Sequence record: OK428535.1
Strand: one strand, 5' to 3'
Source of the DNA: Escherichia phage vB_EcoM_Lh1B
Length of the DNA: 64,000 bases
Shown: one piece after another, positions 1 through 64,000 of the stretch
Layout: every line of letters starts with the position of its first letter
How positions within the stretch are numbered: position 1 is the stretch's first letter
Position numbers and translations under genes: made by a program
The notes under the pieces: model-generated
The model's input: the letters and a program-made list of their open reading frames with translations, nothing else
What the model was told of the DNA's origin: nothing
The model's database searches: none

Positions 1-92
1 TAGCATCGATTACACCGAACGAGGGTGACTTCTTTGTTGCGCCGATAGGCGACCATCGCCACGGTCTGTTTAACATCACTGCCGTTACCCGA

Positions 93-977
93 ATGTCGAA
101 CAACAAAATTGCAACGTACCAGATACGTTACACGATGTTGTACGAGATTACACCGCAGATTGCAGAGACGATTCGTCTGTGCACTGTGAGAACGCTCCAT
201 TACGTCCGTGAGCGCGCGTGGACCGGTGGTGATACCTTACTGACCCCCAACGAGTATCGTACGTTCCTGGAGCTGGGAGACCGCATTAAGGACATTGAGA
301 CGACGTTTGTTCGCCGTTTCTACGATACCAGTTTAGAAACCCTCGCCTATCCACGTGACTGGAAACTCGACGGGTTAAAGGCGGGGGGTTATTACGACGT
401 TTTCTTGGCGATGTTTGTGAAGGCTATTGGTCTTCGAACCGTTGGTAAAGATATCCGTATTTACCCACACCCGCCGAAACCTGTGCAGGATATCGAAACA
501 CTGTTCACGGTGTTGTTAAATCAACAGCCAGAACTACTACCGTACGTCGAGAAAGAATGCAGCGCAGTTAACCCGCGCACATTCAGAACGATGCAGACCC
601 GCAACACCATTGCATGGTCACAGTTCAGTTCGACGCGTTACTTTACATCACAGATTCGTCAGTTGGCAACGTACGACGGGGAGTGGCCAGAGTTCGAAGC
701 ATTCGAACCGGTTATGTTCCCTGAGTATCAGGGCAACGCAGGCGAGGATATGGTGGCTTTTCTGCCGTTGACGTATAAACCCTACCTGTTAAGCGAAACG
801 TTCTATAGCGGCTCGTACAGCTCGGTTCTGGAGCATTGTTTGTACCTGTATCTGAACAAACAACCAGTACCTAGTGAAGTGGCTGCGCGTTTAGCAGAAT
901 TGGTACTGGCTTTACCGAAGGACAGTCAGTTCTATTACGTCCCGATGGTCTACGTGATTTTGAAATACGCGAGGTAG
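93..977 (+). CDS. hypothetical protein (294 aa)
   Basis: Long ORF; next gene starts 3 nt after its stop; no recognisable motif. Confidence 0.6.
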   Translation: MSNNKIATYQIRYTMLYEITPQIAETIRLCTVRTLHYVRERAWTGGDTLLTPNEYRTFLELGDRIKDIETTFVRRFYDTSLETLAYPRDWKLDGLKAGGYYDVFLAMFVKAIGLRTVGKDIRIYPHPPKPVQDIETLFTVLLNQQPELLPYVEKECSAVNPRTFRTMQTRNTIAWSQFSSTRYFTSQIRQLATYDGEWPEFEAFEPVMFPEYQGNAGEDMVAFLPLTYKPYLLSETFYSGSYSSVLEHCLYLYLNKQPVPSEVAARLAELVLALPKDSQFYYVPMVYVILKYAR

Positions 978-979
978 TA

Positions 980-1519
980 ATGTCGGAGAAGAAGCGCAGT
1001 GCAGCATTTATGCTGTTTAAAGCGTGGGTGTTCTTCCGGGTACCGGAATACGCAACCATCACAACCTACGCCAGTCAGGAACACGGATTGTTCTTGCCAG
1101 AAGACCCGAAGAAACGACAAGCGTTGTTACTGAACATGAAGCCTATCTATCTACACCCCTCAGAAGCTGCTGAGTATTTAGCGACAGGTGGTGCGTTGGA
1201 TGTACACGACCCGCATGACGGGATTAAAGTGTACGGGTGGATTATGGAACACCTTGCGGACTGGCTGAACTATCTGGAGAACCCGACGCTGATTTACCGG
1301 GAAGTCCCTATCGAAGGGTTGCGNCAGTTCAATGTGCNGGCTTCGAAACTNTTTCCTGTGGCTAACCGCTNNGGGTNTTTCAAAAAACCCCCCCCAAANA
1401 GGGCGGNCTGTGTTNANTNNTTNTTTGGGCAGGTCCNCCNGGAGTCTAAACTCCACCGTTTTAATGATACGATTATGAAACGTATTGAGTACGCTTATAG
1501 AGCCCGAGGAGGTCGCTAA
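980..1519 (+). CDS. hypothetical protein (~179 aa; frame uncertain)
   Basis: ORF follows upstream stop; N-rich stretch 1321-1440 makes the 3' half unreliable. Confidence 0.45.
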   Translation: MSEKKRSAAFMLFKAWVFFRVPEYATITTYASQEHGLFLPEDPKKRQALLLNMKPIYLHPSEAAEYLATGGALDVHDPHDGIKVYGWIMEHLADWLNYLENPTLIYREVPIEGLXQFNVXASKXFPVANRXGXFKKPPPXRAXCVXXXFGQVXXESKLHRFNDTIMKRIEYAYRARGGR

Positions 1520-2832
1520 TGTCGTTTGGTCGGTTACAACAGATGGCGAACGGTCACATCGCTAATGCTCGGGGGTTACCGGCTATCGACTACGGGATAT
1601 TCCTCACGGTACACGGTGCCCCAGTGACGGTGTTGAAGATGCTGTCTATCATTCACACCGGTCACTTTACGCGTGATATCTGTTTGTTGACACATCTCAC
1701 CCTGGCTATACCCTACAGCCACATGCGAATGATCACATCGTCCGCAGAAGGGGATTTGAAGGTAAAGCTGTTACTGCGTCGTGGACAGAAAATCGCGGGG
1801 GTCTTTAACTACCGCGGCATCGTGATAAATAACCGCGACCACAACGCGGAATCACCGACGATGTTCTTGAGTCAGTCTGATGAGAAATCTATCGCATTGG
1901 TAACATTGGAGCTGATGGATGAGTCGATGTGGTTCCTGCGTAATCGTCAAGTGGGCGGCATCTACCACGAAACAGATGGGTTAACAGTGGCTCGCTCGAT
2001 ATTGGCGGATACGTTGCCGGAAGGGGTGGCTGCAGAGGGGCAGTTGAAAGGGATTGAATATGATGAAGAAGAACAGCAGGCATATCGGGACATTGTCATA
2101 CCCGACTCCGAAGACTTCTTAAGCGTGTTTGATTATCTGCAGAACCATTACGGTGTTTACAGCAAAGGTATTGGAGTCTTCCAATACCTACAACGCTGGT
2201 ATCTGTATCGACCTTGGGACTCGTTGAAGTTTAATAACACAACTAAGCCTAAACTGGTCATCTATAATCTGCCTCGTGAACAGGCTGCTCACATTGACCG
2301 CACCACTGATATCGCGGGTAATGTTATCTATCTGATTTGTGGCGGCGACACCAGTAGTTTGGAATACCGTGACCAGGCCGCGCTTAACCAGGGTACGGGT
2401 TACCGGGTAGGGTCTGTACGTGTGTTGGATGGGCGTAGTAGTTCATTTACGCCTGGCGACATCAGTATGACCACACCTGATAAATTTGTGGCACAGGCCG
2501 ACCCTGCTGCGTATCCAGGTGGTGTGGTTAACGCACCAATCGATCCTGATAAGCACTTTAGCGATACCGATAAACCACAGCGGTCTAAACTGGAGATGAG
2601 TCTGGGTACGATTGTGCAAACAACCTGGAACCGTTCAACGCACGGCATCCTATATCCCGGTATGCCGGTAAAATACGTTTTTGCCAACGAGTATGGGGTC
2701 TATACCCGCTACGGCACGTTGGTGGGTGAAGTGTTCCAGTCTGCTGTCGACGGTCAAACGATGGCATCAGGACGCTATAACACCCAATCACAACTGAGTC
2801 TTTGGCTCAAAGATGAAAAATTTACAGCTTAG
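1519..2832 (+). CDS. hypothetical protein (437 aa)
   Basis: Long ORF; ATG overlaps upstream stop (TAATG), operon-like coupling. Confidence 0.6.
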   Translation: MSFGRLQQMANGHIANARGLPAIDYGIFLTVHGAPVTVLKMLSIIHTGHFTRDICLLTHLTLAIPYSHMRMITSSAEGDLKVKLLLRRGQKIAGVFNYRGIVINNRDHNAESPTMFLSQSDEKSIALVTLELMDESMWFLRNRQVGGIYHETDGLTVARSILADTLPEGVAAEGQLKGIEYDEEEQQAYRDIVIPDSEDFLSVFDYLQNHYGVYSKGIGVFQYLQRWYLYRPWDSLKFNNTTKPKLVIYNLPREQAAHIDRTTDIAGNVIYLICGGDTSSLEYRDQAALNQGTGYRVGSVRVLDGRSSSFTPGDISMTTPDKFVAQADPAAYPGGVVNAPIDPDKHFSDTDKPQRSKLEMSLGTIVQTTWNRSTHGILYPGMPVKYVFANEYGVYTRYGTLVGEVFQSAVDGQTMASGRYNTQSQLSLWLKDEKFTA

Positions 2833-2875
2833 TCATCTAGTATGACCCGTAAGTAACCTTAAGGAAAATATTGCA

Positions 2876-3673
2876 ATGAAAGCGATTCACACCTTTCGCA
2901 TGACCGGCCAAACTGTTCTCGACATTGATGCGTACGAAGCCGCTAACTTCACCAAACCGACCAAGCTCTGGGATCGCCTGGTTAAGGTACTGCCGCAAAG
3001 CGGTGAGGTGCAGTTGGATTTTGTCATGGCATCGACGTTGGATAAGACAGTGGCAGTTATTTATACTGCTGACGGTGTGCAGAGTAAGAAGGACCTGGCA
3101 ATCGAAGATAAAGGCGGGCTGGGTTATCACTTGTTCCTGCACTGCGTAACCACTGCACCGATTTCAGCTGCGCTGGCGGGACAGTACGGTTTCGCGAATG
3201 CGTATTTCCTGGCACAGAAACTCGCCGTGAATGTTATTCCGGGTGACGTGACCACTTACCCTGAATACGTACAGCGTATCCTGCCAGAGCACTTCGCTGC
3301 AGACGACTACGATTTCAACGTGTTCCGTTTCGCATTGATCGGCGAATCGCGCGATCCAGAATACACCGTTGGCTTGCGTGCCTGTCTGCGTCACTCCGTT
3401 ATCTCTTCGGATGAAGGGATGTCGAATAACGTGAACGAAGTGTTCCCGATGATGCAAGTCGGTCCGTATATCACTTTCAACTCGTACATTCCGTTCCCGG
3501 CACAGATTCTGCCGCCGCAGAACGATAACAGTGNACNGCCAATCGCCGACAAGTATTCACTGCGTGCGAGCGAAGCAGTCGAAGTGATTAACGATCGTCG
3601 CTTTACATTGTCAGTGACCAGCGGCATCAGTGAACCGGAAGTTGCGGTCTCTCAGAGCCTGGATTTGATGTAA
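2876..3673 (+). CDS. hypothetical protein (265 aa), codon-biased, probably well expressed
   Basis: RBS AAGGAAAA upstream of ATG; optimal-codon bias leaves antisense shadow ORFs; terminator immediately downstream. Confidence 0.65.
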   Translation: MKAIHTFRMTGQTVLDIDAYEAANFTKPTKLWDRLVKVLPQSGEVQLDFVMASTLDKTVAVIYTADGVQSKKDLAIEDKGGLGYHLFLHCVTTAPISAALAGQYGFANAYFLAQKLAVNVIPGDVTTYPEYVQRILPEHFAADDYDFNVFRFALIGESRDPEYTVGLRACLRHSVISSDEGMSNNVNEVFPMMQVGPYITFNSYIPFPAQILPPQNDNSXXPIADKYSLRASEAVEVINDRRFTLSVTSGISEPEVAVSQSLDLM

Positions 3674-3681
3674 AAGTGTGC

Positions 3682-3715
3682 CTGGTCTCCTTGTGAGACC
3701 AGGTCTCTTTATTTT
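3682..3715 (+). terminator. rho-independent terminator
   Basis: Hairpin CTGGTCTC-loop-GAGACCAG followed by T-rich run. Confidence 0.6.
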
Positions 3716-3839
3716 AGCCCTCTAAACGCACTCACAACCTTCTAAAGCCTCTCTAACGGTAGAACGACCCTCTAAAGTGATAAAAGCTCTCAAAACGCGT
3801 TTGAGAGCGTTATAGAGGGTGTACTCTGAATAAAAATAA

Positions 3840-3870
3840 TTTCAGATATATATTACCTAGGTGATAGAAG
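3840..3870 (+). promoter_or_regulatory. early-promoter-like element, copy A (TTTCAGATATATATTACCTAGGTGA)
   Basis: Near-identical copies at 32872 and 52662; contains TATATTAC; lies about 45 nt upstream of an ATG. Confidence 0.5.
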
Positions 3871-3915
3871 ACAATCTATCAACTCAATCGACTATTAATC
3901 TAAAGGAGTATTACC

Positions 3916-4059
3916 ATGTTAACTCGTAACCATAAACGTGCCATCTTCGCCATCGTTGCTGTTGTTGCTTTCGCGGTACTGTCTATCACTGTAACTCAAG
4001 ATTACAACAAGTGCATCGATAACGGTAACTCTGTTGCCATGTGTACAGGTCGCGGCTAA
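3916..4059 (+). CDS. small membrane protein (47 aa)
   Basis: Preceded by conserved leader and RBS AAGGAG; hydrophobic helix (AIFAIVAVVAFAVL). Confidence 0.45.
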   Translation: MLTRNHKRAIFAIVAVVAFAVLSITVTQDYNKCIDNGNSVAMCTGRG

Positions 4060-4241
4060 TGGACTTTTCTGATACGCAGTTTGCCGAGTTCTTATCTCAC
4101 CCGCGTGTTAAACGTGAGTGGGATAATCTCACTAACGGTGTTCGTCATCAGGACGAAGAAGAAATTGTTCACGTTACCGCGCAAGTCTTACTCGTCTCAC
4201 CGACAGGTAATGTGTTTCCAATGCAGCAGGAGATTTACTAA
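4059..4241 (+). CDS. hypothetical protein (60 aa)
   Basis: ATG overlaps upstream stop (TAATG); in frame with ORF-track entry 4041-4241. Confidence 0.4.
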   Translation: MDFSDTQFAEFLSHPRVKREWDNLTNGVRHQDEEEIVHVTAQVLLVSPTGNVFPMQQEIY

Positions 4242-4429
4242 TGGGTGTTTTAGTTAATTACGATGGTAAAAACGGAATNGTGCTTCGCGGCGTGGNAGAN
4301 AACTTATATGTAGNGGTGAATCCANAAACCNCAGAACGAACNTTTATNGTGGGGCCNAAAAGCGCTTTACCNAAGCCGGANTGGAAAGAAGAGNTGGNGA
4401 AGTTCCGTGGGGAANTNGGGAACAATTAG
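4241..4429 (+). CDS. hypothetical protein (62 aa; N-rich)
   Basis: ATG overlaps upstream stop; many ambiguous bases. Confidence 0.3.
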   Translation: MGVLVNYDGKNGXVLRGVXXNLYVXVNPXTXERXFXVGXKSALXKPXWKEEXXKFRGEXGNN

Positions 4430-4442
4430 TATAGATAATTTA

Positions 4443-4470
4443 ATACCACCTACGGGTGGTATTATTTTTT
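4443..4470 (+). terminator. rho-independent terminator
   Basis: ATACCACC-TACG-GGTGGTAT hairpin followed by TTTTTT. Confidence 0.6.
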
Positions 4471-4481
4471 GCCTAAGGAAC

Positions 4482-4904
4482 ATGAAAATGATTAATGAGA
4501 AGCTCCAAAAGTATTTAAAGAATGACACTGACTGGATGGTTCTTGACCAGTACGGACGATTTGTTCCGCTATCCAAGGATTCCCCTATACCCCGTGACAA
4601 GGCGATTTATATTCCTGACGGTAAGGGTGGCTATCGTTTCTGGGAAGGCCAGGAAGTAAAAGAGGAAATGTTCTACATGGAGCCGAAGTTCCGTGCAGCG
4701 TTCCCATCGAAAAATATTAACGGCTATGTTTACAACGCAATCCCGCCAATTACGCATCCTAACTTTGAGGTTGTGAACTACCCCGCAACTGTTCTGGATT
4801 GGCAACGTGCCATTAGTGAACACTACACGATTCCGCTTGAAGGTGTTTACTTCCCATTCCGTGATATTAGTTTGGACGACTTTATTAACTCTCTTAAGGA
4901 CTAA
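4482..4904 (+). CDS. hypothetical protein (140 aa)
   Basis: RBS AAGGAA upstream of in-frame ATG; 3' part of ORF-track entry 4407-4904. Confidence 0.55.
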   Translation: MKMINEKLQKYLKNDTDWMVLDQYGRFVPLSKDSPIPRDKAIYIPDGKGGYRFWEGQEVKEEMFYMEPKFRAAFPSKNINGYVYNAIPPITHPNFEVVNYPATVLDWQRAISEHYTIPLEGVYFPFRDISLDDFINSLKD

Positions 4905-4908
4905 AAAA

Positions 4909-5769
4909 ATGTACAGTATTACAGATTTCATCAAAAATGCGGATTTCCTCCTACCTTCCGACCACGAAGTATTGGCTAGCGATCCGTTAACCGATGCGGC
5001 CATTGTCCAGCTGGACCGCGACAAACGTCGTACTTATGTCGTGTTGGTCGAAGGGCAGAGCTACGGCCTGTCTTCTTACGACCTGGAGCAGCAAGAGCGT
5101 TTCCTCGATGAAAACCGCAAAACGTCAATGTATAGCGCTATCTCGCGCGCGTTGTGCAAGGTAATGGCGACGATCACAGACAGCAAAAAACGCATTGCCG
5201 TGCTACAGGGTATCAATGCGNTAACGACCAAAATCCAACAACTTGAAGGTTTCCATTGCCCACGATTGGAAGCCGCACAGAAGGATGCTAAGGGCGATGA
5301 GGCCATGGCACTGTTTGAAGGCAATACTGTCTTTGCAACAGCTGAAGCTTGTTATCTCACCTATCCAACTTTTAACTATACGCCAATCAGCGACACCGTA
5401 GACGGGATTAAAGTAGAGAACGTCGTGCAATGGGGTCGTGCAAATCTCAAGTTTGTGATGTCCCATGAAGAAGAAAATCAAGACGGACTTGGACAGAAGA
5501 TTCAACGTTGGTTCACGGCGCGTTTGGACGCCAACTGGGAAGCGCATGTTAACGCAGAGCTTCGTAAATTTCACGCGGTAGTCGCATTGTTAAAAGAAGA
5601 CACACCTGCCCAGAAACAATCGAAGGCACCCGTGGTTGGCNGGNNGNGNTCCGGNTGNAACCNCAACCANGTCNCTACAGTACCGAGAACTCATCGCTAC
5701 ACTTCGCAGACGATGAACATTGCTTGCCCGGCTTGCGGTAAGATCAACGAAGTTGATTATAAACCGTAG
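4909..5769 (+). CDS. hypothetical protein (286 aa) with C-terminal CPACG motif
   Basis: ATG 5 nt after upstream stop; terminator directly downstream. Confidence 0.6.
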   Translation: MYSITDFIKNADFLLPSDHEVLASDPLTDAAIVQLDRDKRRTYVVLVEGQSYGLSSYDLEQQERFLDENRKTSMYSAISRALCKVMATITDSKKRIAVLQGINAXTTKIQQLEGFHCPRLEAAQKDAKGDEAMALFEGNTVFATAEACYLTYPTFNYTPISDTVDGIKVENVVQWGRANLKFVMSHEEENQDGLGQKIQRWFTARLDANWEAHVNAELRKFHAVVALLKEDTPAQKQSKAPVVGXXXSXXNXNXVXTVPRTHRYTSQTMNIACPACGKINEVDYKP

Positions 5770-5774
5770 TAGTA

Positions 5775-5815
5775 CCCCCTCTTACCTTCGGGTAAGAGGG
5801 TTTTATATTTATTTT
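5775..5815 (+). terminator. rho-independent terminator (UUCG loop)
   Basis: CCCTCTTACC-TTCG-GGTAAGAGGG followed by TTTTAT. Confidence 0.7.
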
Positions 5816-5835
5816 CCGAAAAGAAAATAAAAGGC

Positions 5836-5857
5836 GCTCTCTCCCGAAGGAGAGAGC
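5836..5857. terminator. hairpin terminator, probably serving the minus-strand gene
   Basis: GCTCTCTCC-CGAA-GGAGAGAGC; read on the minus strand it has a UUCG loop and a T-run. Confidence 0.45.
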
Positions 5858-5883
5858 TTATTCACATCCACTTAGAGGTTAAC

Positions 5884-6030
5884 ATGAATACCTTTATACA
5901 ACAACTGCGTCAGCAACAGCTGAAACAAGTCGCTTTTCAACAACGTCTGCAAGAGGTTAGCCGCCAACCGCAGACTTCCACCCGTACCATTAAAGGACTA
6001 GGAGGTGACATCATCTTCAATAAGAAGTAA
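5884..6030 (+). CDS. small Gln-rich ORF (48 aa), doubtful
   Basis: ATG after GAGG; lies between terminators; short. Confidence 0.25.
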   Translation: MNTFIQQLRQQQLKQVAFQQRLQEVSRQPQTSTRTIKGLGGDIIFNKK

Positions 6031-6175
6031 CACTAACCNNNNNATGAAATAACTTTACCCGAGTGCTGGAAGCACTCGGGTAATTCCATGCATATAAATA
6101 GTTCGTCGTATTTTTTTTTGATCTCGGCAAGACGCATAAACTGCCCGTAGGGGAGCCTAAGCTCCCCAGTGCTCG

Positions 6176-7738
6176 TTAGAACAAATCATCACCCATTCCA
6201 CCGGTGAAGAAGTTGATAGACGACGCTGTTACGGTTTCTTCTTTATCACAATCCCAAGGCAGGATGCCAACATCCTGGAAAGGTATCACTGTGTAGTGAT
6301 AAGATTCTTTAGTATCGATAATGGTGCGGTGTTTACCGCGTTGAACTTCTAAGAAGCTATGGCCGTTGACCACACGCTTGTTAAAATACATTTCACCATC
6401 GGCCTCGTTATCAAGGCTCGAACAACTATCGTAAAGACCACGACCAGGTAAGTTCTTACAGAAGCCTACCGGGTCTAACGCTTTTAAGCGTTTACCTTCT
6501 GGGGAAATCTGGTGTGGGGCAATTAAGAACCCACGGTTGCGTACCACTTGGATGTTACGAGCAATACGATAAATTTCTTTGATATCACTCCCGGCAATGC
6601 CGTTGCCGTGTCCTGCTTTGCTGATTGTGCCTAAGTAGTCTGCGCGAATGCCAACAACATGATAACCGCGACGACGTAAGTCGAGAATAAGGTCGTTGAT
6701 GTAGTGCACTTTAAAATCGGAGTTGGTGTGCTTTTGGAAAACGTAGTCCCAACCGTTTGCGCGAATCTTACCACAGAGGTAATCAGACATTGCTGTTGTG
6801 TGTGCTAACTTCTCTTCAGCGGTTGCATCCTGTGCAATGGTCATCTGTGGAACTTGTCCTTCAAAATGACCGTACAGTGCTTGATAGCCGTAAGCTAAGT
6901 TAACGTCGAGTTCGTTTTCTAAACTCAAGTCAAGAATAATTGGTTGCAGTGTGCCCTTCACATCCGCCATTATTTTCTCAGGCGTGTTGAAGATAGGAAT
7001 CGACAAGCTCAGTAAGAGACTGAACAAAGACTTACAGTTAAAAGGCAACGCCGGCATAAGCCACAGTTCTTCGGTAATCCCTTTGTTACAACCGAGCATT
7101 TGGTTAATGGCTTTCCAGCCCGTCTGCAAACCATTACCTGCTGCTTTCTTGTTAATCGAGTCGAACACTTTAACAAACGGAGCCCGATTATCTGTAACCA
7201 GCTCACCGACCAGTGATGGAATCTTATTATGAGAGCGTTCACCGAACGTAGATAGCGCCTCTTTGAGTTCGAGCACTGCGGTGTTCAGATCAACACGTGT
7301 CTCAGTTCCATTCAATGCTCCGAACGCGCGACCCATTTTTGTTTTGAGTTCGACGCTCTGTAAACATTGACGTAATTGGAAATAATATTGAGACAGTTGT
7401 CGATTAAGATGCTCGGTACGTTTGTCTTCTTCCTCGGGCAAATCGTCTTCGAGGAATTTGGTAATCGTATCGTATAGAGGACGTACTTGAGTGGTGGCCA
7501 GCTTCAAGCGCTTCATAACGCTCGCGTGGTCGTATTCCATGCCGCCGTCTATGATAGATGTGATAATGTCCTTGATCTCGATGAGTGCAAAGCGCTCTTC
7601 GCCATCTTCCGCATATTCCGGAAGCTTGATCTGCATCAGAACTTTTCTTATGACATCATGATCCTTGCTAGGGTCCGTCAGCATAGATTCTGTATACAGT
7701 GCGGCTAAGGCGGTTATCAACATCATTTTACTATTCAT
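6176..7738 (-). CDS. hypothetical protein (520 aa), minus strand
   Basis: 1.5-kb ORF unlikely by chance; AAGGA RBS on the minus strand; hydrophobic N-terminus. Confidence 0.6.
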   Translation of the reverse strand: MNSKMMLITALAALYTESMLTDPSKDHDVIRKVLMQIKLPEYAEDGEERFALIEIKDIITSIIDGGMEYDHASVMKRLKLATTQVRPLYDTITKFLEDDLPEEEDKRTEHLNRQLSQYYFQLRQCLQSVELKTKMGRAFGALNGTETRVDLNTAVLELKEALSTFGERSHNKIPSLVGELVTDNRAPFVKVFDSINKKAAGNGLQTGWKAINQMLGCNKGITEELWLMPALPFNCKSLFSLLLSLSIPIFNTPEKIMADVKGTLQPIILDLSLENELDVNLAYGYQALYGHFEGQVPQMTIAQDATAEEKLAHTTAMSDYLCGKIRANGWDYVFQKHTNSDFKVHYINDLILDLRRRGYHVVGIRADYLGTISKAGHGNGIAGSDIKEIYRIARNIQVVRNRGFLIAPHQISPEGKRLKALDPVGFCKNLPGRGLYDSCSSLDNEADGEMYFNKRVVNGHSFLEVQRGKHRTIIDTKESYHYTVIPFQDVGILPWDCDKEETVTASSINFFTGGMGDDLF

Positions 7739-7752
7739 GGAGCATCCTTAAA

Positions 7753-8277
7753 ATGCAAATTCGTTTTAGTCCACCGTGGGAAGTTCAATCTAACATAGAT
7801 AAAGGGGCTGGCGTTAAAAAGTTGGAGGAACTCCAAGCAAGCTTCTTTAACTGGTTATATGACTGCTCGTCGGGCTTTAGTTCCATCATACTGCCAGTGA
7901 GTGACCCTATTTCGATTTATAAATCGATTATGGCACCACCTGCACTTCCGACTCTTTATTATGACCAGGTCTTAAACCTGGTTGAGAAAGGTACGAATGA
8001 AACCCTTGCTGATTTATATGGGGAATCATTCGACGGTCGTTTACGTTGGGTGTTCTCACAANGTGGCGATGTTGTTGTGGCGTCTTTTGCAGAAGCTAAA
8101 TCCGGNCNGGNTTTTTNTTTAAGTGAAGACCACGNTGCGAAAAAGATGTTCTGCGCAGAACTTTTTAAATATATGCGTCCCAAGACTCGTGTCGTGGATG
8201 ATACGTTCAGTACGTCGACGCAGTTTGCTGCGCACGAAGTGCTGACGCAGTTGTACGCATGTCATTTATCTAAATAA
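7753..8277 (+). CDS. hypothetical protein (174 aa)
   Basis: GGAG RBS 9 nt upstream of ATG 7753; contains Ns near 8062-8134. Confidence 0.5.
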   Translation: MQIRFSPPWEVQSNIDKGAGVKKLEELQASFFNWLYDCSSGFSSIILPVSDPISIYKSIMAPPALPTLYYDQVLNLVEKGTNETLADLYGESFDGRLRWVFSQXGDVVVASFAEAKSXXXFXLSEDHXAKKMFCAELFKYMRPKTRVVDDTFSTSTQFAAHEVLTQLYACHLSK

Positions 8278-8289
8278 GGTAAACTTGAA

Positions 8290-10590
8290 ATGAAAGATAC
8301 CCGTATCGCTAGTCTGGACCAGCTGGTTCAGCAGGGCAATGCTCTGGTCGCTGCTGCCAAGGCAGGCTCTTCCGCTAATGACGTATGGCNNNCCGTNGCC
8401 NTTGTCGCCTCTNTACNTNAAAATGCTGCCGGCTTCACCAACCTGCGTGACACTGCTCAGCAGCACTACGAAGCTGTAAACCCTGGCAAAACCATGAGCC
8501 ACGCTGCCCAGGTTGCTTCTGCGATGATTCTGGCTGCTGCCGGTCACGAAGACGACTTCATGACCCGTGTTGCTGCCGAGAGCGCGAAGCCGGAATACGC
8601 CAGCTATATGCCGATCGCTATTTCTGGTGCAGCATCTCTGGCTGCTGACTACGGTAAAACTCCGCTGGTCGCAACCGAATACTACACCAACAAAGACCTG
8701 GACAAAAACCTGGGTCTGACCTGGACGCTGAACGTGCGTGCTCTGGAAACTCAATCCAAGTTTGCAGAAACCCTGTTCCCGACCATCACTGTGGACACCA
8801 ACGACGTCGGCATCACCGTTCGTACCAAAGTTACTACTGTAACTCGTGGTATCCTGAACGCCCTGCTGACCAAAGACGTGGTTGAAGACAACCGTCAGCC
8901 GCTGCATAACGCGCTGTCTAACCACAAAGTCCTGCAGGACGATGCTATCCGTATCGTACCTTACGTGATGGAAACCGGTGAGAACGCGAAGTTCTTCGTA
9001 TCCGAAGACATCATCGAAAACGAAAACGTTCAGCTGGGTCGTGTGCCGGCGTATCCGACCAACTACCTGNGCTTCTCTGAGCGTCGTCTGAACCTGTTCC
9101 AGCTGTCTGCCCATCCGGGTATCGTGCAGGAAGGTTACGATGAAACCGACGAAATCGCACCGGGTGCAGCGCTGGGNAGCCTGCTGCTGTCTGTGCGTAA
9201 GCCGACCGAAGAAGCGAAAGATGGCGCGCTGATCAAACTGAACGTACGCGACATGCAGTTCGCTACCTTCCAGCGTCCTCCTGAAGGCGATGGCCGTGAG
9301 CTGGTCCTGCAGTTCCGTCGCACTGTGTTCTCCCTGAACGCCAAGTCTCTGGACTGGAAAGGTGCTGAAATCCCGGCACTGGCCGCTCTGGCACAGAACG
9401 ATTACACCATTCGTTATTCCATGAACATCAGCATGTCTCTGTTCACCAACGGTCAGTTCTCTGGTCGTGTTGACGTGACTGCACCGTCTCTGGAAATCGA
9501 AGGTCTGTACGATGCAACTGGTACTGCTGTTGATATCGAAAGCGGCACCGGCAAAGTCATCATCGACAACCTGAAACTGGAGCTGCTGGGCTGGCGCTTC
9601 GACGGTACTCGTACCAACGAGAACCGGAGAACCCAGGGCCTTCTGCTCGACCCGATTTGGGAACAAGAGAACTACAAACTGCAGTACGGTTCTCCGATCA
9701 TGACCAAATCTCCGGTTGGCGTTGAATACGACGACACCGAACGTCTGGACGACCTCGTTTCTGCGGTTAACATCCGTAACGAAATGCTGGCTATCACTCA
9801 GACTCTGTCTTACACCGAAGCGGTTAAGAACGCAGCTGCGTCCATGATCACTCCGTGGGACAAACCTGCTATCCGCGGCCTGGGCCGTCACTGGGTTGCT
9901 CCGTGGTACAGCGAAAGCGACTACGAAGTGGACAAAGTGATCCAGTCTCTGGATACCAAAGATGCGCTCATCAACGCCCGTCAGGGTCTGGTACAGCGTA
10001 TCGGCGACCAGGTAACTCGTGCTATCCAGGATTCTCGTTTCATGCCGGCTCTGCGCCTGCTGACTGCGGACCCGAACGCACTGCCGAAAGTTGTTATCGC
10101 AACTGACGAACCGACTGCTGCAATGCTGCTGCTGGTTCAGGGTGACCAGCGTCTGCTGGGCGATCGCTACGAGTACGAAGTTATCACCACCAACGATGAC
10201 CGCTGGCGTGTGAAGAACGAAGCTGACGGCAGCTGGACTCGCCGCCTGCAGTGGGTTCTGAAAGTTCCAACCGCTGATGACGGTTCTTACTGTGTTCTGA
10301 ACTGGGGTAACCACTTCTGGTCTCCGATCATGGTAACCAACATCAACATCCAGCGTAACGGCGCTACCAGCAAAGAGCTGGCAGTACAGCCTCGTAACGC
10401 GCACATCTGCCACTGCCCGATCACTGGTCTGATCTGGATTAAAGGTATCACCAAGTTCGTGGAAGAGAAACTGGCGTTCAACGTCACTACTACTTCCAAC
10501 GGTACTGGCGGTACTAATGGCGGTAATGCGGGTGATGTTGGCGGCGGCGCTACCCAGCCAGGGACGGGNGGTGATGGCGCTGGCGGCTAA
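8290..10590 (+). CDS. putative major capsid protein (766 aa), highly expressed structural protein
   Basis: Very strong optimal-codon bias leaving a 715-aa antisense shadow ORF; size fits the ~750-aa capsid proteins of phiKZ-like phages; product call from context only. Confidence 0.45.
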   Translation: MKDTRIASLDQLVQQGNALVAAAKAGSSANDVWXXXAXVASXXXNAAGFTNLRDTAQQHYEAVNPGKTMSHAAQVASAMILAAAGHEDDFMTRVAAESAKPEYASYMPIAISGAASLAADYGKTPLVATEYYTNKDLDKNLGLTWTLNVRALETQSKFAETLFPTITVDTNDVGITVRTKVTTVTRGILNALLTKDVVEDNRQPLHNALSNHKVLQDDAIRIVPYVMETGENAKFFVSEDIIENENVQLGRVPAYPTNYLXFSERRLNLFQLSAHPGIVQEGYDETDEIAPGAALXSLLLSVRKPTEEAKDGALIKLNVRDMQFATFQRPPEGDGRELVLQFRRTVFSLNAKSLDWKGAEIPALAALAQNDYTIRYSMNISMSLFTNGQFSGRVDVTAPSLEIEGLYDATGTAVDIESGTGKVIIDNLKLELLGWRFDGTRTNENRRTQGLLLDPIWEQENYKLQYGSPIMTKSPVGVEYDDTERLDDLVSAVNIRNEMLAITQTLSYTEAVKNAAASMITPWDKPAIRGLGRHWVAPWYSESDYEVDKVIQSLDTKDALINARQGLVQRIGDQVTRAIQDSRFMPALRLLTADPNALPKVVIATDEPTAAMLLLVQGDQRLLGDRYEYEVITTNDDRWRVKNEADGSWTRRLQWVLKVPTADDGSYCVLNWGNHFWSPIMVTNINIQRNGATSKELAVQPRNAHICHCPITGLIWIKGITKFVEEKLAFNVTTTSNGTGGTNGGNAGDVGGGATQPGTXGDGAGG

Positions 10591-10621
10591 TAATCCGTAA
10601 GGATTACGTTGCCTAAGATTA

Positions 10622-10662
10622 GCTTACTCCCTTNGGGGNGNNAGNTTTTTNNTTTTTTNTNA
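10622..10662 (+). terminator. probable terminator after the capsid gene (N-containing)
   Basis: CTTACTCCCTT...GGGG...AG stem followed by long T-run; Ns obscure detail. Confidence 0.4.
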
Positions 10663-10673
10663 AAATTTNTANN

Positions 10674-10694
10674 TAGATATTATCTTAGGGAGAG
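10674..10694 (+). promoter_or_regulatory. promoter-like palindromic element, copy H (TAGATATTATCTTAGGGAG)
   Basis: Member of the AGATA-N-TATCT-TAGGGA family seen eight times. Confidence 0.4.
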
Positions 10695-10866
10695 AGTCGT
10701 TCGGTTTTAACTTAAGGAGACAGTAATGGTAATCAATTTAGAGAGATCAAGACTAGTTGCACCGATGTTTGATGGGCGCGGTTTTATGGCGAACGGTCCC
10801 AACGTCTAATACCCTAAAGTTTTTTACGTTAAGGGCACTGGGTATGAACCCGTGCCCAAAGTAATC

Positions 10867-10889
10867 TGAGATAGATATTATCTACGTGA
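10867..10889 (+). promoter_or_regulatory. promoter-like palindromic element, copy G (GAGATAGATATTATCTACGTGAA)
   Basis: Same motif family; upstream of gene 10899. Confidence 0.4.
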
Positions 10890-10898
10890 ATAATTCTT

Positions 10899-11927
10899 TT
10901 GGTATTATTACTGGGATGTTCAATGAACCGTTATGATTTAGACGTTCAGCCAACGCTAACCCAGCGGCCCATGCACCGTGGTGCCGTGTCGAAGACTATC
11001 ACGTACGAAAATAATACCGGGTTTCCCATATNCNNNACNGAACTCAGTGGCGGGCATTTTGTTTTAGCCCCGTCGTCCACCACAGCGGCGGAATTTGGGN
11101 TTGTGATTTACGTGACCTATACGGTGTTTGCGAACGGTGCTAACCTATCTGGTTTGCGCGACGCACATTCGCCAAAGCAGTATGCGCAGATATGTAAGGA
11201 ATTAACTACGAACGGCGAAACAACGCTGATGTATGTAGTTGATGATATCGGTGCATTAATGCGAGGCGACTTGGTGGTGTTGAAGAAGCTAGGAATGGCT
11301 TTCTCTACTCAACCAGTAAAACTCGATTCTGAGGTTATTGGTAAGCCGGGAGGGGATCGTAAAGAATTTGCCTTGGGCGTGGTAGTTGTACAGAAGTACG
11401 AAGACCCAGCACCTTTAAAGTGGCTGAGGTTCTATACAACGATGTTGGAAGTCGAACCGATTCGATCGAAGTATTACGACGAGGGTATTTACATGGTAAT
11501 CGGTGGTGCGGAGTGCGTCGAAGGGGGTAAGATGATAATGTACTCTTTCGATGACCCGATGTCCCCGTTCCGGGCGTTTGCATCTGAAGATGAAGCGAGG
11601 CGTTATCGGTGGCTCGATAACATTCCAGAGTTGCGANNTGTTCGTGCGAAGCTGGAAGCCACGTATCAGGCCAAGTTGCAAGATCTCGATGAGAAAAAGA
11701 ATCGGCAAGACCTCGATTATCGTACACAACTTAATAATCTGGCGCTAGAGAAGGAGAGGATTAACACCCTTAACACAATCCAGACGAATGAGCTTAAGTT
11801 GCGTTCCGATGTTCGTAAAGACCAATACGAGTCCCGAGCTTATCAGCGAAAAGATAGCTCGGAGTTCTTGAAATCCATTCCCGCGTATTTGGCTGCAGGG
11901 GTAGCACTCGTTGGGATGATTCTCTGA
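10899..11927 (+). CDS. hypothetical protein (342 aa) with coiled-coil and C-terminal transmembrane segment
   Basis: Long ORF; start ambiguous (an in-frame ATG at about 10923 is an alternative). Confidence 0.55.
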   Translation: MVLLLGCSMNRYDLDVQPTLTQRPMHRGAVSKTITYENNTGFPIXXXELSGGHFVLAPSSTTAAEFGXVIYVTYTVFANGANLSGLRDAHSPKQYAQICKELTTNGETTLMYVVDDIGALMRGDLVVLKKLGMAFSTQPVKLDSEVIGKPGGDRKEFALGVVVVQKYEDPAPLKWLRFYTTMLEVEPIRSKYYDEGIYMVIGGAECVEGGKMIMYSFDDPMSPFRAFASEDEARRYRWLDNIPELRXVRAKLEATYQAKLQDLDEKKNRQDLDYRTQLNNLALEKERINTLNTIQTNELKLRSDVRKDQYESRAYQRKDSSEFLKSIPAYLAAGVALVGMIL

Positions 11928-11938
11928 GGGAGGCCGGT

Positions 11939-13717
11939 ATGTTTAAAGATGCGATTAGGAAGATTAAAGAGGCAGGCGAAATAGTGCCTTTTAATCGTGC
12001 AATTGCAGAAGGAGTTGGGTACACACAAGCTAAAGACGGGATACATGATCGTGTGGCAACCATTCTACGTCGTGAGTTGACGTATGATGAAATCGATAAC
12101 CCGAAATTACCAGAAGGGTTAACGGTGTTAGGCTGCCGTCAGATGTCCCCGTTTGAAGCTTTTATCTTTAAGTTATCGAAGTCGGATAACAATTCACGAA
12201 ACAATCGTGGCCGGTCAATTATTAACATCTCATCCACTGACACGTATATGGTAATGGCCTCGTTCCGAGTTCCAGGCGATCCTCGCCCGGTGCAACGACC
12301 AATGAGCCTGCCGTTTATTCGTCGTGGCGGCTTAATGAACTACTACGGTACAACGTACCACGTAGCACCTGTAATCCACCAACCTGGTATTTGTCGTGAG
12401 CACGGTGGTATCTTTATTAACTTTGACTTCACCCGCAAGGTGTCTATCAAGTTCTGTAAGAAACCAACGAAGATTCTGGTGAATGGTCGCCCTGAGCAGC
12501 TGTTCTTGCCAGGTACATCGAATCTGTTTGTCTCAACTGGACAGATTGGACACGACACCGATGAGAAACCACTGATGTATTGGCTCTTTGGGCGCTACGG
12601 CTTTAAACAAGCTGTGAAGCGTTATGCGGGCGTTGATGTGACGATTTGGCCAGCGATTAAAGTACGTGATGTGGACTTAACGAAGTATGTGGTGATTCAG
12701 TCCGGTGAGCCACAACTCGCGAAGACCATCCAGTACGTACTGTTGGTTAAACGTGAAGATATGCCTAACACCGATGCAGGGCGTTGGGATCAAAACGAAC
12801 ATCTGTTGCTGGTAGCGACTGCCGCATTCTTCAAAGCGGCGCACTATTACGCAGGTAAACAGAACAGTAAGAACGGTCGTGCACCAACACTGCCGGGGCT
12901 GTTTACACAGATTAACGAAATGGCAATGGACGAAGATATTGCGAACCTCAATTCTGCAGCCTCCTGGCGCGAAGTGTTGGGTCGTAGTATTCGCGGACTG
13001 AAGCCTTCGGATATCGAACTGAGTCGCAGTATGGACAGCCACTTCCAGGAATGTGAACGCTATGTCAACAGCACCTTCCGTGGTGAGCTGATGGCAAACG
13101 ATCCGTCCATCCCTGATGATTTGGATATGTTTGATTTCCTCTGGTACACCACGCAGCTGATGGTGCGTACTCGTCTTACCAAACAAGATGATATTCCGTC
13201 TATGTACGGAAAACGTCTCACGGTAACCGATTACTTACTGTTGGGCCAACGTGGCTTTACCACAACGATCTCGAAAATACGTTGGAAGCTGGGGCAGTTG
13301 GAACATCGGACTCCAGAGACAGCGGCGAAGTCTATTCGAGACGCACTGAACAAACAGATCGTGCTCAATCTGGTGATGCGCACCATTACGAGCAACGGCG
13401 GTATCAGTTTCTTCAATGCCTCTACAGAATCAATGGTATTGGCAGTGTCTACGCACGCCATCGGTCAAACCGAAACCGATGCTAAGCGTTCGAAGAAAGG
13501 AGGCAAGACCGTTAACTTGAACGACCGTACTAAGCACGCATCTGCGTCGCATCTGGAATGTGGTAACGTCTACTATATTCCTAAGTCGGCACCGTTTAAG
13601 GCGAACATCCTCAACCCGTACATGAAGACCAACCCAAGTTTGGTAATGATGCGGAATCCTAAACTGGACCCGTACATCAGACCGACCGAAGAAGACATTG
13701 CTAAAATCGGCCGCTAA
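11939..13717 (+). CDS. hypothetical protein (592 aa)
   Basis: GGGAGG RBS upstream; long ORF. Confidence 0.65.
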   Translation: MFKDAIRKIKEAGEIVPFNRAIAEGVGYTQAKDGIHDRVATILRRELTYDEIDNPKLPEGLTVLGCRQMSPFEAFIFKLSKSDNNSRNNRGRSIINISSTDTYMVMASFRVPGDPRPVQRPMSLPFIRRGGLMNYYGTTYHVAPVIHQPGICREHGGIFINFDFTRKVSIKFCKKPTKILVNGRPEQLFLPGTSNLFVSTGQIGHDTDEKPLMYWLFGRYGFKQAVKRYAGVDVTIWPAIKVRDVDLTKYVVIQSGEPQLAKTIQYVLLVKREDMPNTDAGRWDQNEHLLLVATAAFFKAAHYYAGKQNSKNGRAPTLPGLFTQINEMAMDEDIANLNSAASWREVLGRSIRGLKPSDIELSRSMDSHFQECERYVNSTFRGELMANDPSIPDDLDMFDFLWYTTQLMVRTRLTKQDDIPSMYGKRLTVTDYLLLGQRGFTTTISKIRWKLGQLEHRTPETAAKSIRDALNKQIVLNLVMRTITSNGGISFFNASTESMVLAVSTHAIGQTETDAKRSKKGGKTVNLNDRTKHASASHLECGNVYYIPKSAPFKANILNPYMKTNPSLVMMRNPKLDPYIRPTEEDIAKIGR

Positions 13718-13748
13718 TTATTACATCTCTTAAGGAGTATTATTTACA

Positions 13749-15419
13749 ATGAGCATTACTGTTGAACAAATCAAAAACGTCATCGTTAAACACCTCGATC
13801 AGGACGCGGTACTGTCGCAGTTGAATAACGTGATGCGTAGTCGTAGCATTCCGCCAGATCAGGCGTTAAAGATTGCGACGTATGTTGCGGCATGGGCAGC
13901 ATCCAAAGGGGGTAGTGAAGCACAGGTTATCGCATATGCAGTCGATGCGTATAAAGCAGCTGCCTATCAGCAGGTGCATAACGCAGGCGACGCGTATANN
14001 GACGATCGTCACACCAAACTGGTTAATGCTTGGGAACAAGTCGGTAAGATTCTTGCCGAAATTCGTTCTCAGCAGTCCGGCGGTTTGGGTGGCAGTGGTG
14101 GTTTAGGTGGTGGTAGCAACGCAGGCGGGTTACTGGGCGGTAACAGTTCTGGCGGTGTGCGTGTTACTGATGGCTTGACCATGNCTTCTGCGCCATCCGG
14201 TGGTGTTAAGATTGGTAACACGGATGCGGCACTAACCGTGATTGCTGGCGGCGCAGGTCTTAACCTGGTCAGTGATCCTATTCTGAACCCACAGCCAGCG
14301 CAAGTAGCCCCAGCACAACAGCCCCAGCCTGAACCAGCACCGGTGCCTGTACAACCAATGCCGGTGTCTAATGCTACAGTTAATAACCCAGTGCTTTCCC
14401 CACTCGGCGCAACAGAAGAAACCGAGAAGGACACTACCAATGGCCCAATTAACAACATTCTGCAGGAGATTGATTTGATGGAAGACTACGCACTTCACGA
14501 GCTNAAAACCCCCGAGCTTAAAATGTCNATTCCAGCGAAGGAAGCTAACAGTCGCATTAAGCAATCTGTTTACGCGGAAACGCGTGATTGGGCTACACCG
14601 TTGCAAGATATCTTTAACGGTAATGAAGAGGTTGTTTTCTACGACGGGGCTGACCTGATTGTGCGTGCACGGGATAGTTATCGCGCGTATCTGGTTGGTG
14701 TTAACACTGATATGTGCGAACGCATGAAGCAATTTGTTGCTAAGCACGACGCACTGAAATCCGATCTCGACAGCCTGGCGTTGGTAGAAGATGTTGAAAC
14801 TATCATGGCTAAGGTGAAACGTACGATCGATGAGCTGCGTAAGAACACGAAAGAACTGCACGATTATGCGATTGCGAACAGCAGCGAAGCAGAAGTGGTT
14901 ATCAGTGAAATTTCTCGCTTTGCTAATGCGTACCTGGCGAATATCACTTTCCTGGTACACAACGCGCTGTCGCTGGGCACTAAGCGTGGTAAAGATGTGC
15001 CGAAGTTCAAAGCCATCGATTTCGAACGGAAAATCAGCGATATTGATTTCTTCGTAAAAGATCTGTTCACTGCAACCGCTGGCGACAACGGCGTAAGTGA
15101 ATATGAAGACTGGTTCCGTGACCTGTTCCTGATGGTGGCGAACTCTCTGCGCAAACTGACTATCAAGCTGAGCGATTCTGGCAAGGTGGTTAATCTGATT
15201 CAGAGCCAGTTCACCATCGTGATTCCGGGCATGTACCATTCTGTTGATAAACACGACGTAGTTACGGTAGCGTCTCTGGGCAATACCGCAGACCCGGTTG
15301 TGTCTATCTACGAAGCAGTACAGGAAAACGTGCCACATGCAATTGTATTGATGCAGCTGCCGCAGCACACTTACTTGCTTCTGAGCAATGGTGAGAAAAC
15401 TGCACCAGTGTTGTACTAA
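13749..15419 (+). CDS. hypothetical protein (556 aa) with Gly-rich and Pro/Gln-rich linker
   Basis: AAGGAG RBS; the 378-aa antisense ORF is treated as a shadow. Confidence 0.65.
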   Translation: MSITVEQIKNVIVKHLDQDAVLSQLNNVMRSRSIPPDQALKIATYVAAWAASKGGSEAQVIAYAVDAYKAAAYQQVHNAGDAYXDDRHTKLVNAWEQVGKILAEIRSQQSGGLGGSGGLGGGSNAGGLLGGNSSGGVRVTDGLTMXSAPSGGVKIGNTDAALTVIAGGAGLNLVSDPILNPQPAQVAPAQQPQPEPAPVPVQPMPVSNATVNNPVLSPLGATEETEKDTTNGPINNILQEIDLMEDYALHEXKTPELKMXIPAKEANSRIKQSVYAETRDWATPLQDIFNGNEEVVFYDGADLIVRARDSYRAYLVGVNTDMCERMKQFVAKHDALKSDLDSLALVEDVETIMAKVKRTIDELRKNTKELHDYAIANSSEAEVVISEISRFANAYLANITFLVHNALSLGTKRGKDVPKFKAIDFERKISDIDFFVKDLFTATAGDNGVSEYEDWFRDLFLMVANSLRKLTIKLSDSGKVVNLIQSQFTIVIPGMYHSVDKHDVVTVASLGNTADPVVSIYEAVQENVPHAIVLMQLPQHTYLLLSNGEKTAPVLY

Positions 15420-15426
15420 GTAATAC

Positions 15427-15460
15427 GGAGACCTTCGGGTCTCCTATTATTATTTTTTAT
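15427..15460 (+). terminator. rho-independent terminator (UUCG loop)
   Basis: GGAGACC-TTCG-GGTCTCC followed by T-rich run. Confidence 0.7.
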
Positions 15461-15484
15461 TCTATCGTGAAAAGGAGTATTAAA

Positions 15485-15751
15485 ATGTCTAGTGTTGAAG
15501 CAGTAATCTATTTTGAAAACGATGGGGTCGCGGGGTGCGGCTTCCCGAAGACAGCTGGGGTTAAATTTCTGTTGGCAAAGTATAAAGAAGAGCTTAAGAA
15601 AACGGCAGGGCAGAACCCTGGCGTGCCACTGCGTAGTGTTTTTCCTGAGATGGAGAAGGCTGCAAAAGTTGATCCGGTGTTGGGTATGTTCTGCGGGATG
15701 ATCAAAGAGCGATTTCCTGACATTGATAAGTACCACATTACGCTGGCGTAA
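15485..15751 (+). CDS. hypothetical protein (88 aa)
   Basis: AAGGAG RBS upstream of ATG 15485. Confidence 0.5.
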   Translation: MSSVEAVIYFENDGVAGCGFPKTAGVKFLLAKYKEELKKTAGQNPGVPLRSVFPEMEKAAKVDPVLGMFCGMIKERFPDIDKYHITLA

Positions 15752-15785
15752 TTATTATAGAGTAGCTCTATAATGAGGTTCGAGC

Positions 15786-16088
15786 ATGGTAAAGTTCATT
15801 GTTGTCAACATGGATTTTGAGCGTNGTGTGNGTTTTNNCTTTGAGTTACCTGAAAACAAAGNGNCTGAATATTTATTACCCGGCTTCCAAAAATCCAAAA
15901 CAGCGATTAGACATGGACGTCGCCGGCAAATCTTCTACAACGCCCGTAAAGGCCTCCTGAAGGCGTTAAAAGCAGCAAAGGATACAAAGGTATTGGAAAA
16001 GCTAGAACCTTTCCAGAACGACCCTNTGGCGATTGGTATCATGCTCGACGAACTGGTTAATAAACCCAAAGCTGCTGCAGAAGATTAA
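15786..16088 (+). CDS. hypothetical basic protein (100 aa)
   Basis: ORF with Ns near the 5' end; Lys-rich C-terminus. Confidence 0.45.
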   Translation: MVKFIVVNMDFERXVXFXFELPENKXXEYLLPGFQKSKTAIRHGRRRQIFYNARKGLLKALKAAKDTKVLEKLEPFQNDPXAIGIMLDELVNKPKAAAED

Positions 16089-16098
16089 AAAAAGAAAA

Positions 16099-16150
16099 GG
16101 TACCTCTCCCCGAAGGGAGAGGTAAACCTTATTTCTTTTTCTTTTTTTTT
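16099..16150. terminator. bidirectional terminator between convergent genes
   Basis: ACCTCTCCC-CGAA-GGGAGAGGT flanked by an A-run upstream and T-run downstream. Confidence 0.65.
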
Positions 16151-18895
16151 TTAGAGGACGTTGTCTGGGTTNTCGTNGNTAGTTNNTTCACCACCTTCTG
16201 TGCCTTCCNTTCCCTCGGTAGTTNTTTCCGTGGTTTCGGTCGACTCAGTAGTTTCCTCTGTACTATCACCACCGGTGCCGTTATCCGTATCGAGATCGAG
16301 GTCTAAATCATCGTCACCCCCACCGCCGAGATCCCCATCGCCACCACCAGTGTCACCGCCCGCATCAAAACCACCACCGAATCCGCCGGAAGCATCATTA
16401 GGATCAAGGTCGGCATTCTTCGCTAACGTTTCCAGTCGCCCGGTGAAACGTTTCGCCAATTGAATCAGCGTTTTCGAAGCAGCCATCGCTTCATCAGTCA
16501 TCATGGTGATGTTGTCCTGACGAGAATCATCGTCGTAAACCAGATCGAAGAAGTCGGTTTCAATACCTTGTTTACGCAGCCAGTTGCGCGTATAGAAGGA
16601 CTTGATCATCGTCTTCAGATCGTTCGGGTCCATCGAGATGCCTTCTTGCTGGAGTTGCGCAGCAATGTCATCCGTTACAACCAGATCAGCCAGCTTCTCA
16701 AAGAACTCCGTACGTTTATCGAACAGCTCCATCTGCGAAGCTGCTGCCGATGTGTCGGGTGGTGGTAAGGTTACTTTCATACCGTTGATAAACGCAGCCA
16801 GATACTCAGAGACCTTTTTCGTAATCTGGTCAGTAGTCATCCCATTGCCGTTAGCATTGATGTACTCTGCAATGATTTTAATCATCGCTGATTGCAACGA
16901 CGGAGAGGCCAACATCCCATTAACTACGTAACGTGTCAGTGGCTTAGAGAGAATCTCTTGCTTCTTAACAACCTGCTGGGTGACCAGTAACGATTTAGAG
17001 AAGATCTGTGAAGCAAACTCGATGTTCTCGGGGGTCATTACCAGGTCAGGGTCAACACCTGCGATGTGACAAGTGCGACGTAACAGACCTTCGTCGAAAT
17101 CCTTATCCGGGTATTTATAATCCGGCGTAGTGTCCGACACAGACACTTTGGTACTACCGTAGTAGTCGTTACCAATAACGTTAAACGCAATACCTGCGTT
17201 TGTCGTCATTGCCCAGGTGTCGTTCATGTCCCCCCACATCGGTTGACGACGGTTATAGGAGTTCATGATGTCTGTTTTCAGCTGGTCAATTGTTTTCTGA
17301 CCGTTCATGTCATCTGGTGCCAACTCAATGTCGTACTGCATGTGACGTGCAGAGTTTAACACCGCAGAGTTCATGGTAGCGAACAACAGCGCCATACGGA
17401 CAGTAGAGATAACGAACGAGCGTTCGGTAATAGATACACCGATACCATCTTCATCAAAGTCCGTGGCAAAATAGCAAAGGTTTTCCGCAGGAATATAAAT
17501 AACCTGCGTATGGCGTTTTGCCAGATGGCGCGCCAGCATGATACGGCTGAACGTTTCGGTTACTGTCATGCTAATCTCAGCACCACCCAACGCCTCACCC
17601 AACGCTTTTGTCAGCTGGTCTTCAGCAATCTCACCATAACGCGCTGTTAAGCGGTTAGCAATGTCTGGTGTGATTCGGGTTGTGTTGCCCATCCCCAGAT
17701 TCGCGCGGTTGATTGTCGAATCTACCATACCGTCGTTGTTCAGGTAGTTCATGAAGTTCGCATCCCCGTAAAGTGTGGAACGCGAGTTAATGAAGTTACC
17801 CATTTCGTCAACGATGGCCAGATAACCTATGGGGTTACGAACATCGTCACCGATAACGAGTGGGAGTGTGGACTCTGCTGGCAGTAATCGTTCCGTGTAT
17901 TCGATTTTGTTGGCATCGGAGAAACTCATCTTCGGTACTTCGCCGTAAAGCTTTTGCTCAGGCGTTTTCTGGTACGCTTCGTTGAGGTCGCCGATGTTGA
18001 TTAAACCGAGTTTTGCCTTCTCTTGTTCGCTGTCTGTGAACTGGTCAGCGTTATACTCTGACGCACCTGTCGGCGTAGAAGGTTGTTCATATGCGTACTG
18101 CTCTAACTGACCGAACAGGCCGGTGCGAGCATTCTCCTGTGCCACACGGCGATAAGCCTCTGGTAGCAGGGTAATACGCGGGTTGTCGGTGATAACGATA
18201 TCCAGGGAAGCTAACATACCGTCTGCTTTAAACGGACTGTTAGGGGCTGATGCAAAGTTAAGTTTAATGGTTTGTGGCTTGGTGGGCTTGTCAGCGCCAC
18301 GTGCACGACCCAGAATACTTTCTACGCCAACCTTCGGTTTGTTTTCACCGCCAATCTTGCCCAGGATACCCAACTGACGTTCAAAGAAGTCAGATTGGCT
18401 ACGGCGCAACGATTCGGTTGCAACAGACGGCTTTAAGCCGAAGAGTTCATCGAATCCGGTATCTGAAATCAGCAACACCGGGCTCGCGCCTTTGGATTTC
18501 AGTGCATCGTAAATCCACTGATACAGTTTGTTGGGTAACTGGCGCGTGTGGTCATGGAATTCACGCACAGGTTCCAATAACTGCTGACGCAGGTCGATCG
18601 GGATATCAGCCACGTTGTCGTAAATCAGCGTGGTGTTAATCAAATCTTTTGTGGACAGGAGCGAGGAGGTCGCGATGGTAACAATGACCTCTAACTCAGG
18701 GAGCGCATCAAAGATACGTTCGGCATTTTTAACGGTGCGAATGCGGCTACTCGCAATGCCCGTGAGTTCTGTACGGGTTGGTGTAACGCCGCCATCTTCA
18801 CGCTTACCGCGTTGCTGCTGAGCCGACGGGCTCGTGGACTTACGCAGTATGGCAGCTACCGCGGGGTCGCCCGTTAATTTACTAATATCTTCCAT
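16151..18895 (-). CDS. large hypothetical protein (914 aa) with acidic Gly/Asp-rich C-terminal tail; possible portal
   Basis: 2.7-kb minus-strand ORF; GGAG RBS on minus strand; five genes away from putative capsid gene; portal call is speculative. Confidence 0.35.
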   Translation of the reverse strand: MEDISKLTGDPAVAAILRKSTSPSAQQQRGKREDGGVTPTRTELTGIASSRIRTVKNAERIFDALPELEVIVTIATSSLLSTKDLINTTLIYDNVADIPIDLRQQLLEPVREFHDHTRQLPNKLYQWIYDALKSKGASPVLLISDTGFDELFGLKPSVATESLRRSQSDFFERQLGILGKIGGENKPKVGVESILGRARGADKPTKPQTIKLNFASAPNSPFKADGMLASLDIVITDNPRITLLPEAYRRVAQENARTGLFGQLEQYAYEQPSTPTGASEYNADQFTDSEQEKAKLGLINIGDLNEAYQKTPEQKLYGEVPKMSFSDANKIEYTERLLPAESTLPLVIGDDVRNPIGYLAIVDEMGNFINSRSTLYGDANFMNYLNNDGMVDSTINRANLGMGNTTRITPDIANRLTARYGEIAEDQLTKALGEALGGAEISMTVTETFSRIMLARHLAKRHTQVIYIPAENLCYFATDFDEDGIGVSITERSFVISTVRMALLFATMNSAVLNSARHMQYDIELAPDDMNGQKTIDQLKTDIMNSYNRRQPMWGDMNDTWAMTTNAGIAFNVIGNDYYGSTKVSVSDTTPDYKYPDKDFDEGLLRRTCHIAGVDPDLVMTPENIEFASQIFSKSLLVTQQVVKKQEILSKPLTRYVVNGMLASPSLQSAMIKIIAEYINANGNGMTTDQITKKVSEYLAAFINGMKVTLPPPDTSAAASQMELFDKRTEFFEKLADLVVTDDIAAQLQQEGISMDPNDLKTMIKSFYTRNWLRKQGIETDFFDLVYDDDSRQDNITMMTDEAMAASKTLIQLAKRFTGRLETLAKNADLDPNDASGGFGGGFDAGGDTGGGDGDLGGGGDDDLDLDLDTDNGTGGDSTEETTESTETTEXTTEGXEGTEGGEXTXXXNPDNVL

Positions 18896-18906
18896 TGGGG
18901 TCTCCG

Positions 18907-21090
18907 ATGCAGAGATTTAACATTTTTCGTGACCAGGCTATCCAGTTAGCGAAATCCCTGATTGTCAAATCAGAGAGCATCGCACAACAGATGAACCTGG
19001 CAATAACCAAAAACGGCGGTTTCGTTTCCGAGAACCGTGAGACGTGGCGGTATTACCTACACTTAGCAGGTAAACGACATGCAATCGACAAGCCGATATA
19101 CATTACGTCACTCGACACGCAAGAGCAGATAGAGTTAACGACGCAGAACCTCTCCCGTCATAAAAAGACCTCAAACGTATATCGTTCTAACCCGGAGTAT
19201 ATCGACGACTTAATCGCCGAGTATCCGGACTACGCAGTATACATTCGCGGTACTTTCAATCCGATTGATATTGCATACGCGATACGTGTCGATGACTGCT
19301 CAATTTTGTATTACGATCCTGCTTTAGTTGAACCGCAGGAGACGTCGTTAATTACACATATTGAGAACTTTATTCGTGCAGCACATGTGCGTTTCATGGC
19401 TGATGGCTGGAAAGTTCACAACGACTGTTTCGTACTGGCCTTTTACATGCAGCAGTACCCGGTGTGGCCGGGGCTTATCATGTACATCCGCAAACGGTTA
19501 CAGTTTACGACCGAAACGCACTCCTACTACGTGACCGAGTTCTTGGCTTCGCACCAAGAACTGCACGAGTTCATGCCGTACCTGACCCTCAAGCAGAAAT
19601 TCACACTGTATCGCAATATCCGTTACTGGGAACGTAACTCTGGTAAGGAAGAAATCTTTACCTGGATGATTGACACCCTGCTGACGGGTTGGGGTATGCC
19701 TGCTGTTGGATATAAGGTCGCCCAGCAGATTCACGACCCGACGACGGGCAGTGACGATGACCTGACACCACTCCCGATCGGCTACCAGTCATCGCTTAAC
19801 TATACTGAACGTGACTCGGGCCGTGACCTGGACATTGTTAGCACAACTGACATCATCCAGAAAGAAATCAATCTGGCGTACAATAACCCAGTGCACGAAC
19901 CTGACTATCAGGAAGACCTCGATCGGCGTTTGAGCTTGACGCAGTATCCGAACCTGCCAACGAAGTTAGTTGAGGTAACGGCGATTGACCCAGAGGCCAT
20001 CGAACGTTGGGAATTTATGCATGGCTTGTTCAACGAGTGGATGCATATCGTGGCACGTGGACAGTACAACATTTACCACGAAATTCTTAACCCAACGAAC
20101 GGGGATACGCTAAAGCTCACTTCAAAAGAGCTGCTGGCACTGTTCTTGTATGCGAGCTTCAAAGGTTATTCGGGTGTAGCACTGGATAAAATCCCGGTGT
20201 GGAACGTGTTTGGTGTGCTAATCAAACGCTGGGTTGGTTTTGATGAGATGGAGCAGCATCTGCCAAGCTCATGGCCCGGCCGTTTTAATGCGTTGATTAA
20301 CTATTACACGGACACGCATCATGAAGTTATCGGTAATTTGATGTCTGCAGATGAGTTGTACGATGAAATCAGCGAAATCATGGTGCAGAAGCGTCGTCGT
20401 TACCGTTACTCGTATAATCGACACAAGCTAGCCGACCGTGCTGCTGGCACAATGCTGTTTACCTACCATTACCGTGACTATAAGTGCGATCTTGACCTAC
20501 CTTACCGCGATTACGACGAGTTCTTCAAAACGTTTGGTTTTGATTACGAGTTAGTCTCCGCGGAAACCTGGCAGGACATCGCCACCGACGCTTTAAACGT
20601 GGCCACTAATCTGGAAACACGTGCGTCTGTCTCACAAGCTGAAATACAACGCGCGATGGTGCGGTTAATGACGAAACTCTCGTCGTATACTGTCCATTTT
20701 GCCGCACGTATGGGTTCTGACACCTACGATGTCACCGACCCAGTCATCCCGATTCTGGATGATATTCTCGCAGAGGCTGCCGATACAACAAATATCATTT
20801 ACCCTCTGACAGACGTGCAGCGTGTGAGCCGTAGTTCATTCATGACGACGGATAAGCCCATCCCTGTCGCTCCCGTGATAAAGGAAATGGCAATCCCGCA
20901 ACGTATTAAGTTGCGGATGAATGTCTACCCTGGTATCCGCGTGAAGGTCGAGCAGGATGTTGTGATCGATATGGTACAGCCACCTATTGATGTTATCCGT
21001 GTGCGGACGTCATTTGAGGAGTGGACGCTTGCCGAGCGCGTGGCCGACCGTGACATGGATGGCTTCCGGCTAGACCAATTACCAAAGTGA
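18907..21090 (+). CDS. hypothetical protein (727 aa)
   Basis: Long ORF; first ATG at 18907 (ORF track begins at a TTG at 18895). Confidence 0.6.
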   Translation: MQRFNIFRDQAIQLAKSLIVKSESIAQQMNLAITKNGGFVSENRETWRYYLHLAGKRHAIDKPIYITSLDTQEQIELTTQNLSRHKKTSNVYRSNPEYIDDLIAEYPDYAVYIRGTFNPIDIAYAIRVDDCSILYYDPALVEPQETSLITHIENFIRAAHVRFMADGWKVHNDCFVLAFYMQQYPVWPGLIMYIRKRLQFTTETHSYYVTEFLASHQELHEFMPYLTLKQKFTLYRNIRYWERNSGKEEIFTWMIDTLLTGWGMPAVGYKVAQQIHDPTTGSDDDLTPLPIGYQSSLNYTERDSGRDLDIVSTTDIIQKEINLAYNNPVHEPDYQEDLDRRLSLTQYPNLPTKLVEVTAIDPEAIERWEFMHGLFNEWMHIVARGQYNIYHEILNPTNGDTLKLTSKELLALFLYASFKGYSGVALDKIPVWNVFGVLIKRWVGFDEMEQHLPSSWPGRFNALINYYTDTHHEVIGNLMSADELYDEISEIMVQKRRRYRYSYNRHKLADRAAGTMLFTYHYRDYKCDLDLPYRDYDEFFKTFGFDYELVSAETWQDIATDALNVATNLETRASVSQAEIQRAMVRLMTKLSSYTVHFAARMGSDTYDVTDPVIPILDDILAEAADTTNIIYPLTDVQRVSRSSFMTTDKPIPVAPVIKEMAIPQRIKLRMNVYPGIRVKVEQDVVIDMVQPPIDVIRVRTSFEEWTLAERVADRDMDGFRLDQLPK

Positions 21091-21097
21091 GAGACTT

Positions 21098-21625
21098 ATG
21101 GGATACCGTATAGATTTATCAAAAACCCCGAAACAGATTCTGGTTGAGAGAATCAATTACGTTTTTAAGTTATCGTATAGTGAAAATAACTACGAGTTTA
21201 ACCCACGNGGGGTGTGGCCGCNAACCNAAGNAGNGNGNCGCGNTAANGGTGTGGAGTNTAAAGTTGCGGNGCGCTTTGTAAATGGGGTACACGGCACTCA
21301 AGAGTTTTACCTGACTCGTGCGGACTTAAACAAGTTACTTAAAGACGTAACGGTTGAAGTCCCGAAGGGTGCGGCAGAATGGAGCCATGAATTAGTTCCG
21401 TATATTGTCGATGAGCTGGGTCTCCAGCTTGACACCTACGATATCATGGTTGAACCGATTACCCCAGAAATGGAATCGTATGAGGCGCGTTTAATCCCGC
21501 ACCATCTATCTTTCAAAGGCACGATTGCGATTACTTTTGTTGACCCAACTCCCCGTAAGCTGGCGCAGCTGGTAACTAAACGGGCACTCGACGGGTTTCG
21601 CCCAGGAGAATTTTTAAATGGCTAA
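21098..21625 (+). CDS. hypothetical protein (175 aa)
   Basis: ORF with Ns; overlaps the next start by 8 nt. Confidence 0.5.
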   Translation: MGYRIDLSKTPKQILVERINYVFKLSYSENNYEFNPXGVWPXTXXXXRXXGVEXKVAXRFVNGVHGTQEFYLTRADLNKLLKDVTVEVPKGAAEWSHELVPYIVDELGLQLDTYDIMVEPITPEMESYEARLIPHHLSFKGTIAITFVDPTPRKLAQLVTKRALDGFRPGEFLNG

Positions 21626-22505
21626 CACCAAAGTTTACGATGGTAAACTGTCAACAGTGACTCTTAACGCGATGCGACTTACGACCGCGTTATTGACAGG
21701 TGCTGACGTNCAGTACCCACAGAAATCCACGATGAACGAGTTTTATAAACTCATGACCTCGAAAGTTCCCGATGGCGCTACACGTCCGCATTTAGGATAC
21801 ATGTGCGTGGGTAACCGTGGTCACATCGTTGATCAGTCTGATGTTGTGGCAGACGTTGTTCCCGTCGCGAAATCCCCGATTGCGTCAGGGATGTTCTCGC
21901 GCGTTCCATTGGTACTGCGTACGTTGGATAATGACTTGTCTGATGAGCAACGTAAACAGTACGCTTTCCGTACTCGTGAAACTATCGGCGCGCGGGATTA
22001 CTGGGCGTATTNTCTGAAACGTATCGACATGCGCGCAGTGAAGACCACTGACCTGGATATCACTCGCGAAAACGGTGTTGAAACCGTCAAAGATTTCGTC
22101 TATACCGATGCGGAACTGAACCCGGTACCGAAAGAACTCCCAGACTACGATTACGACGATGATGGCACTGTAGAGATCCCCGACGGTCGTTATGTTGAAT
22201 CGGGCGCAGACCTGGTGATTCCATGGACTGAGTTTGATGTTCAGGAATACATGAACGTGACGGCGATTCTACGTGGTACGCCACGCAGTTCGATTATCTC
22301 TGAAATTGCGCTGTGCTCTGGCGTTGATACCCCTGAAACGGGTGAGTCGGCTACCGGTTCACAGTTCAGCTACGACGAAGCTATCGGTGTGCAGGCGTTG
22401 TACTACATCTCCCTGTTCACTAACCTGGCACAGACCAACGATCGTCTGTCGCTGACCATCCGTATCGGCCAGCCGGCACCGTGGTTCTTAGGGACAGCTA
22501 ACTGA
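21618..22505 (+). CDS. hypothetical protein (295 aa)
   Basis: ORF; stop overlaps next start (TGATG). Confidence 0.55.
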   Translation: MANTKVYDGKLSTVTLNAMRLTTALLTGADXQYPQKSTMNEFYKLMTSKVPDGATRPHLGYMCVGNRGHIVDQSDVVADVVPVAKSPIASGMFSRVPLVLRTLDNDLSDEQRKQYAFRTRETIGARDYWAYXLKRIDMRAVKTTDLDITRENGVETVKDFVYTDAELNPVPKELPDYDYDDDGTVEIPDGRYVESGADLVIPWTEFDVQEYMNVTAILRGTPRSSIISEIALCSGVDTPETGESATGSQFSYDEAIGVQALYYISLFTNLAQTNDRLSLTIRIGQPAPWFLGTAN

Positions 22506-23155
22506 TGCTGATTCCTGAGCCGAGGTTACCCGACAGTATGGTGAGGATTGCGGCTGTTGACCCCGGTACTGCCCATCTTGGGATGGCGGTTATCGACTGG
22601 GAATTTGGCCAACCTCAAGGTGAAGTTGTCTGGGCGGGCACGGCTCATGTTGCGGACCCTACNCACAATGGCTCTTTTNGTGAGTGCGTAGGGAAACGCG
22701 ANGCGNGTTTGGTAGAATTANAANAACNCTTTNGNGNNTTTTTAAAANTGGCAAGGCCGACTTTTGTCGCTACCGAAACTCCGTTCATGCGAAGAGCTAA
22801 GCTCTCAGCGTACGAATCTGGGGTGGAATTGCAACTGATGTTGCGGCGAACGCTTTGGGACGTGTTTCCCGAAAAATATCTCCATGGGTTTAATCCTATT
22901 ATTGTGAAGTCGTACGTTGGTGTGGAAGCAAAGGGTACAGATAAATCGCATATGCAACAAGCGGTGACCAAACTCTACGCGAACCATACCCGGTGCGACT
23001 TATCGGTATTGGATGAACACAGTATCGATGCCGTGGCGGTGGGTAATATNTTCGTCAGGGTCAACTTNTTAAACCTAAANAGTCTTNTTCCGCCCAAGGT
23101 TAAAGTTCCTAAAGCTAAGGCCGGTAAGCAGAAAGGAAGACGCCGGNGGAAATAG
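22505..23155 (+). CDS. RuvC-like Holliday junction resolvase
   Basis: IAAVDPGTAHLGMAV, ATETPF and DEHSIDAVAVG resemble the RuvC catalytic motifs; Ns inside. Confidence 0.5.
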   Translation: MLIPEPRLPDSMVRIAAVDPGTAHLGMAVIDWEFGQPQGEVVWAGTAHVADPXHNGSFXECVGKRXAXLVELXXXFXXFLKXARPTFVATETPFMRRAKLSAYESGVELQLMLRRTLWDVFPEKYLHGFNPIIVKSYVGVEAKGTDKSHMQQAVTKLYANHTRCDLSVLDEHSIDAVAVGNXFVRVNXLNLXSLXPPKVKVPKAKAGKQKGRRRXK

Positions 23156-23157
23156 CG

Positions 23158-23730
23158 ATGTCGCAGTCTTTGCAAGAAGCCTCGACGGATGTGTTGGATG
23201 TTCTTATCCAGGCGGGCACCAATAAATTAAGCCTGGAAGAGAGTAACCGACTAAAAACAGCCGCCCAGACCGCTTTGGGAAGNGATGTTGAAATTGATGT
23301 CACTAAACCTGCTAACGTGATTCTTACTTCTTTACGCCCCCTCATCCTTGNGCAGGNGGGGAACATGGCGAAAACGTTTGAATCGCAAGCAAAAGCCGCC
23401 GTAGAAAGCATGGATGAAAAGCTCGCCAAAGAAACGTTATTGACCCTGTGGCCAAATTTGAAAGGTCCGCAGAAAGTCCTTATCGTTTTGTTGGTGCTGA
23501 CCACTGTGGTGATTACTGGCGCGATGGCCTGGGACACGCACCTGCATTATCCACAGGAGTTAACGGATGTGCTGATTGTGGCGCTCTTACCTTTGTTTGC
23601 TCAGGCCGTGTTCTTTACATGGCCGATTAAGACGCTTGCTTACAATTCGATGGCCATTGGTGCCAAGGTTGTTGAATACAAGCTGAATAAGAGCAACGCG
23701 AAGCAACAGACTACCGCACCTAAAGAGTAA
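23158..23730 (+). CDS. membrane protein (190 aa, two predicted transmembrane helices)
   Basis: Hydrophobic segments VLIVLLVLTTVVITGAMAW and VLIVALLPLFAQAVFF; terminator downstream. Confidence 0.5.
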   Translation: MSQSLQEASTDVLDVLIQAGTNKLSLEESNRLKTAAQTALGXDVEIDVTKPANVILTSLRPLILXQXGNMAKTFESQAKAAVESMDEKLAKETLLTLWPNLKGPQKVLIVLLVLTTVVITGAMAWDTHLHYPQELTDVLIVALLPLFAQAVFFTWPIKTLAYNSMAIGAKVVEYKLNKSNAKQQTTAPKE

Positions 23731-23734
23731 TTAA

Positions 23735-23777
23735 GCCCTCTTCTCCTCCTGGAGAAGAGGCTTCTTATTTTTTTTAT
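23735..23777 (+). terminator. rho-independent terminator
   Basis: GCCCTCTTCTCC...GGAGAAGAGGC hairpin followed by long T-run. Confidence 0.7.
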
Positions 23778-23827
23778 TACGTCTACGTAAATTACTGTGT
23801 AAGCACGGCCCAAAAGGAATATAAAAA

Positions 23828-24466
23828 ATGCAATTACAATTTCGTCAACGGTCTGTACTACTACCGTTTAGCGCTATATTAGGTTCGTTTACCAAAATGC
23901 TGTCTGTGGATTTTACTGCAGCTGAGAAAGAAGCGCTGTTATTGGCGGCAGTCGAAGAAGTATTGTGGGAGGCGTTTTACGTAGTGCCGTTTCGTAGCTG
24001 CTTAAACGCCCCGTATGTTGAAGGGCAGTTTGTCAGCGCGCTTTCCGCTGCAATTACCAAACGTAAACTAAATGCCATGGCACACGTCAAAGAGATCACC
24101 GCGCAACGAGGACGGATATTCGCTACCGTCAGAAATGTGTTAATTAAAGAAGGGTTTCTTGCAGATGCGTTAGGTCCCGAAGTTCCTTGGGAACCAGGCC
24201 ATCCGCCGCGTCAGTTTGACCACGGGTACAAGTTAAGTATAATTATGCCACGCGGTAAGCGTGACGTCTCATTGGGGAAATGGTTACAGATAAGTTGGGT
24301 TCGTCCTACTATCGATTGGCAAGAAATGTCGGTCAATCGCTATCTGGAACACCTGGCAAAAACACCGGCACAGTTTCACCGTTCAACAATCCTGCCGCTA
24401 CACTTGCTGTTAAAACCGTCCCTGTCATTGGCAGAAGCCAGATACCTGCTTAGTGGAGAGAAGTGA
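23828..24466 (+). CDS. hypothetical protein (212 aa)
   Basis: ORF with AAGGAA RBS. Confidence 0.5.
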   Translation: MQLQFRQRSVLLPFSAILGSFTKMLSVDFTAAEKEALLLAAVEEVLWEAFYVVPFRSCLNAPYVEGQFVSALSAAITKRKLNAMAHVKEITAQRGRIFATVRNVLIKEGFLADALGPEVPWEPGHPPRQFDHGYKLSIIMPRGKRDVSLGKWLQISWVRPTIDWQEMSVNRYLEHLAKTPAQFHRSTILPLHLLLKPSLSLAEARYLLSGEK

Positions 24467-24948
24467 TGCTTGTTATTAATGTGGTCGAGGATAAGATTCC
24501 CGCGAATGTTTATCCTGAACTGGTTGAATGGGTGCGCGACTTAAACAGTATCCGCGAGGAGCCTATTAAACTCACGATGTTTGTTGAGGATGATATCGTG
24601 CGGGGAATCATGGCATGGGAACCTGGCCATTTGGTCTATATGGTTGTGCCCGAAGAATCGCGGCGGGGCGGTGTCGGCAGATTTATGCTTAAGTATCTTC
24701 AGCAGAACTCCGATCGTAAACACATCAGCTGTCGTGTTCACCCGACCAACATTCCCGCGCTAGGATTCTTTCACCAACAAGGCTTCCAGATTGACCGATG
24801 GTATATTGCTGCTGACGGCCAACGGTATTTTCGTATGACGAACTACAATGTTATTTCGTCACACACGCCGCCGGAGGAAAAGCTTTTAACTCATTACGCT
24901 GAAAGCGTTCCCATTTTTCTTTCGATGGCAGAAGGTCATTTCGTCTAA
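24466..24948 (+). CDS. GNAT-family N-acetyltransferase
   Basis: Motif A-like RRGGVGRFML and motif B-like ALGFFHQQGFQ; ATG overlaps upstream stop. Confidence 0.6.
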   Translation: MLVINVVEDKIPANVYPELVEWVRDLNSIREEPIKLTMFVEDDIVRGIMAWEPGHLVYMVVPEESRRGGVGRFMLKYLQQNSDRKHISCRVHPTNIPALGFFHQQGFQIDRWYIAADGQRYFRMTNYNVISSHTPPEEKLLTHYAESVPIFLSMAEGHFV

Positions 24949-24965
24949 ACGAGCGAGAGTGTATA

Positions 24966-25442
24966 ATGATACGTGTTGCTTACGAAACACGAGATACGGA
25001 TGGAACCCGTATAAACGTCATCCGCCGTGTGGAGCTTGTTCCTCAGCATGAACTGAATATTGCAGACAGTTCGCTTAGGGGCACTCCTGTTAAGATTCTG
25101 AATCTTACGAGATGTTCTTTTCATCACAGTAAGACATCACCAGCAATACGGTCCAGTAAAAGAAAAAGTTATGCCGATTTAAAACGTCGGTTGTCCCGGC
25201 ATTTTCGTCGGAGTGCCTGGAAGGCTTTAGTTGAGGTTTTGGTCGACGAGCACCTTNTCCAGAGGTTGGAGTGGGAAGAAGTTCTCAAGGAAGCGGGCTA
25301 TCCAACAAAACCTTTCTCTTATCACTGGCATCACTTCAAAAAACAGTTCCATGATGCCTTACAGGTATCGCCAAACACTCGCAACATGATTCACCGTTTG
25401 GAGAAAATGGACTGGCTTCTACCCTATCTGGAAGAGGACTAG
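24966..25442 (+). CDS. hypothetical basic protein (158 aa)
   Basis: ORF only. Confidence 0.45.
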   Translation: MIRVAYETRDTDGTRINVIRRVELVPQHELNIADSSLRGTPVKILNLTRCSFHHSKTSPAIRSSKRKSYADLKRRLSRHFRRSAWKALVEVLVDEHLXQRLEWEEVLKEAGYPTKPFSYHWHHFKKQFHDALQVSPNTRNMIHRLEKMDWLLPYLEED

Positions 25443-25444
25443 AT

Positions 25445-25834
25445 ATGATGCGTGCTGTATTAGCTGTGTTTATAATTTGCGTTACTACGTCAGTATACGC
25501 GTTTACTGTTCAGGACTTCCCGCAATACAAACCAATGTGGGAAACTGACGCACCTGTGAAATTCAGCGACAAAGATGAACCAGTCGTGTCGGTGGAGAAG
25601 GGTGAGTTTGCCGTGGTCAACTACGGACGTTCTGAACTGTGTCCAGGCGGTGGCTTTTATCTCATTAACACAAAGCGTAAGACGTACCAGCCGATAGATG
25701 CCGGTACGTGTTCGCCGAAAGTTAAAGCGACAATTGTCCCGTCAGTACGAACACATCGCAGCGTTAATACCCACCAGTTAACTTTTTGGGTAGGTAAAGA
25801 AATTTCCGCGCGGTATCCTTTGTACGATTACTAA
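25445..25834 (+). CDS. secreted or periplasmic protein (129 aa) with N-terminal signal peptide
   Basis: MMRAVLAVFIICVTTSVYA followed by a Cys-containing mature region. Confidence 0.55.
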   Translation: MMRAVLAVFIICVTTSVYAFTVQDFPQYKPMWETDAPVKFSDKDEPVVSVEKGEFAVVNYGRSELCPGGGFYLINTKRKTYQPIDAGTCSPKVKATIVPSVRTHRSVNTHQLTFWVGKEISARYPLYDY

Positions 25835-25842
25835 ACACAGCG

Positions 25843-25880
25843 TATAGGGGCTTCGGCCCCTATACTGTTTATTATTTTCC
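25843..25880 (+). terminator. rho-independent terminator (UUCG loop)
   Basis: TATAGGGGC-TTCG-GCCCCTATA followed by T-rich run. Confidence 0.65.
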
Positions 25881-25891
25881 TGTGAAGTATT

Positions 25892-26542
25892 ATGACCCCC
25901 TTAATCAAATACCAGGAGCGAGGCATGTCTTTTGTTATTGACTTTAACCNCCATCATAGTCAAACCTTGCTCGATTTAGTCAATGCTTTTAATGCTGAAA
26001 CCGTTTATACGCCCCTGACCACAGAACGTATCCGAGTGGAGAGTTATGGTCCACCGGAACCGGACGGTCGTGTAAGTGCTTTGCTGACTAATAAGAGTAA
26101 GCCAGATGACTATGTGGTTGTGCGTTACCGCAAATTGAGCTTAAATGATATAATCACGTTGAAGCCTGAACATCTCACATGGTTTGATTTGTCGAAAGGT
26201 AAACCGGCCGATTTGCGCGTATGGTCTGAACCTGCAATGGCCAGTTTTGAATCGGCGTGTGCAGAACGTGGCATCGTTGTAAGTAAGGCGTGGGAAAACC
26301 CCGCGCAATGCCACGTAGAGTACGACATCCCGACTGATCGATACGTCCTCGTCTATGAATGTGAATCATTTGTTTACGAATCGCGCACACGCATTACGCT
26401 ACCGTACCATATCGGCCAAGACTTAACCAAGACAACGTTGCCTGGTCTGGAATACGACTTGGCTGGTTTCTGGGGGCATAAGCTGTTAGAAGAAGTGACT
26501 ATCACGAAGCTTAACGGTTTTCGTTATCGTGAGTTTGTTTAA
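25892..26542 (+). CDS. hypothetical protein (216 aa)
   Basis: ORF; start uncertain. Confidence 0.5.
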   Translation: MTPLIKYQERGMSFVIDFNXHHSQTLLDLVNAFNAETVYTPLTTERIRVESYGPPEPDGRVSALLTNKSKPDDYVVVRYRKLSLNDIITLKPEHLTWFDLSKGKPADLRVWSEPAMASFESACAERGIVVSKAWENPAQCHVEYDIPTDRYVLVYECESFVYESRTRITLPYHIGQDLTKTTLPGLEYDLAGFWGHKLLEEVTITKLNGFRYREFV

Positions 26543-26547
26543 GACAC

Positions 26548-26590
26548 TACCCTCGCCCGTTTAGCGAGGGTAGGTATTTATTTTTTTCTT
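26548..26590 (+). terminator. rho-independent terminator
   Basis: CTACCCTCGC...GCGAGGGTAG followed by TTTATTTTTTT. Confidence 0.7.
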
Positions 26591-26623
26591 ACGAATCGTC
26601 CACTCCGTATAGGAGGTAAGTCC

Positions 26624-27223
26624 ATGAAAAAGATTTATAAAATTGCGGTAATCGGTTCTCGGAAGACTGATGAAGATACCATGTCTGAAATGTACATGCG
26701 ATTGTTACGTGGGTTTAATGCGCTGCACGCCAAAGATTACACGATTCATTTTTCTTCTGGCGGCTGCTGGTGTGGTCCAGACCAATTGCAATTCCGATTT
26801 GCCCGACAGTGGGCGAATACAATCGACCAAGATACCGGCAAGAAAGTGGTGTGGGATGATGAGTTCATTTGTTACCTACCCGATGAGAAAAAGCTCTGGC
26901 TCAAGAAACAGAATCCCAACGTAGAGTTCCGTGTAATCCCTCAGGATGACCGCTATCGTGAGATAGTAGGTAAGCTTCATCCCGCCCCACAAAAGCTCCA
27001 GGAGTTCGCCTGGGCGCTTCATGGCCGTAATCTGAATATAATTATGGGCGATGATTTAGCAACGCCTGTAGACGCAGTTTATTACTCTGCGCCTTTAGAT
27101 AAACAAGGTAATCCGACCGGCGGTACTGCCATGGGCGTGAAATACGCTAAGCAGTGTGGTATTCCTTGTTACCACCATGCGCTTGAAGGACATCTGTGGC
27201 TTGAGAGCTTGTGCTTATTATGA
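26624..27223 (+). CDS. SLOG / DprA(Smf)-like Rossmann-fold protein
   Basis: KIAVIGSR near the N-terminus, FSSGGCWCGPD and PTGGTAMG glycine motifs recall DprA/LOG/YpsA families. Confidence 0.45.
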   Translation: MKKIYKIAVIGSRKTDEDTMSEMYMRLLRGFNALHAKDYTIHFSSGGCWCGPDQLQFRFARQWANTIDQDTGKKVVWDDEFICYLPDEKKLWLKKQNPNVEFRVIPQDDRYREIVGKLHPAPQKLQEFAWALHGRNLNIIMGDDLATPVDAVYYSAPLDKQGNPTGGTAMGVKYAKQCGIPCYHHALEGHLWLESLCLL

Positions 27224-27253
27224 CCACGTTGCCTTTAATCAGAGGTCGCTATT

Positions 27254-27526
27254 ATGCAAACTACCAGTTTAGCTNGTCGTTTGTGGGAAGCATTNTTCCC
27301 TACNCCGNCAAAACCCATTAAGAAGGTGACTAGCCTTCGCTTGTTCCCAGGCACCGAGGATGAGTTCTTCGATTACCTGGAACNCCNCGGTTTTGATTCG
27401 AAAGTCNCACCACAAGAAAATGACCCAATTCAGACAGTTTACACCACGCCGGATACGGGAGAGATATTTGCCTTGTGTGTTCGATGGCCACATCGCAACT
27501 ACTACTATACTTTGACGCAGATGTAA
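27254..27526 (+). CDS. hypothetical protein (90 aa; N-rich)
   Basis: ORF only. Confidence 0.4.
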   Translation: MQTTSLAXRLWEAXFPXPXKPIKKVTSLRLFPGTEDEFFDYLEXXGFDSKVXPQENDPIQTVYTTPDTGEIFALCVRWPHRNYYYTLTQM

Positions 27527-27536
27527 GGAGCAGGGG

Positions 27537-28670
27537 ATGTCGACGCTCGATTTAGATTTAGAAGTCCTGACTGACGACTACGATCGCCTGGTCGCACTCG
27601 AAGGTCTGGGAGTTAAGCCCGACTTCCCTGCGGTTTGCGCGATCCGTCAGCGTTGGTGCTTAACCGACGACGGTGAAGATATGTTGGTTGCTCGTGAATC
27701 GCGCGAAGCGANGGAGCGTGCTCAGTTTATGACTGATACTGACCCGCGGGCTGGCATCCATCGCGCAGCAGGGCGCATTACTGCGAAAGCTGTTAAAGGT
27801 ACTGGAAAGTTAGTGGGTGCTGGACTAGGTGCAACCGCAAAGGGCGCGGGTAAACTTTCGAAAAAGCTCGCATTACGCTTTTACGATTTCGCGGAAGCGC
27901 TAGCGAAAGAACAAGCCGACCGTTTGAAAGAAATAACTTCGAAAGCTGCTTTCATGGAACGTAAGCTCAATAAGCTTAAAACGCGAATGTCGCTGCTAGA
28001 TGACCACAAAACACTCGCTGCGGTCGACGTTCACACGAGTAGCTGGACGTCTAAAATTTGCTTTGAAGATCGACCCGATTTTGAAGCGTGTGTTAAGTTT
28101 TCTAAACAAACAAACGCGTACGAAGGCGTCGTGCAAAAGTACACGGTTTACACACGCACCGCTCTGAAGAAAAGCAAAGCATTCGAAGGGCCGGGCTTAA
28201 AACAAATCAGCAAGTCCACGAACTGGGCAGTTAAGCGTGCTGCTGGGTTGCTTGGCATCATCGATCCCTTTAAAAAGGTGGAAGCTTTTCCTGTCCCTGG
28301 AAATATCGTTGTGGTTGAGCACCATAGTGGTAAAGTCAGTTGGGCAATTGCGCGTGACGGTGAGTATGGTGAAACCATTAAATCGCTGGATATGCATCAG
28401 TGTGGGAAAGCATTAGAGGCTGTGGAAGCACTTATCAAATCTATTGCTGCACGTGGAACAAAGAACCGTGTTGTGGGCTACACCGGCATTTACGAAGAAG
28501 TGGAAGCGATGAAGTCCGAGCTTAAGAACCTAGAAGGGGATGAGCTGAAGGAGGCCACGTTACGTTACCGTAATGCAATGGCGATGGAAGACGCTTTCAC
28601 CACGGCATTGGTACGTGTGGCGGAGGGTCTAATGGAATGGACGAAGCAATCGCTGGCCGAGGTGAACTGA
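27537..28670 (+). CDS. hypothetical protein (377 aa)
   Basis: Long ORF; GGAG RBS. Confidence 0.6.
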   Translation: MSTLDLDLEVLTDDYDRLVALEGLGVKPDFPAVCAIRQRWCLTDDGEDMLVARESREAXERAQFMTDTDPRAGIHRAAGRITAKAVKGTGKLVGAGLGATAKGAGKLSKKLALRFYDFAEALAKEQADRLKEITSKAAFMERKLNKLKTRMSLLDDHKTLAAVDVHTSSWTSKICFEDRPDFEACVKFSKQTNAYEGVVQKYTVYTRTALKKSKAFEGPGLKQISKSTNWAVKRAAGLLGIIDPFKKVEAFPVPGNIVVVEHHSGKVSWAIARDGEYGETIKSLDMHQCGKALEAVEALIKSIAARGTKNRVVGYTGIYEEVEAMKSELKNLEGDELKEATLRYRNAMAMEDAFTTALVRVAEGLMEWTKQSLAEVN

Positions 28671-29131
28671 TGAAGATTATTACCATAGTGGGGCCAGACA
28701 CGGCTAACGGCAGGAAATATTCCACAGATATCCTCGCGCTTTATAACGAGCTGGACAAAAGCGAAATAGAAAGCTATCGAAAAGAGACGGGTATTAATGT
28801 CCGTTTTACGCCGGCTAAATCGTTAGCCGAGCGCTTCCGGGGTCGTTTACTGGCGGTCGTGGACGACGGTGTCTTGTATGGCTTTGCGCAATACCGCACG
28901 ATGACTGAAGAGGGTGTGACGATGATGTCGGTATCCTCACTGGTCGTTAGCAGCAGCGCACGTGGTAAAGGTTACGGCACCGCGTTGATGGATGCGGTAA
29001 AGAAATCCGCAACGGAAAAAGGGTGTACAGTTGTTCACCTGTCCGTGAACGCCGGTAACGCTGCCGCGAAGTCGCTCTACGACAAAGCTGGCTTTAAGGT
29101 AGGTGCTTACCAGATGTATTGGAGGGTGTGA
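28670..29131 (+). CDS. GNAT-family N-acetyltransferase (tandem paralogue 1)
   Basis: SARGKGYGTALMDAV and SLYDKAGFKV motifs; ATG overlaps upstream stop (TGATG). Confidence 0.65.
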   Translation: MKIITIVGPDTANGRKYSTDILALYNELDKSEIESYRKETGINVRFTPAKSLAERFRGRLLAVVDDGVLYGFAQYRTMTEEGVTMMSVSSLVVSSSARGKGYGTALMDAVKKSATEKGCTVVHLSVNAGNAAAKSLYDKAGFKVGAYQMYWRV

Positions 29132-29595
29132 TGAAAATTGTTTTTGTCACCAAGCCCAACTCTCCGTATGGAAAGAAATACTACGCGGACTTGTTAGGAC
29201 TACACAACAAGTTATACGACGATCAGAAAATAAAACTTGCCGACTTAAACGGTCGTGAAGGGTTTAATCAAATCTCAAAACTGGAGGAGGTTTGGGGTGA
29301 AGGTACGCTGTGCGCTTGCGCCGTTGATGACCGTGGTGTGGCTGTTGGTTTCATCACCTTTGGCTACACCAAAAAGGGACAACGTTTCCTCTGGGTATAT
29401 AACTTTTTTGTAGATGAATCGGTTCGTTCACAAGGCGTTGGCCATGAACTGATCGAAGCCGTAGAGAACTATGGCAAATCAAAAGGCTGCGCATGGATGC
29501 AGCTTAACGTGCTCGGTAATAACGACCGTGCTATTGCGTTTTATGAACGTTTCGGATTCCGAACTGAATACCAGGATATGGTAAAGGAGCTTTAA
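29131..29595 (+). CDS. GNAT-family N-acetyltransferase (tandem paralogue 2)
   Basis: VRSQGVGHELIEAV and AFYERFGFR motifs; N-terminus MKIVFVTKP parallels MKIITIVGP of the neighbour. Confidence 0.65.
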   Translation: MKIVFVTKPNSPYGKKYYADLLGLHNKLYDDQKIKLADLNGREGFNQISKLEEVWGEGTLCACAVDDRGVAVGFITFGYTKKGQRFLWVYNFFVDESVRSQGVGHELIEAVENYGKSKGCAWMQLNVLGNNDRAIAFYERFGFRTEYQDMVKEL

Positions 29596-29596
29596 C

Positions 29597-30205
29597 ATGG
29601 TGGCTGTCCGCAGCGTGCCACATCAGACTGGCTCGCGATATACTTTTTGTGTAAAGCGTTTCGGGGCAAGAAATCGCCCTGGTTGGAAGGTGGTACGTGC
29701 GATGGGACAGTTCTGGCAATTACCACCTGGCACGTTAAAATATTTTTCAGTAGACAGAATAACCCGGTTCTTAAACGCGGCTGACCCAAGTCAACGCTCC
29801 AGTTTTATGGCAGGGATCGTTTGTCGTCCCGATGGGAAAACACGCGATGCAACCACTCGTGGAATCTACTGGACAGGACAGAACGCGTTTCAGGTTGGCT
29901 TACCTTGCCTGAAGTGTGAAGTGACACCGTTTAATGGTCCCTACGCCGATGCGCACTTCACCGGTATCTTTGTGTCGTTCCCAGACGACCCGTCTTTAAA
30001 CTACTTTTTATCAGTGGACAAAGACGTCAGTATTGATACCTTTTACAAATACTTGTTGTTTTACAGCCGGTATATCCGCGTGACTCCTGTGCATGAAGAT
30101 TGGTATTATAAAAATCCCTTGAACTATGGGAGGGACAGGAGACTAGAAGGATGTTCTATCGAGAGCTTCAACTCTGTACCGCAGCGCTCCATGGCGCTAA
30201 TGTGA
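29597..30205 (+). CDS. hypothetical protein (202 aa)
   Basis: ORF; start uncertain. Confidence 0.45.
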   Translation: MVAVRSVPHQTGSRYTFCVKRFGARNRPGWKVVRAMGQFWQLPPGTLKYFSVDRITRFLNAADPSQRSSFMAGIVCRPDGKTRDATTRGIYWTGQNAFQVGLPCLKCEVTPFNGPYADAHFTGIFVSFPDDPSLNYFLSVDKDVSIDTFYKYLLFYSRYIRVTPVHEDWYYKNPLNYGRDRRLEGCSIESFNSVPQRSMALM

Positions 30206-30522
30206 GCAAGAACGGGGACCTGGAAGACGTCGCGCAAGCCTTACGGGCTGTGTCGGAGGTTGACCAGGTCGACATCGACGCTAAGTATTTAGGCGGCGGT
30301 GTAAAGCGTATTCAGTTGACCGTGCGAGCCAAACATGGCAGCTGCTCGTTACATTTTCGAGTCAGTGCGGATTATTTCCTGGTACTGCGCTCCACATTCA
30401 GTCACGATGGTCGGACTCACCGGGTTCGGTGGATGCACGACATTACTAAATTTGGCTACCCGCTTGCAGAACAACGTAAAGTCGTACATGACTTTATGGC
30501 TGCAGTCGTTGCGGGGTTTTAA
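30151..30522 (+). CDS. hypothetical protein (123 aa)
   Basis: ORF overlapping the upstream gene by 55 nt. Confidence 0.4.
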   Translation: MFYRELQLCTAALHGANVSKNGDLEDVAQALRAVSEVDQVDIDAKYLGGGVKRIQLTVRAKHGSCSLHFRVSADYFLVLRSTFSHDGRTHRVRWMHDITKFGYPLAEQRKVVHDFMAAVVAGF

Positions 30523-30531
30523 GGGGAGACT

Positions 30532-31131
30532 GTGATGTCTGAGATGATTCTCGATTCGCTGTTTTTGATTACGGTTGCAAACATCAATAAAAACGGCAAT
30601 CTTCCAGAATACGTAGACATAAGTCGTCATGGCTTTAAGCGTCGTTATCAAATCGGTAAGGTACTAGAGATTGCCTGCTTAGTAACGAACATGCGTAGAC
30701 CGGTGGAAGGCTGTAGCGTTAAACATGCACAGATGATACTCGGGCGTGCTATTTCAGAAGTACGTCGTAAGCGTCGTCGTGCACCGTATCGCTTTTATCC
30801 TAACTCCACCAAACAGGTGGTCGGTGAGGGGGAAGGTGTGGTTGATTTGCGTGAGGCCAGTTGTAATGTAGGCGGTATTGCACGTGACTGGTTAATGAGC
30901 ATTATCAGTAAGCATCCACGTACACCTACGCCGCAAGAAGGACAGGCGGTACTCGCACTTATGCGTAAGACCCATTTGGTGATTACTGATACACCAAACC
31001 AGGCAGCACGAATGCAGCACTATTTGGCATGTCGTGGCTTCACCACACTTGCAGTACCTTCTGAATACACAGCTGATATTAAACTTCCGCCAGTCCCAGA
31101 TTGGTCTGAACCGACAGTTGATCATCAGTGA
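30532..31131 (+). CDS. hypothetical protein (199 aa)
   Basis: ORF; terminator downstream. Confidence 0.5.
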   Translation: MMSEMILDSLFLITVANINKNGNLPEYVDISRHGFKRRYQIGKVLEIACLVTNMRRPVEGCSVKHAQMILGRAISEVRRKRRRAPYRFYPNSTKQVVGEGEGVVDLREASCNVGGIARDWLMSIISKHPRTPTPQEGQAVLALMRKTHLVITDTPNQAARMQHYLACRGFTTLAVPSEYTADIKLPPVPDWSEPTVDHQ

Positions 31132-31137
31132 GTTATA

Positions 31138-31175
31138 CCCACTCCTTCGGGAGTGGGTCGACTCTATTTTTTTTG
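31138..31175 (+). terminator. rho-independent terminator (UUCG loop)
   Basis: CCCACTCC-TTCG-GGAGTGGG followed by T8. Confidence 0.7.
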
Positions 31176-31197
31176 GATAGATGTTATCTTAGGGAGA
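31172..31197 (+). promoter_or_regulatory. promoter-like palindromic element, copy D (GGATAGATGTTATCTTAGGGAG)
   Basis: Same motif family; upstream of gene 31292. Confidence 0.45.
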
Positions 31198-31291
31198 CGT
31201 GCAAAAATTACGTTTCATCCTTAGCATATGCTAGAAGCCGTTGTGAGTCGGTTAAAACTCACCAACTTAAACTTAAAAGCGAGTAAACAAA

Positions 31292-32056
31292 ATGTCAAAA
31301 CTCAATAAAGCAGCAACCAAAGAATGGCTTTCCGTACCTACCGCAGATGGTCAGTATCGCTACGTATTCACGTATGACGAAAATGACCTGACGGCAAAAG
31401 GTATTCCGCACATGTTAAGTCACAAACTGATTAACAGCGTGACCGGTGCCACCTTAGTAGGTTCCGGCGGAAGGACAATCTTTTGTGCCCCCAGTTGGGA
31501 TCAAACTGAACTGACCAAGAAAATGCTCGGTGAACTCCGGGCGGTTTCCGCACGTCTGTTCTTTAAGCTGATTGCCAGAAAACCGGCGCTATGGGATGCA
31601 TGGTCTCAACACAATCTCGAGGCATTGCGTGGGGAGTGTCTGAATTACGTATTGGTCGAAGAAGTGATTGATAACTTCTTCGCTAACGTGATGAAAACCG
31701 AACGACTGCGTAAGCCGAACACCGACGGTTATTCGTTTGTCTCCGTTAAGAGCAGCGAACTGATTCGGGGTGAGTTTGCAGGGCATGTCCTTTCGGTAAC
31801 TCGGAACCTGAGTTTCTTTGGCCAGCCTTTCAGTGAGCCAGTTGTTCAGGTAACTTATGATTTCCGTTTACCGTTTACTGTTCGGAATGAGTTTGACCCA
31901 GGTCAAGTTTCGTTGAAGTTTTTATATCCTCTCCAGTCATGGCCGTTATTGAAGAGGTTCTTAGCTGAGCCCCGTGTAGCTGCGGTGCTGCAAGCGTGGA
32001 TTGATTCATGGCCAGAAGGCATTGAGGAAAAATCGAAAACGCGAGTTGACTTCTAA
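31292..32056 (+). CDS. hypothetical protein (254 aa)
   Basis: ORF; terminator downstream. Confidence 0.55.
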   Translation: MSKLNKAATKEWLSVPTADGQYRYVFTYDENDLTAKGIPHMLSHKLINSVTGATLVGSGGRTIFCAPSWDQTELTKKMLGELRAVSARLFFKLIARKPALWDAWSQHNLEALRGECLNYVLVEEVIDNFFANVMKTERLRKPNTDGYSFVSVKSSELIRGEFAGHVLSVTRNLSFFGQPFSEPVVQVTYDFRLPFTVRNEFDPGQVSLKFLYPLQSWPLLKRFLAEPRVAAVLQAWIDSWPEGIEEKSKTRVDF

Positions 32057-32062
32057 GTAAGC

Positions 32063-32098
32063 TAGGCACTCTTCGGAGTGCCTATTATTTTTTTTCTT
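32063..32098 (+). terminator. rho-independent terminator (UUCG loop)
   Basis: TAGGCACTC-TTCG-GAGTGCCTA followed by T-run. Confidence 0.7.
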
Positions 32099-32159
32099 TA
32101 CGTATGCTCGCTATATTGTGACACCACTACAATTAATTAAACTTTTGGGGAAGAATAAA

Positions 32160-32783
32160 ATGTTAAACTCAGTGGCGCTGGATGGTCCAGATTTTTCTGG
32201 CAAATCAACACTCGCGAAAATGATTCAAGCGATGTTGCGCTCCGCTGGCGTTAATGTCATCATCGTCAATCACCCGACGAATACCACTGAAGCCGGTATT
32301 AGTGCACGTTCTCTGGTTATCCAGCACGCTTCTAACGAACGCATTGCTAAAGCGATGTGTCTGGATTTCCAATACACGATGGATTTCGTTGTACCAGAGC
32401 ACGATGTCGTTATTTTTGACCGTTTTTGTCAATCGACTATTGTCTACCAGGGCGTCGATGGTAAAGGGGAAGTTTTCCGTTCGCGGGTATTAGACCACAT
32501 TAACGCACCAAAGCTTTACGTGGCAACCGATGTATCTTACGAAACCGCCACAGAACGCTTTAAGAAGCGCGTAGAGGCACAAGGTAAGAACTGGGATGAT
32601 GAGGTACTGACAGCGAAGTATCTGCGCTCACAGACCGATTGGGACGCCTTACGCGACCATTACCGTTTTGCTTTCCACATCACCACAGATGGCGGCGATA
32701 AGTTCCCGCTGATGCGTGTTACGGCTGACGACGATATAGCCTTACAAGCCGCCCGTATCGTTGAACGTATTCTGGCAGGTTAG
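32160..32783 (+). CDS. thymidylate kinase-like P-loop nucleoside monophosphate kinase
   Basis: P-loop GPDFSGKST and DRF...STIVYQG resemble Tmk Walker A and DRY/LID region; ATG 32160 preferred over the GTG at 32118. Confidence 0.5.
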   Translation: MLNSVALDGPDFSGKSTLAKMIQAMLRSAGVNVIIVNHPTNTTEAGISARSLVIQHASNERIAKAMCLDFQYTMDFVVPEHDVVIFDRFCQSTIVYQGVDGKGEVFRSRVLDHINAPKLYVATDVSYETATERFKKRVEAQGKNWDDEVLTAKYLRSQTDWDALRDHYRFAFHITTDGGDKFPLMRVTADDDIALQAARIVERILAG

Positions 32784-32789
32784 TTGTAC

Positions 32790-32828
32790 CCCTCTTACCT
32801 TCGGGTAAGAGGGCATTGTCTTTTTTTA
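32790..32828 (+). terminator. rho-independent terminator (UUCG loop)
   Basis: CCCTCTTACC-TTCG-GGTAAGAGGG followed by T7; same hairpin as at 5777. Confidence 0.7.
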
Positions 32829-32871
32829 CAGATCAGAACAGTCCTATGCTTTTTGCTTCCAGTCCACTAAA

Positions 32872-32902
32872 TTTCAGATATATATTACTTAGGTGAGAGT
32901 TG
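32872..32902 (+). promoter_or_regulatory. early-promoter-like element, copy B
   Basis: TTTCAGATATATATTACTTAGGTGA plus conserved leader into the RBS. Confidence 0.5.
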
Positions 32903-32947
32903 CTCGTAAACTCTCTAATCGACTATTAATCTAAAAGGAGTATTCTA

Positions 32948-33313
32948 ATGCGTTTTAAACATCAAACCGTTGTGTTGGCAAAGAAAGCATTTCTGGTTCG
33001 TCTCTCTTACATTATTNCTCGTGTCACTGCGAAGGATGTTACGCAGAAAGACATTGCATTGTTGGTAGGCNGNTNNCCNNCACAAANNTNTGNGNTTAAA
33101 AATGAACGCGAGAAAGCCGTGACTATCGAAACTCTGATGCGTGTTGCCGATACACTGCGCCTGAATTACGAAATCGTTTACCGTTCCATCAACGGCAAAT
33201 GCCGCCATAGCTTCAAAATTGAATCCTGCATCGACTACATGAATAACTGTCCTATCCGGGTACGAGAAACAGGACTTAAAGTCATGGCACGTAAACCTTC
33301 TGCAGTGATGTAG
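32948..33313 (+). CDS. XRE-family helix-turn-helix transcriptional regulator
   Basis: VTQKDIALLVG ... TIETLMRVADTLRLNYEIV fits the Cro/C1-type HTH pattern; N-containing. Confidence 0.5.
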   Translation: MRFKHQTVVLAKKAFLVRLSYIIXRVTAKDVTQKDIALLVGXXXXQXXXXKNEREKAVTIETLMRVADTLRLNYEIVYRSINGKCRHSFKIESCIDYMNNCPIRVRETGLKVMARKPSAVM

Positions 33314-33324
33314 GGAGCAAACGT

Positions 33325-33711
33325 ATGAATTGGTATGTGAGCGGTATCACCCGTCGTGTAATGACGGAAGAGGATGATCGATGTAAACATCTTAAAGTGG
33401 GGTCTATAGCTCCACGTTATACGGCAGAGTGCGACCCATGGGGCCGCGAAACGTATTACATGTGCGAGAACTGCTGGGAAAAANTGCNGGNNNAAATNGN
33501 NGNTGAAGAAGTGGTNTGCGNCGATTGCAAAGGTACCTTCCCGAAACGGGATACTGTTGNGNGGAAATGGCACGACTTTGACCCCAGTCAAGGGGATAAA
33601 GAACTTTGTATCTGTAATAACTGCGTGTCTTTACCGACACATTTAAACCGTGTAGAGAATGACCGTCGGGCATTTGAACACGACTTTCCAGAAGCAGCTT
33701 TCTGGGATTAA
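33325..33711 (+). CDS. Cys-rich putative zinc-binding protein (128 aa)
   Basis: Several CxxC-like pairs (CENCW, CxDC, CICNNC); Ns present. Confidence 0.45.
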   Translation: MNWYVSGITRRVMTEEDDRCKHLKVGSIAPRYTAECDPWGRETYYMCENCWEKXXXXXXXEEVXCXDCKGTFPKRDTVXXKWHDFDPSQGDKELCICNNCVSLPTHLNRVENDRRAFEHDFPEAAFWD

Positions 33712-34247
33712 CTAGTATAACCCTTAAGGAGTATATCATGGCGAAGGCCCCTAAAACTGTAGCAAAAGATTCAATGGCAAGCAACGCGATTAAAGCCACA
33801 AAAACGCGTACTACCGAATTTCCACGTTCACCTACCATTCCTAAACCGGATGTAATTGTACCAATCAGTGAACGTCTGAAAACGATTCACATCGAACGTG
33901 AATTTCCGATTGACCTTGGTCAGGAAATCGTTGCGGTTAATCTTGGTAGTGATGTCCGCTTTACTATCTACAAGGGATTAACTAGTGTAAACCTTAAGGA
34001 GTATATCATGGCGAAGGCCCCTAAAACTGTAGCAAAAGATTCAACGGCAAGCACCGCGACTAAATCTGCAAAAACGTCTACTACAGAATTTCCACGTTCA
34101 CCTACCATTCCCAAACCGGATGTAATTGTACCAATCAGTGAACGTCTGAAAACAATTCACATCGAGCGCGAATATCCGATTGACCTTGGTCAGGAAATCG
34201 TTGCGGTTAACCTTGGTAGCGACGTACGCTTTACCATCTATAAAGGC
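33708..34247 (+). repeat. tandem direct duplication, 2 x 270 bp
   Basis: Units 33708-33977 and 33978-34247 are near-identical, each including RBS, ATG and first 80 codons. Confidence 0.85.
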
Positions 34248-34664
34248 GCGCATCTGAACAACATGGTGCTAACCCGTGGTGATGAAGTTATCGGTCTGTC
34301 TCGTTACGACACGCAAATCGAAAACATCTATCCGGTGTTTGCAGTAGCGATGTTGCGTTTGTTCATGCAGGATAAAGCCGACCTTTGTGGTCAGCTTGCG
34401 GGTATGGCGGATCGTGTTGGTCATATTCTGCCGACGCTGGTGAAACTGTACCCAGTTACGATTGACGTGGCGTTTACTACTGTAGACAACAACCACGGTT
34501 ATATCGTGCTGACCAAAGACGGTAAAGTTATCGCTGGTAATCTGACTGATAACGAAGTGCAGAAGCATATGGACAAATTTGCGTTCATGGTGAATCGCTT
34601 GGCGCACGTCAGTGTCAAACATTCTGAAACTTGGACGACGCTTGTCTCCAAACCTGAACTGTAA
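33738..34664 (+). CDS. hypothetical protein with duplicated N-terminal 80-aa module (308 aa; alternatively 34008-34664)
   Basis: Copy 1 reads in frame through the duplicated RBS into copy 2. Confidence 0.5.
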   Translation: MAKAPKTVAKDSMASNAIKATKTRTTEFPRSPTIPKPDVIVPISERLKTIHIEREFPIDLGQEIVAVNLGSDVRFTIYKGLTSVNLKEYIMAKAPKTVAKDSTASTATKSAKTSTTEFPRSPTIPKPDVIVPISERLKTIHIEREYPIDLGQEIVAVNLGSDVRFTIYKGAHLNNMVLTRGDEVIGLSRYDTQIENIYPVFAVAMLRLFMQDKADLCGQLAGMADRVGHILPTLVKLYPVTIDVAFTTVDNNHGYIVLTKDGKVIAGNLTDNEVQKHMDKFAFMVNRLAHVSVKHSETWTTLVSKPEL

Positions 34665-34668
34665 TCAT

Positions 34669-34698
34669 TAAGGGGTCTTCGGACCCCTTAATTTTTTG
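34669..34698 (+). terminator. rho-independent terminator (UUCG loop)
   Basis: TAAGGGGTC-TTCG-GACCCCTTA followed by TTTTTT. Confidence 0.7.
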
Positions 34699-34723
34699 TC
34701 TTTTTACGCGTTATCCTCATGTT

Positions 34724-35752
34724 GTGACAGCATTACCTTTTGAGGGCATTACAATGAAAACTGTGGCTAAATTGTTCCGCAGCAGCATTCGCTCTGCCGA
34801 GTTCCAAAATAACGTCGGTACCGATACTGTACGAGCACGCCGCCTAAAAGAGTTTCTAAAGGACGAGACTTATTCTGTTTACGTGGTACGGAATAAAGAA
34901 ACCTGGGAGGGTTATTTAGTGGCCACCTATCGACACGGTGACCCTACACTAACCTGTCACTATTTTGAGGAGTTTGTACCTGGGGCATTCGATAAAGTTG
35001 GTTTAGCCCTTGTGCTCGACCACACAGGCTTCGAATATATGTCGTGCCCGGCACCTACTGGCGATGTTGAACAAAAACTGGTCGAAAAAGGGTTTGTTCT
35101 TTCAGATATCGTCTGGGCATGTCATTCTAAACTGTTTGATAAAGTAATAACTGCATCGGAAATCAAGATTATTTCTGGTGACGCATACGCAGAACTTTCC
35201 AAGGACGACAAAGACGTTATCCTGAATCTGGTCAGTGGTGCAATTTGCGAAGAGCTAGAGTACGATGTGCGCGGCCACTATACGCACATTGGTCCGTTAG
35301 CAGAAACAGTAATAGCAAGAATTCAGCACGCTAATGTGGAAACCGCGATTNGGCNNNACGGGCGTGATATCGTCGGCATTGCCCAAATGCGTTTGGTCGC
35401 GCCAGGCGTCGTTGAACTTTCTGGCTTGACGGTTGCACCTACGCATCGTAAACGTGGCATTGGTCGCCGGTTAATGGGCGCGCTATTCGATTTCGCACAA
35501 CGTCACTCCGACCAAGTCTATATTGAAACAGCTGCTGATAATAATCCGGCAAATCATCTGTATGGCAACATTCTGCGTTGCAAACAGGTACTGCGTACGC
35601 TAACGTTGAAACGCGACCCNGAGCTTATNAGNTGGAAANGNGNAAAAGGGAACCGCGCCGACCGAGTGCTGAAAGAAGAACCTNGCCTCCCGGTGGAGAC
35701 CAACCCCAGACCAACGATTAATGACATGTTTCAATCTGGCATGAGAGGATAG
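34724..35752 (+). CDS. two-domain protein with C-terminal GNAT acetyltransferase domain
   Basis: HRKRGIGRRLMGALFDFA and NNPANHLYGN in the C-terminal third. Confidence 0.55.
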   Translation: MTALPFEGITMKTVAKLFRSSIRSAEFQNNVGTDTVRARRLKEFLKDETYSVYVVRNKETWEGYLVATYRHGDPTLTCHYFEEFVPGAFDKVGLALVLDHTGFEYMSCPAPTGDVEQKLVEKGFVLSDIVWACHSKLFDKVITASEIKIISGDAYAELSKDDKDVILNLVSGAICEELEYDVRGHYTHIGPLAETVIARIQHANVETAIXXXGRDIVGIAQMRLVAPGVVELSGLTVAPTHRKRGIGRRLMGALFDFAQRHSDQVYIETAADNNPANHLYGNILRCKQVLRTLTLKRDXELXXWKXXKGNRADRVLKEEPXLPVETNPRPTINDMFQSGMRG

Positions 35753-35758
35753 TAACGG

Positions 35759-36577
35759 ATGATAAGACCAATTTTAAAATGGATGGGTGGTAAGAGTCGT
35801 GTACTGTCCGAGCTTCTACAGGTGCTTCCGGATGCTGAGTATTTCGTTGAACCGTTTGTGGGTGCAGGGTCAGTGTTTTTAAACACTAAATACCCGAACT
35901 ATATTCTCGGCGNCACGAACCCGGACTTAATCGAGTTACTAACCATGGCGCGCGATCGTCCGGAAGCATTGATACTGGAAGCAAAGGCGCTCTTTGCAAA
36001 TGGGCTGGACCGCGGTCTGTACATGAAACGGNGNGNNGAAAAAAACAANGAGACAACCNCGGGGAAACCTAATNTCCAGCGCGCTGCGATGTTCCTGTAT
36101 CTTACACGTCATGGTTACAACGGCTTGTGCAGATACAATCAGTCGGGTGGGTTTAACGTNCCCTATGGTCAACATCCGAACGGTGTCTATTTCCCTGAAG
36201 AGGAAATTCTGGCGTGGGCAAAACGTTGTTCGGAAACTAACGTNGAGCNGCTCTGCGCCGACTTCCGCGACATCCTAAATAAGTGCCCATCTAACGCAGT
36301 GATATACGCTGACCCGCCATACATCCCACTTTCGGATACGGCTAAACATGCGCAGTATCACAGCAAGGAATTTTCACAAGCTGACCACCGCGAGTTAGCG
36401 AAACTTTTAAAACAACAAGCTGCCGATGGCAATAAGGTCGTTCTGTCAAACGCAGATACGTTACTCACACGTGACATCTACTACGGTTTTACCTGGCGTG
36501 AAGTTCAGGTGGGCCGATATATGTCCGCCGATGCGAATAAACGTAAAGCGGTGACAGAGCTAATCGGCACCTTATAA
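35759..36577 (+). CDS. dam: DNA adenine (N6) methyltransferase, Dam family
   Basis: VEPFVGAGSVFLNT (AdoMet site), GYNGLCRYN and catalytic DPPY all present and collinear with E. coli Dam. Confidence 0.88.
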   Translation: MIRPILKWMGGKSRVLSELLQVLPDAEYFVEPFVGAGSVFLNTKYPNYILGXTNPDLIELLTMARDRPEALILEAKALFANGLDRGLYMKRXXEKNXETTXGKPNXQRAAMFLYLTRHGYNGLCRYNQSGGFNXPYGQHPNGVYFPEEEILAWAKRCSETNXEXLCADFRDILNKCPSNAVIYADPPYIPLSDTAKHAQYHSKEFSQADHRELAKLLKQQAADGNKVVLSNADTLLTRDIYYGFTWREVQVGRYMSADANKRKAVTELIGTL

Positions 36578-36586
36578 GGTACCAAC

Positions 36587-37390
36587 ATGCAACTATTTAA
36601 TCTATACGGTATGGACAAAAATGACCTGACCGTAGAGTTTAGTGGTCGATTGACCACCTTGGGGCAACTCCGTGAACGGATTCAAGATTTGCGACCCGTC
36701 GCAGACCAAGAAGATGATCATTGGTTAGTGTTGAGCAATAGCGGTCGTGCGCAAATGTATTTTCGTGGATGTCGTTCAGGTATTGTTTACTACATCTACG
36801 AGTTGCACGTGCTTTCCGAGCCCCTGTTCCACGAGTGGAAGCGTTTAACGCGACTCCTGGAAGTGCAGATGCTTGATATTACCTGTTTTCCGCATGACAC
36901 CGAACATGCGGCATTGTACCAACGTCTGGGGTTCGAAGCTGTAACGAAGCGTGTGGAGATTACTGTCAGTCCGAAATACGGTTTTACGTCAGACCCATCG
37001 GTTGTCCCGTTGGAGACATTGTCATTAGAACAAACCCAAGATGTTTGCTATCTAATGCGACCCNCNCTAAAAGACGCAGGAACGCGTGAGATGTTGGGTG
37101 AATTAGCAAATGGTTTTGTCTCTGCGTTCGTGGGGTTGCGCGGTCAGAAACCGTTTTCATTAATGCTTTATAAGGAGTTCCCGAAGAGCATCATTACTGA
37201 GCAATTCTGCTGCCAAACTTTTGACCCGATTGCCTACTCGGTAGAGTTTCTAAAACACCACCACGCCATTTTGCATTTGGCGGGACAGAAAGGTAAGAAG
37301 GTCAACATGGGTGTTGCGATAGAGCACGAGTTTCCTTCTATCGAAGGGTTAGAGTATCGTGTAATCACGCATCACTACACCCTTGCGTAA
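36587..37390 (+). CDS. hypothetical protein (267 aa), possible acetyltransferase-like fold
   Basis: ORF; weak LYQRLGFE motif only. Confidence 0.5.
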   Translation: MQLFNLYGMDKNDLTVEFSGRLTTLGQLRERIQDLRPVADQEDDHWLVLSNSGRAQMYFRGCRSGIVYYIYELHVLSEPLFHEWKRLTRLLEVQMLDITCFPHDTEHAALYQRLGFEAVTKRVEITVSPKYGFTSDPSVVPLETLSLEQTQDVCYLMRPXLKDAGTREMLGELANGFVSAFVGLRGQKPFSLMLYKEFPKSIITEQFCCQTFDPIAYSVEFLKHHHAILHLAGQKGKKVNMGVAIEHEFPSIEGLEYRVITHHYTLA

Positions 37391-37399
37391 GGAGAGAAT

Positions 37400-38212
37400 A
37401 TGCTGAGAGTTATCGAACGCACGGAGAGGATTCTGGACCGAACGTGGTTGGAAGACCGTAAAGCGTTATCGTTGTTAAATGATATCGATCCTTCCACGTT
37501 ACAAGATGAACGTCGTCTTTACTACCGAATCTTTGAAGTGTTCAGTCGGGACACAGTTGCGCCTGATGCGATTGTGCTCTGTCTGGACCACGGATACATG
37601 TTAGAAGTTATCAACATGGTTCGTGCTTTAGACGCCCAGTTAACCTCGCTTGCGGATGCTTTACTCCGCTCGGCGGGGTGTAACTACGCGATGCATTTTA
37701 CTCGTTCGGAAGGGGACGAATATGCTCGCATGGGCTTTTGTTGCGAAACGATAAACTACCGCAAAATTAATACATCGGTGCCTAGCCACGATGAGGATTT
37801 CTGTGGGGATGTCAGTTCGTTGTTCGATAGTAAGAAAGCGTTCTTGGATTGGGTTAGAATGCTTTACGGTACAAGCTCTATCTACTCAACGCTCGTTATG
37901 GGTGGGAGGCTGATGTCGTGGCGGAACGCCGATAGCTACAAGTTGACAGTGCTCTCACATCGTGGACAACGCTGGGTTATTGGTGGATGGTTTACCGCAG
38001 AAGGGGTGGTTACCCTAAGCCGTGAGGAGTTCGGACTGTTGATGCATTGTATCCAATCCGAATTACCGGTGGGGGATGAATTAGTTTACACTTACCACCA
38101 ATATACTGGGGGACCAGCCGCAATGTGGTTATTAGAAAACGGTTGGCTACCCGAAAGTTATGTGTACGGACGTGCCCTGAAAACTACTAATGGAGAAAAT
38201 AATGCAAATTAA
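37400..38212 (+). CDS. hypothetical protein (270 aa)
   Basis: ORF. Confidence 0.55.
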   Translation: MLRVIERTERILDRTWLEDRKALSLLNDIDPSTLQDERRLYYRIFEVFSRDTVAPDAIVLCLDHGYMLEVINMVRALDAQLTSLADALLRSAGCNYAMHFTRSEGDEYARMGFCCETINYRKINTSVPSHDEDFCGDVSSLFDSKKAFLDWVRMLYGTSSIYSTLVMGGRLMSWRNADSYKLTVLSHRGQRWVIGGWFTAEGVVTLSREEFGLLMHCIQSELPVGDELVYTYHQYTGGPAAMWLLENGWLPESYVYGRALKTTNGENNAN

Positions 38213-38480
38213 TCGTACAGTGTCGAAGTCTAAAGAAGTCGTTTACAACGTTGAGGACGGCGACGTAATGCAGTTCCGTGCCGTTATTGACGAACAGCAC
38301 GTACTCCAAGTTGTTTATTCGAAAGAAGAGATGACTCGTGCACATAGTCGCGTGTTGGAAAAGCTCGTCGCGAAAGCCAAACAACGCGACGGCATTAAAT
38401 CCTACAACGTTATGTACGGTTATCAGTTACGTGAGGTGGAAGGGGAGCTGTTAATCACCCCTGTTCCGGTAACGGCGTAA
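38190..38480 (+). CDS. hypothetical protein (about 92-96 aa)
   Basis: ORF overlapping upstream gene end; alternative ATG at 38202. Confidence 0.45.
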   Translation: MEKIMQINRTVSKSKEVVYNVEDGDVMQFRAVIDEQHVLQVVYSKEEMTRAHSRVLEKLVAKAKQRDGIKSYNVMYGYQLREVEGELLITPVPVTA

Positions 38481-38508
38481 TTCGCCATTGTATGACCCTT
38501 AAACACCG

Positions 38509-39003
38509 TTGAGGTTAACTATGGATATGATCGAATTAGGTCAGCTCCCTCAGCACGATTTCGATTTAGGCGTGCGTCATGAGGAAGGGGCCGACGCGAA
38601 CACACTAATGGCCCGCTACTACGAGCTACTGACCGGTCAACCGTTGGACGATGAACACATCAACCGTTTTGAAAAACTGTTGGCACAACTCATCACCTCT
38701 AACGCAGAACGCATTGGCATGTTGAACGAAATGAACTTTGCCGATGTAGAGCCATCAGACGCTCAGAAGATTCTTATCGATGGTCCTGTGCCAAGCGATG
38801 AAGTACAAGACCTTCTGGCAGGTATCCGTGCAGGCTTCGATGAAGCTGCTGAGAAATACGCGGAAGAGCTGGCAGATGTCGATTTGGCTGCGCCGGTTGA
38901 CCCGAATCCGTCTGCAGAGGAGACGGCAGCTGCGAAATTGAAACTCGCACGCTTTATCTGTGCTGCTGTCCTGACAGACGACCGCGAAGAAAACCAACTG
39001 TAA
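38509..39003 (+). CDS. acidic hypothetical protein (164 aa)
   Basis: Asp/Glu-rich ORF; terminator downstream. Confidence 0.5.
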   Translation: MRLTMDMIELGQLPQHDFDLGVRHEEGADANTLMARYYELLTGQPLDDEHINRFEKLLAQLITSNAERIGMLNEMNFADVEPSDAQKILIDGPVPSDEVQDLLAGIRAGFDEAAEKYAEELADVDLAAPVDPNPSAEETAAAKLKLARFICAAVLTDDREENQL

Positions 39004-39007
39004 GGTT

Positions 39008-39045
39008 TGCCTCCTTGCCCACGGGTAAGGAGGTCCCTTTTTATT
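39008..39045 (+). terminator. rho-independent terminator
   Basis: CCTCCTT...AAGGAGG hairpin followed by TTTTTATTT. Confidence 0.6.
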
Positions 39046-39099
39046 TACATCAGTCCACTAACTTATGTGAAACAACCCACGTAAAGAGGAATTAAGAGA

Positions 39100-39417
39100 A
39101 TGTGGTTAAGTGCTATTCATCGTGACCTGCCGAAACGTAAAGTAACTATTAATGTCGATGCGGAACCGATTGAAGTCGGTATGGCTAAGTTCGATCGTAT
39201 GGAAGAAGGTCAGTTCGTCGTTGTGGATAATGATGAAAACGAATTCATGTTATTCCATCCCGAAGTTGATGCGTCTGAAATCCGCGAGGGTTCTATCTTG
39301 TTTTCTTGGCAAGACAAAGAAACTAAACAGTGGATGTGGTGCGTTGCTAACACAACCAATGAAAAAGGTACCGCGTATGCCCCAGGACAGCTTCATGTCG
39401 AACCTAAACCCCATTGA
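39100..39417 (+). CDS. hypothetical protein (105 aa)
   Basis: GAGG RBS; ORF. Confidence 0.5.
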   Translation: MWLSAIHRDLPKRKVTINVDAEPIEVGMAKFDRMEEGQFVVVDNDENEFMLFHPEVDASEIREGSILFSWQDKETKQWMWCVANTTNEKGTAYAPGQLHVEPKPH

Positions 39418-39709
39418 GCCCACGCTGACGCACCAGGAACTGCACGTCCGTTTTATTCGGGCGTTCACACCCCCGTTAGGTGGTGAGGTACACGATCGTT
39501 CCGTGGTTGCAGAAGTTAAAGGTATCGGCGAAGAACTAATGACACTGTCTAATATTGTGACGGGTGTTGAGTTCACGTTACCGTTAAACGTATTTCGGTT
39601 TATTCCGCGCGTAAACGAAACGCTGCTCATCGACCGTGTACATCATCGGATTATGGCGCAGGTACATCCTAGCCGTAAAGAGTATGTGCGCTTAGAGATG
39701 ATGGTCTAA
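39395..39709 (+). CDS. hypothetical protein (104 aa)
   Basis: In-frame ATG at 39395 within ORF-track entry 39152-39709; overlaps upstream gene by 23 nt. Confidence 0.45.
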   Translation: MSNLNPIEPTLTHQELHVRFIRAFTPPLGGEVHDRSVVAEVKGIGEELMTLSNIVTGVEFTLPLNVFRFIPRVNETLLIDRVHHRIMAQVHPSRKEYVRLEMMV

Positions 39710-39716
39710 CGCACGA

Positions 39717-39746
39717 CTTTTCAGATAGATGTTATTTTACTGAACC
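39717..39746 (+). promoter_or_regulatory. promoter-like element, copy E (TTTTCAGATAGATGTTATTTTACTGAACC)
   Basis: Same motif family; 26 nt upstream of gene 39772. Confidence 0.45.
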
Positions 39747-39771
39747 TAACTGTAAAGAAAGGAAAAAGTAG

Positions 39772-40077
39772 ATGGCTAAACAATACACAATTGTCAAACG
39801 TGCAGGTACGACTCTGCTGTACGTGGAGAAAGGTTGTGAGAACACTGCAACCGCCAAGAAACTGAATCTGCAAGGGTTTCTGTATCAAGGTCTCCGCGCG
39901 GGTTTGACCATCACTTTTAAAGGCTTACCACAGGCGAAGAATCTGCGCGTCGTACGTGCAGACGGTGTAGAGCGTGCCTTGGTAGCCGACACCCCGGTTG
40001 ATACTATCCCTGCCACTAAGAAGGCAGCGAAAGCAACCAAGAAAGTCGTCGATAAACGCAAACGCGTTGTCGCTTAA
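39772..40077 (+). CDS. small basic protein (101 aa), possibly DNA-binding
   Basis: Lys-rich C-terminus (KKAAKATKKVVDKRKR); terminator downstream. Confidence 0.5.
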   Translation: MAKQYTIVKRAGTTLLYVEKGCENTATAKKLNLQGFLYQGLRAGLTITFKGLPQAKNLRVVRADGVERALVADTPVDTIPATKKAAKATKKVVDKRKRVVA

Positions 40078-40082
40078 GTAGT

Positions 40083-40123
40083 CCCCTACCTAACTTCGGT
40101 TAGGTAGGGTTCTTTTTATTTTT
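40083..40123 (+). terminator. rho-independent terminator (UUCG loop)
   Basis: CCCTACCTAAC-TTCG-GTTAGGTAGGG followed by T-run. Confidence 0.7.
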
Positions 40124-40143
40124 AACCCTCTGGGGGATATACC

Positions 40144-40596
40144 ATGTTTCAATGTTCAGTCGTCAATGATGCGGAATTGGCCGTGTACAAGCAGCGCACA
40201 ATCCGGGCGCTGGATGCTGAAAAACCAGTCGATCTTAAAACGCGTGCAATCATTAGGGCATTTAGCGAATGGCCGAACATCGCAACCGTTTGGGCATTCA
40301 CGGGAGAAGTTCGCAAAGACGGAGACAAGCTTCGTACACGTAGACACCACAGCTTAACATTTGTGGCAACCGTGGCGGGTCTTAAAGACATTAACCATTT
40401 ATTAGAAGGATGGCAGCCGCACGAGTACGGGAAACGTTTTCAGTTAAACTTTACTTGGCTGCGTCAAGAAGGCAATGCGAATCTCTGTTATCCAAGCTGG
40501 ACGTTTAGACTCAACTATCGACCCGACCCAGATGTGATGGAAAGTGTGATGGAGCACTGGCTCGCACTCGCAATTTTTACAGAACACAACCATTAA
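40144..40596 (+). CDS. hypothetical protein (150 aa)
   Basis: ORF. Confidence 0.5.
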   Translation: MFQCSVVNDAELAVYKQRTIRALDAEKPVDLKTRAIIRAFSEWPNIATVWAFTGEVRKDGDKLRTRRHHSLTFVATVAGLKDINHLLEGWQPHEYGKRFQLNFTWLRQEGNANLCYPSWTFRLNYRPDPDVMESVMEHWLALAIFTEHNH

Positions 40597-40624
40597 ATGA
40601 AGACAACCTTAAGGAGAATTAAAG

Positions 40625-41095
40625 ATGCCAGTTTTATACGGCGGCGTGGACCTGGATGTTCTGGGTCGGTTTAAACTACGAACGTCTAAGGCGCTCGTAA
40701 ACGGTTGGGTTGAGAAAGGCGTACGGGATGCGTGTGAGGTCATTTGTAGTTATCCTGGTGCCACGACAATGTGGTCGTGTCACGGACACGGACCGTATTC
40801 TAAAAAGAACACACCGGGGGAATTTCATGTGGTGTTCGTTCTTGGCATCGGCTTTGAACACAAAGCACATGAGCTTGTCGCTGAGTTAATGAAAGCGGAT
40901 ATTCCGCCACTGTGGGATTTGTGCATGGCGAGACTCTTGTACCCTGATGAGGATTTCGTCTACGACCTCAGCGAGATCACCCTAAAGAACACGTATAACG
41001 CATGGAAAATAACGTATCGGCATCTGCATACCGAACAAACTCTTCGCGAAATTCGTAAAGTATTCCACACTGTCTGTAAAAAGGTTTTTAAGTAA
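40625..41095 (+). CDS. hypothetical protein (156 aa)
   Basis: AAGGAG RBS; ORF. Confidence 0.5.
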   Translation: MPVLYGGVDLDVLGRFKLRTSKALVNGWVEKGVRDACEVICSYPGATTMWSCHGHGPYSKKNTPGEFHVVFVLGIGFEHKAHELVAELMKADIPPLWDLCMARLLYPDEDFVYDLSEITLKNTYNAWKITYRHLHTEQTLREIRKVFHTVCKKVFK

Positions 41096-41793
41096 TGGCT
41101 AAGCAAAAGAAACCCCGTAACAAAAAGTATAACCCAAAAGCTGCTACAGAGCGTACAGCGCACACCATCGCTGAAAACGCACTGAACCGCATCACCTTTA
41201 TTGGCAGCTCCATTCGCCGCCTCGGCCCGTACGCGGGCCGCGGTTTTCACTTTACAGCAAGTCCACGTATTCGTGCTATCGCCNCAGACATGTTAGTCGG
41301 CGGATTGTTCGACCAACCGCGCCCATGGCACCTGTGGGTGATGCACCTCACCGAACTCGACAGCGGTGAGGTTGTGACTGAATCTGCCGTCGCCACGCTT
41401 GACGATTATACACTGGCTGATTTCTGCGAACATGCCGAAGAGCTGGTTAAATCGCTACGTCCTGAACAGGAAGAAGGGAAATATTTCGGTTATGCGTTTG
41501 TGGCCGCCCCGAACGAGCGGTACGACTTCAAAGCGGAAGAAGACCAACTCATTGAAAACTTCATGCATTCTGGACTACTTGATACGTCGTTACATCTGTC
41601 GGAAGAACAGCAGTTCGTTAGTCGTGCAGATATGGCAAAGTTACTTGTTGGTTATACTCGGAAGTTTGACGTGACCGTTGAACATGTCAAAGAAGTACCA
41701 GAGATTNTNANCNAGAAAGACGAGGTGGTGCTTCCGGTTGACGAGGTTGTCAGTAAAGTAGCGACTGCGATAGGGGCAACGGGGGATTACTGA
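41095..41793 (+). CDS. hypothetical protein (232 aa)
   Basis: ATG overlaps upstream stop; ORF. Confidence 0.5.
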   Translation: MAKQKKPRNKKYNPKAATERTAHTIAENALNRITFIGSSIRRLGPYAGRGFHFTASPRIRAIAXDMLVGGLFDQPRPWHLWVMHLTELDSGEVVTESAVATLDDYTLADFCEHAEELVKSLRPEQEEGKYFGYAFVAAPNERYDFKAEEDQLIENFMHSGLLDTSLHLSEEQQFVSRADMAKLLVGYTRKFDVTVEHVKEVPEIXXXKDEVVLPVDEVVSKVATAIGATGDY

Positions 41794-42002
41794 TGAATCT
41801 ACGTTGGCCGATCGTGGCTGCTGTGTTGTTTTGTATTTATATCGCCATCAGCACCAGTACCCGCACTGCAGAACGTCGCGAGACCGCAACCAGTACGTTC
41901 AGAATGTGCATTGACCGCGTAGACCCGAACAGTACCACTTATCCTGACGCGGTGAATGCGTGCCGTAAAGCAGTTGCTGAGATATTGAAAGAGGAAAATT
42001 AA
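41793..42002 (+). CDS. small membrane-anchored protein (69 aa)
   Basis: Hydrophobic N-terminus WPIVAAVLFCIYIAI; translationally coupled. Confidence 0.45.
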   Translation: MNLRWPIVAAVLFCIYIAISTSTRTAERRETATSTFRMCIDRVDPNSTTYPDAVNACRKAVAEILKEEN

Positions 42003-42229
42003 TGGAAAACCTCACGCCGGTTGAGATAGTGGCGCTATTCGATCGTTACGTATATGGACAAACGCAGGCAAAGAAAATGNTGGCGATTGCGCTACGTAAT
42101 CGATACCGTGCCAATAAACTTAACGTAGTGGACCGTATGTCGGTCCACAAACAGAACCTTTTAATAGAAGGTCCAACAGGCACGGGTAANNCNNAGTTGA
42201 TGCGTGAAGAAAAACAGAAACAAAAGTGA
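42002..42229 (+). CDS. HslU (ClpY) N-terminal fragment: AAA+ unfoldase N-domain truncated after Walker A
   Basis: LTPVEIVALFDRYVYGQTQAKK..AIALRNRYR...NLLIEGPTGTG matches the HslU N-terminus motif for motif; stop follows at 42227-42229. Confidence 0.6.
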   Translation: MENLTPVEIVALFDRYVYGQTQAKKMXAIALRNRYRANKLNVVDRMSVHKQNLLIEGPTGTGXXXLMREEKQKQK

Positions 42230-42237
42230 GGTAAAGG

Positions 42238-43245
42238 ATGACGAAGCTCGTTTCGTTTTCAGCAGGGTTGGATTCCACCTGGATAATGTATCAGCTGCTA
42301 TGCAAAGCACCGGCCAATGAAGCACGACATGTCCGTCCTGCGTATTTCTCCATGTGGAATGGAGGTAACGCGAACTTCATGGAAATTCTTTGTAGCGTGG
42401 CCATTGTTGAACGGTTGATGGATAGACACCATGCACAAACCGATCATGTTACATGGGCGGTGCTCGGGGAAGAGAACTTCCCGCCTGTCGTTACCGCTGG
42501 ATATGCTAACGGCTGGTCGCCTCTGGTTCAGCAGGGCAATGTTGTTAATGGTCTCGCTAAACTGATGTGTGGTATTACGCGCAAACAGCACCACGCCTAT
42601 GCAGTTGTTGGTTGGAATAAGCTAGATGCGTTGGAGAATAGTCTAGAGCTGGGAGATTGGACATTAGACGAGTACGCTCGCTTAAAGAACCTCTATAGCG
42701 AATTGATGTATTTCCAAGATCATGCCGGTCGCGTTCCACCGCTTCTAACACCTGCGTGGGATAAAGAGAAACTGGAAATGTGGCAGGAGTTGCCGGAAGA
42801 TGTTCGTAGGTTGGTACAGGTCAGTAACTACAACAACTACGAATTCGCGATAGACCGTGGGAATAACGTGCTCATCGTTTATGCCAATCCGTCAGCAAAG
42901 TCGCAGAATTATCGTAGTCTTGGTATTACACCGTCAGTGGGATGGGAGATTAAAATCAACGATGCTTACAGACGGGTATGGTGTTCTGCTCTTGGTAGTG
43001 CTATTTCTGCTATGGGTTTGGGCGTACCGGCTTTTGCTAACTTTAAGGACCCGGAAAGAAACCACACGNCCTTTACGGTAAGNGAAGATACTGACCGGTT
43101 ATGCATCACATCGTTTACCGCGGAAGAGTGGTGCGAGTATGCGCCACATTTTAAAGCGCTTCAGGAGAAAGAAAAAGAGANAGNNAAAAATGCCAAAGCA
43201 AGTAAAGCTGNGGACGCCCCAACTGGCGAAGNGGCGGATAGCTGA
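42238..43245 (+). CDS. hypothetical protein with N-terminal PP-loop-like motif (335 aa)
   Basis: LVSFSAGLDST resembles the SGGxDS PP-loop of ATP pyrophosphatases; 3' end N-containing. Confidence 0.4.
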   Translation: MTKLVSFSAGLDSTWIMYQLLCKAPANEARHVRPAYFSMWNGGNANFMEILCSVAIVERLMDRHHAQTDHVTWAVLGEENFPPVVTAGYANGWSPLVQQGNVVNGLAKLMCGITRKQHHAYAVVGWNKLDALENSLELGDWTLDEYARLKNLYSELMYFQDHAGRVPPLLTPAWDKEKLEMWQELPEDVRRLVQVSNYNNYEFAIDRGNNVLIVYANPSAKSQNYRSLGITPSVGWEIKINDAYRRVWCSALGSAISAMGLGVPAFANFKDPERNHTXFTVXEDTDRLCITSFTAEEWCEYAPHFKALQEKEKEXXKNAKASKAXDAPTGEXADS

Positions 43246-43573
43246 AAAACGGAATTTGCCAAAGCTGGATATAACGGTTAAGTCGGGGCTGAAATATTTG
43301 GCACCCGACTGGGACTTTCTGATGGACTACAAGAAGTCTGACAAAGGCCCCGACGCAGAAGCTGCGTATACCAAACGCTACCTGCAGAAACTTAGTCGGT
43401 TGTTTGATGAAGACACCGATAAGTTGATAGAGATTCTCCGCCAGGGCGAGGTCGTACTAATGTGTTATTGCCCACCGGGGAAATTCTGTCATCGCCACTT
43501 GCTAGTTTCCTACCTTATTGAAATCGGTGAGTGGTTCGGTTATGAAGTAATTTACATGGGCGAGTTATCGTAA
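43190..43573 (+). CDS. DUF488-like protein (127 aa)
   Basis: C-terminal VVLMCYCPPGKFCHRHLL resembles the conserved Cys...CHR motif of DUF488; overlaps upstream ORF across Ns. Confidence 0.4.
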   Translation: MPKQVKLXTPQLAKXRIAEKRNLPKLDITVKSGLKYLAPDWDFLMDYKKSDKGPDAEAAYTKRYLQKLSRLFDEDTDKLIEILRQGEVVLMCYCPPGKFCHRHLLVSYLIEIGEWFGYEVIYMGELS

Positions 43574-43584
43574 GGAGAGTCCTC

Positions 43585-43980
43585 ATGAAATTGATTATGC
43601 CTAAAACCGTTCCTAATCAGGATATGGTTACGACTACACTGTTTTCTGAATCATTACGCAACTCTGTACGTCAGACCGCTTCACGTCTAGACGTGGCAGT
43701 TGAAGAACTCGACCCNGAAGTCTTCATGAAGTATGCGTTTATTGCAGAAGGTTACGCGATCGCCCTGAGTTATGCGCGGTATGTCGATGACGTGACAGAA
43801 GCTAAACGTTATTTAGAAGGCTGTTGTCAAGTTTTCCGTGAAGAAATCACCGAGATGGAGATGGTTGACCGCGGCTTACCTGAATTTGTAAAGGTGGGTT
43901 ACGATAAGCTGTTGCAATCCATCGCGGATGAAATCGGACGTCGCGGGTTAACTGTAGTGCACAGCGCTACACTGCACTAA
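43585..43980 (+). CDS. hypothetical protein (131 aa)
   Basis: GGAG RBS; terminator downstream. Confidence 0.5.
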   Translation: MKLIMPKTVPNQDMVTTTLFSESLRNSVRQTASRLDVAVEELDXEVFMKYAFIAEGYAIALSYARYVDDVTEAKRYLEGCCQVFREEITEMEMVDRGLPEFVKVGYDKLLQSIADEIGRRGLTVVHSATLH

Positions 43981-43992
43981 CACCGTACGAGT

Positions 43993-44033
43993 AGGCTACC
44001 ACACGATCATATGTGTGGTAGCTTATTTTTTTG
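43993..44033 (+). terminator. rho-independent terminator
   Basis: GCTACCACAC...GTGTGGTAGC hairpin followed by TTATTTTTTTG. Confidence 0.65.
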
Positions 44034-44048
44034 TTTCTGGAGGCGTTA

Positions 44049-44588
44049 ATGGCAGACCGCTATCAGCCCGACCTAACACTCTCGTCGAAAGCGCTTGTCG
44101 TGGCGCTTATCAATCATGACAATAATCTGTCACTTACTGATAAAGAGATTGTGATTAGGGATATTGATGCGAACGCTTCACCAGACATCATCCCGAAGAA
44201 CACACAGGCAAGCGTGGCCAAAGCACGTAAGCCAAATGGGAAAACCGTGACAGTCTATTATGACCGGTTAAGTGCGTCTACCGTGCTAGACAGTTTTCAG
44301 CCGCTATTGGTGTCCTTAGACGGAACCGAAACGGACATTCAGCAAATTGCCAGTGTGATTAACGGTTACTGCGGTACAAACTTGTCAGCAGCAGACTTAC
44401 AGTCTGCGCCAATCGTGGTCAGCGACGATTTTACCCTGGTGAATATCACTGGCGATTCCCCAGCATGGCTTGGGACATTTATCGCAACCCTGTTTACCAA
44501 AAATGAGTACGTTCTTTCAACTGACACTGACACGGTGCTGTGTCTGGATGAGAACACTGTGCTCGTACTGACTGACGAGGAAGAGTAA
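44049..44588 (+). CDS. hypothetical protein (179 aa)
   Basis: GGAGG RBS before ATG 44049. Confidence 0.5.
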   Translation: MADRYQPDLTLSSKALVVALINHDNNLSLTDKEIVIRDIDANASPDIIPKNTQASVAKARKPNGKTVTVYYDRLSASTVLDSFQPLLVSLDGTETDIQQIASVINGYCGTNLSAADLQSAPIVVSDDFTLVNITGDSPAWLGTFIATLFTKNEYVLSTDTDTVLCLDENTVLVLTDEEE

Positions 44589-45073
44589 TGGCCAGCCCAG
44601 TTAAAAAGCAAACATTTGAGAGCTTACCATTTTATACCGATATCACCAACGTGAAAGATGGGATGTTCTTGTTTATCAAAGATGGGAAAGCGTATCAGTA
44701 CCCGCTCGAGATGTTGGGTGTCCAGAAGGTTGCTCAGGGTGTCGTTATTCGTGATGCGGCGTATGAGTTGGAAGCGGCAGCAGCCACTGATTGGTACCTA
44801 GGACTGTCGCAACCGGAAACCGATCTCACTATTAAACCTGATGGAGTATTGGGGGCATTTCGGTACACGCTCAACCTGACTATTCTTCAGGGAACGGGAG
44901 CCAACAAAATTAACTGGCCTTCCAACGTGAAGTTCCCCCATGATGCATACCCGGTGCTGTCGTACCAGAAAGGGAAATCGGACATGATTACCCTGACTAC
45001 AATCGACGGCGGTTACACCTGGAAAGGTGGCGTTAGTGGAACAGGATATACAGAATGGGTAGAAACTCCTTAA
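44588..45073 (+). CDS. hypothetical protein (161 aa)
   Basis: ATG overlaps upstream stop; operon with the large downstream gene. Confidence 0.5.
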   Translation: MASPVKKQTFESLPFYTDITNVKDGMFLFIKDGKAYQYPLEMLGVQKVAQGVVIRDAAYELEAAAATDWYLGLSQPETDLTIKPDGVLGAFRYTLNLTILQGTGANKINWPSNVKFPHDAYPVLSYQKGKSDMITLTTIDGGYTWKGGVSGTGYTEWVETP

Positions 45074-48072
45074 TCGCAGTACGGACAGGGATTAACTACG
45101 CACTGTCGCTGGCTTACGGACATCAGGACTTTGTTCGTCGAAACACCGGCTTAACTAACGACGCCCACAATGACCATTATCTGATTAACCCAGAAGGGGT
45201 GCTATCTAATAACCGGCATTTCATTGCTGACTCCATGGCAGTGTATCAACCTAATGGTGACGCCACCACAGAAGGTCAATCGTTGCTGATTATTGGCTAC
45301 TGTCACATGTACATTGCTACCAAAAACCAGATGTGGTTAGATGCGGCGATTCATGCATGGGAAGCGTACGCTACCTACTATTACGCAGGTCAGGCCATTC
45401 CCGATTCACCACAACGTTGGATTTGTAACTGGCTAGTTAACGGTAAAGAGCCAGTGCTGGCAGACTATCCGGTGCATCCGACCGAGCCAACCCACGGTGG
45501 TTATAAGTGTGTACCGGTAACGTTTACGAACGGGCGTTGCCAGATACCCCAAGGCGCACCATTCTTTGGTGAATATCTGAACAATTTCTTTTCTGCGCAT
45601 CGTGGCCATCCTACTTGGGGTGCGGTTAATGCCGACGTACAGAAAATTAAGGAATCGGAAGACGGGTTAATTGACTGGTCTAAAGTCCCTGATTACTTAA
45701 TCGTCAATCCAGAGAAACCTTACGATGTAAAAGCGTGGGTGGACTGGAACACGATGCTAAACGACCCAACCGGATATACACCAATATGGGGCGGTTCTAC
45801 CTCGAAAGGTCCGCGGTACGAACCTGACTGGTTTGTTGTGTGGACGGGTGAGAAGGTTCAAGACGGCGATGTCATCGAATCCGGTTTACCTGATGCCCAG
45901 AAAGGAACCGTACAATTAAAGGACACTAGTATTAACGGTGTGTATTTGATTAACTACGCTTCCCAGGTACCTGTAGAGCACGGCGGATATTTGTTTGACC
46001 GCAATGAGCCGTGGCACAACCGTCCGGTTCATACCCCGTTAAAAGGGTCTGTTAACCAGATGGGTAACGCGGCAGATGCGGAAGTGTGGTTTATTGATGC
46101 CTGTTATCTGCTCTGGCGTATCACAGGTGAACCGCGCTATAAAGCCGCATTAGACTCCGTGTTCTATACAGCGCACGAGTACACGTATATCGATGCGAAG
46201 GACAAGTTTTTCCGTCGTTCTAAGCTAGCCGAAACACCATTTACAGATGGTATCTCGTACGACTATAAATACCCCAGCACCGTTGAGGTCGCTTACAGTC
46301 GTGATGAAAATGGTGATATTGTGTTCCGTTCTGAGGAAGCTGTGCAGAACTTTATGGAACAGCAAGCCGTGCGTTTCAGGATAAACAGTCAATCGAAGTT
46401 ACGTGTGACATATGGCGGTGTTTGTGACAACGGTGATGCACTTGCGTGTAAAGTGATGGTGGATATTAACCCCGTCAAAGCGGATACTGAAGAAGTAAAC
46501 TGGTACGGCTGTACGCTCCCGGGATCAACATCGATGGAAGTAGAACAGCATGACATCGATTTAGGGCATCTGGCCAGAATGACCAATCCGGCCAACGGCG
46601 AAGATTACATCATTGCCGATGCGCGAGCATGTTCGGACTACGGTGGGTGTACGTGGCAGGAGAAGTTTGAGAACAACATTTACGATGGTCGTTCAGGGAC
46701 AATCGTAGAAGCGTTATTCCCGAACGACGATGCGGGTTTCATTATCGGTTTCTGGTTAACCGATGCCGGTGTTGCACCCCCACAGTCAATTGTCTATCGT
46801 GCCGATGCTGATTTCAACTTCCGTTTCGAAGATACCGACAAGTGGCGTTGGTGGTGGATGTTGCCCGCGACTAACGGGGAATGGAAACAGGTTATTATTC
46901 GCCCTGAAGACGCAACACTCTCGGGCTATCAACCTGACCACGATACCGACGTCGAACCAAAACCGGCTGCGCCAAACTATACAACTATCGATCAGGTAAC
47001 CATACTGCCCGATTCGGCTGTGGAGAATGCGCACTTTAGCTGGTATTGCGTAAACGATGTTCCGCCCCTGTTTAATGCAGACGACGGTTGGACGTTAACG
47101 TTCCGTATTGTAATTCGGGGAGGTTCTGCATTTACGGGTAAGGTGGGCGATTGTACGATAAAAGATTACCGTCTTGACTCGCTCGCGTATTGTCCAGGTA
47201 CGATACCGTTCTCGAACATTTATTCGGAAGGAACGTATCAGCTAGGTGCATGGCACGGGATGCCGTATCCCGGCTATCAGTATCCGTTTATGTACACCAT
47301 ACACACCGATGATCGCTACAAAGACTGGCTCTTAAATCAGATTCGGTTTATGCACGATTCACAAACCAACTACCAAACGCAGATAGGTGAGTTAGGTCCA
47401 GGTTGTGCGGCGTATATTTGGAACCGTTGGGATAACTACTCTTACGGCCCGGCAGATACGTGGACAACGTTCCATTGGGGCGATGGACATCCGTGGGCAG
47501 GTTATCAGCCGCGCGCGTATAACGCCGCTGCGCGTTGTTGGTACGAATTAGTTGTGCGTGGTAAAGAGGTTCCACCTGAGCTAGTAGTGTACGTTGAAAA
47601 TTGGGCTAAGTGGCTCGTAGGGTTCTTAGACCGCTTTGACAACCACACCCCGAATGAATTCCCTACGGCACCAAATAAACCGGTATGGGTAGAGAATGAT
47701 TTCACAGCACATATGTGTGCGCTCTGGATAGCAGGCAGTGCTTATGCGGCAATGGCCGGCTGTACAGTGGAAGGGTTGAGCCGTATTATGGATATGGGGA
47801 TGAAGGAGATGGGTGACAACTTCACCGTCACCGACATTCCAGGAAAAGCCATTAACGGTGCCTGGTCTCCATGGGCAAATCCCACCACGGATAACGGTCA
47901 GGCTTTTGGGTTTTATACTGGAGAAGCGATGCGTGCAATCGGGTTGTATCTCCTCTATAAAGAACACGGCGCAGGACATGATATTTATCGTGACTTGGCA
48001 ATCCCCGACCACACAACAGCCTCGCTCGATATAACGTTTACTATCCCAGACGATCCGCTCGAAACTAATTAA
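45055..48072 (+). CDS. large Trp/Tyr/Gly-rich protein (1005 aa), possible virion or tail-associated protein
   Basis: 3-kb ORF coupled to two upstream genes; terminator downstream; function not recognisable. Confidence 0.6.
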   Translation: MGRNSLIAVRTGINYALSLAYGHQDFVRRNTGLTNDAHNDHYLINPEGVLSNNRHFIADSMAVYQPNGDATTEGQSLLIIGYCHMYIATKNQMWLDAAIHAWEAYATYYYAGQAIPDSPQRWICNWLVNGKEPVLADYPVHPTEPTHGGYKCVPVTFTNGRCQIPQGAPFFGEYLNNFFSAHRGHPTWGAVNADVQKIKESEDGLIDWSKVPDYLIVNPEKPYDVKAWVDWNTMLNDPTGYTPIWGGSTSKGPRYEPDWFVVWTGEKVQDGDVIESGLPDAQKGTVQLKDTSINGVYLINYASQVPVEHGGYLFDRNEPWHNRPVHTPLKGSVNQMGNAADAEVWFIDACYLLWRITGEPRYKAALDSVFYTAHEYTYIDAKDKFFRRSKLAETPFTDGISYDYKYPSTVEVAYSRDENGDIVFRSEEAVQNFMEQQAVRFRINSQSKLRVTYGGVCDNGDALACKVMVDINPVKADTEEVNWYGCTLPGSTSMEVEQHDIDLGHLARMTNPANGEDYIIADARACSDYGGCTWQEKFENNIYDGRSGTIVEALFPNDDAGFIIGFWLTDAGVAPPQSIVYRADADFNFRFEDTDKWRWWWMLPATNGEWKQVIIRPEDATLSGYQPDHDTDVEPKPAAPNYTTIDQVTILPDSAVENAHFSWYCVNDVPPLFNADDGWTLTFRIVIRGGSAFTGKVGDCTIKDYRLDSLAYCPGTIPFSNIYSEGTYQLGAWHGMPYPGYQYPFMYTIHTDDRYKDWLLNQIRFMHDSQTNYQTQIGELGPGCAAYIWNRWDNYSYGPADTWTTFHWGDGHPWAGYQPRAYNAAARCWYELVVRGKEVPPELVVYVENWAKWLVGFLDRFDNHTPNEFPTAPNKPVWVENDFTAHMCALWIAGSAYAAMAGCTVEGLSRIMDMGMKEMGDNFTVTDIPGKAINGAWSPWANPTTDNGQAFGFYTGEAMRAIGLYLLYKEHGAGHDIYRDLAIPDHTTASLDITFTIPDDPLETN

Positions 48073-48078
48073 GTGTAT

Positions 48079-48120
48079 ACCAGCTATCCTTCGGGGTGGC
48101 TGGTACGCTTTATTTTATTT
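48079..48120 (+). terminator. probable rho-independent terminator
   Basis: Imperfect hairpin CCAGCTATCC-TTCG-GGGTGGCTGG followed by TTTATTTTATTT. Confidence 0.5.
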
Positions 48121-48146
48121 CAGATAGATGTTATCTCAGTGAACCT
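48118..48146 (+). promoter_or_regulatory. promoter-like element, copy F (TTTCAGATAGATGTTATCTCAGTGAACC)
   Basis: Same motif family; about 55 nt upstream of gene 48200. Confidence 0.45.
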
Positions 48147-48199
48147 CTGAAATTTACGTTTCAATCAGAGCTTATGTCATGTATTAAGGAGCACTTAAA

Positions 48200-48532
48200 A
48201 TGTCTAAAGTCTATCACATTGCGGTATTGCGTCAGGCAACTGACCTTGAAGGCGACGGTGAACTTCGAATGCAGGAAGCCATTCTGAGCACTGTTAAAGA
48301 ACTTAACCAAGCAAACAATTTCGATGCACGATTCGAAGCGCTGCCTGTAAGCCGTGGTGCTTTCTACGGCAGTCAAATACTGGCAACCCAGTATGCGATG
48401 GCTTTAAGTGAATTGCGCAATAACCCTAGCCCAGAGACCGCAGCGAAGATGAACAAGCTGTCGCTATGGATGAATAACCTGGATGTCCCCGCAGCATCCA
48501 CTGTAAGTGGTTTGGGGGTGGTCAATGAGTAG
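48200..48532 (+). CDS. hypothetical protein (110 aa)
   Basis: AAGGAG RBS; ORF. Confidence 0.5.
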   Translation: MSKVYHIAVLRQATDLEGDGELRMQEAILSTVKELNQANNFDARFEALPVSRGAFYGSQILATQYAMALSELRNNPSPETAAKMNKLSLWMNNLDVPAASTVSGLGVVNE

Positions 48533-48860
48533 AGTAATCGGTGTTGCCAGACCAATGCGTCTCAATAGGACACCGATGATAAATCGTGATATCGGTGAAG
48601 CTGTAAAACAGTTGTCGAATATCGACGGTTACACCTTTAAAGTGATAACACTGTACGACTACCCAGAAGGTAAAGTTCCGCAAGAGGCGCTGGATAAATT
48701 CGTTAATGTATTAGACGATTGCCTTAAGAGTCCAACGGACGTAAATCTTATCAAACTAAACACCATGTCCCTTGAACTGTACCGGCTGCGTAAAATGGGC
48801 ATTCATGCTCGCATCGGTAAAGGTGACCAAACGTTAGCCGAATACTGGGCTAAACAGTAA
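48525..48860 (+). CDS. hypothetical protein (111 aa)
   Basis: In-frame ATG overlapping the upstream stop by 8 nt. Confidence 0.45.
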   Translation: MSRVIGVARPMRLNRTPMINRDIGEAVKQLSNIDGYTFKVITLYDYPEGKVPQEALDKFVNVLDDCLKSPTDVNLIKLNTMSLELYRLRKMGIHARIGKGDQTLAEYWAKQ

Positions 48861-48887
48861 GCTATTTTAAATCCTAAGGAGCATTAA

Positions 48888-49406
48888 ATGAATATTATCA
48901 TGAACCTGTATACCAAACGGGAACGTAACGTTTTAGAATCGGGCGTTGCCCCGGAAGTATTGGCTGCGGGGGATATTAGTATCGACCCATTGAAAGTGAA
49001 AGTCGCAGAACTGTTCCCTCGTGATGAATGGGACATCTGGTATTTCCGTTGTTCGTCGGTATTAAATGCAATCAAACAACTGTCTGATTATCAGCCTGGT
49101 CCGTATATCGGTACTTGGCACTGGTACGTTCCACGCACACCAAACTTCCTTTACCTGCACGACGATGATAAACGTACTCATATTCGCACTGTAGCGACGC
49201 CTGCGCGTTTGGAGCGTTATCTGGAGCTAATCCACGACCGGCCTCGTAACGAGCTGCAGAGCATCGTAGAGGTGCTCAGACAGGTACCTTTAGACGGTAT
49301 ACTGGAACTGGACATGAAAATCGCCGATCGTCCGAGACATTACTGGGAATTTTCCTGGGTAGACGCGAAGTACGAAAACCATAACGTTATCTATCTGAAG
49401 CGTTAA
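48888..49406 (+). CDS. hypothetical protein (172 aa)
   Basis: AAGGAG RBS; ORF. Confidence 0.5.
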   Translation: MNIIMNLYTKRERNVLESGVAPEVLAAGDISIDPLKVKVAELFPRDEWDIWYFRCSSVLNAIKQLSDYQPGPYIGTWHWYVPRTPNFLYLHDDDKRTHIRTVATPARLERYLELIHDRPRNELQSIVEVLRQVPLDGILELDMKIADRPRHYWEFSWVDAKYENHNVIYLKR

Positions 49407-49416
49407 GGGGGACAGG

Positions 49417-49737
49417 ATGTTGAACTGGTTACTGGCGCTGATTAACAAGCGACAAAAACAACTGTACGAAGAAAACCGAGAATTAGCTGCCGCTAACCGT
49501 NGTGTNNAGGNCCATAACTTGCAGTTAAGACACGACCTCGCGAAACTGGACGTTAATGCGAGTAGGCTCTGCACGCACATAAGTCGCTGTCACGACATTA
49601 TCGAACGTATTGGGCACTACCATCTTACGTCCCCTGCCCGGCGTGCCTATGACGCGGCCGTTCAGGGATTAAAAGATACCAGGAGTGCGTACGACGAGAT
49701 GTTAGAAGAATTTAGTAAACGTGAGGATAAAGACTAA
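49417..49737 (+). CDS. hypothetical coiled-coil protein (106 aa)
   Basis: ORF; Ns near 49501. Confidence 0.45.
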   Translation: MLNWLLALINKRQKQLYEENRELAAANRXXXXHNLQLRHDLAKLDVNASRLCTHISRCHDIIERIGHYHLTSPARRAYDAAVQGLKDTRSAYDEMLEEFSKREDKD

Positions 49738-50120
49738 TGGAAACACCACCGAACACCGATTTAGCACTGGCTATCGAGCACATGAAAAATCATCAGCTGA
49801 CGTTACTGAACGCAGACATAGATGGACAACGTCAAGGGTACGCGCTCGTTGCAAAAGCAGCGTTAGAACTTAACAAAATCCTGCTCGCTAAACTCTACGG
49901 CCTGGAGAATAGCGTGCTTCACGCAACGCATCTGGGTGAGGCCAGCGAGCTGGTTACAGACGTGCGCCTATATGCATCGCGCGAAATGGAGCGCTTAGTC
50001 AACGAGTGGAATGTTCAGTGTAACAGTGAGCGTGCTGATAACGATCCACGTAAAGTTGCACTGACGCCAGGCGTGTATATCAAGGACGGTAGCATCAACG
50101 AATATACCGGATTTAACTGA
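49737..50120 (+). CDS. hypothetical protein (127 aa)
   Basis: ATG overlaps upstream stop. Confidence 0.5.
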   Translation: METPPNTDLALAIEHMKNHQLTLLNADIDGQRQGYALVAKAALELNKILLAKLYGLENSVLHATHLGEASELVTDVRLYASREMERLVNEWNVQCNSERADNDPRKVALTPGVYIKDGSINEYTGFN

Positions 50121-50143
50121 TCGGTAGATAAGGGTAATTGATA

Positions 50144-50569
50144 ATGTTAACCATAGACGTAGCTATCTCTATCGAGCTTCAACGCATCGGTGTAGGTACA
50201 CTAAAACTTCGTTATCGTGATTTACCGCATTACAACAAGATGTTTGATGTTGGGGTGATAAAGTTTTATAACCGGTACGGGCCAAGAGAACTGTGTCTAT
50301 GGTTTGTTGAGTTAGCGATAACCTACGGCGAGTTTTATCATCCTAACATACCGCATGTCAGACACGTGTCAAGNGGGCACCTGGAAACTTCCAGAGAGTT
50401 CTGTCAGCGATTGTATAGCGCGATGGAGGAGTCCGCACCCATCGACTTTGACGTACCACCTGAACCGTTATTAATCGACCATGAAGGAGAAGCCGATGTC
50501 TATTTCATTACAGGGATTGACCATTCACGAGATTCAGAAATATTTACTCGAGGGCGGGAAACTGACTGA
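50144..50569 (+). CDS. hypothetical protein (141 aa)
   Basis: First ATG of ORF-track entry 50138-50569. Confidence 0.45.
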   Translation: MLTIDVAISIELQRIGVGTLKLRYRDLPHYNKMFDVGVIKFYNRYGPRELCLWFVELAITYGEFYHPNIPHVRHVSXGHLETSREFCQRLYSAMEESAPIDFDVPPEPLLIDHEGEADVYFITGIDHSRDSEIFTRGRETD

Positions 50570-50801
50570 CGACTATCAAACCGCAGATATGTTGCTGCAG
50601 TCATTTGTGCCGCTACGCGCTGAGTATTACGAAATCGCGTTTCTGGGCGATGAGTATTGTGTCCGTACACAAAGTCGCGAGTACGAAGCAGTTCGCGTAC
50701 CACGAACACTCGGCGGGGTGATGATACTTATCGCTAATATCGAAGCACTCAATGCGAAATGTGCGTTATACATCGCACAGGGAGGTCGCAATGGATTTTA
50801 A
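50496..50801 (+). CDS. hypothetical protein (about 101 aa)
   Basis: ORF in alternate frame overlapping upstream gene by about 74 nt; GAAGG upstream of ATG 50496. Confidence 0.35.
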   Translation: MSISLQGLTIHEIQKYLLEGGKLTDDYQTADMLLQSFVPLRAEYYEIAFLGDEYCVRTQSREYEAVRVPRTLGGVMILIANIEALNAKCALYIAQGGRNGF

Positions 50802-50866
50802 GTGGGAACCGTTAACGTTAGCAGAAATTCGTAACAGAATCGACAGGGCTATTGNAAGGAGAAAAC

Positions 50867-51268
50867 ATGTTCGGCCTGTTTCAGGAGAAAAAACAGATGC
50901 GTCGCCAATTAGAAATACTGGAATTGGAACTCAGCCTATCAAAGACTGAGTTGGAAATTTCGAAAGAAGCGTGGAAAAGAAATCTCGANGAATCTTTCGA
51001 AGAACGCCGTAAGCTTACGCGATTACTTTCTGAGGAACAGTCTAAGAACCGGAAACTCGAAGACGAGCTACGGGATGCCCGACGAGATGCGGATCTGCGT
51101 GACAAGATGTTAGGATGGAACCTGGGTGCCCTAATCTATTTCATAGAGCAGCGTTGGGAACCAAAGACACTCCTTGAGTTACTCTATGAAAAACTCTCCT
51201 GTGTAGGTAAACGTTCTGCGGCCATCGAGTATTTTCGTAGTCATGGATACGAGGTAAAAGATGAGTAA
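50867..51268 (+). CDS. hypothetical coiled-coil protein (133 aa)
   Basis: AAGGA RBS before ATG 50867; heptad-like ELELSLSKTELEISKEAWK. Confidence 0.45.
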   Translation: MFGLFQEKKQMRRQLEILELELSLSKTELEISKEAWKRNLXESFEERRKLTRLLSEEQSKNRKLEDELRDARRDADLRDKMLGWNLGALIYFIEQRWEPKTLLELLYEKLSCVGKRSAAIEYFRSHGYEVKDE

Positions 51269-51346
51269 ATTAGAGGTTGGCAGGCTGTTCGTTAATCCTT
51301 AAAAAACAACAGTTTCAAATTAGTTACGACCATAAGGAGTATTAAA

Positions 51347-52150
51347 ATGTTAAAGCCACGCAAACAGAAAAGATTACAGTTTGTCAAAATAGTACATCCA
51401 CAGTCCCGTCGTGTTACAGGTGGACGTCTCTACGTGGGTAAACACCGTAGTCGTCTTATCACCTGGTCGGCAATGGCCAACGTAGCCACCCAACTCCAGG
51501 CAATGGTTGAAGACCGTTGCCAGTTAAAAGGGGATTTCTTTCAAGAGAAGAAACCCTATCGTGATATCTTCCGTACACTAAAAGCGTGCTGGGTACTCAG
51601 CTGGGTGCCTGGCCGCGAACAACTTTATTTTCTGCGTAAGTTCCCACGCCCTATGCCGAAGGAAAACATTAGCGTTTTCTTAGACAAACTAAAACGCTTT
51701 AATGACATCGGCATAAACGCTAATAAAGAGCAGGTTTCTGCTACAGTAGCAGCCCGAAAACACTTACGCGATTATGTGGCCGATCGAGATGTTGAGTTCG
51801 CTTATATGACGCCGACTGTACCGCTGCTAAACGGTGATGCATCGAAAGCGAAGATGGAAGAGATCGCGTTGAAGTTTCCTAACATCAGACACATCGCACC
51901 AGACGCGGTACTACAGCTGAACACTGAAGGCTGCACGCGTTTACCGACAGTCTCTGACACGGTGTTAGTATCAACACCTGATGTTCCTGATGGAAAGTCG
52001 TTCCTTGAAATGATAAAGAAACGTACAGAGGGTGGATATCAACCGATCTTTCTGGATTCCCTTTCACAACATCCTGAAGTAGAACAAGAATTTAACATGA
52101 ACACTAACAGCCCTTACGACTCCCTATACAAGGACGATAATGATGCTTAA
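51347..52150 (+). CDS. hypothetical protein (267 aa)
   Basis: AAGGAG RBS; ORF. Confidence 0.55.
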   Translation: MLKPRKQKRLQFVKIVHPQSRRVTGGRLYVGKHRSRLITWSAMANVATQLQAMVEDRCQLKGDFFQEKKPYRDIFRTLKACWVLSWVPGREQLYFLRKFPRPMPKENISVFLDKLKRFNDIGINANKEQVSATVAARKHLRDYVADRDVEFAYMTPTVPLLNGDASKAKMEEIALKFPNIRHIAPDAVLQLNTEGCTRLPTVSDTVLVSTPDVPDGKSFLEMIKKRTEGGYQPIFLDSLSQHPEVEQEFNMNTNSPYDSLYKDDNDA

Positions 52151-52532
52151 GCCTAAGAAACGTAAAGATGGTGCGGTCATTTTCTCTCCGAGAATCGCTG
52201 TAGCAGTTGGTAAGAAATTACTGGTCCAGGACGGTAAGTGGGTCAGTGACGGATTCAGTCAGTACACCTCGCTATGCATCTCTTCCGAGATGAATCAGAT
52301 GCACGGGAAGAAAGTACGTGACCGACGATCTCAGATGCCAAAAGTTATCCGTGTTGTGGCCGGCTGGTATAAGCGATACATGAAAAAGAACTTCCCACAC
52401 GCAGCGCCGCCGTTTGAAGAAGGGTCTTTTGTTCGTACAGAACCCACCGAAGCGGGTGGCGAATTACCGGTGCGTACCGGCACGGCGTATTCGACGCTGA
52501 CTTCCTTGTGTCGTCAGTCGTACGAAAAGTAG
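52140..52532 (+). CDS. hypothetical protein (130 aa)
   Basis: Start overlaps upstream gene end. Confidence 0.5.
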   Translation: MMLKPKKRKDGAVIFSPRIAVAVGKKLLVQDGKWVSDGFSQYTSLCISSEMNQMHGKKVRDRRSQMPKVIRVVAGWYKRYMKKNFPHAAPPFEEGSFVRTEPTEAGGELPVRTGTAYSTLTSLCRQSYEK

Positions 52533-52605
52533 AAGGCGTTGAAGGACACTCTACTCCACATCAACTAGGATGACGCTTATCCCAAGGGTAGCGAATAAAG
52601 CAGCA

Positions 52606-52642
52606 CCCTACTCCCGAAGGAGTAGGGTTTCTTCTTTTTTGT
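52606..52642 (+). terminator. rho-independent terminator
   Basis: CCCTACTCC-CGAA-GGAGTAGGG followed by TTTCTTCTTTTTTG. Confidence 0.7.
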
Positions 52643-52661
52643 CTAGTGTGATTACAATTAT

Positions 52662-52692
52662 TTTCAGATATATATTACTTAGGTGAGAGTTA
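52662..52692 (+). promoter_or_regulatory. early-promoter-like element, copy C
   Basis: TTTCAGATATATATTACTTAGGTGA plus conserved leader into the RBS. Confidence 0.5.
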
Positions 52693-52738
52693 ACCATTAA
52701 CTCTTATCTAATCGACCATTATCTTAAGGAGTTTTAAC

Positions 52739-53185
52739 ATGTACATTCTGAATAACGAACTTACTAAGTACGCTAGCAAAAACCCGANTATGATTTNTTT
52801 NCTAATCGTGATGGCGGCCAACAAACAAGACCCTAGCGAATTCACTACTGAGGTCTTCGAAGAGATTATCGCTAACGCCAAAGAAGCCACGTTCCAGACC
52901 ACAGNGCCTACTCGCGACGAGTTCCCCCTAGGTGAAGCCGGCGATGTAATGTTTAACGACATGGTTGCTTCGTACTACATCAATAGACGTGGTATGGAAA
53001 TCGAATACGATGAACTTCCTACTAGCAGCTTTGCTGAAATGATTCGTGATTATCGTCGTCAAGTTGTCTCTGACGATATCGTAAAGAAATACATGGCACA
53101 AATCAGCCCATTCAGTCTTGAATTCGAAAACCGCGCGGTTGCCTTAGCAACACATCGCCTGCGTTTAGAAAAAGAAGTACACTAA
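52739..53185 (+). CDS. hypothetical protein (148 aa)
   Basis: Driven by conserved leader and AAGGAG RBS. Confidence 0.55.
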   Translation: MYILNNELTKYASKNPXMIXXLIVMAANKQDPSEFTTEVFEEIIANAKEATFQTTXPTRDEFPLGEAGDVMFNDMVASYYINRRGMEIEYDELPTSSFAEMIRDYRRQVVSDDIVKKYMAQISPFSLEFENRAVALATHRLRLEKEVH

Positions 53186-53246
53186 TAATAACCCGGCGGG
53201 CAAAGTCCCGCCAATCAACCTGCAATCTACAAAAAAGGAATATCCC

Positions 53247-53465
53247 ATGCGCAACCTCTTCTCCAAATCTGAAATCAAACCTGTTGTTGAAACCGCAGCC
53301 AAACGTAAACCTGACANGNNTGANCTGNNGCTGAAAANGTNTGNAGCAGAAGCCAAAGCGTTNCNGNAAACAATGAAAGACGGNGATAAAATGATTGACA
53401 ATGTTGAAGTAACCTACGGTGTTAAAGACCGCCCAAAGAATAACGGCCTCGTGTGGGTCTGTTAA
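53247..53465 (+). CDS. hypothetical protein (72 aa; N-rich)
   Basis: AAGGAA RBS; many Ns. Confidence 0.35.
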   Translation: MRNLFSKSEIKPVVETAAKRKPDXXXLXLKXXXAEAKAXXXTMKDXDKMIDNVEVTYGVKDRPKNNGLVWVC

Positions 53466-53643
53466 TCGACGATTGAGGATAAAGTCATGAAGAACAAAAA
53501 GCTTCGGCTCCCCTTCTTTTTTTGTTTCCTTTTCTTTTTTGTTTGCTCTTGTTCGGATTCTGGTACGCACTACGCTTTTAATATGCTGGCAGGGGGTCTA
53601 AAAATCTTACGACCTCAATAATCCCTTAACTCGAGTTAACGCG

Positions 53644-54441
53644 ATGTCTTTTACTTCAAAACAGAATCTGCTAAAACTCATCAACGAAGAGAATAAGATA
53701 AGCCCACCGCTTACCTTTGACGATGTTGATATCGGACTGCCGGAGGTTGTGTCAGTAGACGGTCGTGATTCGGAGGTAGTCCTTACCTCGAAGATGCGCG
53801 GTGATGAAGGTACGCAAGTGATTGTGGACTACCATCGTCGTCCATTAGAGGACTACCTTAAAGGCGATGTTGCCTTTGGAGACGAGGACGTGCAAACCAC
53901 GCACGACTTACTCGCGGCGATTAACGAGCGTTTTAATCTGTCTATCTTACCTGAGGATATCGAAGATAACCCCATTGATGGACAGACGCACACAGTCGTT
54001 GCTGTTGAAACTTCCCACGAGTGGCGAAGTCAAGCGGTCATCGAGCTGAAACCTGCTACACCTCTGGCAGAAGTAGTAACCAATACAGAGTTGAGCGGTC
54101 TTCTGTACCCGGATCACCAGGACATCCAGTTGGGTCAGGCGTATATCTATTCGCGTGACATCGATTGTAGCCACATCTCTCGTTTCCTGAGCCTCTTAGC
54201 GGTCGGTATCGAGGTAGATGACACGGCGTTGGCAATCGAACTCAACAAATGTGTTCCTGAGATTTGGGTAGCTGAAGATACCCCATCCCCGTATAACCTG
54301 CGTGGTGCCACTGTCGTATTCGACGGCGTACCTGCAGACTTGCCGGGAGCAAATACGGCGTTCGCGAAAGTCGTGTCAGTGCAACTGACCGATAAATGTA
54401 CGAACTTCCAGGGCAGCCTCAACCTACACTTTAACAACTAG
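53644..54441 (+). CDS. tandem-array paralogue P1 (265 aa), putative tail-fibre/receptor-binding-like family
   Basis: Shares N-terminal module and C-terminal L-x-L-H-F/Y-N motif with P2-P8; no obvious RBS. Confidence 0.6.
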   Translation: MSFTSKQNLLKLINEENKISPPLTFDDVDIGLPEVVSVDGRDSEVVLTSKMRGDEGTQVIVDYHRRPLEDYLKGDVAFGDEDVQTTHDLLAAINERFNLSILPEDIEDNPIDGQTHTVVAVETSHEWRSQAVIELKPATPLAEVVTNTELSGLLYPDHQDIQLGQAYIYSRDIDCSHISRFLSLLAVGIEVDDTALAIELNKCVPEIWVAEDTPSPYNLRGATVVFDGVPADLPGANTAFAKVVSVQLTDKCTNFQGSLNLHFNN

Positions 54442-54451
54442 GAGGGTATAG

Positions 54452-55294
54452 ATGTCTATTTACGATAAGCCCTCGAAAGAGATGTTGTTAGATGCTATTA
54501 ACCGACAGAACGGATTAACGGCCAATCCACTCACATGGGAGCAGGTTGCAACTGGCTTCCCTGAGTCTGTCCAAACGCCTGGCGCTGACCGGAATACGCG
54601 TGTGCTCTTATACGGGTTGAACGGCAAGGGCTACAAAGGCAACGTTACGCTCGAATACGACCGTATCGAAATGGAAATTCTGTTCAGGAACGTAATACCG
54701 GTAGTCGTTGCCGACCCGGTAAATAAACTCTCTGAGTTGTTGCCGTTTCTGAATGCGAAATACGGCTTGTCTTTAGTTGCCGACGATATCGTTGACCAGT
54801 CAGTAAAAGATTTGGGAGAAAGCTGGTTAATCGATGTGACTATTAAGCCTGGTTGCTTGGCCTGGCAAGGTGGTTTCCGTTTACGCTTTGCGAAGTTCTT
54901 CCCGAACTTGGCGGATGTGGTGACGGATGTTGACCTCAGCGCAATTATCGCGCCGTTCGTGGTTGCTAGTAAACCACAGGCTGAGTATGTGGCGTATGGT
55001 TACGATTGGACTGAACTGCAAAAACAGTTCACTACCGATTGGGCTTACAACCGCGCAATCACCGCGGCGGATGTTGAATTGCTTAACGAAGTGGTGCCAT
55101 TAAAGTTTGCATATGTGACGGGGGCGACTGCGCAACCTGAACAAATTGCGCTTCAAGGTGCACGATATATGGGGATAACTTCAGTCACACCGAACGATAG
55201 TTACAACCCCGATTATCAGCGTGTGGCGATTATCAAGCTAGCTGCGGACAGCAACTACGCCGGTAATCTCATCCTTCACTATCTCCCGATATAA
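54452..55294 (+). CDS. tandem-array paralogue P2 (280 aa)
   Basis: N-terminal LLDAINRQN...ADRNT...G..G..YDR module; GGAGG RBS. Confidence 0.7.
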   Translation: MSIYDKPSKEMLLDAINRQNGLTANPLTWEQVATGFPESVQTPGADRNTRVLLYGLNGKGYKGNVTLEYDRIEMEILFRNVIPVVVADPVNKLSELLPFLNAKYGLSLVADDIVDQSVKDLGESWLIDVTIKPGCLAWQGGFRLRFAKFFPNLADVVTDVDLSAIIAPFVVASKPQAEYVAYGYDWTELQKQFTTDWAYNRAITAADVELLNEVVPLKFAYVTGATAQPEQIALQGARYMGITSVTPNDSYNPDYQRVAIIKLAADSNYAGNLILHYLPI

Positions 55295-55304
55295 GGATTT
55301 TGAC

Positions 55305-56150
55305 ATGCCACTTTTAGCCACTGCTGAAAAGATTATTATCGCGGAGGTTAACGTCGAAAACAATCTCGATTTAAAAGTCGAAGATGTGGTTTTCGGTGTC
55401 CCTGCGATTCCGACGTCTGACGAAGACCTGGCAAAAGCCAATGGTCATAACGCGATGGTGCGCATTCAGGCATTGGCCACCGCTAATGCTATCGGTGCCA
55501 CTACCGTGTATTACGATCGTGTTGACTTCGCAGACATGTTTACCGACCCAGACGGGATTCAACCTTTACGTGTTCCTGCACGTCTCGATGCTGTTTACCA
55601 GATGCATGACGTGGTCGGGTTAATTAACCAGTATTACGGTCTCAGTCTTAAACCTGCAGATGTGGTGAATACCGAAATCGACAGGAAGACATGGCGTGTG
55701 GATCTGATTGCCACGCCCACTTCTTTAGGTTGGATAGGGCAACAACAGGTACAGCTGTTACCAGGCGATGCGTTGCTTCCTGCAAACTTCGAACCCTTAA
55801 CAGTAACACCTTACGAGTATCCGTATTTTAACATCAAGGTCGGTCAAGGTGCAGTTTATTCGTATCCCTGGCGCTTTGATAATTTCGCGGAGGAATTTCA
55901 ACGACTAGGTGCTGCGATAACCGCAGAACGTCTGGCACAGATTCTCAAAACGGTCACCGGTGATAACTGGACAACGTACCGTAACCCAATCGACTTTAAC
56001 CTTCGTGAAGCCGTCGTCGTCTATAACGGGCGTAACAAAGCGGAATTACCAACCAACCCAGCAGTCGACAACGTGCTGATTGTGGAGCTGTCGTTGTACT
56101 GTCTGAATTTTGGCGGGCGTTTGTATTTGCACTACAACGACCCTGATTAA
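55305..56150 (+). CDS. tandem-array paralogue P3 (281 aa)
   Basis: Divergent family member (YYDRVDF, C-terminal LHYNDPD); AAGGA RBS. Confidence 0.65.
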   Translation: MPLLATAEKIIIAEVNVENNLDLKVEDVVFGVPAIPTSDEDLAKANGHNAMVRIQALATANAIGATTVYYDRVDFADMFTDPDGIQPLRVPARLDAVYQMHDVVGLINQYYGLSLKPADVVNTEIDRKTWRVDLIATPTSLGWIGQQQVQLLPGDALLPANFEPLTVTPYEYPYFNIKVGQGAVYSYPWRFDNFAEEFQRLGAAITAERLAQILKTVTGDNWTTYRNPIDFNLREAVVVYNGRNKAELPTNPAVDNVLIVELSLYCLNFGGRLYLHYNDPD

Positions 56151-56171
56151 TCCTGAGTAAAGGAAGTAAGA

Positions 56172-57083
56172 ATGAAACCTTTAAACAAAACGTCCGATCA
56201 GCTGGTTCTGGATTTTATTAATGAGAAAAACCCAGACGCAGAACTGGAACTTTCTAAAATAACGCTCGGCACACCGACCCCTATTATCGATGAAGGTGCC
56301 GATCGCAATACCAGCATGACCCTGACTGCGAAAAAGAACTCCGGGTACATCGGTACTCAGGACGTGACTTATAATCGCCTGGAAGGCGGTGCGCTGTTCC
56401 GNAACGTAACGGCATACCTCGACGTTAAACTGCCGAAAACCACCACAGACCTGCTGACGACCCTGAACACCCAATACGGATTGAAGCTGACCGAAGACGA
56501 TATCGTTCCGGCGGCTATTCCGGAAAATACCAACCCGCCGCTGACTAACCCGAACGATCCGGACCCAGCACCGGTTGACCATGTCATTACCTTCAAAGAA
56601 GACTGCTACGCTTATCTGGGCAGCATCCCGGTTAAAATCGGTGCTAAGCCTCAGGTTGGTGAACGTCTGAGTCTGGTGGTAACACAAACCAAGCTCGACG
56701 GCCTGGTTTACCCAGATGGTCCAAGCGAAGCGAAGGGTCAGGGCTACATCTACTCTTACGGTGTAGACTGCACAGCAATCGCAGCATTCCTGAAAGTACA
56801 GGCGAAAGGTGTTATCGCTGGCGACTCTGCATTCCCGGTTGAGCTGAATAAAGTTGTGCCGGAACTGTGGGTTGCATCTGATGAGCCTGCGGATTATAAC
56901 CTGAAAGGTGCTAACGTGTTGTACGTTGGTTCTACTACTGACGATGGCACTGCTTCAGGCGACGATCCTAAGAAACCGGTTGAAGGTGCAAACACTGCTT
57001 ACAACCAGGTTCTGCTGCTGCAGCTGGATGACACTCTGTGCACCAACTTCCAGGGCGTCATGTACCTGCACTTTAATGCCTAA
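56172..57083 (+). CDS. tandem-array paralogue P4 (303 aa), codon-optimised
   Basis: INEKNP...ADRNT...YNRLEGGALF and C-terminal YLHFNA; strong optimal-codon bias; terminator downstream. Confidence 0.7.
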   Translation: MKPLNKTSDQLVLDFINEKNPDAELELSKITLGTPTPIIDEGADRNTSMTLTAKKNSGYIGTQDVTYNRLEGGALFXNVTAYLDVKLPKTTTDLLTTLNTQYGLKLTEDDIVPAAIPENTNPPLTNPNDPDPAPVDHVITFKEDCYAYLGSIPVKIGAKPQVGERLSLVVTQTKLDGLVYPDGPSEAKGQGYIYSYGVDCTAIAAFLKVQAKGVIAGDSAFPVELNKVVPELWVASDEPADYNLKGANVLYVGSTTDDGTASGDDPKKPVEGANTAYNQVLLLQLDDTLCTNFQGVMYLHFNA

Positions 57084-57095
57084 TTAGGCCTCGCT

Positions 57096-57137
57096 GGGAG
57101 GAGGAAATCCTCCTCCTGGCTACTCCTTTCTTTTTTG
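57096..57137 (+). terminator. rho-independent terminator inside the paralogue array
   Basis: GGAGGAGG-AAAT-CCTCCTCC followed by T-rich run. Confidence 0.6.
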
Positions 57138-57152
57138 GCCGAGGAGGCTATT

Positions 57153-57992
57153 ATGGCTTTATATAGTCTGTCTCAGCGACAATATCTGTACGATGCGATT
57201 AATGCCGAAAACCCGGATGCTGTTCTACCGATGGGTTTAGACAATGCTATCATCGGTACGCCGAAAGCAATCACACCGACAGCAAGCGGTGCCAATACTG
57301 AGATTATCATTCGTGGTCGTCAAGGTCGTGGCTATATCGGTCCTCAGACGTTCCGTTATAAGCGCTTGTCGCTGAACGACTTATTTAAGAACATGACACC
57401 TCAGGTAACTGCACCGAATGCCTACGGTTGGTTGAACGTGGAGTCGAAACGTACTGCGTTTGCGCAGAACCTGAACGGTCGTTATGGATTAAACCTGGTT
57501 GCAGACGATATCCCAGAACAATACGTTTATCTGAACGTAAACAACACGATGCGTATTAACGCTAGCTGTATCCAATACACTGGCAGCATCACCTTTATGT
57601 CTATCCGGGGTAAGAATAGTCTCGAAGACCTCGTGGTAAACGACATCTTGTCGGCTTTGAACCACCCTGCAGCAGCAAGCACTGGTAAGAAATACATGGG
57701 CTTCTTGACGTACGGGGAAGACTTTACTGATGAAGTGCAGGTTATGGCCTCGTTTAAGAACGGGCGAATGGACGTAGGAAGTAACTTTGATTTGGGTTAC
57801 ACGTCCAATCTGATGGCCACATTGGTCGCACGTGGGGTACCGTCGTTTGATCCGACGAACTGCACAATTACCCGCTACAAAACGAGTGAGTTGGCGACCG
57901 CCAATAAAGCGTACGATAACGTATTGCTGATTACCGGCATTCAGAACGACCCGAAAGTAATCGGCGAGTGTATGTTGCACTACAACAACTAG
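57153..57992 (+). CDS. tandem-array paralogue P5 (279 aa)
   Basis: GAGGAGG RBS before ATG 57153; C-terminal MLHYNN. Confidence 0.7.
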   Translation: MALYSLSQRQYLYDAINAENPDAVLPMGLDNAIIGTPKAITPTASGANTEIIIRGRQGRGYIGPQTFRYKRLSLNDLFKNMTPQVTAPNAYGWLNVESKRTAFAQNLNGRYGLNLVADDIPEQYVYLNVNNTMRINASCIQYTGSITFMSIRGKNSLEDLVVNDILSALNHPAAASTGKKYMGFLTYGEDFTDEVQVMASFKNGRMDVGSNFDLGYTSNLMATLVARGVPSFDPTNCTITRYKTSELATANKAYDNVLLITGIQNDPKVIGECMLHYNN

Positions 57993-58002
57993 GAATTAGC
58001 GA

Positions 58003-58890
58003 ATGGCTATTTATCAACCTTCTAAAGACGTCCTGTTGGCAGCAGTGAACGCACAGAACTCGCTTGCTGTTAAGATGACTGACATCATCTGGTCCTCGCC
58101 AAAGGACATCCGTGGTACGGAGAAGGAAACGCTGACTAACCGTAACACGCAAATTAAAATTACGGCAGATGGGGTAACGGGCTCTACCTGGTCGGGTAAG
58201 AAAAATGTCTTCTACAACCGCATGAAGGTCGAAGACTTGTTAGTGTTGATTGGTGACACGTTGGCGATCGGCCCATCCAACGAAACCTTGTATGCGGCCA
58301 TTCCTGGACTGAACCAACGTTACGGTTTTGTTCTGGAAGAAGCTGACCTGCAGGACGCAGATATCGAATGGAACGGTGATAAGACCGAAGGTACTGTGCG
58401 TGTTGTTGCACATCCAGAGTCTATCGGTTGGGTTGGACAGGCGACATTTAAAGTCGTGAAAGGCGATGAGTCGTTAGTCTCTGCAGTCACCACTAACGTC
58501 CTGACCGGTCTGAAATACCCGAACGGTCAGATGGGTTCCGAAACCGTTACTGCGGTCATTGCAGAGGTTTATTCCTACCCGTACAACTTCACTAAGTACC
58601 GAGATGCTCTGCTGGCATACAAGCCGGGNATTCTGTCTGGNCAGCCGTTAACGGATATGGTTAACCTGCTGAAAGATATCACGGGTACTGCATGGGTAGC
58701 GACCACTTCCGCTTCCTACGGTTTGGCGGGCGCGGAGGTTATCAGCGTTGGTCTGAATGACCCTGTTGCAATGCCGACAAACGCGAAGTACAAGTATGCG
58801 CTGGTGTTGAAACTGCCTGTTACCTGTACCACCATCGTCGGAACGTTGTATCTCCAGTTCAACGATCTGGACGATCCAAGCGAGGTATAA
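58003..58890 (+). CDS. tandem-array paralogue P6 (295 aa)
   Basis: LLAAVNAQN...NRNT...YNRMKVEDLL; C-terminal YLQFND. Confidence 0.7.
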   Translation: MAIYQPSKDVLLAAVNAQNSLAVKMTDIIWSSPKDIRGTEKETLTNRNTQIKITADGVTGSTWSGKKNVFYNRMKVEDLLVLIGDTLAIGPSNETLYAAIPGLNQRYGFVLEEADLQDADIEWNGDKTEGTVRVVAHPESIGWVGQATFKVVKGDESLVSAVTTNVLTGLKYPNGQMGSETVTAVIAEVYSYPYNFTKYRDALLAYKPXILSXQPLTDMVNLLKDITGTAWVATTSASYGLAGAEVISVGLNDPVAMPTNAKYKYALVLKLPVTCTTIVGTLYLQFNDLDDPSEV

Positions 58891-58893
58891 TTG

Positions 58894-59721
58894 ATGATCA
58901 ACTATGCTAAGCCGTCAAACGAGTTGGTCTTTGACCTCATTAACCGGGATAACCCAAACCTACCTATTAAAGCGTCGCCGGCAAACTGCTACGTGGAGAA
59001 AGTGACGCAGGTTCCCGTTAATGCAGCTTCCAACAACCGCAATACGTCGGCACGCTTGCGCGGTATTCAGGGTTCCGGATTTCGAGACGCAATCACCGTT
59101 TACTACGACCGTGTGAACTTAGCGCGGTTATTGCCGTGGGGTCCTTCTGTCCAGGCGCAGTTCGTCACGTTTGACGCGCCCAACCTCCACTCAGCCTTTT
59201 CGGTGCTCTTGGATACTTACGGAGTAAACTTCTCCGCAATCGATATCCAAAACTACTCACTGTTTGGTGCCAATACCCCAAATTACACCAATACACAGAC
59301 CATTGCAGCGCTATCGACATCTCCGGCTTATATCGGTTCTGCGACGTTGCGTTATAACCGTGGTTTACCGGTACTAGACACTTCGGTGAAATCAGATGTC
59401 TTGAATGCGATTCAAGAGCCTATTTCACCGTCTCTCGGTAAGAAGTGTATTGATTTGTTGACGTACGGTATTGACTTTACCGCGTATAAAAACCTACTGA
59501 CAGTAGATGCTTCTGGCCTACCGCAGTGGGCTGGTTTGCGTAAGGTGTTGGATGACCTGGGTATTCCGAACTACGCGGGGCCACTGAACAGTAACACCGT
59601 TCAGGATGTGCCGACTTCCACCGCTCAGTTCGCTAACAAATCGTACGACCGCGTGGTTATCCAAACGGGCATCGATGAGGAAGGCGTGAAAGGCGTGGCG
59701 TACTACCACTATAACAGCTAA
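58894..59721 (+). CDS. tandem-array paralogue P7 (275 aa)
   Basis: DLINRDNP...NNRNT...YYDRVNLARLL; C-terminal YYHYNS; terminator downstream. Confidence 0.7.
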   Translation: MINYAKPSNELVFDLINRDNPNLPIKASPANCYVEKVTQVPVNAASNNRNTSARLRGIQGSGFRDAITVYYDRVNLARLLPWGPSVQAQFVTFDAPNLHSAFSVLLDTYGVNFSAIDIQNYSLFGANTPNYTNTQTIAALSTSPAYIGSATLRYNRGLPVLDTSVKSDVLNAIQEPISPSLGKKCIDLLTYGIDFTAYKNLLTVDASGLPQWAGLRKVLDDLGIPNYAGPLNSNTVQDVPTSTAQFANKSYDRVVIQTGIDEEGVKGVAYYHYNS

Positions 59722-59725
59722 GTGT

Positions 59726-59750
59726 AGGGGCTCTTCGGAGCCCCATCTTT
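59726..59750 (+). terminator. rho-independent terminator (UUCG loop)
   Basis: GGGGCTC-TTCG-GAGCCCC followed by ATCTTTTGG. Confidence 0.55.
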
Positions 59751-59768
59751 TGGCGATGCGGAGTCCCT

Positions 59769-61181
59769 ATGCTATTTTACTCGAAGGAGTCGGCACTGCT
59801 TGTATACGACCAAGTCAATCGGGATAATCCTGATTTAGTTGTTAAGCTGACGCCGGCTATCGCTGCTTTAACCAGCGGCCCAACTTCAGTTACGTTAAAC
59901 CAGCGTAACACCAAAGCTGTTTTCACCGGGTATCCAGGGACAGGTGTACAAGGTAATGTTACCGTGTACTACGACCGGATTAACCTGGCCACTTTATTTA
60001 ATTTTGTGCCGACTGTGGCTATCAAAGATACAGTCTTAACGGTACGAGACGCGCTACCTGCAATAAACGACGCATTGGGGCTTACATTAGTTGCTTCTGA
60101 TTTGCAGTCACCTGACGCAAGTTTACCTAAACCGAGCGCTTCGCCGCAGACGTTGAAATTAAATATCTCAGGTAATTGCCCTGCGTTTACAGGCAGCTTA
60201 ACGATACGTTATACCGTCCCGAGTGGTGCAATTTACCCCGATTCTGGACCTGGCCCTAAAACGTTGCTGCAAGGTAACACTATCGCGGGTTATTTCGGAA
60301 CAACCACAATTGCAGAGTTGTTTACACACTCTCAACTTCTTAATGCCACTATATCGGCCGGTGCGTTACCACCGGTACATTCTGGTGCCGAAGGTTGGTA
60401 CAAGTTCTTTTACCAGGGTAGGGTTATTTACCTCCCGATTAGTCCTGTCGCTAGCTCCATCTCCTGGAATACGTTATATACAAACGGACTCGTTTACGGA
60501 ACAGACGATAATGGTAAATACCCTGCGGCGACGCCCGTTAACCAGGGACGCATCATTAGCTTTACAGGCGCAGACAACAAAAGGTTTTACTTCCGCGTTC
60601 GTCTACCTAGTGCCGGGAAAGACCCATACGTCAGCGGCACCCCAACTGCCGCTGAGTTAGCAGGTAGTGAGTTTGAGATGTTCAACTTTCTGTATAATGG
60701 AACGTGGGACAAACCGATTAACAGTTACTGGACGCTGTTCTGTTTATTGAAAGATACACTGAACACCAACGTCGCCAATCATCGCATGGCGACGTTGTCT
60801 GGAGCCAGTTGGACAAACTTAGGAAAATCATCGAGCGCAGGCAACTACTACTGGTTCCCGGTGCTAGAGTTGGTGGATAAGTCCACAGTTACCTTGGGTT
60901 TAGAAGATATCCATGGTGCGGTAGATTACAGTCTCCAACCGNNCAGNGTGTCCGCAGAAAANNCNTTTAGNCTCANNCCNTTGGTNCTCGGTAATCCAGA
61001 TACTACCGATTTCGAACCGGTAGTTGTTACTTCAGAAAACAGTTTCGCACNGCATCCGCCTGCTTTAATGCTGCCGAAGACAGTCGACTTCCAACCCATT
61101 GCGGCTACCGCTGAAATGTATACGCCACCCGACAAGACATCGTTAACGTCACTTAACGGTGAACTGGACGGCTTTAAGTAG
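59769..61181 (+). CDS. tandem-array paralogue P8 (470 aa): N-terminal family module plus GPGPK-motif distal domain
   Basis: YYDRINLATLF module, then YPDSGPGPKTLLQGN...GYFG domain shared with P10 and P11; Ns near 3' end. Confidence 0.7.
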   Translation: MLFYSKESALLVYDQVNRDNPDLVVKLTPAIAALTSGPTSVTLNQRNTKAVFTGYPGTGVQGNVTVYYDRINLATLFNFVPTVAIKDTVLTVRDALPAINDALGLTLVASDLQSPDASLPKPSASPQTLKLNISGNCPAFTGSLTIRYTVPSGAIYPDSGPGPKTLLQGNTIAGYFGTTTIAELFTHSQLLNATISAGALPPVHSGAEGWYKFFYQGRVIYLPISPVASSISWNTLYTNGLVYGTDDNGKYPAATPVNQGRIISFTGADNKRFYFRVRLPSAGKDPYVSGTPTAAELAGSEFEMFNFLYNGTWDKPINSYWTLFCLLKDTLNTNVANHRMATLSGASWTNLGKSSSAGNYYWFPVLELVDKSTVTLGLEDIHGAVDYSLQPXXVSAEXXFXLXXLXLGNPDTTDFEPVVVTSENSFAXHPPALMLPKTVDFQPIAATAEMYTPPDKTSLTSLNGELDGFK

Positions 61182-61192
61182 AGGTATCATCC

Positions 61193-62191
61193 ATGTCTTT
61201 TACTTTGCGTTGGAAAAATCCAAACGTAATCTCTACGGTAGTAAAAATCTACCGTGACGTTAAAGATATCACACCGAGCGCTTTGCCTGAACCGATTGCA
61301 ACGCTCTCAAATGGCGAGACAGAATGGCGTGATACCACCGCCGCACCAGGCGCAACCTATTATTACCTTCTGACGGTAACCGCCAACGGTAAAACAGTGG
61401 CATCGTCTAGCCAGAAATACACCATTGAGATAAAGCGTGGGATTGGCCCAATGACTATTCTAAACGGTAACGACCGTTTAGGGTTTATGGGTGCGGTTCC
61501 TTACGACGAACAATGGCTTCCGTCGCAAATGCCACCTGCATTTTTGGCGATGTTCCCTAATCTATTAACCGATCGTGTGGCGTTGTATAAATTTACCCGA
61601 AACGGGAAAATCTATTACATGCTATCTAACACGTCGCAGTTCCCGAATACGCCTGTGGACTGGGCTTCCCTCTATCAAGCTGGTTTAGTCTATGGTACGG
61701 GCGATGCTGGTCCAGAGAACGGCCATGGAACGCTACCGGCCACTCCACAAGACGCTAAGATAGTCCACAAAGGGGATACGTACATTATGCGTCTTCCTCG
61801 CGGCCTGACGACGTCTAGCGAGCCTCCTGCGTATCCTTTCGTAGCTGACTATAATGGGAAAACCCATGATGAAATCGCTTCTCTAACCAACCCGTGTGAG
61901 TATAACGATTTACTTTACACGATGGTTAACGAGGTGCCGAAGAAACAGCGTTGGGCTAACTGGGCAACGTACAGTTATAATTATCTGGGGCAGGGTACTT
62001 TGGGAACCTCGGCAACGTATTTCGGCGGTGGTGTTCTCTGTATGGAACACGACACCACGGAAGACCGTGTGCTCCATCGTGGTATTTTTAACAATGCCGG
62101 TGGAACACCCGTATCCGCGATTCAGCGTATAAACTATTTATCACCCACCACGAAAGGGCGTTACTACCCTATCTTTGAACTGGTTGAGTAA
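61193..62191 (+). CDS. tandem-array protein P9 (332 aa) with N-terminal FN3-like domain
   Basis: LRWKNP...IYRD...TYYYLLTVTANGK fits a fibronectin-III-like pattern; C-terminal YYPIFELVE parallels P8 WFPVLELVD. Confidence 0.65.
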   Translation: MSFTLRWKNPNVISTVVKIYRDVKDITPSALPEPIATLSNGETEWRDTTAAPGATYYYLLTVTANGKTVASSSQKYTIEIKRGIGPMTILNGNDRLGFMGAVPYDEQWLPSQMPPAFLAMFPNLLTDRVALYKFTRNGKIYYMLSNTSQFPNTPVDWASLYQAGLVYGTGDAGPENGHGTLPATPQDAKIVHKGDTYIMRLPRGLTTSSEPPAYPFVADYNGKTHDEIASLTNPCEYNDLLYTMVNEVPKKQRWANWATYSYNYLGQGTLGTSATYFGGGVLCMEHDTTEDRVLHRGIFNNAGGTPVSAIQRINYLSPTTKGRYYPIFELVE

Positions 62192-62200
62192 GGGGCAGTC

Positions 62201-63124
62201 ATGACTATACGGTTAAGCTGGCCGTCTCAAGCCAGTAAAGGTCTTACCGCGATTGAAATCTATCGCAAAGAAGGCTGGAACGCAACTATAGACGTTTACA
62301 ATCCAGGCACGCCCCACGCAACTTTATCTGGCAACGCGGTAGAGTTTGTAGATAATATCGATACCCTGACGAAGAATACAACCTATCGTTACTGGGTAGC
62401 TGCTGTAAAAGACAGTGAACGACTTATCGGCAATCCGATTACGCAAGGATTCTATCCGGACACCGGGCCGGGTCCGCAAACTATTTTGCGTGGTGACTGG
62501 GCTTCAGGTTATTTCGGTACAGTACCGAATACAGAGTTCTTTAATACAGCCGAGTTAAAACTCATGTTAACTGCGCAGCAGGGAAACATGTTTATCTACG
62601 ACCCTCAGGAATGGCACAAGTTTATTTTCCGTGGGCGAATTGTGTTCTTCCCAGCGTCGATGCATTCGAAAACCAACTCGGTACAAATGGCGTATCAGTA
62701 CGGTATGATGTACGGGACCGATGATGTCGGAAGTATTGTTCCGCTGGGAGCCACGGCCACCAAACAAGATTGTAAGGTCACGAAGGATGGTCGTACGTAC
62801 CGTATCCGGTTACCTTACGCAGTCCCGTACGATGCGACTCTCTCAGGACAGGATTACAACAACGGCGAATGGCGAAACACAATGGGCCGTTTGTATCCTG
62901 TCAGTGCACAGTTCCCAGCCCTTGGTCTTGGTGCCATCGATTCAATACCGGCGCAAGGTTCAACTTCCCAGCCTAACGAAACAGGTGCTGCTGCATTAGC
63001 CCCTTTATGGAGCAACAACATTTTCGCTTATGCGTACGGTTATGCGCCTATAGGGATTAGTAACACCTCAGGTGTCGGGAACTCGACCACGATGTTCTTT
63101 GCTTTTGAATTAGTCTTACCGTAA
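62201..63124 (+). CDS. tandem-array protein P10 (307 aa): FN3-like domain plus GPGPQ-motif domain
   Basis: LSWPS...IYRKEGW...TYRYWVAAV then FYPDTGPGPQTILRGDWASGYFG. Confidence 0.65.
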   Translation: MTIRLSWPSQASKGLTAIEIYRKEGWNATIDVYNPGTPHATLSGNAVEFVDNIDTLTKNTTYRYWVAAVKDSERLIGNPITQGFYPDTGPGPQTILRGDWASGYFGTVPNTEFFNTAELKLMLTAQQGNMFIYDPQEWHKFIFRGRIVFFPASMHSKTNSVQMAYQYGMMYGTDDVGSIVPLGATATKQDCKVTKDGRTYRIRLPYAVPYDATLSGQDYNNGEWRNTMGRLYPVSAQFPALGLGAIDSIPAQGSTSQPNETGAAALAPLWSNNIFAYAYGYAPIGISNTSGVGNSTTMFFAFELVLP

Positions 63125-63137
63125 CGGAGTAAAAGCC

Positions 63138-64000
63138 ATGGGGTTGTATACAGAACCTTCAATGGAACTGCTCTGCCAACAAATTGTGCGTGACAATCCC
63201 GGTTTAGCAGGAAAAATCACCGCTGACTCCATTGGGGTCAGGGGNGTTCCTGTTGCGAAAAACGTTAACGGACGAAACACACAGATTACGTTGGTAGGAA
63301 AACCCGGTAAAGGATTTGCTGGGGAAATAACGGTATATTACGACCGGTTGAATCTGGCCAGTCTATTTAAGTCTGGCCCAAATATGGTGAGTATTCCACG
63401 TAGCGNACAAACCCATGCGGAAGNGTTACCGGCGTTCAATGAATTGAACGGGTTNAACTTAACCGCGAGTGATATCACCAGTCCAAACGTTGCATTAATG
63501 AAATACGCTACGCCGGAAACTGTAACTCTGACGGCGCACGCTAACTCCTTGTGTTATACCGGGTCATGCAAGATGACCTATGTTTACGAACCGATTGCGA
63601 TGTATCCGAAGTCGGGTCCTGGGCCAAAAGGATTAATGGCTGGTAATGAGTTATACGGATTCTTTGGGCTGGTAAGCGCGGAAGAGTTATTCACATCTGA
63701 TGAAATGGTGTATGCCCTCTATAACGGCACCACCTGGCCTAACCGCTACGCTATCAAGTGGCTCAAATTCTTTCTGAATGGGGNGGTAGTGTTTGTTCCG
63801 ACCCGTGCGNTTTGCAACGTTACCTGGGCAGACCTGTACAACAAGGGTGCAATATTTGATTCCGGAGACGCAGGACCTCGCCCGAAGTCGACTTACACAC
63901 CTGTCGATGTTGAACAGTTGAAATACATGGTAAAACGGGATGATGAAGGAACGCATTATTTCAGAATGTCTATCCCGTATTACACCGAGAACGCCGCCGC
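63138..64000 (+). CDS. tandem-array paralogue P11 (partial, runs off window end): N-terminal module plus GPGPK-motif domain
   Basis: IVRDNPGL...GRNT...YYDRLNLASLF then YPKSGPGPKGLMAGN...GFFG; no stop within window. Confidence 0.65.
   Translation, partial: MGLYTEPSMELLCQQIVRDNPGLAGKITADSIGVRXVPVAKNVNGRNTQITLVGKPGKGFAGEITVYYDRLNLASLFKSGPNMVSIPRSXQTHAEXLPAFNELNGXNLTASDITSPNVALMKYATPETVTLTAHANSLCYTGSCKMTYVYEPIAMYPKSGPGPKGLMAGNELYGFFGLVSAEELFTSDEMVYALYNGTTWPNRYAIKWLKFFLNGXVVFVPTRAXCNVTWADLYNKGAIFDSGDAGPRPKSTYTPVDVEQLKYMVKRDDEGTHYFRMSIPYYTENAA

Follow-up and report, generated by a model that had tools for sequence, protein, structure and literature searches.

A repeat cluster ahead of a putative early promoter in an SPN3US-like jumbo phage contains a noncoding module that recurs in unrelated mobile elements

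The window analyzed here is a 64,000-nucleotide stretch of the genome of Escherichia phage vB_EcoM_Lh1B (OK428535.1). Positions 2800 to 5200 of the window are 96 to 98% identical to the SPN3US-like Salmonella jumbo phages (Seoulvirus, about 240 kb), and identity with these relatives reaches 99.8% across the segment from 3560 to 4060. Within that segment, a 242-bp spacer separates the homologue of SPN3US gp201 (2876 to 3673), a hypothetical protein with no Pfam match, from a 47-codon ORF on the plus strand that is homologous to gp200 (3916 to 4059). A gene for a DnaB-like helicase lies on the opposite strand 2.3 kb downstream of the spacer (6176 to 7738). The upstream gene, gp201, ends in an intrinsic terminator on the plus strand (3680 to 3716), in which a 10-bp stem is followed by CTCTTTATTTT; the terminator scan, the inverted repeat, and the sequence all supported the hairpin and T-run that an earlier, sequence-only reading of this DNA had placed upstream of the repeats. 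Ambiguous bases (n) are present at 3534 and 3537 and at many positions in 32948 to 33711 of the window; they break several ORF translations, including that of a helix-turn-helix (HTH) protein at 32948, and the SPN3US reference copy is preferable to the window for protein work.

A promoter, copy A (TTTCAGATATATATTACCTAGGTGATAG, 3839 to 3866, plus strand), lies in the downstream part of the spacer and contains the octamer TATATTAC at 3849 to 3856, the phiKZ early-promoter consensus. A conserved 5′ leader with a Shine-Dalgarno sequence (AATCGACTATTAATCTAAAGGAGT, 3867 to 3915, plus strand) connects the promoter to the 47-amino-acid ORF. The promoter box, TTTCAGATATATATTACYTAGGTGAG, is found three times in the window (copy A and copies B and C at 32881 and 52671) and six times in SPN3US, with small genes downstream of each copy and the conserved leader present in most. 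Such jumbo phages have a conserved AT-rich motif, about 10 nucleotides long, upstream of early operons, and their virion RNA polymerase uses this motif (PMC7598289). We define copy A as a putative phiKZ-type virion-RNA-polymerase early promoter.

The three promoter copies of the window belong to cassettes (3839 to 3915, 32871 to 32947, and 52661 to 52740) that have in common a leader motif, AATCGAC(T/C)ATTA(A)TCT(A)AAGGAG, immediately upstream of the start codon, and a hairpin terminator precedes each promoter. Such repeated terminator-promoter-leader cassettes could be recombination points. A 27-nucleotide tandem duplication of the promoter core GATATATATTACCTAGGTGATAGAAGA in Salmonella phage SPFM2 (locus L008, 585 to 640, equivalent to window 3843 to 3870) has produced two tandem boxes. 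A fourth TATATTAC octamer in the window (63334 to 63341) probably matches by chance, as the rest of the promoter box is missing and the SPN3US equivalent (125083) falls within a gene annotated as a virion structural gene.

Between the terminator and the promoter lies a cluster of short repeats. Four units were identified on the plus strand, namely, CCCTCTAAACG (3718 to 3728), CCTTCTAAAGC (3738 to 3748), CTCTCTAACGG (3749 to 3759), and CCCTCTAAAGT (3768 to 3778, unit 4), together with a fifth, GCTCTCAAAACG, at 3786 and with two minus-strand units, GCTCTCAAACG and CCCTCTATAACG, at 3797 to 3820, which read on the plus strand as GCGTTTGAGAG and GCGTTATAGAGGGT. The sequence-only reading had described four direct copies of C(C/T)TCTAA(A/C)G; all four were recovered when up to one mismatch was allowed, and exact matches were limited to those at 3739 and 3769. 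The inverted copy that it had reported near 3811 was located at 3811 to 3821 (TATAGAGGGTG), and its palindrome was present with an extent of 3786 to 3808. The units are 10 to 12 bp long, and their cores (3720, 3740, 3751, 3770, and 3787) roughly track the helical repeat, with spacings of 20, 11, 19, and 17 bp in the distal part, the part nearer the terminator, and of 10 to 11 bp in the promoter-proximal part.

The cluster could have been a product of chance or base composition, with the repeat found at similar density in coding regions, but clustering simulations and genome-wide counts ruled this out. Exact C(C/T)TCTAA(A/C)G matches numbered 5 in the window, against 1.5 expected. With up to one mismatch there were 60 matches on both strands of the window, and elsewhere never more than two fell within 60 nucleotides; the four plus-strand copies here lie within 51 nucleotides, a pattern that was chosen post hoc and was reached in 0 of 300 Markov-1 simulations. 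Moreover, the only cluster of at least three CTCTAA hexamers in the 240-kb SPN3US genome was the one at this locus, and all four genomic occurrences of the 9-mer CCCTCTAAA in SPN3US were intergenic.

The repeats fall into two parts that differ in orientation. The conserved proximal part (3783 to 3823, plus strand) consists of an A-run, a first unit that has diverged here into GCTCTCAAAAC, and the units GCGTTTGAGA (3797 to 3806) and GCGTTATAGAGGGT (3807 to 3820). We refer to the proximal part as the module. The distal array (3717 to 3782, plus strand) consists of four degenerate units in the CTCTAAACG orientation, each the reverse complement of the GCGTTNNAGAG units of the module. In addition, unit 4 pairs with the last proximal unit (3767 to 3774 with 3813 to 3820), and an imperfect extended hairpin is possible over 3764 to 3822 (z = −3.1). 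The anatomy of the 105-bp feature is composite, and the feature very probably represents one copy of a widespread module plus decaying inverted copies of it. On the simplest history, part of the module was duplicated in inverted orientation within the SPN3US lineage, and the resulting left two thirds (3717 to 3782) have decayed since. The left and right parts together form an imperfect long inverted repeat centered at 3797/3798.

The palindrome, GCTCTCAAAACGCGTTTGAGAGC (3786 to 3808), marks the junction of the oppositely oriented units and is imperfect, with a 9-bp stem, a 5-nucleotide loop, and arms that differ by one T. Read on the minus strand it is terminator-like, as TTTTAT comes next, and the terminator scan called 3808 to 3786 on that strand as a 9-bp stem followed by TTTTAT. 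One explanation for the locus is a bidirectional stop, in which the minus-strand palindrome and T-run combine with the plus-strand gp201 terminator to separate the structural-gene and early operons, the repeats being incidental to the hairpin arms. The extended hairpin is in keeping with a bidirectional stop, as is a second module copy near 137.5 kb of SPN3US that also abuts a bidirectional terminator between convergent genes. However, the palindrome is confined to the SPN3US clade and weaker in MET_P1_082_240 (substitutions at 3787/3788), the T-run is short, and relatives retain the units without the hairpin. We consider a bidirectional stop of this kind improbable as the explanation of the locus.

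To compare the parts of the spacer, variation was scored in an alignment of seven Seoulvirus genomes (window 3260 to 4360), with third codon positions of gp201 (20 of 137 variable, 14.6%) and of gp200 (8 of 47 variable) as near-neutral references. The distal array varied at 13 of 66 columns (19.7%; P = 0.42 versus third codon positions), and within it the repeat cores (9 of 44) were no different from the spacers (4 of 22). Purifying selection on the four distal copies was not detected among these seven close relatives, and the distal units drift neutrally. The proximal part varied at 4 of 41 columns, which was statistically indistinguishable from neutral over the same alignment, and the promoter and leader were conserved (3824 to 3915; 3 of 92 columns variable; P = 0.006 versus third positions). 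Consistent with a lineage-specific origin, the distal array was poorly kept in pEa_SNUABM_29 and SPAsTU and absent in ChrisDB, where the rest of the spacer had no recognizable distal units.

The module is deeply conserved beyond the genus. It was found at the syntenic site in Machinavirus (ChrisDB, pEa9, and Caitlin), in Erskinevirus (Asesino), and in a jumbo phage contig from IMG/VR (UViG L013), which retains the module even though its flanking gp201 homologue is just 48% identical in protein sequence; GCGCTTAGAGAGCGTCTGAGAGCGTTATAGAGGGT and CGCTTAGAACGCGTTACAGCGCGTTTGAGAGCGTTTTTAGGGGG are typical of these copies. The gap between the module and the promoter octamer is 28 nucleotides in the window, 27 nucleotides in the IMG/VR contig, and 36 nucleotides in four Erwinia phages. 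Strict helical phasing with the promoter is not supported, as gaps of 27 to 28 and 36 nucleotides are not a clean helical turn apart. The sequence-only reading had noted that the array is missing from promoter copies B and C, which was correct for both, and in SPN3US neither the array nor the module was present upstream of the other consensus early promoters (absent at five of six). Because other consensus copies do without it, the module is dispensable for early promoter function.

The relationship between module and promoter is interrupted in three relatives. An Nlig-Ia ORF (PF22745) of 131 to 137 codons, encoding a stand-alone NAD-binding ligase N-terminal domain, separates the module from the promoter in two Seoulvirus genomes, pEa_SNUABM_29 and SPAsTU, and in the Machinavirus pEa_SNUABM_6 (1765 to 2160, 1754 to 2158, and 393 to 806 of loci L010, L011, and L015). 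No such ORF occurs at this junction in the SPN3US clade or in ChrisDB, pEa9, Caitlin, Asesino, or the IMG/VR contig. Where the ORF is present, the last unit of the module (GGAGG or GAGGA) lies 7 to 8 nucleotides before the ATG and serves as its Shine-Dalgarno sequence. We conclude that module and promoter are not an obligate unit, because the Nlig-Ia ORF intervenes in three relatives. The presence or absence of an ORF at exactly this junction is reminiscent of the promoter-early stem-loops (PeSLs) of T4-like phages, in which, as here, repeated cassettes of stem-loop, early promoter, and conserved leader border small early genes and may help genes to be gained and lost. PeSLs nevertheless lack a module of tandem 10-bp units, and the present module reaches well beyond one phage family.

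The same observations could indicate that the module is a relic, the former leader and ribosome-binding region of an Nlig-Ia gene that was deleted in the SPN3US lineage, with no present function. Homologous ORFs stand exactly at the junction in the three relatives, with the module end as their Shine-Dalgarno sequence, and the 3′ end of the ORF (TTGATTAAAAA...TTTCAGATA) matches the sequence after the module in genomes that lack the ORF; neutral drift of the distal units is also what a relic would predict. On the other hand, the module has been kept in at least five ORF-less lineages in which neutral spacer is no longer alignable, unrelated elements carry it without any Nlig-Ia gene, and the second SPN3US copy precedes a terminator rather than a gene. 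A relic is therefore rather unlikely to account for the module.

To determine how far the module extends beyond this junction, copies were compared across phages and plasmids. The family consists of three or four tandem 10- to 11-bp units of type GCGTTNNAGAG that end in AGAGGGT, span about 35 to 40 bp, and are noncoding, with the consensus AAAA-CGCTTAGAG-GCGTTACAGA-GCGTTTTAGAGGGT. The window copy has the unit order of the family (TTAGA, TTACAG, and TTTTAGAGG) and its invariant GCG..AG.GCGT. An nhmmer search with a module model that includes the window copy itself returned 3779 to 3825 as the sole match in the window (E = 6e-10), and, independently of the model, blastn-short matched AGAGCGTTATAGAGGGT to SPN3US 137563 to 137579 at 16 of 17 bases. 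When 17 diverse copies were aligned, the GCG, AG, and GCGT columns were invariant with a 10-bp period, and neither consensus secondary structure nor covariation was seen in the alignment. Searches of Rfam at five module loci gave no match at any copy with E values up to 1, and literature searches with the unit sequences as strings returned nothing relevant.

The second SPN3US copy (137542 to 137581) lies between convergent genes and adjoins a bidirectional terminator. The surrounding sequence, between gp108 and gp107 (NC_027402.1, 137520 to 137625; 37520 to 37625 of locus L005), reads on the minus strand as a terminator, then CCCTCTAAAACGCTCTGTAACGCTCTCTAAAAGCG, and then, about 25 nucleotides on, a lone TATATTAC octamer without the rest of the box, a layout that mirrors the window locus. 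Weaker units occur in a 1.7-kb noncoding gap at the conventional ends of the SPN3US genome. The gap (239882 to 240413 plus 1 to 1186) holds an internally symmetric block of about 110 nucleotides of almost pure A/T, with GC-rich inverted repeats (CGCGCGCCCGCACGCG and its partner) on either side, and oppositely oriented module-like units at 240020 to 240075 and 240163 to 240197. The gap is a candidate origin or packaging region, and no GC-skew signal was found there.

Outside the jumbo phages, a noncoding stretch of the T5-like phage SuperGirl that adjoins DnaA boxes has 32 of 34 bases in common with the second SPN3US copy. T5 itself (AY587007) has weaker copies at 9266 to 9298, just left of the DnaA-box cluster in repeat region 3, and at the repeats annotated as "inverted repeat B" and B′. 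The T5 repeats match the module in unit sequence (GCGTCAGAAAGCGTTTTAGG and CGCGTTAGAATGCGATCTAGGACGTTTTAGG) and in their tandem 10- to 11-bp layout; both are noncoding, lie close to terminators and promoters, and exceed the neighboring ORFs in conservation. The T5 repeat regions have been described as more conserved than the ORFs around them, with their function unexplained (Davison, bioRxiv 10.1101/866236). The settings differ in that the module of T5-like phages abuts DnaA-box clusters and is in the terminal repeat, whereas the window copy has no DnaA boxes and adjoins a promoter for a phage polymerase.

A 45-mer consensus of the module matched several hundred phage records, mainly of T5-like phages (of Escherichia, Salmonella, Klebsiella, Pectobacterium, and Vibrio), of which the weakest are probably noise, as well as 1,241 plasmids and 1,236 of 5,426 E. 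coli genomes, in which most matches were plasmid-borne. The IncX1 plasmid pDKX1-TEM-52 carries two direct copies about 190 bp apart between the 22-bp iterons of ori-gamma and stbDE, and the copies adjoin a lone iteron-like sequence and a sequence like the primosome assembly site of ColE1. The order in that plasmid (locus L021, 2290 to 2770) is the primosome-site-like sequence, the two module copies, and the single iteron-like ATCTCACCT, which may be the alpha origin; the first of these, TTCCGCTTCCTCGCTCACT.ACTCGCT.CGCTCGGTCGTTCGGCTGCGGCGAGCGGT between ori-gamma and stbDE, is similar to the primosome-assembly-site region of ColE1/pBR322. Further copies were found in long noncoding stretches of an integrated element of E. 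coli and of an N15-like linear plasmid. The E. coli stretch (chromosome of CFSAN061772; locus L020, 2967 to 4577) is a 1.6-kb unannotated part of an element integrated beside cmoA/yecN, with a boxA-like GCTCTTTAACGA about 60 nucleotides upstream of the module and a TGCTCTGTAACGCC unit downstream. Among IMG/VR phages, copies follow a P-like helicase-loader gene, lie between repressor and integrase genes, or stand directly upstream of a sigma-70-type promoter that drives an HNH endonuclease; no annotated relative was found for the lambdoid context. All copies examined were intergenic and on mobile elements of Enterobacterales or Vibrio, and module orientation relative to the nearest promoters varied between elements. 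Matches in small MobV plasmids fell inside the relaxase coding sequence and were treated as spurious.

The module was rare in host chromosomes, which would not be expected of a motif that defines a host regulon. Only 6 of 185,579 species genomes had the exact pattern of two units, and the matches in E. coli were on plasmids or integrated elements rather than at core loci. A host regulon motif was ruled out by this rarity and by the mobile-element location in E. coli, and we conclude that the motif belongs to mobile elements. The carriers were also compared for proteins, and tblastx found none common to the IncX1 plasmid, SPN3US, and T5, the last represented by its terminal repeat region. A shared binder encoded by the elements was rejected on the basis of that three-way comparison.

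These results bear on the proposal of the sequence-only reading that the array is a cluster of sites for a phage regulator. One candidate regulator is the XRE-type HTH protein at 32948, which would bind the repeats as operators and switch early promoter A on or off. Consistent with an operator array, the cluster is nonrandom, roughly helical in its spacing, intergenic, and directly upstream of the early promoter; its proximal units are conserved across genera, the repeats occur at copy A only, and the HTH gene is itself behind early promoter B. The distal copies are unconstrained, however, an ORF parts the module from the promoter in three relatives, and the module is not specific to this phage, as it is also carried by plasmids and by T5-like phages, for which no proteins in common with SPN3US were detected. 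The HTH protein is an unlikely ligand for the last of these reasons, because the module is found in elements that share no detectable proteins with SPN3US. Moreover, XRE-type HTH dimers normally bind palindromes and not 10-bp direct repeats, which counts against an operator array. We conclude that the observation of a clustered array was partly confirmed and that its interpretation as operators read by a phage regulator is supported only in part; as the explanation of the locus, such an operator array is unlikely.

The array had also been called iteron-like, a likeness that does not hold in the plasmid sense. The locus and plasmid iterons (those of the R6K, RK2, F, and P1 origins) both present clustered direct repeats in noncoding DNA beside an AT-rich stretch, and TGAGAG or TGAGGG in some units resembles the TGAGnG core of many iterons. 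Plasmid iterons, however, are 17 to 22 bp long, spaced by about 22 bp, and accompanied by an adjacent Rep gene and DnaA boxes, none of which describes the window locus: the units are 10 to 11 bp long, no initiator gene is nearby, no DnaA box was visible in the sequence read, and the neighbors are a Pfam-less hypothetical protein and tiny early ORFs. In the IncX1 plasmid, the true 22-bp iterons form a separate array about 450 bp from the modules. A replication origin has nonetheless some features in its favor, as the repeats adjoin an AT-rich segment (3829 to 3856) 2.3 kb from the DnaB-like helicase gene and, in other elements, the module is near the IncX ori-gamma and a putative ori-alpha, near the DnaA-box clusters of T5, and downstream of a lambdoid P-like gene. 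Against these, the AT-rich stretch is none other than the early promoter, further copies of which have no repeats beside them, the distal units are unconstrained, and the GC skew that was inspected for an origin signal follows gene orientation only. A G4-type primase initiation signal was rejected separately, as the module model found nothing at the G4 origin (3880 to 4025) and there are no conserved hairpins. That the cluster is an origin is very unlikely.

An effect on RNA was also considered. The C-rich, G-poor units of the CTCTAAACG strand resemble the boxA consensus of rrn operons and lambda (CGCUCUUUAAC versus CGCUCUGUAAC), and they might recruit NusB/NusE or Rho on transcripts that read through the terminator; the boxA-like GCTCTTTAACGA that adjoins the module in the E. 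coli element would fit such a role. However, the units follow a terminator and precede a promoter, several elements would transcribe the opposite orientation, and no RNA structure is conserved. A boxA/Nus site proper (GCUCUUUAACAA-like, in a transcribed leader) was rejected, as the likeness is partial, the position is between terminator and promoter, and the orientation is inconsistent across elements. In addition, phiKZ-like phages use their own polymerases for transcription (PMC7598289), which counts against recruitment of Nus factors or Rho. An RNA-level element is highly improbable.

The invariant columns point instead to recognition of the DNA itself. Because these columns recur with a 10-bp period and neither structure nor covariation is conserved, we infer that the module is read as duplex DNA by an oligomer on one face. 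Short cores once per turn, here GCGT and AG, upstream of or overlapping promoter regions are also the architecture of direct-repeat activator sites with a 10- to 11-bp period, such as the boxes of the OmpR/PhoB family and the TTGC-N6-TTGC of lambda CII, and, like those sites, the module architecture suits head-to-tail oligomers. To our knowledge, no established consensus fits the module well, and none of those compared with it by eye, namely, those for Fis, IHF, LexA, DeoR, ArcA, OmpR, CpxR, PhoP, the P1 C1 operator, Tus/Ter, and KorB, fits convincingly. A common ligand, if there is one, is more likely to be a host protein than a phage regulator, because no proteins were detected in common among the carrier elements compared.

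We propose, with a probability of roughly 40%, that the module is a binding site for a protein, probably a host factor, that shapes or insulates the junction of terminator and promoter. The module would act as double-stranded DNA, with GCG and AG contacts at each helical turn on one face, and the putative ligand would be an oligomeric DNA-binding protein. Bound about 30 to 80 bp upstream of the promoter octamer, the protein would most likely have an architectural or modulatory effect that shapes or insulates the region between the terminator and the early promoter. Protein binding, the host origin of the ligand, and the effect on promoter A are all deduced from sequence comparison, and a selfish or neutral sequence that spreads horizontally could give the same appearance of conservation. 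Literature on SPN3US promoters, on the T5 injection stop signal, and on single-strand initiation signals provided context and no function for the module.

A broader reading is also possible, though doubtful. The module may be an undescribed cis element of mobile DNA, kept because it recruits a single host protein of Enterobacterales and Vibrio, or titrates it, and the protein itself would be important when foreign DNA becomes established. The carriers would then be T5-like phages, IncX plasmids, jumbo phages, and both N15-like plasmid prophages and lambdoid prophages, the protein could act, for example, in early transcription or priming or in protecting the incoming DNA, and 3783 to 3823 of the window would be the jumbo-phage instance. 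For the phage locus, the significance of the repeats is small, because other copies of the early promoter have no array and the greater part of the array drifts. Of more use is that a specific noncoding module of 35 to 40 bp is common to mobile elements that have no genes in common and that it falls on repeats of the T5 first-step-transfer DNA that were annotated long ago and are unexplained. Should a single host protein read the module, the module would provide a handle on the T5 repeat regions, on IncX replication or establishment, and on whether jumbo-phage DNA makes contact with host proteins.

Follow-up and report, generated by a model that had tools for sequence, protein, structure and literature searches.

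Putative early promoters coupled to a 5'-terminal RNA hairpin under selection in a jumbo phage related to SPN3US

Background

The stretch of DNA studied here, 64,000 nucleotides of Escherichia phage vB_EcoM_Lh1B (sequence record OK428535.1) and hereafter called the window, contains one 25-nt sequence that is repeated without change ahead of three small genes. Each copy is followed by a hairpin, and the arms of the hairpin differ from copy to copy. Is this repeat a promoter and, if so, for which RNA polymerase? Or is it the trace of a gene duplication? And why would a hairpin be kept behind it when the sequence of that hairpin is not?

Nucleus-forming jumbo phages begin infection with an injected polymerase. 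To our knowledge, very little is known about the choice of promoters by this virion RNA polymerase (vRNAP) outside phiKZ, 201phi2-1 and AR9.

Positions 3000-9000 of the window match SPN3US-like Salmonella jumbo phages, about 240 kb in size, at 97-98% identity, and a set of Erwinia, Cronobacter and Proteus phages at 60-90%. SPN3US is a relative of phiKZ; the vRNAP subunits gp42, gp218, gp240, gp241 and gp244 have been found in its virions by proteomics, and gp35 and gp77 are subunits of its non-virion RNA polymerase (nvRNAP) (PMC5105663). RNAP beta genes are annotated in the SPN3US reference genome. The identity with SPN3US, taken with the published proteomics, provides the window phage with a packaged multisubunit vRNAP, which is a trait of phiKZ-type early promoter systems.

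Early-promoter motifs have been predicted bioinformatically for every polymerase-encoding jumbo phage (review, PMC7598289), so a promoter of this sort would in itself be of a known kind. Motifs of the phiKZ type have their centre some 10 bp 5' of the transcription start (PMC7598289; PMC11512511), and AT-rich early motifs have additional conservation near -20 and -30 (PMC8244752; PMC11512511). Here we investigate whether the repeat in the window conforms to this layout, and what can be said of the hairpin and leader that follow it.

Results

An exact scan of the window finds the 25-nt core, TTTCAGATATATATTACYTAGGTGA, at 3840-3864, 32872-32896 and 52662-52686, always on the + strand and at these three places only, as a preliminary description of this DNA had reported. 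There is no fourth site in the window even when up to 3 mismatches are allowed, and the number expected by chance, from 100 shuffles, is 0. The core is the best-conserved stretch of a putative promoter of about 40 nt, present on the + strand as copy 1 (3829-3864, the core plus semi-conserved upstream positions), copy 2 (32861-32896) and copy 3 (52651-52686).

Each copy has a terminator-like hairpin 35-135 nt 5' of it, on the + strand at 3680-3704, 32790-32813 and 52605-52628, the last of these being bidirectional. The genes that the copies head are small. In copy 1 the first gene starts with the ATG at 3916 and is a 47-aa ORF (3916-4059), in copy 2 the ATG at 32948 opens the gene of a Cro/C1-type HTH protein, and in copy 3 the ATG at 52739 begins the ORF 52739-53185. 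They belong to unrelated PHROG families, one being the HTH regulator. Because a terminator precedes every copy and the first genes are of unrelated families, the repeat is not a by-product of gene duplication, and we rejected that origin.

The repeat is not confined to this phage. Its 19-nt core, ATATATATTACYTAGGTGA, was found at 43 loci on about 14 contigs of 107-247 kb and one 7-kb fragment, and the carriers are related Salmonella and Erwinia phages, including phiEaH2 and Huxley, with 3-6 exact copies per genome. These loci yielded 45 distinct instances. ATATATATTAC is invariant in all three window copies and in the 45 instances from relatives, and YTAGGTGA, through which the conserved block continues into the predicted transcript, is invariant in the class to which they belong, class A. 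On the other side conserved positions reach about 17 nt further 5' than the core: A-17, T-15 and A-12 to A-10 (numbered from the start of ATATAT), together with TTTCAG, are conserved in 43-46 of 46 class A instances.

Class A is part of a larger family of sites. The superfamily pattern ATA[GT]AT[AG]TTA[CT] was scanned over the SPN3US reference and the window. SPN3US has 19 matches, 19/19 on the + strand and almost all just 5' of a ribosome-binding site (RBS) and ATG; the window has 8, again all on the + strand, of which three are the class A copies (matches at 3846, 32878 and 52668) and five are class B. Class A, defined as cAGATATATATTACyTAGGTGAG plus a hairpin, is found in SPN3US at 56296, 65415, 94241, 113988, 165689 and 223279, with a variant at 4429. 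Class B reads AGATAGATRTTATyt followed by GnGA, usually without an immediate hairpin, and has about 12 sites in SPN3US. A search of viral contigs with the 14-base class B pattern was uninformative, with unrelated contigs among the matches listed, and related loci were scanned instead. The promoter-like class B sites of the window, all on the + strand, are at 10673-10683 (NTAGATATTAT, with N as its first base; the equivalent of SPN3US 72488), at 10871-10881 (ATAGATATTAT) and, each reading ATAGATGTTAT, at 31177-31187, 39725-39735 and 48124-48134.

The position of class B bears on which polymerase is concerned. Sites of its short form, ATAGATRTTAT, stand in front of nvRNAP genes: in SPN3US the one at 28971 is directly upstream of the nvRNAP genes gp34/35, and in the window the two at 10673 and 10871 lie upstream of gp76-gp77, the operon that includes nvRNAP beta-N (gp77). 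These genes need to be transcribed before nvRNAP exists, and for this reason the class B sites are best read, from their sequence context, as promoters for the injected polymerase. Class A shares its consensus with class B and is therefore best read in the same way.

Comparison with phiKZ points in the same direction. The preliminary description had named TATATTAC, which is contained in the core, as the early-promoter consensus of phiKZ-like phages, and the phiKZ genome bears this out. In its first 50 kb there are 7 sites with TATATTAC, all on the + strand, all intergenic and all with the common flanks tttaAGAnnTATATTACtaa..G. One of them is upstream of the shell gene PHIKZ054, which carries an early motif according to Wicke et al. 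(PMC8244752). Within the same 50 kb the 13-mer AGATATATATTAC of the window copies recurs unchanged at one intergenic site, and another site reads TATATTAC-N3-GGTGA. By itself TATATTAC is not significant in the window, with 4 matches against 1.6 expected. The fourth match, at 63334, is within coding-like sequence and looks like chance.

The published layout is also found in the 46 class A instances, in which TTTCAG and the upstream A/T positions match the conservation near -20 and -30. Like phiKZ-type early promoters, the class A sites have an AT-rich element of about 10 nt, are intergenic and codirectional, and head early-type operons. Given the distance from motif to start in published early promoters, transcription would begin at the GG(T)G past the core (GGTG at 3860-3863 on the + strand in copy 1, with 32892-32895 and 52682-52685 as the corresponding positions in copies 2 and 3), and the class B spacing of only 15-17 nt between motif and Shine-Dalgarno (SD) sequence agrees with this. 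We infer the early timing and vRNAP specificity of the window sites from the same analogy; a literature search found no transcript mapping for the SPN3US group. The three copies do not have the -35 and -10 elements at 16-18 nt spacing of a host sigma-70 promoter. No + strand sigma-70-type match overlaps any of them, on which ground that candidate was rejected, and there is no TTGACA-like conservation at the right distance in the 46 class A instances.

A hairpin follows directly. Complementary arms after each core had been noticed in the preliminary description, and both coordinates and folds confirm them. In copy 1 (hairpin 3862-3881, +) GATAG at 3863-3867 pairs with CTATC at 3876-3880, giving 7 bp as folded. 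In copy 2 (32895-32915, +) the arms are GAGAGTT (32895-32901) and AACTCTC (32909-32915). In copy 3 (52686-52704, +) they are AGAGTTAA (52686-52693) and TTAACTCT (52697-52704), and the structure folds as 12 bp over 52682-52708. Isolated folds of the first 26-29 nt after the core have free energies of -6.6, -8.8 and -12.4 kcal/mol for copies 1, 2 and 3, with z scores against dinucleotide shuffles of -2.4, -3.8 and -5.2. It had also been claimed that the three copies show compensatory changes. Pairing is kept in all of them, but the 5' arm is largely the same in copies 2 and 3 (GAGAGTT), so that the three together give only about one independent compensatory change.

Stronger evidence that the stem is a selected RNA structure, as the preliminary description had argued, comes from the relatives. 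Most class A instances carry a hairpin directly after GGTGA, starting 1-4 nt into the predicted transcript, while stem sequence, stem length and loop size all vary. The stems found include AACTT/AAGTT, AGATTA/TAATCT, GAGAGTT/AACTCTC, GTGAGAG/CTCTCAC, GCATTGA/TCAATGC, GAGGAT/ATCCTC and GATAG/CTATC, which are unrelated to one another. Among 21 non-redundant copies the mean fold z is -1.93, with z < -2 in 10; with the initial G of GGTGA as nt 1, pairing begins at nt 1-4 in 21/21 folds, the 5' end itself being a prediction, and about 5 of the 21 have no convincing hairpin. Over 30 nt the mean minimum free energy is -7.3 kcal/mol for class A, -3.5 for class B (p = 0.007) and -3.7 for random 30-mers. 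Chimeras in which the 5' half of one class A copy was joined to the 3' half of another have a mean of only -3.55 kcal/mol, and the native mean is attained in 0 of 2000 permutations.

One orthologous locus shows the same thing. At the thymidylate kinase (tmk)|HTH locus, which is that of copy 2, seven phages have seven different loops (gctcgta, actacta, gtcgtta, gttggttg, gtacattg, cacatcga and gataacaa) and the stem is retained. In pEa_SNUABM_29 and SPAsTU, GAGAGTT/AACTCTC has given way to GAGCATT/AATGCTT and GCGTT/AACGC by paired substitutions. The MAFFT alignment of these orthologs was ungapped and mis-registered.

Folding and covariance analysis across relatives, which the preliminary description had proposed as a check, thus supports the stem through the folding of single copies, the chimeras and the changes between orthologs; a fixed-register alignment does not add to this. 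A covariance model (R1) was built from an ungapped alignment of 24 sequences, and in the alignment of its 49 matches 61.7% of cells are paired, equal to shuffles and with no excess pairing. The hairpins differ in register and a fixed-register test is therefore blind to them, so that the covariation signal depends on per-copy folding and the chimera controls. No Rfam family matches in the window, and the hairpin is not a column-wise covarying motif of the Rfam style, as register, stem and loop length all vary. What is conserved is the type of structure and its place, not individual alignment columns, and the stem pairing in class A leaders is under selection. Conserved pairing with free sequence, as seen in the chimeras and orthologs, is one of the marks of 5' stabilising stem-loops.

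The hairpins do not have the features of intrinsic terminators. A T-run (at least 4 T in the next 6 nt) comes after only 1 of 19, which led us to reject an attenuator, and none of the three window hairpins is called terminator-like. In the SPN3US copy at 165689 a full canonical terminator is present inside the leader, between the hairpin and the box described below.

Behind the hairpin, all three window copies have the order AATCGACYATTA leader, AAGGAG, ATG. The leader box is AATCGACTATTA in copy 1 (3886-3897, +; SD GGAG 3905-3908, ATG 3916) and copy 2 (32917-32928, +; SD GGAG 32937-32940, ATG 32948), and AATCGACCATTA in copy 3 (52710-52721, +; SD GGAG 52728-52731, ATG 52739). Against the leader consensus first proposed for the three copies, copy 1 is a perfect match and copy 2 is matched only when 3 mismatches are allowed; copy 3 is not matched, as an indel separates it from the consensus. 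What the box has as its core is CGACYAT, just 5' of a strong SD. In SPN3US 11 of 41 + strand matches to CGACYAT are at most 40 nt from an RBS and ATG, against 1.3 for permuted motifs, and these 11 include four that precede, with no promoter, internal genes of class A operons and one that comes after a class B site. The window has a box without a promoter at 51327-51333 (CGACCAT, +), which abuts the AAGGAG-ATG of an internal gene, and a second at 50476-50482. The box also stands before genes inside early operons and for this reason is part of the ribosome-site region, not of the promoter. In the Erwinia-phage copies it abuts the SD (GACYATCAAGGA) at 1 nt, and in Salmonella phages 5-8 nt lie between. 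A recognisable box is present in only 21 of 46 class A leaders. When the window copies were folded, the leader and SD were predicted to be open and unstructured, and a structure sequestering the SD was rejected.

Discussion

The explanation that we favour, with moderate confidence, is that an early transcription unit begins at each copy, with a vRNAP promoter, a 5' stabilising hairpin and a box ahead of the SD. The promoter, A.T..AAA..TTTCAG-ATATATATTAC-YTAGGTGA, about 40 nt long and of the phiKZ type, would be read by the injected multisubunit vRNAP, and RNA synthesis would start at GG(T)G, some 10 nt beyond the middle of the AT-rich element. GGUGAG..., with which the transcript opens, would then pair with the copy-specific 3' arm to make a 5'-terminal stem-loop. 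This stem-loop may hide the 5' end from 5'-end-dependent decay of the RppH / RNase E type, and early mRNAs may be stabilised as a result. The unstructured leader would present the CGACYAT box just 5' of the strong SD AAGGAG. We guess that this box either enhances the initiation of translation or is recognised by a factor for early mRNA.

Why a stabiliser? Only pairing is conserved, and sequence, stem length and loop are free, so the hairpin most likely acts physically. A physical role accounts for a pattern of pairing alone at the very 5' end better than a protein site, an N4-style DNA hairpin or an attenuator would, and position and conservation pattern suggest that this role is probably stabilisation. 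The work of Emory, Bouvet and Belasco in 1992 is said to have described a bacterial mRNA stabilised in this way, by a 5'-terminal stem-loop in the ompA 5' UTR. Stem-loops of the ompA type are like the class A hairpin in lying a few nt from the 5' end and in that structure matters and sequence does not. The class A hairpin differs from them in that its 5' arm is fixed by the initially transcribed sequence of the promoter and that the cassette recurs across a phage clade. Counting against our explanation are the copies without a convincing hairpin (about 5/21) and the class B early-type sites, which do without one. The early-type sites in the first 50 kb of phiKZ are mostly without a comparable hairpin as well. 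It follows that the hairpin is not required for vRNAP transcription in general and is a feature of the SPN3US and Erwinia lineage.

An alternative that is unlikely, though it deserves to be weighed, keeps the promoter and has the hairpin act co-transcriptionally on vRNAP: in escape or RNA displacement, in pausing or attenuation, or in resistance to termination, for which the HK022 put RNA is the model. The hairpin is made of the first 20-30 nt and would arise at the very time that the polymerase clears the promoter, and the invariant initially transcribed GGTGAG always provides one arm. The terminator in the leader of SPN3US copy 165689 could be counted in its favour too, as could the finding that transcripts of phiKZ and 201phi2-1 can end prematurely in the 5' UTR, giving short RNAs that, like class A transcripts as predicted, begin with structured RNA (PMC10914365, PMC11512511). 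The leaders of the three window copies, however, unlike the sources of those short RNAs, contain no terminator. The scarcity of T-runs (1/19), the short, AU-rich stems and the lack of a conserved loop or bulge for a polymerase to recognise all argue against such an action. Class B and phiKZ sites work without a hairpin, and the class A operons are bounded by terminators and do not read through them.

Rather less likely is that the hairpin, the CGACYAT box or both serve as a tag recognised by a protein specific for early mRNAs, such as a repressor or nuclease of the RegA or RegB kind, or a factor that delivers transcripts of the early-infection vesicle to ribosomes. It is the box that speaks for this, being strongly enriched just before the ribosome sites of early-type operons, internal genes included, and kept from Salmonella to Erwinia phages despite the difference in SD spacing (1 nt versus 5-8 nt). 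Chimalliviruses must also move mRNA between compartments. The hairpin, which has no conserved sequence, loop or register, argues against specific recognition of the hairpin itself by a protein; no candidate protein was found, and fewer than half of the class A leaders (21/46) have a recognisable box. In its fullest form, which we regard as similarly doubtful, hairpin and box would together be a dedicated post-transcriptional signature of the mRNAs made by the injected polymerase, read by a phage or host factor. If so, the factor might privilege early RNAs, through protection from phage-induced decay or hand-over from vesicle to ribosome, or switch them off on schedule, and SPN3US- and Erwinia-type nucleus-forming phages would have an early-mRNA regulon whose members are set apart by features of the RNA and not only by their promoter.

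A role at the level of DNA is very improbable. The repeat would then be an operator or cruciform for a regulator such as the HTH protein of copy 2, or a hairpin promoter like that of phage N4. In N4 promoters the hairpin forms in DNA, 5' of the start, has a defined stem and loop, and is recognised by a single-subunit polymerase. What class A has in common with them is that an injected phage polymerase would use the promoters early and that a small hairpin accompanies them. Partial dyad symmetry is present (AGATA-N5-TATCT in class B, TTACCTAGGTGA in copy 1), and the HTH gene is the first gene of one cassette; the dyads are imperfect, however, and absent from the copies with Y=T. Unlike that of N4, the class A hairpin is variable and lies downstream of the -10-like element, its loops of 3-8 nt have no conserved bases, and the polymerase is multisubunit (PMC5105663). 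Stems that contain G-U fit pairing in RNA and not in DNA.

Equally far-fetched is the view that these are not early vRNAP promoters and that host sigma-70 polymerase, or nvRNAP at middle times, reads an AT-rich core in which TATATT resembles a -10 hexamer, since there is neither a + strand sigma-70-type match over any copy nor a conserved -35, the sibling class B sites precede the nvRNAP genes themselves, and the motif matches the phiKZ early consensus and not the middle (TACT at -22) or late (TATG) one (PMC7598289, PMC8244752).

Taking class A as vRNAP promoters, then, how do they compare with known ones? They share with phiKZ early promoters the AT-rich element with TATATTAC, the T-rich/A-rich conservation upstream, the intergenic position codirectional with small genes of unknown function, and homologous vRNAP subunits. 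Unlike in phiKZ, conservation continues through YTAGGTGA into the transcribed part, a hairpin is coupled to the conserved block, each genome has no more than 3-6 exact copies, and a second class, ATAGATRTTAT, exists beside them. The early promoters of 201phi2-1 are few (six mapped), all before hypothetical proteins, with the motif about 10 bp upstream of the start and likewise with conservation at -20 and -30; that phage differs from the window phage in its Pseudomonas host, and the paper reports no 5'-terminal hairpin or leader box (PMC11512511). Promoters of the T7 group are similar in being long and near-invariant, in reaching the first transcribed bases and in having many uses per genome. 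They have no sequence relation to class A, and their polymerase is single-subunit and of another family.

A literature search found no description, for the SPN3US/Erwinia group, of the two-class architecture, the invariant transcribed GGTGA, the coupled 5'-terminal hairpin or the box ahead of the SD, and a string search of the literature for the motif returned nothing relevant. The present analysis gives a precise early-promoter model for SPN3US and the Erwinia phages, with two classes, a length of about 40 nt and an invariant initially transcribed GGTGA, and evidence that one promoter class is coupled to a selected 5'-terminal RNA hairpin. It also adds, as a separate element, a box conserved at ribosome sites in early operons. 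These elements are compact and portable; they could drive early expression in engineered Salmonella or Erwinia jumbo phages and would be a direct handle on the stability and translation of early mRNA. Promoter and box can be seen apart in SPAsTU, in which an inserted gene now separates the promoter from the HTH gene, and the box is still found with the latter.

The leader box and the class A promoter

The leader box (CGACYAT) that precedes the Shine-Dalgarno sequence and start codon in the class A cassettes, which combine a phiKZ-type early promoter core with a 5' hairpin, is part of the ribosome-site regions of early-type operons and not of the promoter. CGACCAT boxes at 50476-50482 and 51327-51333 directly adjoin the AAGGAG-ATG of internal genes, with no spacer, and there is no promoter near either of them. 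At the junction of the thymidylate kinase gene and the HTH regulator gene, the locus orthologous to class A copy 2 (32872), Salmonella phage SPAsTU (L172, locus 201-1200) has an additional gene of 150 aa, which separates the HTH gene from the class A promoter. It is this inserted gene that the promoter and hairpin now serve, and the HTH gene has retained its own leader box.

The core also varies among the orthologous sites at this junction (L171, L173-L176 and SPAsTU). It is ATATATTTTAC in Asesino, Stratton and phiEaH2, ATAGATATTAC-CTACATGAG in pEa_SNUABM_29, CTTAGTGAG in MET_P1 and CTTAAGTGAG in SPAsTU. Because the core is not invariant, class A counts from exact-pattern scans are undercounts of the family.

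A fourth TATATTAC in the window, at 63334-63341, sits in a coding-like context, lacks all of the flanking conservation and is most probably a chance match. The window sequence is of low quality in places, with 259 N bases that are clustered (e.g. 4260-4440, 10570-10680, 32977-33090 and 52768-52802) and disrupt ORF translations; some clusters fall within genes downstream of the cassettes.

Putative terminators associated with class A operons

At 4441-4464 and 52605-52628 are hairpins with perfect 10-bp stems and flanking T-runs on each strand; they look like bidirectional terminators that mark the limits of the small class A operons. Around class A copy 1 (3840), four to five CCYTCTAAA(G/C) direct repeats, spaced 20-30 nt apart (3716-3800), lie between the cassette and its upstream terminator, and the inverted repeat found at 3783-3811 resembles a minus-strand terminator.

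Outside the window, the class A copy at SPN3US 165689-165790 (L005, about 5689-5790) has, after the 5' hairpin and before the leader box, a GC-rich terminator of canonical form (GGCTACCttcgGGTAGCC followed by a T-run). This suggests that the leader yields a short 5'UTR-derived RNA or acts as an attenuator, a candidate similar to those reported in phiKZ.

Class B sites

Directly past the major capsid gene is a pair of sites of the second promoter-like class, class B (AGATAGATATTATCT; 10673-10683, partly masked by N bases, and 10869-10883), spaced 198 nt apart and enclosing a tiny ORF. Downstream lies the operon of gp76 and the non-virion RNA polymerase beta-N subunit (gp77). A different type of hairpin, its loop carrying a conserved AAATTTACG-like string (e.g. 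gacgtgcaaaaattacgtttc), is found 3' of some class B or intermediate sites, including 31177 and 48124 (SPN3US 92542 and 109895) and sites in L020, L022 and L030.

Follow-up and report, generated by a model that had tools for sequence, protein, structure and literature searches.

Homologues of phiKZ-type capsid and portal proteins in the head-gene neighbourhood of a Seoulvirus

The closest described relatives of the locus analysed in this study are found in the jumbo phages SPN3US and phiKZ. In SPN3US, gp75 was identified by mass spectrometry as the major capsid protein and constitutes the most abundant protein of the virion (PMC5694885). Its cleavage at the motif ATE-130 has been shown (PMC5694885), with the sites being mapped by mass spectrometry (PMC5694885; PMC10052503). 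The gp81 of the same phage is the portal in proteomic studies (PMC5694885; PMC10052503). It was matched by I-TASSER to gp20 of T4, whose fold it is predicted to resemble (PMC5694885), and its propeptide, which measures up to 254 residues, is cleaved off at ATE-161 and AQE-254 (PMC5694885; PMC10052503). [quoted passage not shown] In the cryo-EM atlas of phiKZ, gp129 forms the dodecameric portal and gp128 is part of the baseplate wedge (PMC13250141). Transcription relies on an injected virion RNA polymerase that acts at AT-rich early promoters, among them those of the nvRNAP genes, and on the nvRNAP, which uses a minimal TATG motif to transcribe the late structural genes (PMC7598289).

The locus investigated here, at positions 8290-18895, is part of a stretch of 64,000 nucleotides that was analysed as a whole and that we refer to as the window. 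To the following reading we assign a probability of about 0.97: the phage is a Seoulvirus, a jumbo myophage of enterobacteria that resembles SPN3US, is related to phiKZ and has a genome of about 240 kb, and the span represents its head-gene neighbourhood. A DNA search with the 10.6-kb span matched 72 phage records, 24 of which cover at least 80% of its length, and among the matches listed those extending over the full length show 96-98.3% DNA identity and all belong to genomes of 239-243 kb. Those records that were fetched carry the classification Seoulvirus SPN3US. Over its whole length, the window is collinear with the region at about 61.5-125.7 kb of SPN3US, and its positions correspond one to one to 64001-128000 in the 240,200-bp genome of Escherichia phage vB_EcoM_EC001 (EC001). 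The features of the span and its immediate surroundings are the following:

8290-10590, plus strand: major capsid protein gene (766 aa, ATG start), ortholog of SPN3US gp75 and homolog of phiKZ gp120
10621-10660, plus strand: intrinsic terminator after the capsid gene, with an 11-bp stem and a UUCG loop followed by a T-run
10671-10683, plus strand: early-promoter-like variant motif AGATAGATATTAT, with two bases given as N, aligned with EC001, SPN3US and Proteus phage 7
10726-10809, plus strand: remnant (27 codons) of a gene for a 232-aa protein, matching the first 25 of the 234 positions in the model of phrog_15414 (E 1.1e-6)
10865-10888, plus strand: second variant motif of the early-promoter-like type, TCTGAGATAGATATTATCTACGTG, with gp76 following 35 nt downstream
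10923-11927, plus strand: gp76 ortholog, conserved (phrog_7286, E 1.3e-146), annotated in SPN3US and EC001
11939-13717, plus strand: gp77 ortholog, nvRNAP beta N-terminal fragment (PDB 7ogp PHIKZ123, E 3.1e-20; phrog_2943 'polymerase')
13749-15419, plus strand: gp78 ortholog (phrog_8185, E 2e-226)
15427-15444, no strand assigned: terminator-like hairpin after gp78, with a 7-bp stem containing 5 G-C pairs
15485-15751, plus strand: gp79 ortholog, small protein (phrog_26703, E 2e-49), annotated in relatives
15786-16088, plus strand: gp80 ortholog, small protein (phrog_10389, E 2e-41)
16101-16124, both strands: perfect bidirectional terminator hairpin with a 10-bp stem, where the genes of gp80 and portal converge
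16151-18895, minus strand: portal protein gene (914 aa, ATG start), ortholog of SPN3US gp81 and homolog of phiKZ gp129 (phrog_3004)
18907-21090, plus strand: gp82 ortholog, baseplate-wedge protein, homolog of phiKZ gp128 (PDB 9xqs PHIKZ128, E 1.3e-84)

The 766-residue product of the first gene matches the Pfam family PF25620 (PhiKZ_MCP) with an E-value of 2.8e-225 and 749.7 bits at a cut-off of 27, with residues 72-725 covering positions 2-634 of the 635 positions of the model and thus nearly its full length. The protein also matches PHROG 3231 'major head protein' (E 8e-293) and four solved capsid chains of jumbo phages in the PDB (E 3e-50 to 5.5e-29), among them the phiKZ gp120 chain 8y6v (E 5.5e-29), and it shares 98% identity with SPN3US gp75. 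It is thus a major capsid protein of the phiKZ-like type, as proposed in an earlier note on this DNA. Its N-terminus comprises a predicted propeptide of 130 residues ending at the motif ATE-130, which is intact in the window and embedded in a sequence identical to that of SPN3US gp75, and the alignment with a mature PDB capsid chain of 583 residues starts at residue 132 of the query. The C-terminus ends in a glycine-rich tail encompassing residues 732-766. By orthology with gp75, the protein would be synthesised as an 84-kDa precursor, whose first 130 residues would be removed by the prohead protease after ATE-130, and a shell with T=27 geometry would then be built from the mature protein in about 1,560-1,615 copies (PMC5694885; PMC10052503).

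The capsid gene also stands out by its codon usage, and its description in the earlier note as the most codon-optimised gene of the window is reflected in two measures that are both extreme. Its ENC of 33.5 is the lowest among 73 non-overlapping ORFs of at least 90 residues (next 40.7, median 53.0) and its Fop of 0.854 the highest among 38 genes, where the next value is 0.745 and most genes range between 0.45 and 0.65. The latter was scored with the classical set of optimal codons of enterobacteria, which is established knowledge. Leucine is encoded by CTG in 94% of cases compared to 29% in the other genes, phenylalanine by TTC in 95% compared to 49% and glutamine by CAG in 94% compared to 60%. 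The gene at the same time shows the highest GC content of the window (0.554 compared to about 0.48), with a GC3 of 0.62, which might be taken as a sign that its codon usage originates from a foreign source or a local shift in GC rather than from translational optimisation. We consider such an origin improbable, since the bias follows the enterobacterial optimal set including its A/T-ending codons, with CGT accounting for 72%, TCT for 54%, GCT and GTT each for 43% and ACT for 42%, in addition to AAA with 72% and GAA with 76%, whereas the G/C-ending but non-optimal codons ACG, TCG, CCC, GGG and CGG are avoided. The preference thus reflects translational optimisation and not a GC shift alone. A foreign origin is also at odds with the status of the capsid gene, which belongs to the core genes, is inherited vertically and has a homolog in every phiKZ-like phage. 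Translational optimisation of this extent fits a role as the most abundant late protein, an abundance that would be shared with SPN3US gp75.

The second head protein of the span is encoded on the opposite strand. Its 914 residues match PHIKZ129 in the PDB entry 9xpe (12 chains) with an E-value of 4.5e-48 over residues 44-180 and 303-897 of the query, an alignment that extends into its acidic tail, and a second match concerns a PDB chain named 'Portal Protein gp36' (E 1.5e-26). With SPN3US gp81 it shares 892 of 914 residues (98%) at the same genomic position and orientation. Both PHIKZ129 and gp81 are recognised as dodecameric portals (PMC13250141; PMC5694885). There is no match to a Pfam family, and most records in GenBank and RefSeq name the protein only 'virion structural protein', so that its identification rests on the solved structure of phiKZ and the proteomics of SPN3US. 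The generic naming and the missing match to a Pfam portal family would also be compatible with a different virion structural protein that is located in the neck or the inner body or that is ejected. However, we regard this as very unlikely in light of the alignment of residues 303-897 with a protein that forms a dodecameric portal (PMC13250141), the match to a chain that carries the name of a portal and the 98% identity to a protein that is treated as portal in proteomics, with a predicted T4 gp20-like fold (PMC5694885). For the phiKZ homolog, the position at the unique vertex as a 12-mer is already established. The assignment as a phiKZ-type portal, which the earlier note had based on size, is thus upheld, and so is the acidic low-complexity C-terminus that it described. 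The last 90 residues (825-914) contain 22 glycines, 16 aspartates, 13 threonines and 9 glutamates, amounting to 25 acidic compared to a single basic residue. A Gly/Asp-rich acidic C-terminal tail is common to the portal and phiKZ gp129. We infer that it forms a disordered extension at the crown or barrel end facing the capsid interior, and it may be speculated that its conservation in phiKZ gp129 relates to a role at the inward-facing side of the portal. At the opposite end of the protein, the long putative N-terminal propeptide contains the AXE sites ATE-161 and AQE-254, both of which are intact in the window. In analogy to its ortholog gp81, the propeptide of up to 254 residues would be removed at these sites, and twelve copies of the portal would form the channel for DNA entry and exit at the tail vertex.

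The earlier note had located the portal gene on the strand opposite to the capsid gene, which is correct, and five genes downstream. The orthologs of gp76 to gp80 intervene, so that it is the sixth gene. The genes between capsid and portal are not head genes, including those of gp77 and gp78. The start of gp76 at the ATG at 10923 was adopted from relatives, whereas the mechanical ORF starts at a TTG at 10899, and neither the PDB nor Pfam contains a match for its product. Pfam also does not contain a family for gp77, gp79, gp80 or gp82. The homology of gp77 to phiKZ gp123, a subunit of the nvRNAP, identifies part of a split multisubunit phage RNA polymerase and is another hallmark of the lineage. 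In database records, gp77 is named 'polymerase' in one case and 'hypothetical protein' in others. For gp78, the PDB sequence search did not yield any match, and a Pfam match to Rootletin was dismissed as sub-threshold (16.9 bits at a cut-off of 36). Two antisense ORFs, one of 715 residues at 8266-10413 within the capsid gene and one of 378 residues at 14232-15368, do not match any PHROG and are regarded as shadow ORFs. Beyond the portal gene follows the gene of gp82, which diverges from it with 11 nt between the two start codons and whose product is named as generic structural or hypothetical protein in the records. Homologs of phiKZ gp120, gp123, gp129 and gp128 are thus all located within the span or directly adjoining it, and the clustering of the respective phiKZ genes 120, 123, 128 and 129 provides independent support by synteny for the assigned lineage.

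The region between the capsid gene and gp76 carries the trace of a lost gene. Its 232-aa product is still encoded at full length in Proteus phage 7 at that position, whereas here it was lost by a deletion of about 606 bp that is also found in SPN3US and EC001. The same region harbours two copies of a variant motif resembling early promoters, a feature that relates to the proposal in the earlier note that a promoter core TATATTAC would support the phiKZ-like lineage. This proposal holds for the window, where the core is found as part of a motif of the phiKZ/OBP/201phi2-1 type, but it does not extend to the span at 8290-18895, from which it is absent in an exact search. The window contains four exact copies, compared to 1.6 that are expected. 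Three of them (at 3849, 32881 and 52671) are located within an exact 25-nt repeat TTTCAGATATATATTACYTAGGTGA, for which 0 copies are expected. This repeat, here a predicted promoter, closely resembles the promoter consensus of phiKZ, 201phi2-1, OBP and N1M2 (PMC7058600; also PMC7598289), and its three exact copies would represent the conserved AT-rich early-promoter motif of phiKZ-like phages. At least the first two copies reside in intergenic gaps between annotated genes of relatives, and each copy is followed by a hairpin with differing stem sequence and subsequently by AATCGAC. The fourth copy of the core, at 63334, which lacks the extended motif and is located inside a gene annotated in relatives, is considered a chance match.

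The variant AGATAGATRTTAT is found at 10869, 39723 and 48122 and, with one mismatch, at 31175, compared to 0.13 expected. The copy closer to gp76, TCTGAGATAGATATTATCTACGTG, resembles the promoter consensus of OBP, N1M2 and 201phi2-1 (PMC7058600). The motifs preceding gp76-gp78, from which these genes would be transcribed, are in line with a role of the injected virion RNA polymerase in transcribing nvRNAP genes. The repeat TTTCAGATATATATTACYTAGGTGA and the variant AGATAGATRTTAT could define two classes of promoters of the virion RNA polymerase in Seoulviruses, with the variant class driving the nvRNAP operon of gp76-gp78, a proposal to which we attribute slightly less than an even chance. Experimental promoter mapping for Seoulvirus was not found in the searchable literature. 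In a scan for sigma-70 promoters between 8000 and 19200, six sites were detected, fewer than the 11.6 obtained in shuffled sequence, which does not support host-type promoters, as expected for a phage that uses its own polymerases.

The boundaries of the transcription units are indicated by hairpins. For the intrinsic terminator following the capsid gene, the sequence was taken from EC001 and SPN3US, as the window has N at several of its bases. It does not differ between SPN3US, EC001 and Proteus phage 7, and the copy of EC001 folds with -19.4 kcal/mol (z -5.6). The bidirectional hairpin at 16101-16124 folds with -21.7 and -22.1 kcal/mol on the two strands (z -5.2 and -4.2). The transcription unit of the capsid would thus stop at a strong terminator, and that of the portal would converge on the bidirectional one.

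The relation of the window to EC001 (MN445185.1) deserves attention. Both sequences correspond position for position over 64,000 nucleotides without any indel, and gene coordinates coincide after an offset of exactly 64,000. They differ by 1,515 substitutions (2.4%), 1,122 of which are transitions, while 259 Ns are found in clusters. A few of these Ns are located in the ORFs of capsid and portal, where they lead to X residues in the translations. The substitutions preclude that the window is EC001 itself and mark it as a different isolate or population. In the genes checked between 8290 and 21090 they are mostly found at the third codon position, thus reflecting purifying selection on these reading frames. 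A natural divergence that reaches 2.4% in 64 kb and leaves no indel at all is implausible. The properties of the window suggest a reference-guided consensus, apparently called with EC001 as the reference, in which real indels may be hidden, so that its indel content should not be trusted. An assembly that matches one reference without indels, and that contains Ns, is not independent of this reference, and the window could in principle derive from a different type of large phage or be chimeric, with its phiKZ-like features being incidental. To this scenario we attribute a negligible likelihood, as two independent Seoulvirus genomes show collinearity with the window over all of its 64 kb, as transitions and third codon positions dominate the substitutions and as several hallmark genes of the lineage co-occur. 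The assignment to a phiKZ-like jumbo phage is supported by the homology of capsid and portal, and the listed close relatives all have genomes of 239-243 kb.

Collectively, nothing contradicts the identification of the capsid and portal genes, and it has turned out that size, codon bias and synteny alone had correctly singled out the phiKZ-like pair. All parts with an assigned function have already been assigned in the literature and there is nothing new in this respect, which leaves the locus with little importance beyond its correct annotation. The genetics and proteomics of SPN3US and the cryo-EM atlas of phiKZ allow each gene of the region to be annotated, and the portal, gp77 and gp82 can all be named more precisely in database records.

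In its comparison with known systems, the locus is closest to SPN3US, with 98% amino-acid identity in capsid (gp75) and portal (gp81) and 97-98% identity in the span, the same order and orientation of genes from the helicase to gp82, the same motifs ATE-130, ATE-161 and AQE-254 and the same deletion scar in the gap separating the capsid gene from gp76. Differences to SPN3US in the compared genes are confined to point substitutions, a difference of one residue in the length of the portal tail and unresolved N positions, whereas small indels and replacements are found elsewhere in the window. The relationship to phiKZ is more distant. Its proteins gp120, gp129, gp123 and gp128 all have homologs that are clustered in the window, and its portal chain is with 896 residues of similar size as the 914 residues found here, but its capsid protein shows only about 24% identity (PMC5105663), it belongs to a different genus with a different host and the lengths of the propeptides probably differ. 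Similarities extend to T4, where the capsid protein gp23 likewise contains an N-terminal propeptide that is cut after a glutamate by a prohead protease, as would by orthology be the case for the SPN3US-type capsid of this locus. The fold of T4 gp20 is predicted to be shared by SPN3US gp81 (PMC5694885), and conserved regions are common to T4 gp20 and the solved phiKZ gp129 (PMC13250141), although no sequence similarity between gp20 and the SPN3US portal was detected by PSI-BLAST (PMC5694885). In contrast to T4, the capsid propeptide of SPN3US is twice as long and the portal, unlike gp20, is itself processed (PMC5694885), and the SPN3US-type capsid has a triangulation number of T=27.

Over its whole length, the window keeps exact register, base for base, with positions 64001-128000 of Escherichia phage vB_EcoM_EC001 (MN445185.1), from which it differs by 1,515 substitutions, including 1,122 transitions, and 0 indels. 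In the genes within 8290-21090, for which this was checked, most substitutions are located at codon position 3. The window also contains 259 Ns in 222 runs, and these runs are clustered. The sequence looks like a reference-guided consensus, obtained from a mixed population or from one related isolate, and true indels may therefore be masked.

Two related motifs recur in the window. The first, TTTCAGATATATATTACYTAGGTGA, is found as an exact 25-nt sequence in three copies on the + strand, each followed on its 3' side by a hairpin, whose stem sequence varies from copy to copy, and subsequently by AATCGAC. With z-values of -1.5, -1.8 and -6.0, two of the three hairpins are weak when taken singly. 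These copies are probable early promoters of the virion RNAP with a structured 5' leader. The second motif, AGATAGATRTTAT, is found four times compared to an expected number of 0.13, with an additional copy masked by N, and it may define a second promoter class. Two divergent gene pairs have hardly any intergenic DNA, the first composed of the genes encoding the helicase and gp74 and the second of those encoding the portal and gp82, where the near-zero spacing implies that each promoter must be contained inside the coding sequence of the neighbour.

Promoter-like motifs, divergent gene pairs and short reading frame upstream of gp76 (window positions)
3840-3864, +, copy of TTTCAGATATATATTACYTAGGTGA
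7738-7753, helicase (-) and gp74 (+), 14 nt between start codons
10671-10683, copy of AGATAGATRTTAT, N-masked
10726-10809, 27-codon ORF with strong AAGGAG ribosome-binding site
10869-10881, copy of AGATAGATRTTAT
18895-18907, portal (-) and gp82 (+), 11 nt between start codons
31175-31187, copy of AGATAGATRTTAT, one mismatch
32872-32896, +, copy of TTTCAGATATATATTACYTAGGTGA
39723-39735, copy of AGATAGATRTTAT
48122-48134, copy of AGATAGATRTTAT
52662-52686, +, copy of TTTCAGATATATATTACYTAGGTGA

The 27-codon ORF upstream of gp76, which is flanked on either side by one copy of AGATAGATRTTAT, is the leftover of a 232-residue phrog_15414 gene. This gene is whole at the matching position in Proteus phage 7, and in other relatives the same span is longer by about 600 bp. 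Its remainder was lost in a deletion of about 606 bp that is common to the window, SPN3US and EC001.

Most of the capsid gene is covered by an antisense ORF of 715 residues (8266-10413, - strand), for which no PHROG match was found. We regard it as a shadow ORF that results from the strong codon bias on the sense strand. Like the portal, the capsid protein carries a low-complexity tail at its C-terminus (residues 732-766, 10483-10587). Of the 35 residues of this tail, 15 are Gly and 7 are Thr, and it lies beyond the region aligning with solved capsid chains.

Seven consecutive genes of similar size (265-303 residues), which carry a virion structural protein annotation in SPN3US, are found at 53644-59721 and may constitute a paralog family. 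Within this run, the gene at 56172-57083 shows the second-highest codon optimization in the window (Fop 0.745, ENC 40.7).

The window also shows structural differences from SPN3US. At 6039-6043, it contains NNNNN where SPN3US carries about 250 bp, among them a 147-nt gene in second copy. An additional GNAT acetyltransferase gene, about 450 bp long, is found at 28678-29129. At 33738-34664, one gene has been extended to 308 residues by a duplication of about 270 bp, and about 680 bp are deleted at 42039-42195. Finally, a tail-fibre-like segment is divergent at 44116-45094, and several indels are found at 51269-52576.

Follow-up and report, generated by a model that had tools for sequence, protein, structure and literature searches.

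Probable early promoters of an SPN3US-like jumbo phage: eight copies of a conserved element in a 64-kb window

Eight Copies of a Promoter-Like Element

The window, meaning the whole 64-kb stretch of DNA that was analysed, is ~97–99% identical to Salmonella jumbo phage SPN3US and its relatives, and judged by this identity the phage is an SPN3US-like, phiKZ-related jumbo phage (Seoulvirus). It carries eight copies of a ~31-bp element, AAAnnWTTTCAGATAKATATTAYCTnrGTGA, all on the + strand and with either of two cores, termed variants A and B. The putative promoter copies, their predicted starts, the leaders and boxes behind them and the genes which they would drive are the following:

3834–3864, + strand: promoter copy, variant A (AAATAATTTCAGATATATATTACCTAGGTGA), found by matrix scan; predicted start near 3863; would drive a 47-aa ORF from 3916 and the small genes after it; orthologues at SPN3US 65415 and Asesino 66947
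3862–3895, + strand: variant A leader with a 7-bp stem-loop at the predicted 5' end (3862–3881) and the box AATCGACTAT (3886–3895)
10661–10691, + strand: promoter copy, variant B, core TAGATATTATCTTAGGGA, several N upstream; just past the major capsid gene terminator; predicted start near 10690; would now drive only a 27-aa remnant ORF (10726–10809)
10859–10889, + strand: promoter copy, variant B (AAGTAATCTGAGATAGATATTATCTACGTGA); predicted start near 10888; kept in Asesino (74902) and Machina; would drive genes 10923–11927, 11939–13717 and 13749–15419
11939–13717, + strand: gene for a subunit of the non-virion RNA polymerase (nvRNAP), second in the operon that follows 10859–10889
31165–31195, + strand: promoter copy, variant B (TATTTTTTTTGGATAGATGTTATCTTAGGGA), with a terminator immediately before; predicted start near 31194; would drive gene 31292–32056, which ends at terminator 32063–32084
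31206–31216, + strand: box AATTACGTTTC, the 3' arm of the leader hairpin GAGACGT...ACGTTTC; shared with the copy at 48112–48142
32866–32896, + strand: promoter copy, variant A (ACTAAATTTCAGATATATATTACTTAGGTGA); predicted start near 32895; would drive an HTH DNA-binding protein gene (32948–33313)
32893–32926, + strand: variant A leader with the 5' stem-loop GAGAGTT...AACTCTC and the box AATCGACTAT (32917–32926)
39713–39743, + strand: promoter copy, variant B (ACGACTTTTCAGATAGATGTTATTTTACTGA); predicted start near 39742; would drive a 101-aa gene (39772–40077), which ends at terminator 40084–40109
48112–48142, + strand: promoter copy, variant B (ATTTTATTTCAGATAGATGTTATCTCAGTGA), just past the tail gene terminator (48078–48105); predicted start near 48141; would drive gene 48200–48532
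48152–48162, + strand: box ATTTACGTTTC, inside a weak leader hairpin; shared with the copy at 31165–31195
52656–52686, + strand: promoter copy, variant A (AATTATTTTCAGATATATATTACTTAGGTGA); predicted start near 52685; would drive gene 52739–53185
52683–52719, + strand: variant A leader with the 5' stem-loop GTGAGAGTTAA...TTAACTCTTAT and the box AATCGACCAT (52710–52719)

The product of 11939–13717 matches PDB 7OGP chain E (E=3e-20), and by sequence similarity is a homologue of PHIKZ123 and SPN3US gp77, the beta N-terminal part (PMC5105663).

Five of the copies had been listed in a first-pass annotation, and all five are present on the + strand. Located by the AGAT of AGATRTTAT, they lie at 10675 (nnTAGATATTATCTTAGGGA, partly N-masked), 10873 (GAGATAGATATTATCTACGTGA), 31179 (GGATAGATGTTATCTTAGGGA), 39727 (CAGATAGATGTTATTTTACTGA) and 48126 (CAGATAGATGTTATCTCAGTGA). 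A search of the window for AGATRTTATYTNABKGA with up to two mismatches returned exactly these five (0.48 expected), a count reached by none of 100 shuffles. Their proposed alignment with three “early-type” copies was confirmed by a matrix built from the five, which retrieved the copies at 3848, 32880 and 52670 (TTTCAGATATATATTACYTAGGTGA); above 12.1 bits, the scan of the window returned nothing beyond the eight copies. As had been described, the copies sit shortly before gene starts: seven of the eight lie 47–76 nt from a downstream start codon with a Shine-Dalgarno sequence, and the one at 31177 precedes its ATG (31292) by 115 nt. The further claim that they often follow a terminator is correct in part: 10675, 31179 and 48126 are preceded by a canonical hairpin and T-run, the hairpin before 10873 has no T-run, and 39727 directly follows a stop codon. 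The downstream box ascribed to the copies at 31165–31195 and 48112–48142 is restricted to those two promoters.

Genome-Wide Placement and Conservation Between Genera

A relaxed form of the core, run over the whole SPN3US genome, yields 21 matches where 1.0 is expected, all on the + strand and all pointing the same way as the gene downstream. Eighteen fall in intergenic DNA, which makes up 6.4% of the genome (P=3e-19), and these lie 43–111 nt before a + strand start codon, while the 19 promoter-proximal genes include none with a structural annotation (P=0.014). The match at 25228 falls within a gene. Erwinia phage Asesino (genus Erskinevirus) likewise contains 21 copies; 20 SPN3US sites have a syntenic Asesino partner, the sole exception being the intragenic 25228, and promoter sites also persist in phage Machina. 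The enrichment upstream of genes on which the promoter claim had been staked is found in the complete genomes of both SPN3US and Asesino.

With the first A of the core's ATAKAT taken as the reference for numbering, SPN3US and Asesino copies show 86–100% identity at 13 positions of the 14-nt stretch between -2 and +11 (67% at the remaining one, +6) and 90–100% identity at +17/+18, against ~45% outside -12 to +18, and the conservation is restricted to the element itself. In the GTGA box, the G is conserved at 100% and the A at 90%. AAA (-12 to -10) and TTT (-6 to -4) are also kept between the genera, such that a T/A-rich upstream segment is present.

Elements of this kind could in principle be strong host sigma-70 promoters at which the host RNA polymerase expresses early phage genes, a reading that draws on the core hexamer TATATT/GATATT with its -10-like T-A---T pattern and on the A/T-rich, UP-like upstream segment. 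It is nevertheless extremely improbable, as a sigma-70 scan of window positions 30000–49000 called none of the four copies there and no -35 is conserved in the SPN3US/Asesino comparison; sigma-70-like sites are not enriched in the same interval either (17 vs 23 expected). Furthermore, sigma-70 recognition makes no use of the invariant CAG, YC and GTGA positions, the motif also functions in Pseudomonas phage phiKZ, whose use of it depends on neither host RNAP nor protein synthesis (PMC7598289; PMC8244752; PMC11512511), and SPN3US particles without the virion multisubunit RNA polymerase (vRNAP) are not viable (PMC5694885). The sites do not fit the pattern of -35 TTGACA and -10 TATAAT, 16–18 nt apart, that defines a sigma-70 promoter. 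On sequence alone, the -10-like hexamer inside the core makes some use by host RNAP possible.

Two Core Variants and Their Leaders

Variant A has the core ATATATATTACY, containing TATATTAC, and variant B has ATAGATRTTATC, in which ATAGATATTATC fits YAKATATTATY, the early core of OBP and N1M2. Both have the GTGA box and the A/T segment upstream in common, and their spacing is the same. The identity of a site as A or B is kept site by site between SPN3US and Asesino. In Machina, the core type swaps at orthologous sites, and because of these swaps both variants are assigned to one family. The earlier separation of five “further” from three “early-type” copies therefore reflects two real core variants within a single family. 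A leader hairpin is found in all 14 variant A leaders and is rare in variant B. Besides this 5' stem-loop, variant A leaders carry an AATCGACYAT box, and both features probably act on mRNA stability or translation.

The site-by-site conservation and the uneven distribution of the hairpin could also be taken to mean that the five listed variant B copies are later “middle” promoters of the nvRNAP, leaving the three variant A copies as the true early promoters of the vRNAP; in addition, some nvRNAP genes of 201phi2-1 are reported behind middle promoters (PMC11512511). Such a separate class is improbable, since the nvRNAP cannot read its own genes before it exists, and variant B, which directly precedes all three nvRNAP gene clusters (homologues PHIKZ055, 5e-39; PHIKZ071, 2e-29; PHIKZ123, 3e-20), is the only recognisable promoter there. 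The shared architecture of the variants and the switches of core type in Machina argue in the same direction, as does the published OBP/N1M2 early consensus (YAKATATTATY), which covers both. Variant B bears no resemblance to the middle motif of phiKZ, in which an A-rich repeat is followed by TACT at ~-22. When phiKZ middle (TACT/AT-rich, ~-22 to -24) and late (TATG overlapping the start) promoters were considered for the element as a whole, neither motif was found in it.

Attention had also been drawn to a dyad, AGATA/TATCT, which was suggested to mark either a promoter class of a phage RNA polymerase or the binding site of a dimeric regulator. AGATA-T-TATCT is perfect in two of the five listed copies (10675 and 10873) and imperfect in the other three, with 4/5 matches per arm at 31179 and 48126 and 3/5 at 39727, and it is absent from all three variant A copies of the window. 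The regulator hypothesis would make the dyad the operator of a dimeric phage protein, for example the HTH protein encoded at 32948–33313 behind a variant A copy, with binding as the primary function of the element. It can point to AGATATTATCT, which across the genome forms a perfect 5-1-5 palindrome in most copies of variant B, and to both base differences between A and B, which create complementary dyad positions. As only two of the five listed copies (two of the eight in the window) have a perfect dyad and variant A has none, a dimeric-regulator site is not the main explanation, and we consider it highly improbable. The conserved footprint, from -12 to +18, is asymmetric about the dyad centre (19 nt upstream, 11 nt downstream), as are the flanks TTTCAG and GTGA; 21/21 copies are oriented with the downstream gene, and the same asymmetric motif serves as the early promoter of phiKZ-related phages. 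An operator may overlap the promoter.

Early Promoters and Their Likely Polymerase

The eight elements are very probably early promoters, most likely read by the vRNAP. That they form a promoter class of a phage RNA polymerase, the other suggestion of the first-pass annotation, is strongly supported by the genome-wide enrichment and by the match to phiKZ-type core and spacing. In phiKZ and 201phi2-1, whose early promoters are read by the virion RNAP, this AT-rich motif lies ~10 bp before mapped early 5' ends (PMC7598289; PMC8244752; PMC11512511), and according to a review, bioinformatic searches can recover the early motif from every jumbo phage that encodes an RNAP. The element consists of an A/T-rich upstream part (AAAnnWTTT), a highly conserved AT-rich core (CAGATA-K-ATATTAYC) centred ~10 bp before the predicted start, and the conserved GTGA, by homology with these systems the most likely transcription start.

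Early timing and the choice of polymerase are likewise predicted from homology and logic. Because the nvRNAP cannot be the first to transcribe its own genes, the virion polymerase is the likely reader of the variant B copies before them. Packaged in the virion and injected along with the DNA, the vRNAP would be the enzyme that expresses small genes for host takeover, a regulator gene and the nvRNAP genes immediately after entry; both core variants would be read by this one enzyme, and upstream terminators would insulate the early cassettes from the late genes around them. No copy lies directly upstream of any of the five vRNAP subunit genes (gp42, 218, 240, 241, 244; PMC5694885). By the date of PMC5312081, none of the vRNAPs of this group had been purified, and a literature search returned no transcript 5' ends or expression timing for SPN3US-like phages. 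The copy at 10661–10691, with only a remnant ORF to drive, and the intragenic SPN3US match at 25228 count as points against the early-promoter reading.

The site-by-site conservation of A and B hints at a functional difference that a single-polymerase model does not explain. A further reading, which we consider unlikely, is a two-tier system where variant A, with its TATATTAC core, obligatory 5' stem-loop and AATCGACYAT leader box, is constitutive and immediate-early while variant B doubles as an operator for an early regulator, timing the switch between vRNAP and nvRNAP. Here, the two diagnostic bases of variant B would create the perfect palindrome AGATA-T-TATCT, variant B would control all nvRNAP genes, and the HTH protein at 32948–33313 would be a candidate regulator.

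If the elements are early promoters, they show the points at which transcription by the injected virion polymerase should begin in an SPN3US-type phage. An operon map is gained, with eight early cassettes in the window and ~21 per genome, and it reveals genes inside “late” structural regions that are probably early. Since SPN3US is a genetic model for giant phages, the elements offer ready-made, host-independent promoter parts and targets for 5'-end mapping.

Comparison With Known Promoter Classes

Promoters of the T7/T3/SP6 class are also long, conserved, oriented and phage-specific, with ~20 repeats per genome, often located right past terminators and with a 5' stem-loop on some transcripts. 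They differ from the present elements in their unrelated single-subunit polymerase family, their consensus and their conserved block from -17 to +6. An N4-type vRNAP hairpin promoter does not fit, as the hairpin, which is confined to variant A and a few of the variant B copies, lies downstream of the core, in the leader. In the early promoters of the Bacillus jumbo phage AR9, an AT-rich ~10-nt element at ~-10 precedes early operons and is likewise attributed to a virion multisubunit RNAP (PMC7598289; PMC5312081); AR9 is only distantly related, however, with another sequence, uracil-containing DNA and no phage nucleus.

When set beside phiKZ-type promoters, as had been proposed, the elements agree with them in core and spacing. 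TATATTAC is the 8-mer with the strongest enrichment before phiKZ genes and stands in the arrangement TTTAAACAG-TATATTAC-N4-TTGA, including before PHIKZ054; variant A holds the identical octamer, followed by 4 nt and (G/T)TGA. As here, phiKZ and 201phi2-1 have a T/A-rich upstream segment and copies before early and nvRNAP genes, and the phiKZ copy number (28–32) is comparable. To the left of the octamer, CAGATA is found here and AAACAG or GAGATT in phiKZ, and variant B has GATATTAT in place of the octamer. In phiKZ and 201phi2-1 the 5' ends are mapped, whereas those of the present elements are predicted.

PMC7058600 gives the early consensus as TTTCARRYAKATATTATYWAAGTGWA for N1M2, TTTYARRYAKATATTATYWWADTG for OBP, ...TATATTACDWHDGTG for 201phi2-1 and TATATTAC for phiKZ. 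The OBP/N1M2 consensus also appears as TTTCARRYAKATATTATYWAAGTG, and the upstream segment of known early promoters is given as WWWWWTTTCARR and elsewhere as “T-rich upstream of -19” (PMC8244752). With the predicted early promoters of OBP and N1M2 (Cornelissen 2012, as cited in Lewis 2020, PMC7058600; Lewis 2020), the identity is near base-for-base (WWWWW-TTTCAG-ATAKATATTAY-N3-4-GTGA), and copies there also open operons that hold RNAP beta genes and genes of unknown function, with 31 copies per genome in N1M2 against 21–22 here. That the motif serves phiKZ-related phages as early promoter is already established, and its biology is not new. The additions are modest: the motif is near-identical in phages of Pseudomonas, Salmonella, Erwinia and Klebsiella, here in another host and genus (Salmonella, Seoulvirus), and the present family displays two conserved core variants and a structured leader on one of them, features on which the available N1M2 text is silent.

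Promoter Copies in the Window

The first-pass annotation listed five copies of an AGATA...TATCT element, all of which were found where it had placed them, on the + strand (AGAT at 10675, 10873, 31179, 39727, and 48126). A search with AGATRTTATYTNABKGA, allowing at most two mismatches, returns exactly these five in the window, as opposed to 0.48 expected by chance. The three early-type copies with which they had been aligned (3848, 32880, and 52670; TTTCAGATATATATTACYTAGGTGA) were recovered by a weight matrix built from the five, and the same scan of the window revealed none above background beyond these eight. As proposed, the copies lie shortly upstream of gene starts: for seven of the eight, a start codon with its Shine-Dalgarno sequence follows 47–76 nt downstream, and from 31177 the distance to the ATG (31292) is 115 nt. 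The further claim that copies often follow a terminator holds for five of the eight (canonical, within ~70 nt); of the rest, two are preceded by a hairpin lacking a T-run and one by a stop codon. Ten genes lying behind the copies gave no Pfam match.

Two copies open compact units:

31165-32084: predicted early cassette (early promoter, one small gene, strong terminator)
39713-40109: predicted early cassette of the same composition

Both cassettes are self-contained and surrounded by head and tail genes, which suggests insulated early genes within late regions. Another copy has lost its gene:

10726-10809: 27-aa ORF (MVINLERSRLVAPMFDGRGFMANGPNV, followed by a stop codon) between the copies at 10661-10691 and 10859-10889

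A 232-aa gene, complete in SPLA3, the SPFM phages, SEGD1, and others and represented in Erwinia phage Asesino by gp92, has here been reduced to this ORF; the loss of ~610 bp within the gene is common to this window, SPN3US, and EC001. The upstream copy (10661-10691) now drives almost nothing.

Over 3.2 kb (45055-48300), the window is 97–99% identical to Salmonella jumbo phage SPN3US and ~30 Seoulvirus relatives; window position 1 corresponds to ~61.85 kb in SPN3US. Across the window there are 222 short runs of N (259 N in all), which crowd into a few stretches and mask some of the upstream half of the 10675 copy.

1323-1440, 4278-4417, 5640-5674, 8061-8135, 8389-8419, 10568-10672, and elsewhere: N-rich stretches

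The sequence appears to come from a Seoulvirus assembly that is either of low quality or a consensus. Several GenBank SPFM records are matched in 37–39 pieces, suggesting similar assembly defects there.

Placement in the SPN3US Genome

The complete SPN3US genome and its annotation were assembled for a genome-wide motif test. The relaxed core A[GT]A[TG]AT[AG]T[TC]A[TC][CT] has 21 matches, compared to 1.0 expected from first-order Markov simulations, and all 21 lie on the + strand. Enrichment upstream of genes, which had been set as a check, is pronounced: 18 of the 21 fall within the 6.4% of DNA that is intergenic (binomial P = 3e-19), each with the next + strand start 43–111 nt downstream. No copy belongs to any of the 33 genes on the minus strand, most of them structural, and annotated structural genes are absent from the 19 promoter-proximal genes (P = 0.014).

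When the regions upstream of all SPN3US genes were screened by k-mer for other promoter classes, the only signals were the Shine-Dalgarno sequence, T-runs, the early core, and weakly enriched TATGTA and TATGAG. These two hexamers, ~4-fold enriched within 90 nt upstream of SPN3US genes, recall the TATG late-promoter element of phiKZ.

Tandem copies at SPN3US 15616 and 15709, outside the window, precede a 617-aa gene adjoining the PHIKZ055 homologue. This gene occupies the syntenic position of the phiKZ shell gene PHIKZ054, which likewise has two promoters. It has no PDB match, BLASTP against PHIKZ054 found no similarity, and its PHROG family is without known function; by synteny only, it is a candidate for the nuclear-shell protein. 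The phiKZ gp054-gp055 spacer (47529-47922, 394 nt) appears highly structured.

Conservation and Extent of the Element

Asesino (Erskinevirus), whose DNA is ~76% identical over the capsid-gene region compared, also has 21 matrix matches, every one of them on the + strand. A syntenic counterpart in Asesino exists for 20 SPN3US sites and is lacking for the intragenic SPN3US match at 25228. In an ungapped comparison of 21 orthologous pairs, with the A starting ATAKAT in the core as reference position, 13 of the 14 positions between -2 and +11 are 86–100% identical (+6 is at 67%); -12 is at 100%, and the last two bases of GTGA, +17 and +18, are at 100% and 90%. Outside -12 to +18 identity drops to ~45%. 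Because identity is confined to this interval, the functional unit is an oriented, asymmetric element of ~31 bp, AAAnnWTTTCAGATAKATATTAYCTnrGTGA. Orthologous sites are also kept in phage Machina (Machinavirus).

Two Variants and Their Leaders

Variant A combines the core ATATATATTACY with an almost invariant TAGGTGAGA (window 3848, 32880, and 52670), and variant B, comprising the five listed copies, combines the core ATAGATRTTATC with a variable initiator. Variant type is kept site by site between SPN3US and Asesino; in Machina it is switched at two orthologous sites, with the leader retained. The OBP/N1M2 consensus covers both, and A and B are interpreted as variants of one promoter.

Variant B carries the perfect palindrome AGATA-T-TATCT, and the two bases in which it differs from variant A both give rise to dyad positions. 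From this dyad the first-pass annotation had derived two readings, a phage RNA polymerase promoter class or a binding site for a dimeric regulator. As the main function the latter is not supported, the dyad being perfect in only two of the five listed copies and the conserved footprint asymmetric; a regulator site would at most be an overlay on the promoter. AGATATTATCT was considered as a candidate target of an HTH protein (gene 32948-33313). The family is real, far beyond chance, and is a promoter rather than primarily a regulator site.

The variant A copies are followed by distinctive leaders:

3862-3895, + strand: variant A leader (stem-loop and AATCGACYAT box)
32893-32926, + strand: variant A leader, same elements
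52683-52719, + strand: variant A leader, same elements

A stem-loop of 6–11 bp at the predicted 5' end, beginning at the GAG of GTGAGA, opens all 14 variant A leaders of SPN3US and Asesino and is followed by the AATCGACYAT box, the Shine-Dalgarno sequence, and the ATG. The stems differ while pairing is kept through compensatory changes between copies (GAGAGTT/AACTCTC, GAGCGTTA/TAACGCT, GATAGA/TCTATC). Variant A leaders have a mean dG of -7.8 kcal/mol and a mean z of -3.3; variant B leaders average -3.0 with a z of -0.2. The distance from reference A to ATG is nearly fixed at 67–72 nt in six of the seven SPN3US variant A copies (94 in the seventh), and the box lies roughly 8–15 nt upstream of the Shine-Dalgarno sequence. 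The box may serve mRNA stability, translation, or protein binding. With copies away from variant A promoters counted, AATCGACYAT occurs 11 times in SPN3US, always on the + strand, as opposed to ~1 expected, and several copies precede other genes. The AAAWTTACGTTTCA box reported downstream of copies D (31179) and F (48126) is indeed common to both and absent elsewhere; copy D has it as the 3' arm of a leader hairpin of this kind.

Candidate Polymerase

SPN3US is phiKZ-related and carries a virion RNA polymerase (vRNAP), injected with the DNA, of five subunits (gp42, 218, 240, 241, and 244; PMC5694885), as well as a second, non-virion polymerase (nvRNAP; PMC5694885; PMC5105663). The nvRNAP clusters are:

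SPN3US 17704-19299: homologue of PHIKZ055 (5e-39)
SPN3US 29014-31251: homologue of PHIKZ071 (2e-29)
Window 11939-13717: homologue of PHIKZ123 (3e-20), corresponding to SPN3US gp77

SPN3US gp77 is the beta N-terminal part of nvRNAP (PMC5105663). A variant B copy precedes every cluster, directly or one gene away, that of the window being 10859-10889. Since nvRNAP is unable to make its own first transcripts, an enzyme already there when the DNA is injected has to read these promoters. Variants A and B are both quite probably read by vRNAP, because of this placement and because SPN3US particles without vRNAP are not viable (PMC5694885), no copy lies directly upstream of any SPN3US vRNAP gene, and a sigma-70 scan of 30000-49000 called none of the four copies there, so that a sigma-70 promoter was rejected. 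An N4-type hairpin promoter was likewise rejected, the hairpin lying downstream of the core in the leader, as was a phiKZ middle or late promoter, neither motif occurring within the element.

13749-15419: SPN3US gp78 homologue, third gene of the operon headed by the 10859-10889 copy, immediately following the nvRNAP beta gene

In SPN3US, gp78 is essential and its loss abolishes production of many proteins (PMC5105663). The window homologue matches nothing in PDB or Pfam and may be a factor associated with nvRNAP.

Comparison With phiKZ-Type Early Promoters

No mapping study was found in the literature on SPN3US promoters, start sites, and transcriptomes, some primary papers being outside the reach of the search. 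In phiKZ and 201phi2-1, early 5' ends have been mapped to ~10 bp downstream of the corresponding AT-rich motif, and the phiKZ motif is ascribed to the virion polymerase because early transcription proceeds without host RNAP or new protein synthesis (PMC7598289; PMC8244752; PMC11512511; PMC10914365). By alignment, transcription from the window copies is predicted to start at the G or A of GTGA, near 3863, 10690, 10888, 31194, 32895, 39742, 48141, and 52685. The suggested comparison with phiKZ shows a likeness: TATATTAC is the most gene-upstream-enriched 8-mer in the first 50 kb of phiKZ, with seven of seven occurrences upstream of genes, in the context TTTAAACAG-TATATTAC-N4-TTGA (PHIKZ054 promoter region included), and variant A reads TTTCAGA-TATATTAC-N4-GTGA, matching octamer and spacing. 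Predicted promoters tabulated in the literature are TATATTAC for phiKZ, ...BTATATTACDWHDGTG for 201phi2-1, TBYAWWWWWTTTCARRYAKATATTATYWAAGTGWA for N1M2, and BSHAWWWWWTTTYARRYAKATATTATYWWADTG for OBP (PMC7058600), the latter two being nearly identical to the consensus of the window/SPN3US element. According to a review, bioinformatics can locate such a motif in every RNAP-encoding jumbo phage (PMC7598289). The window elements, predicted to act early, are this phage's counterpart of an early-promoter family that earlier work on phiKZ-related phages had described.
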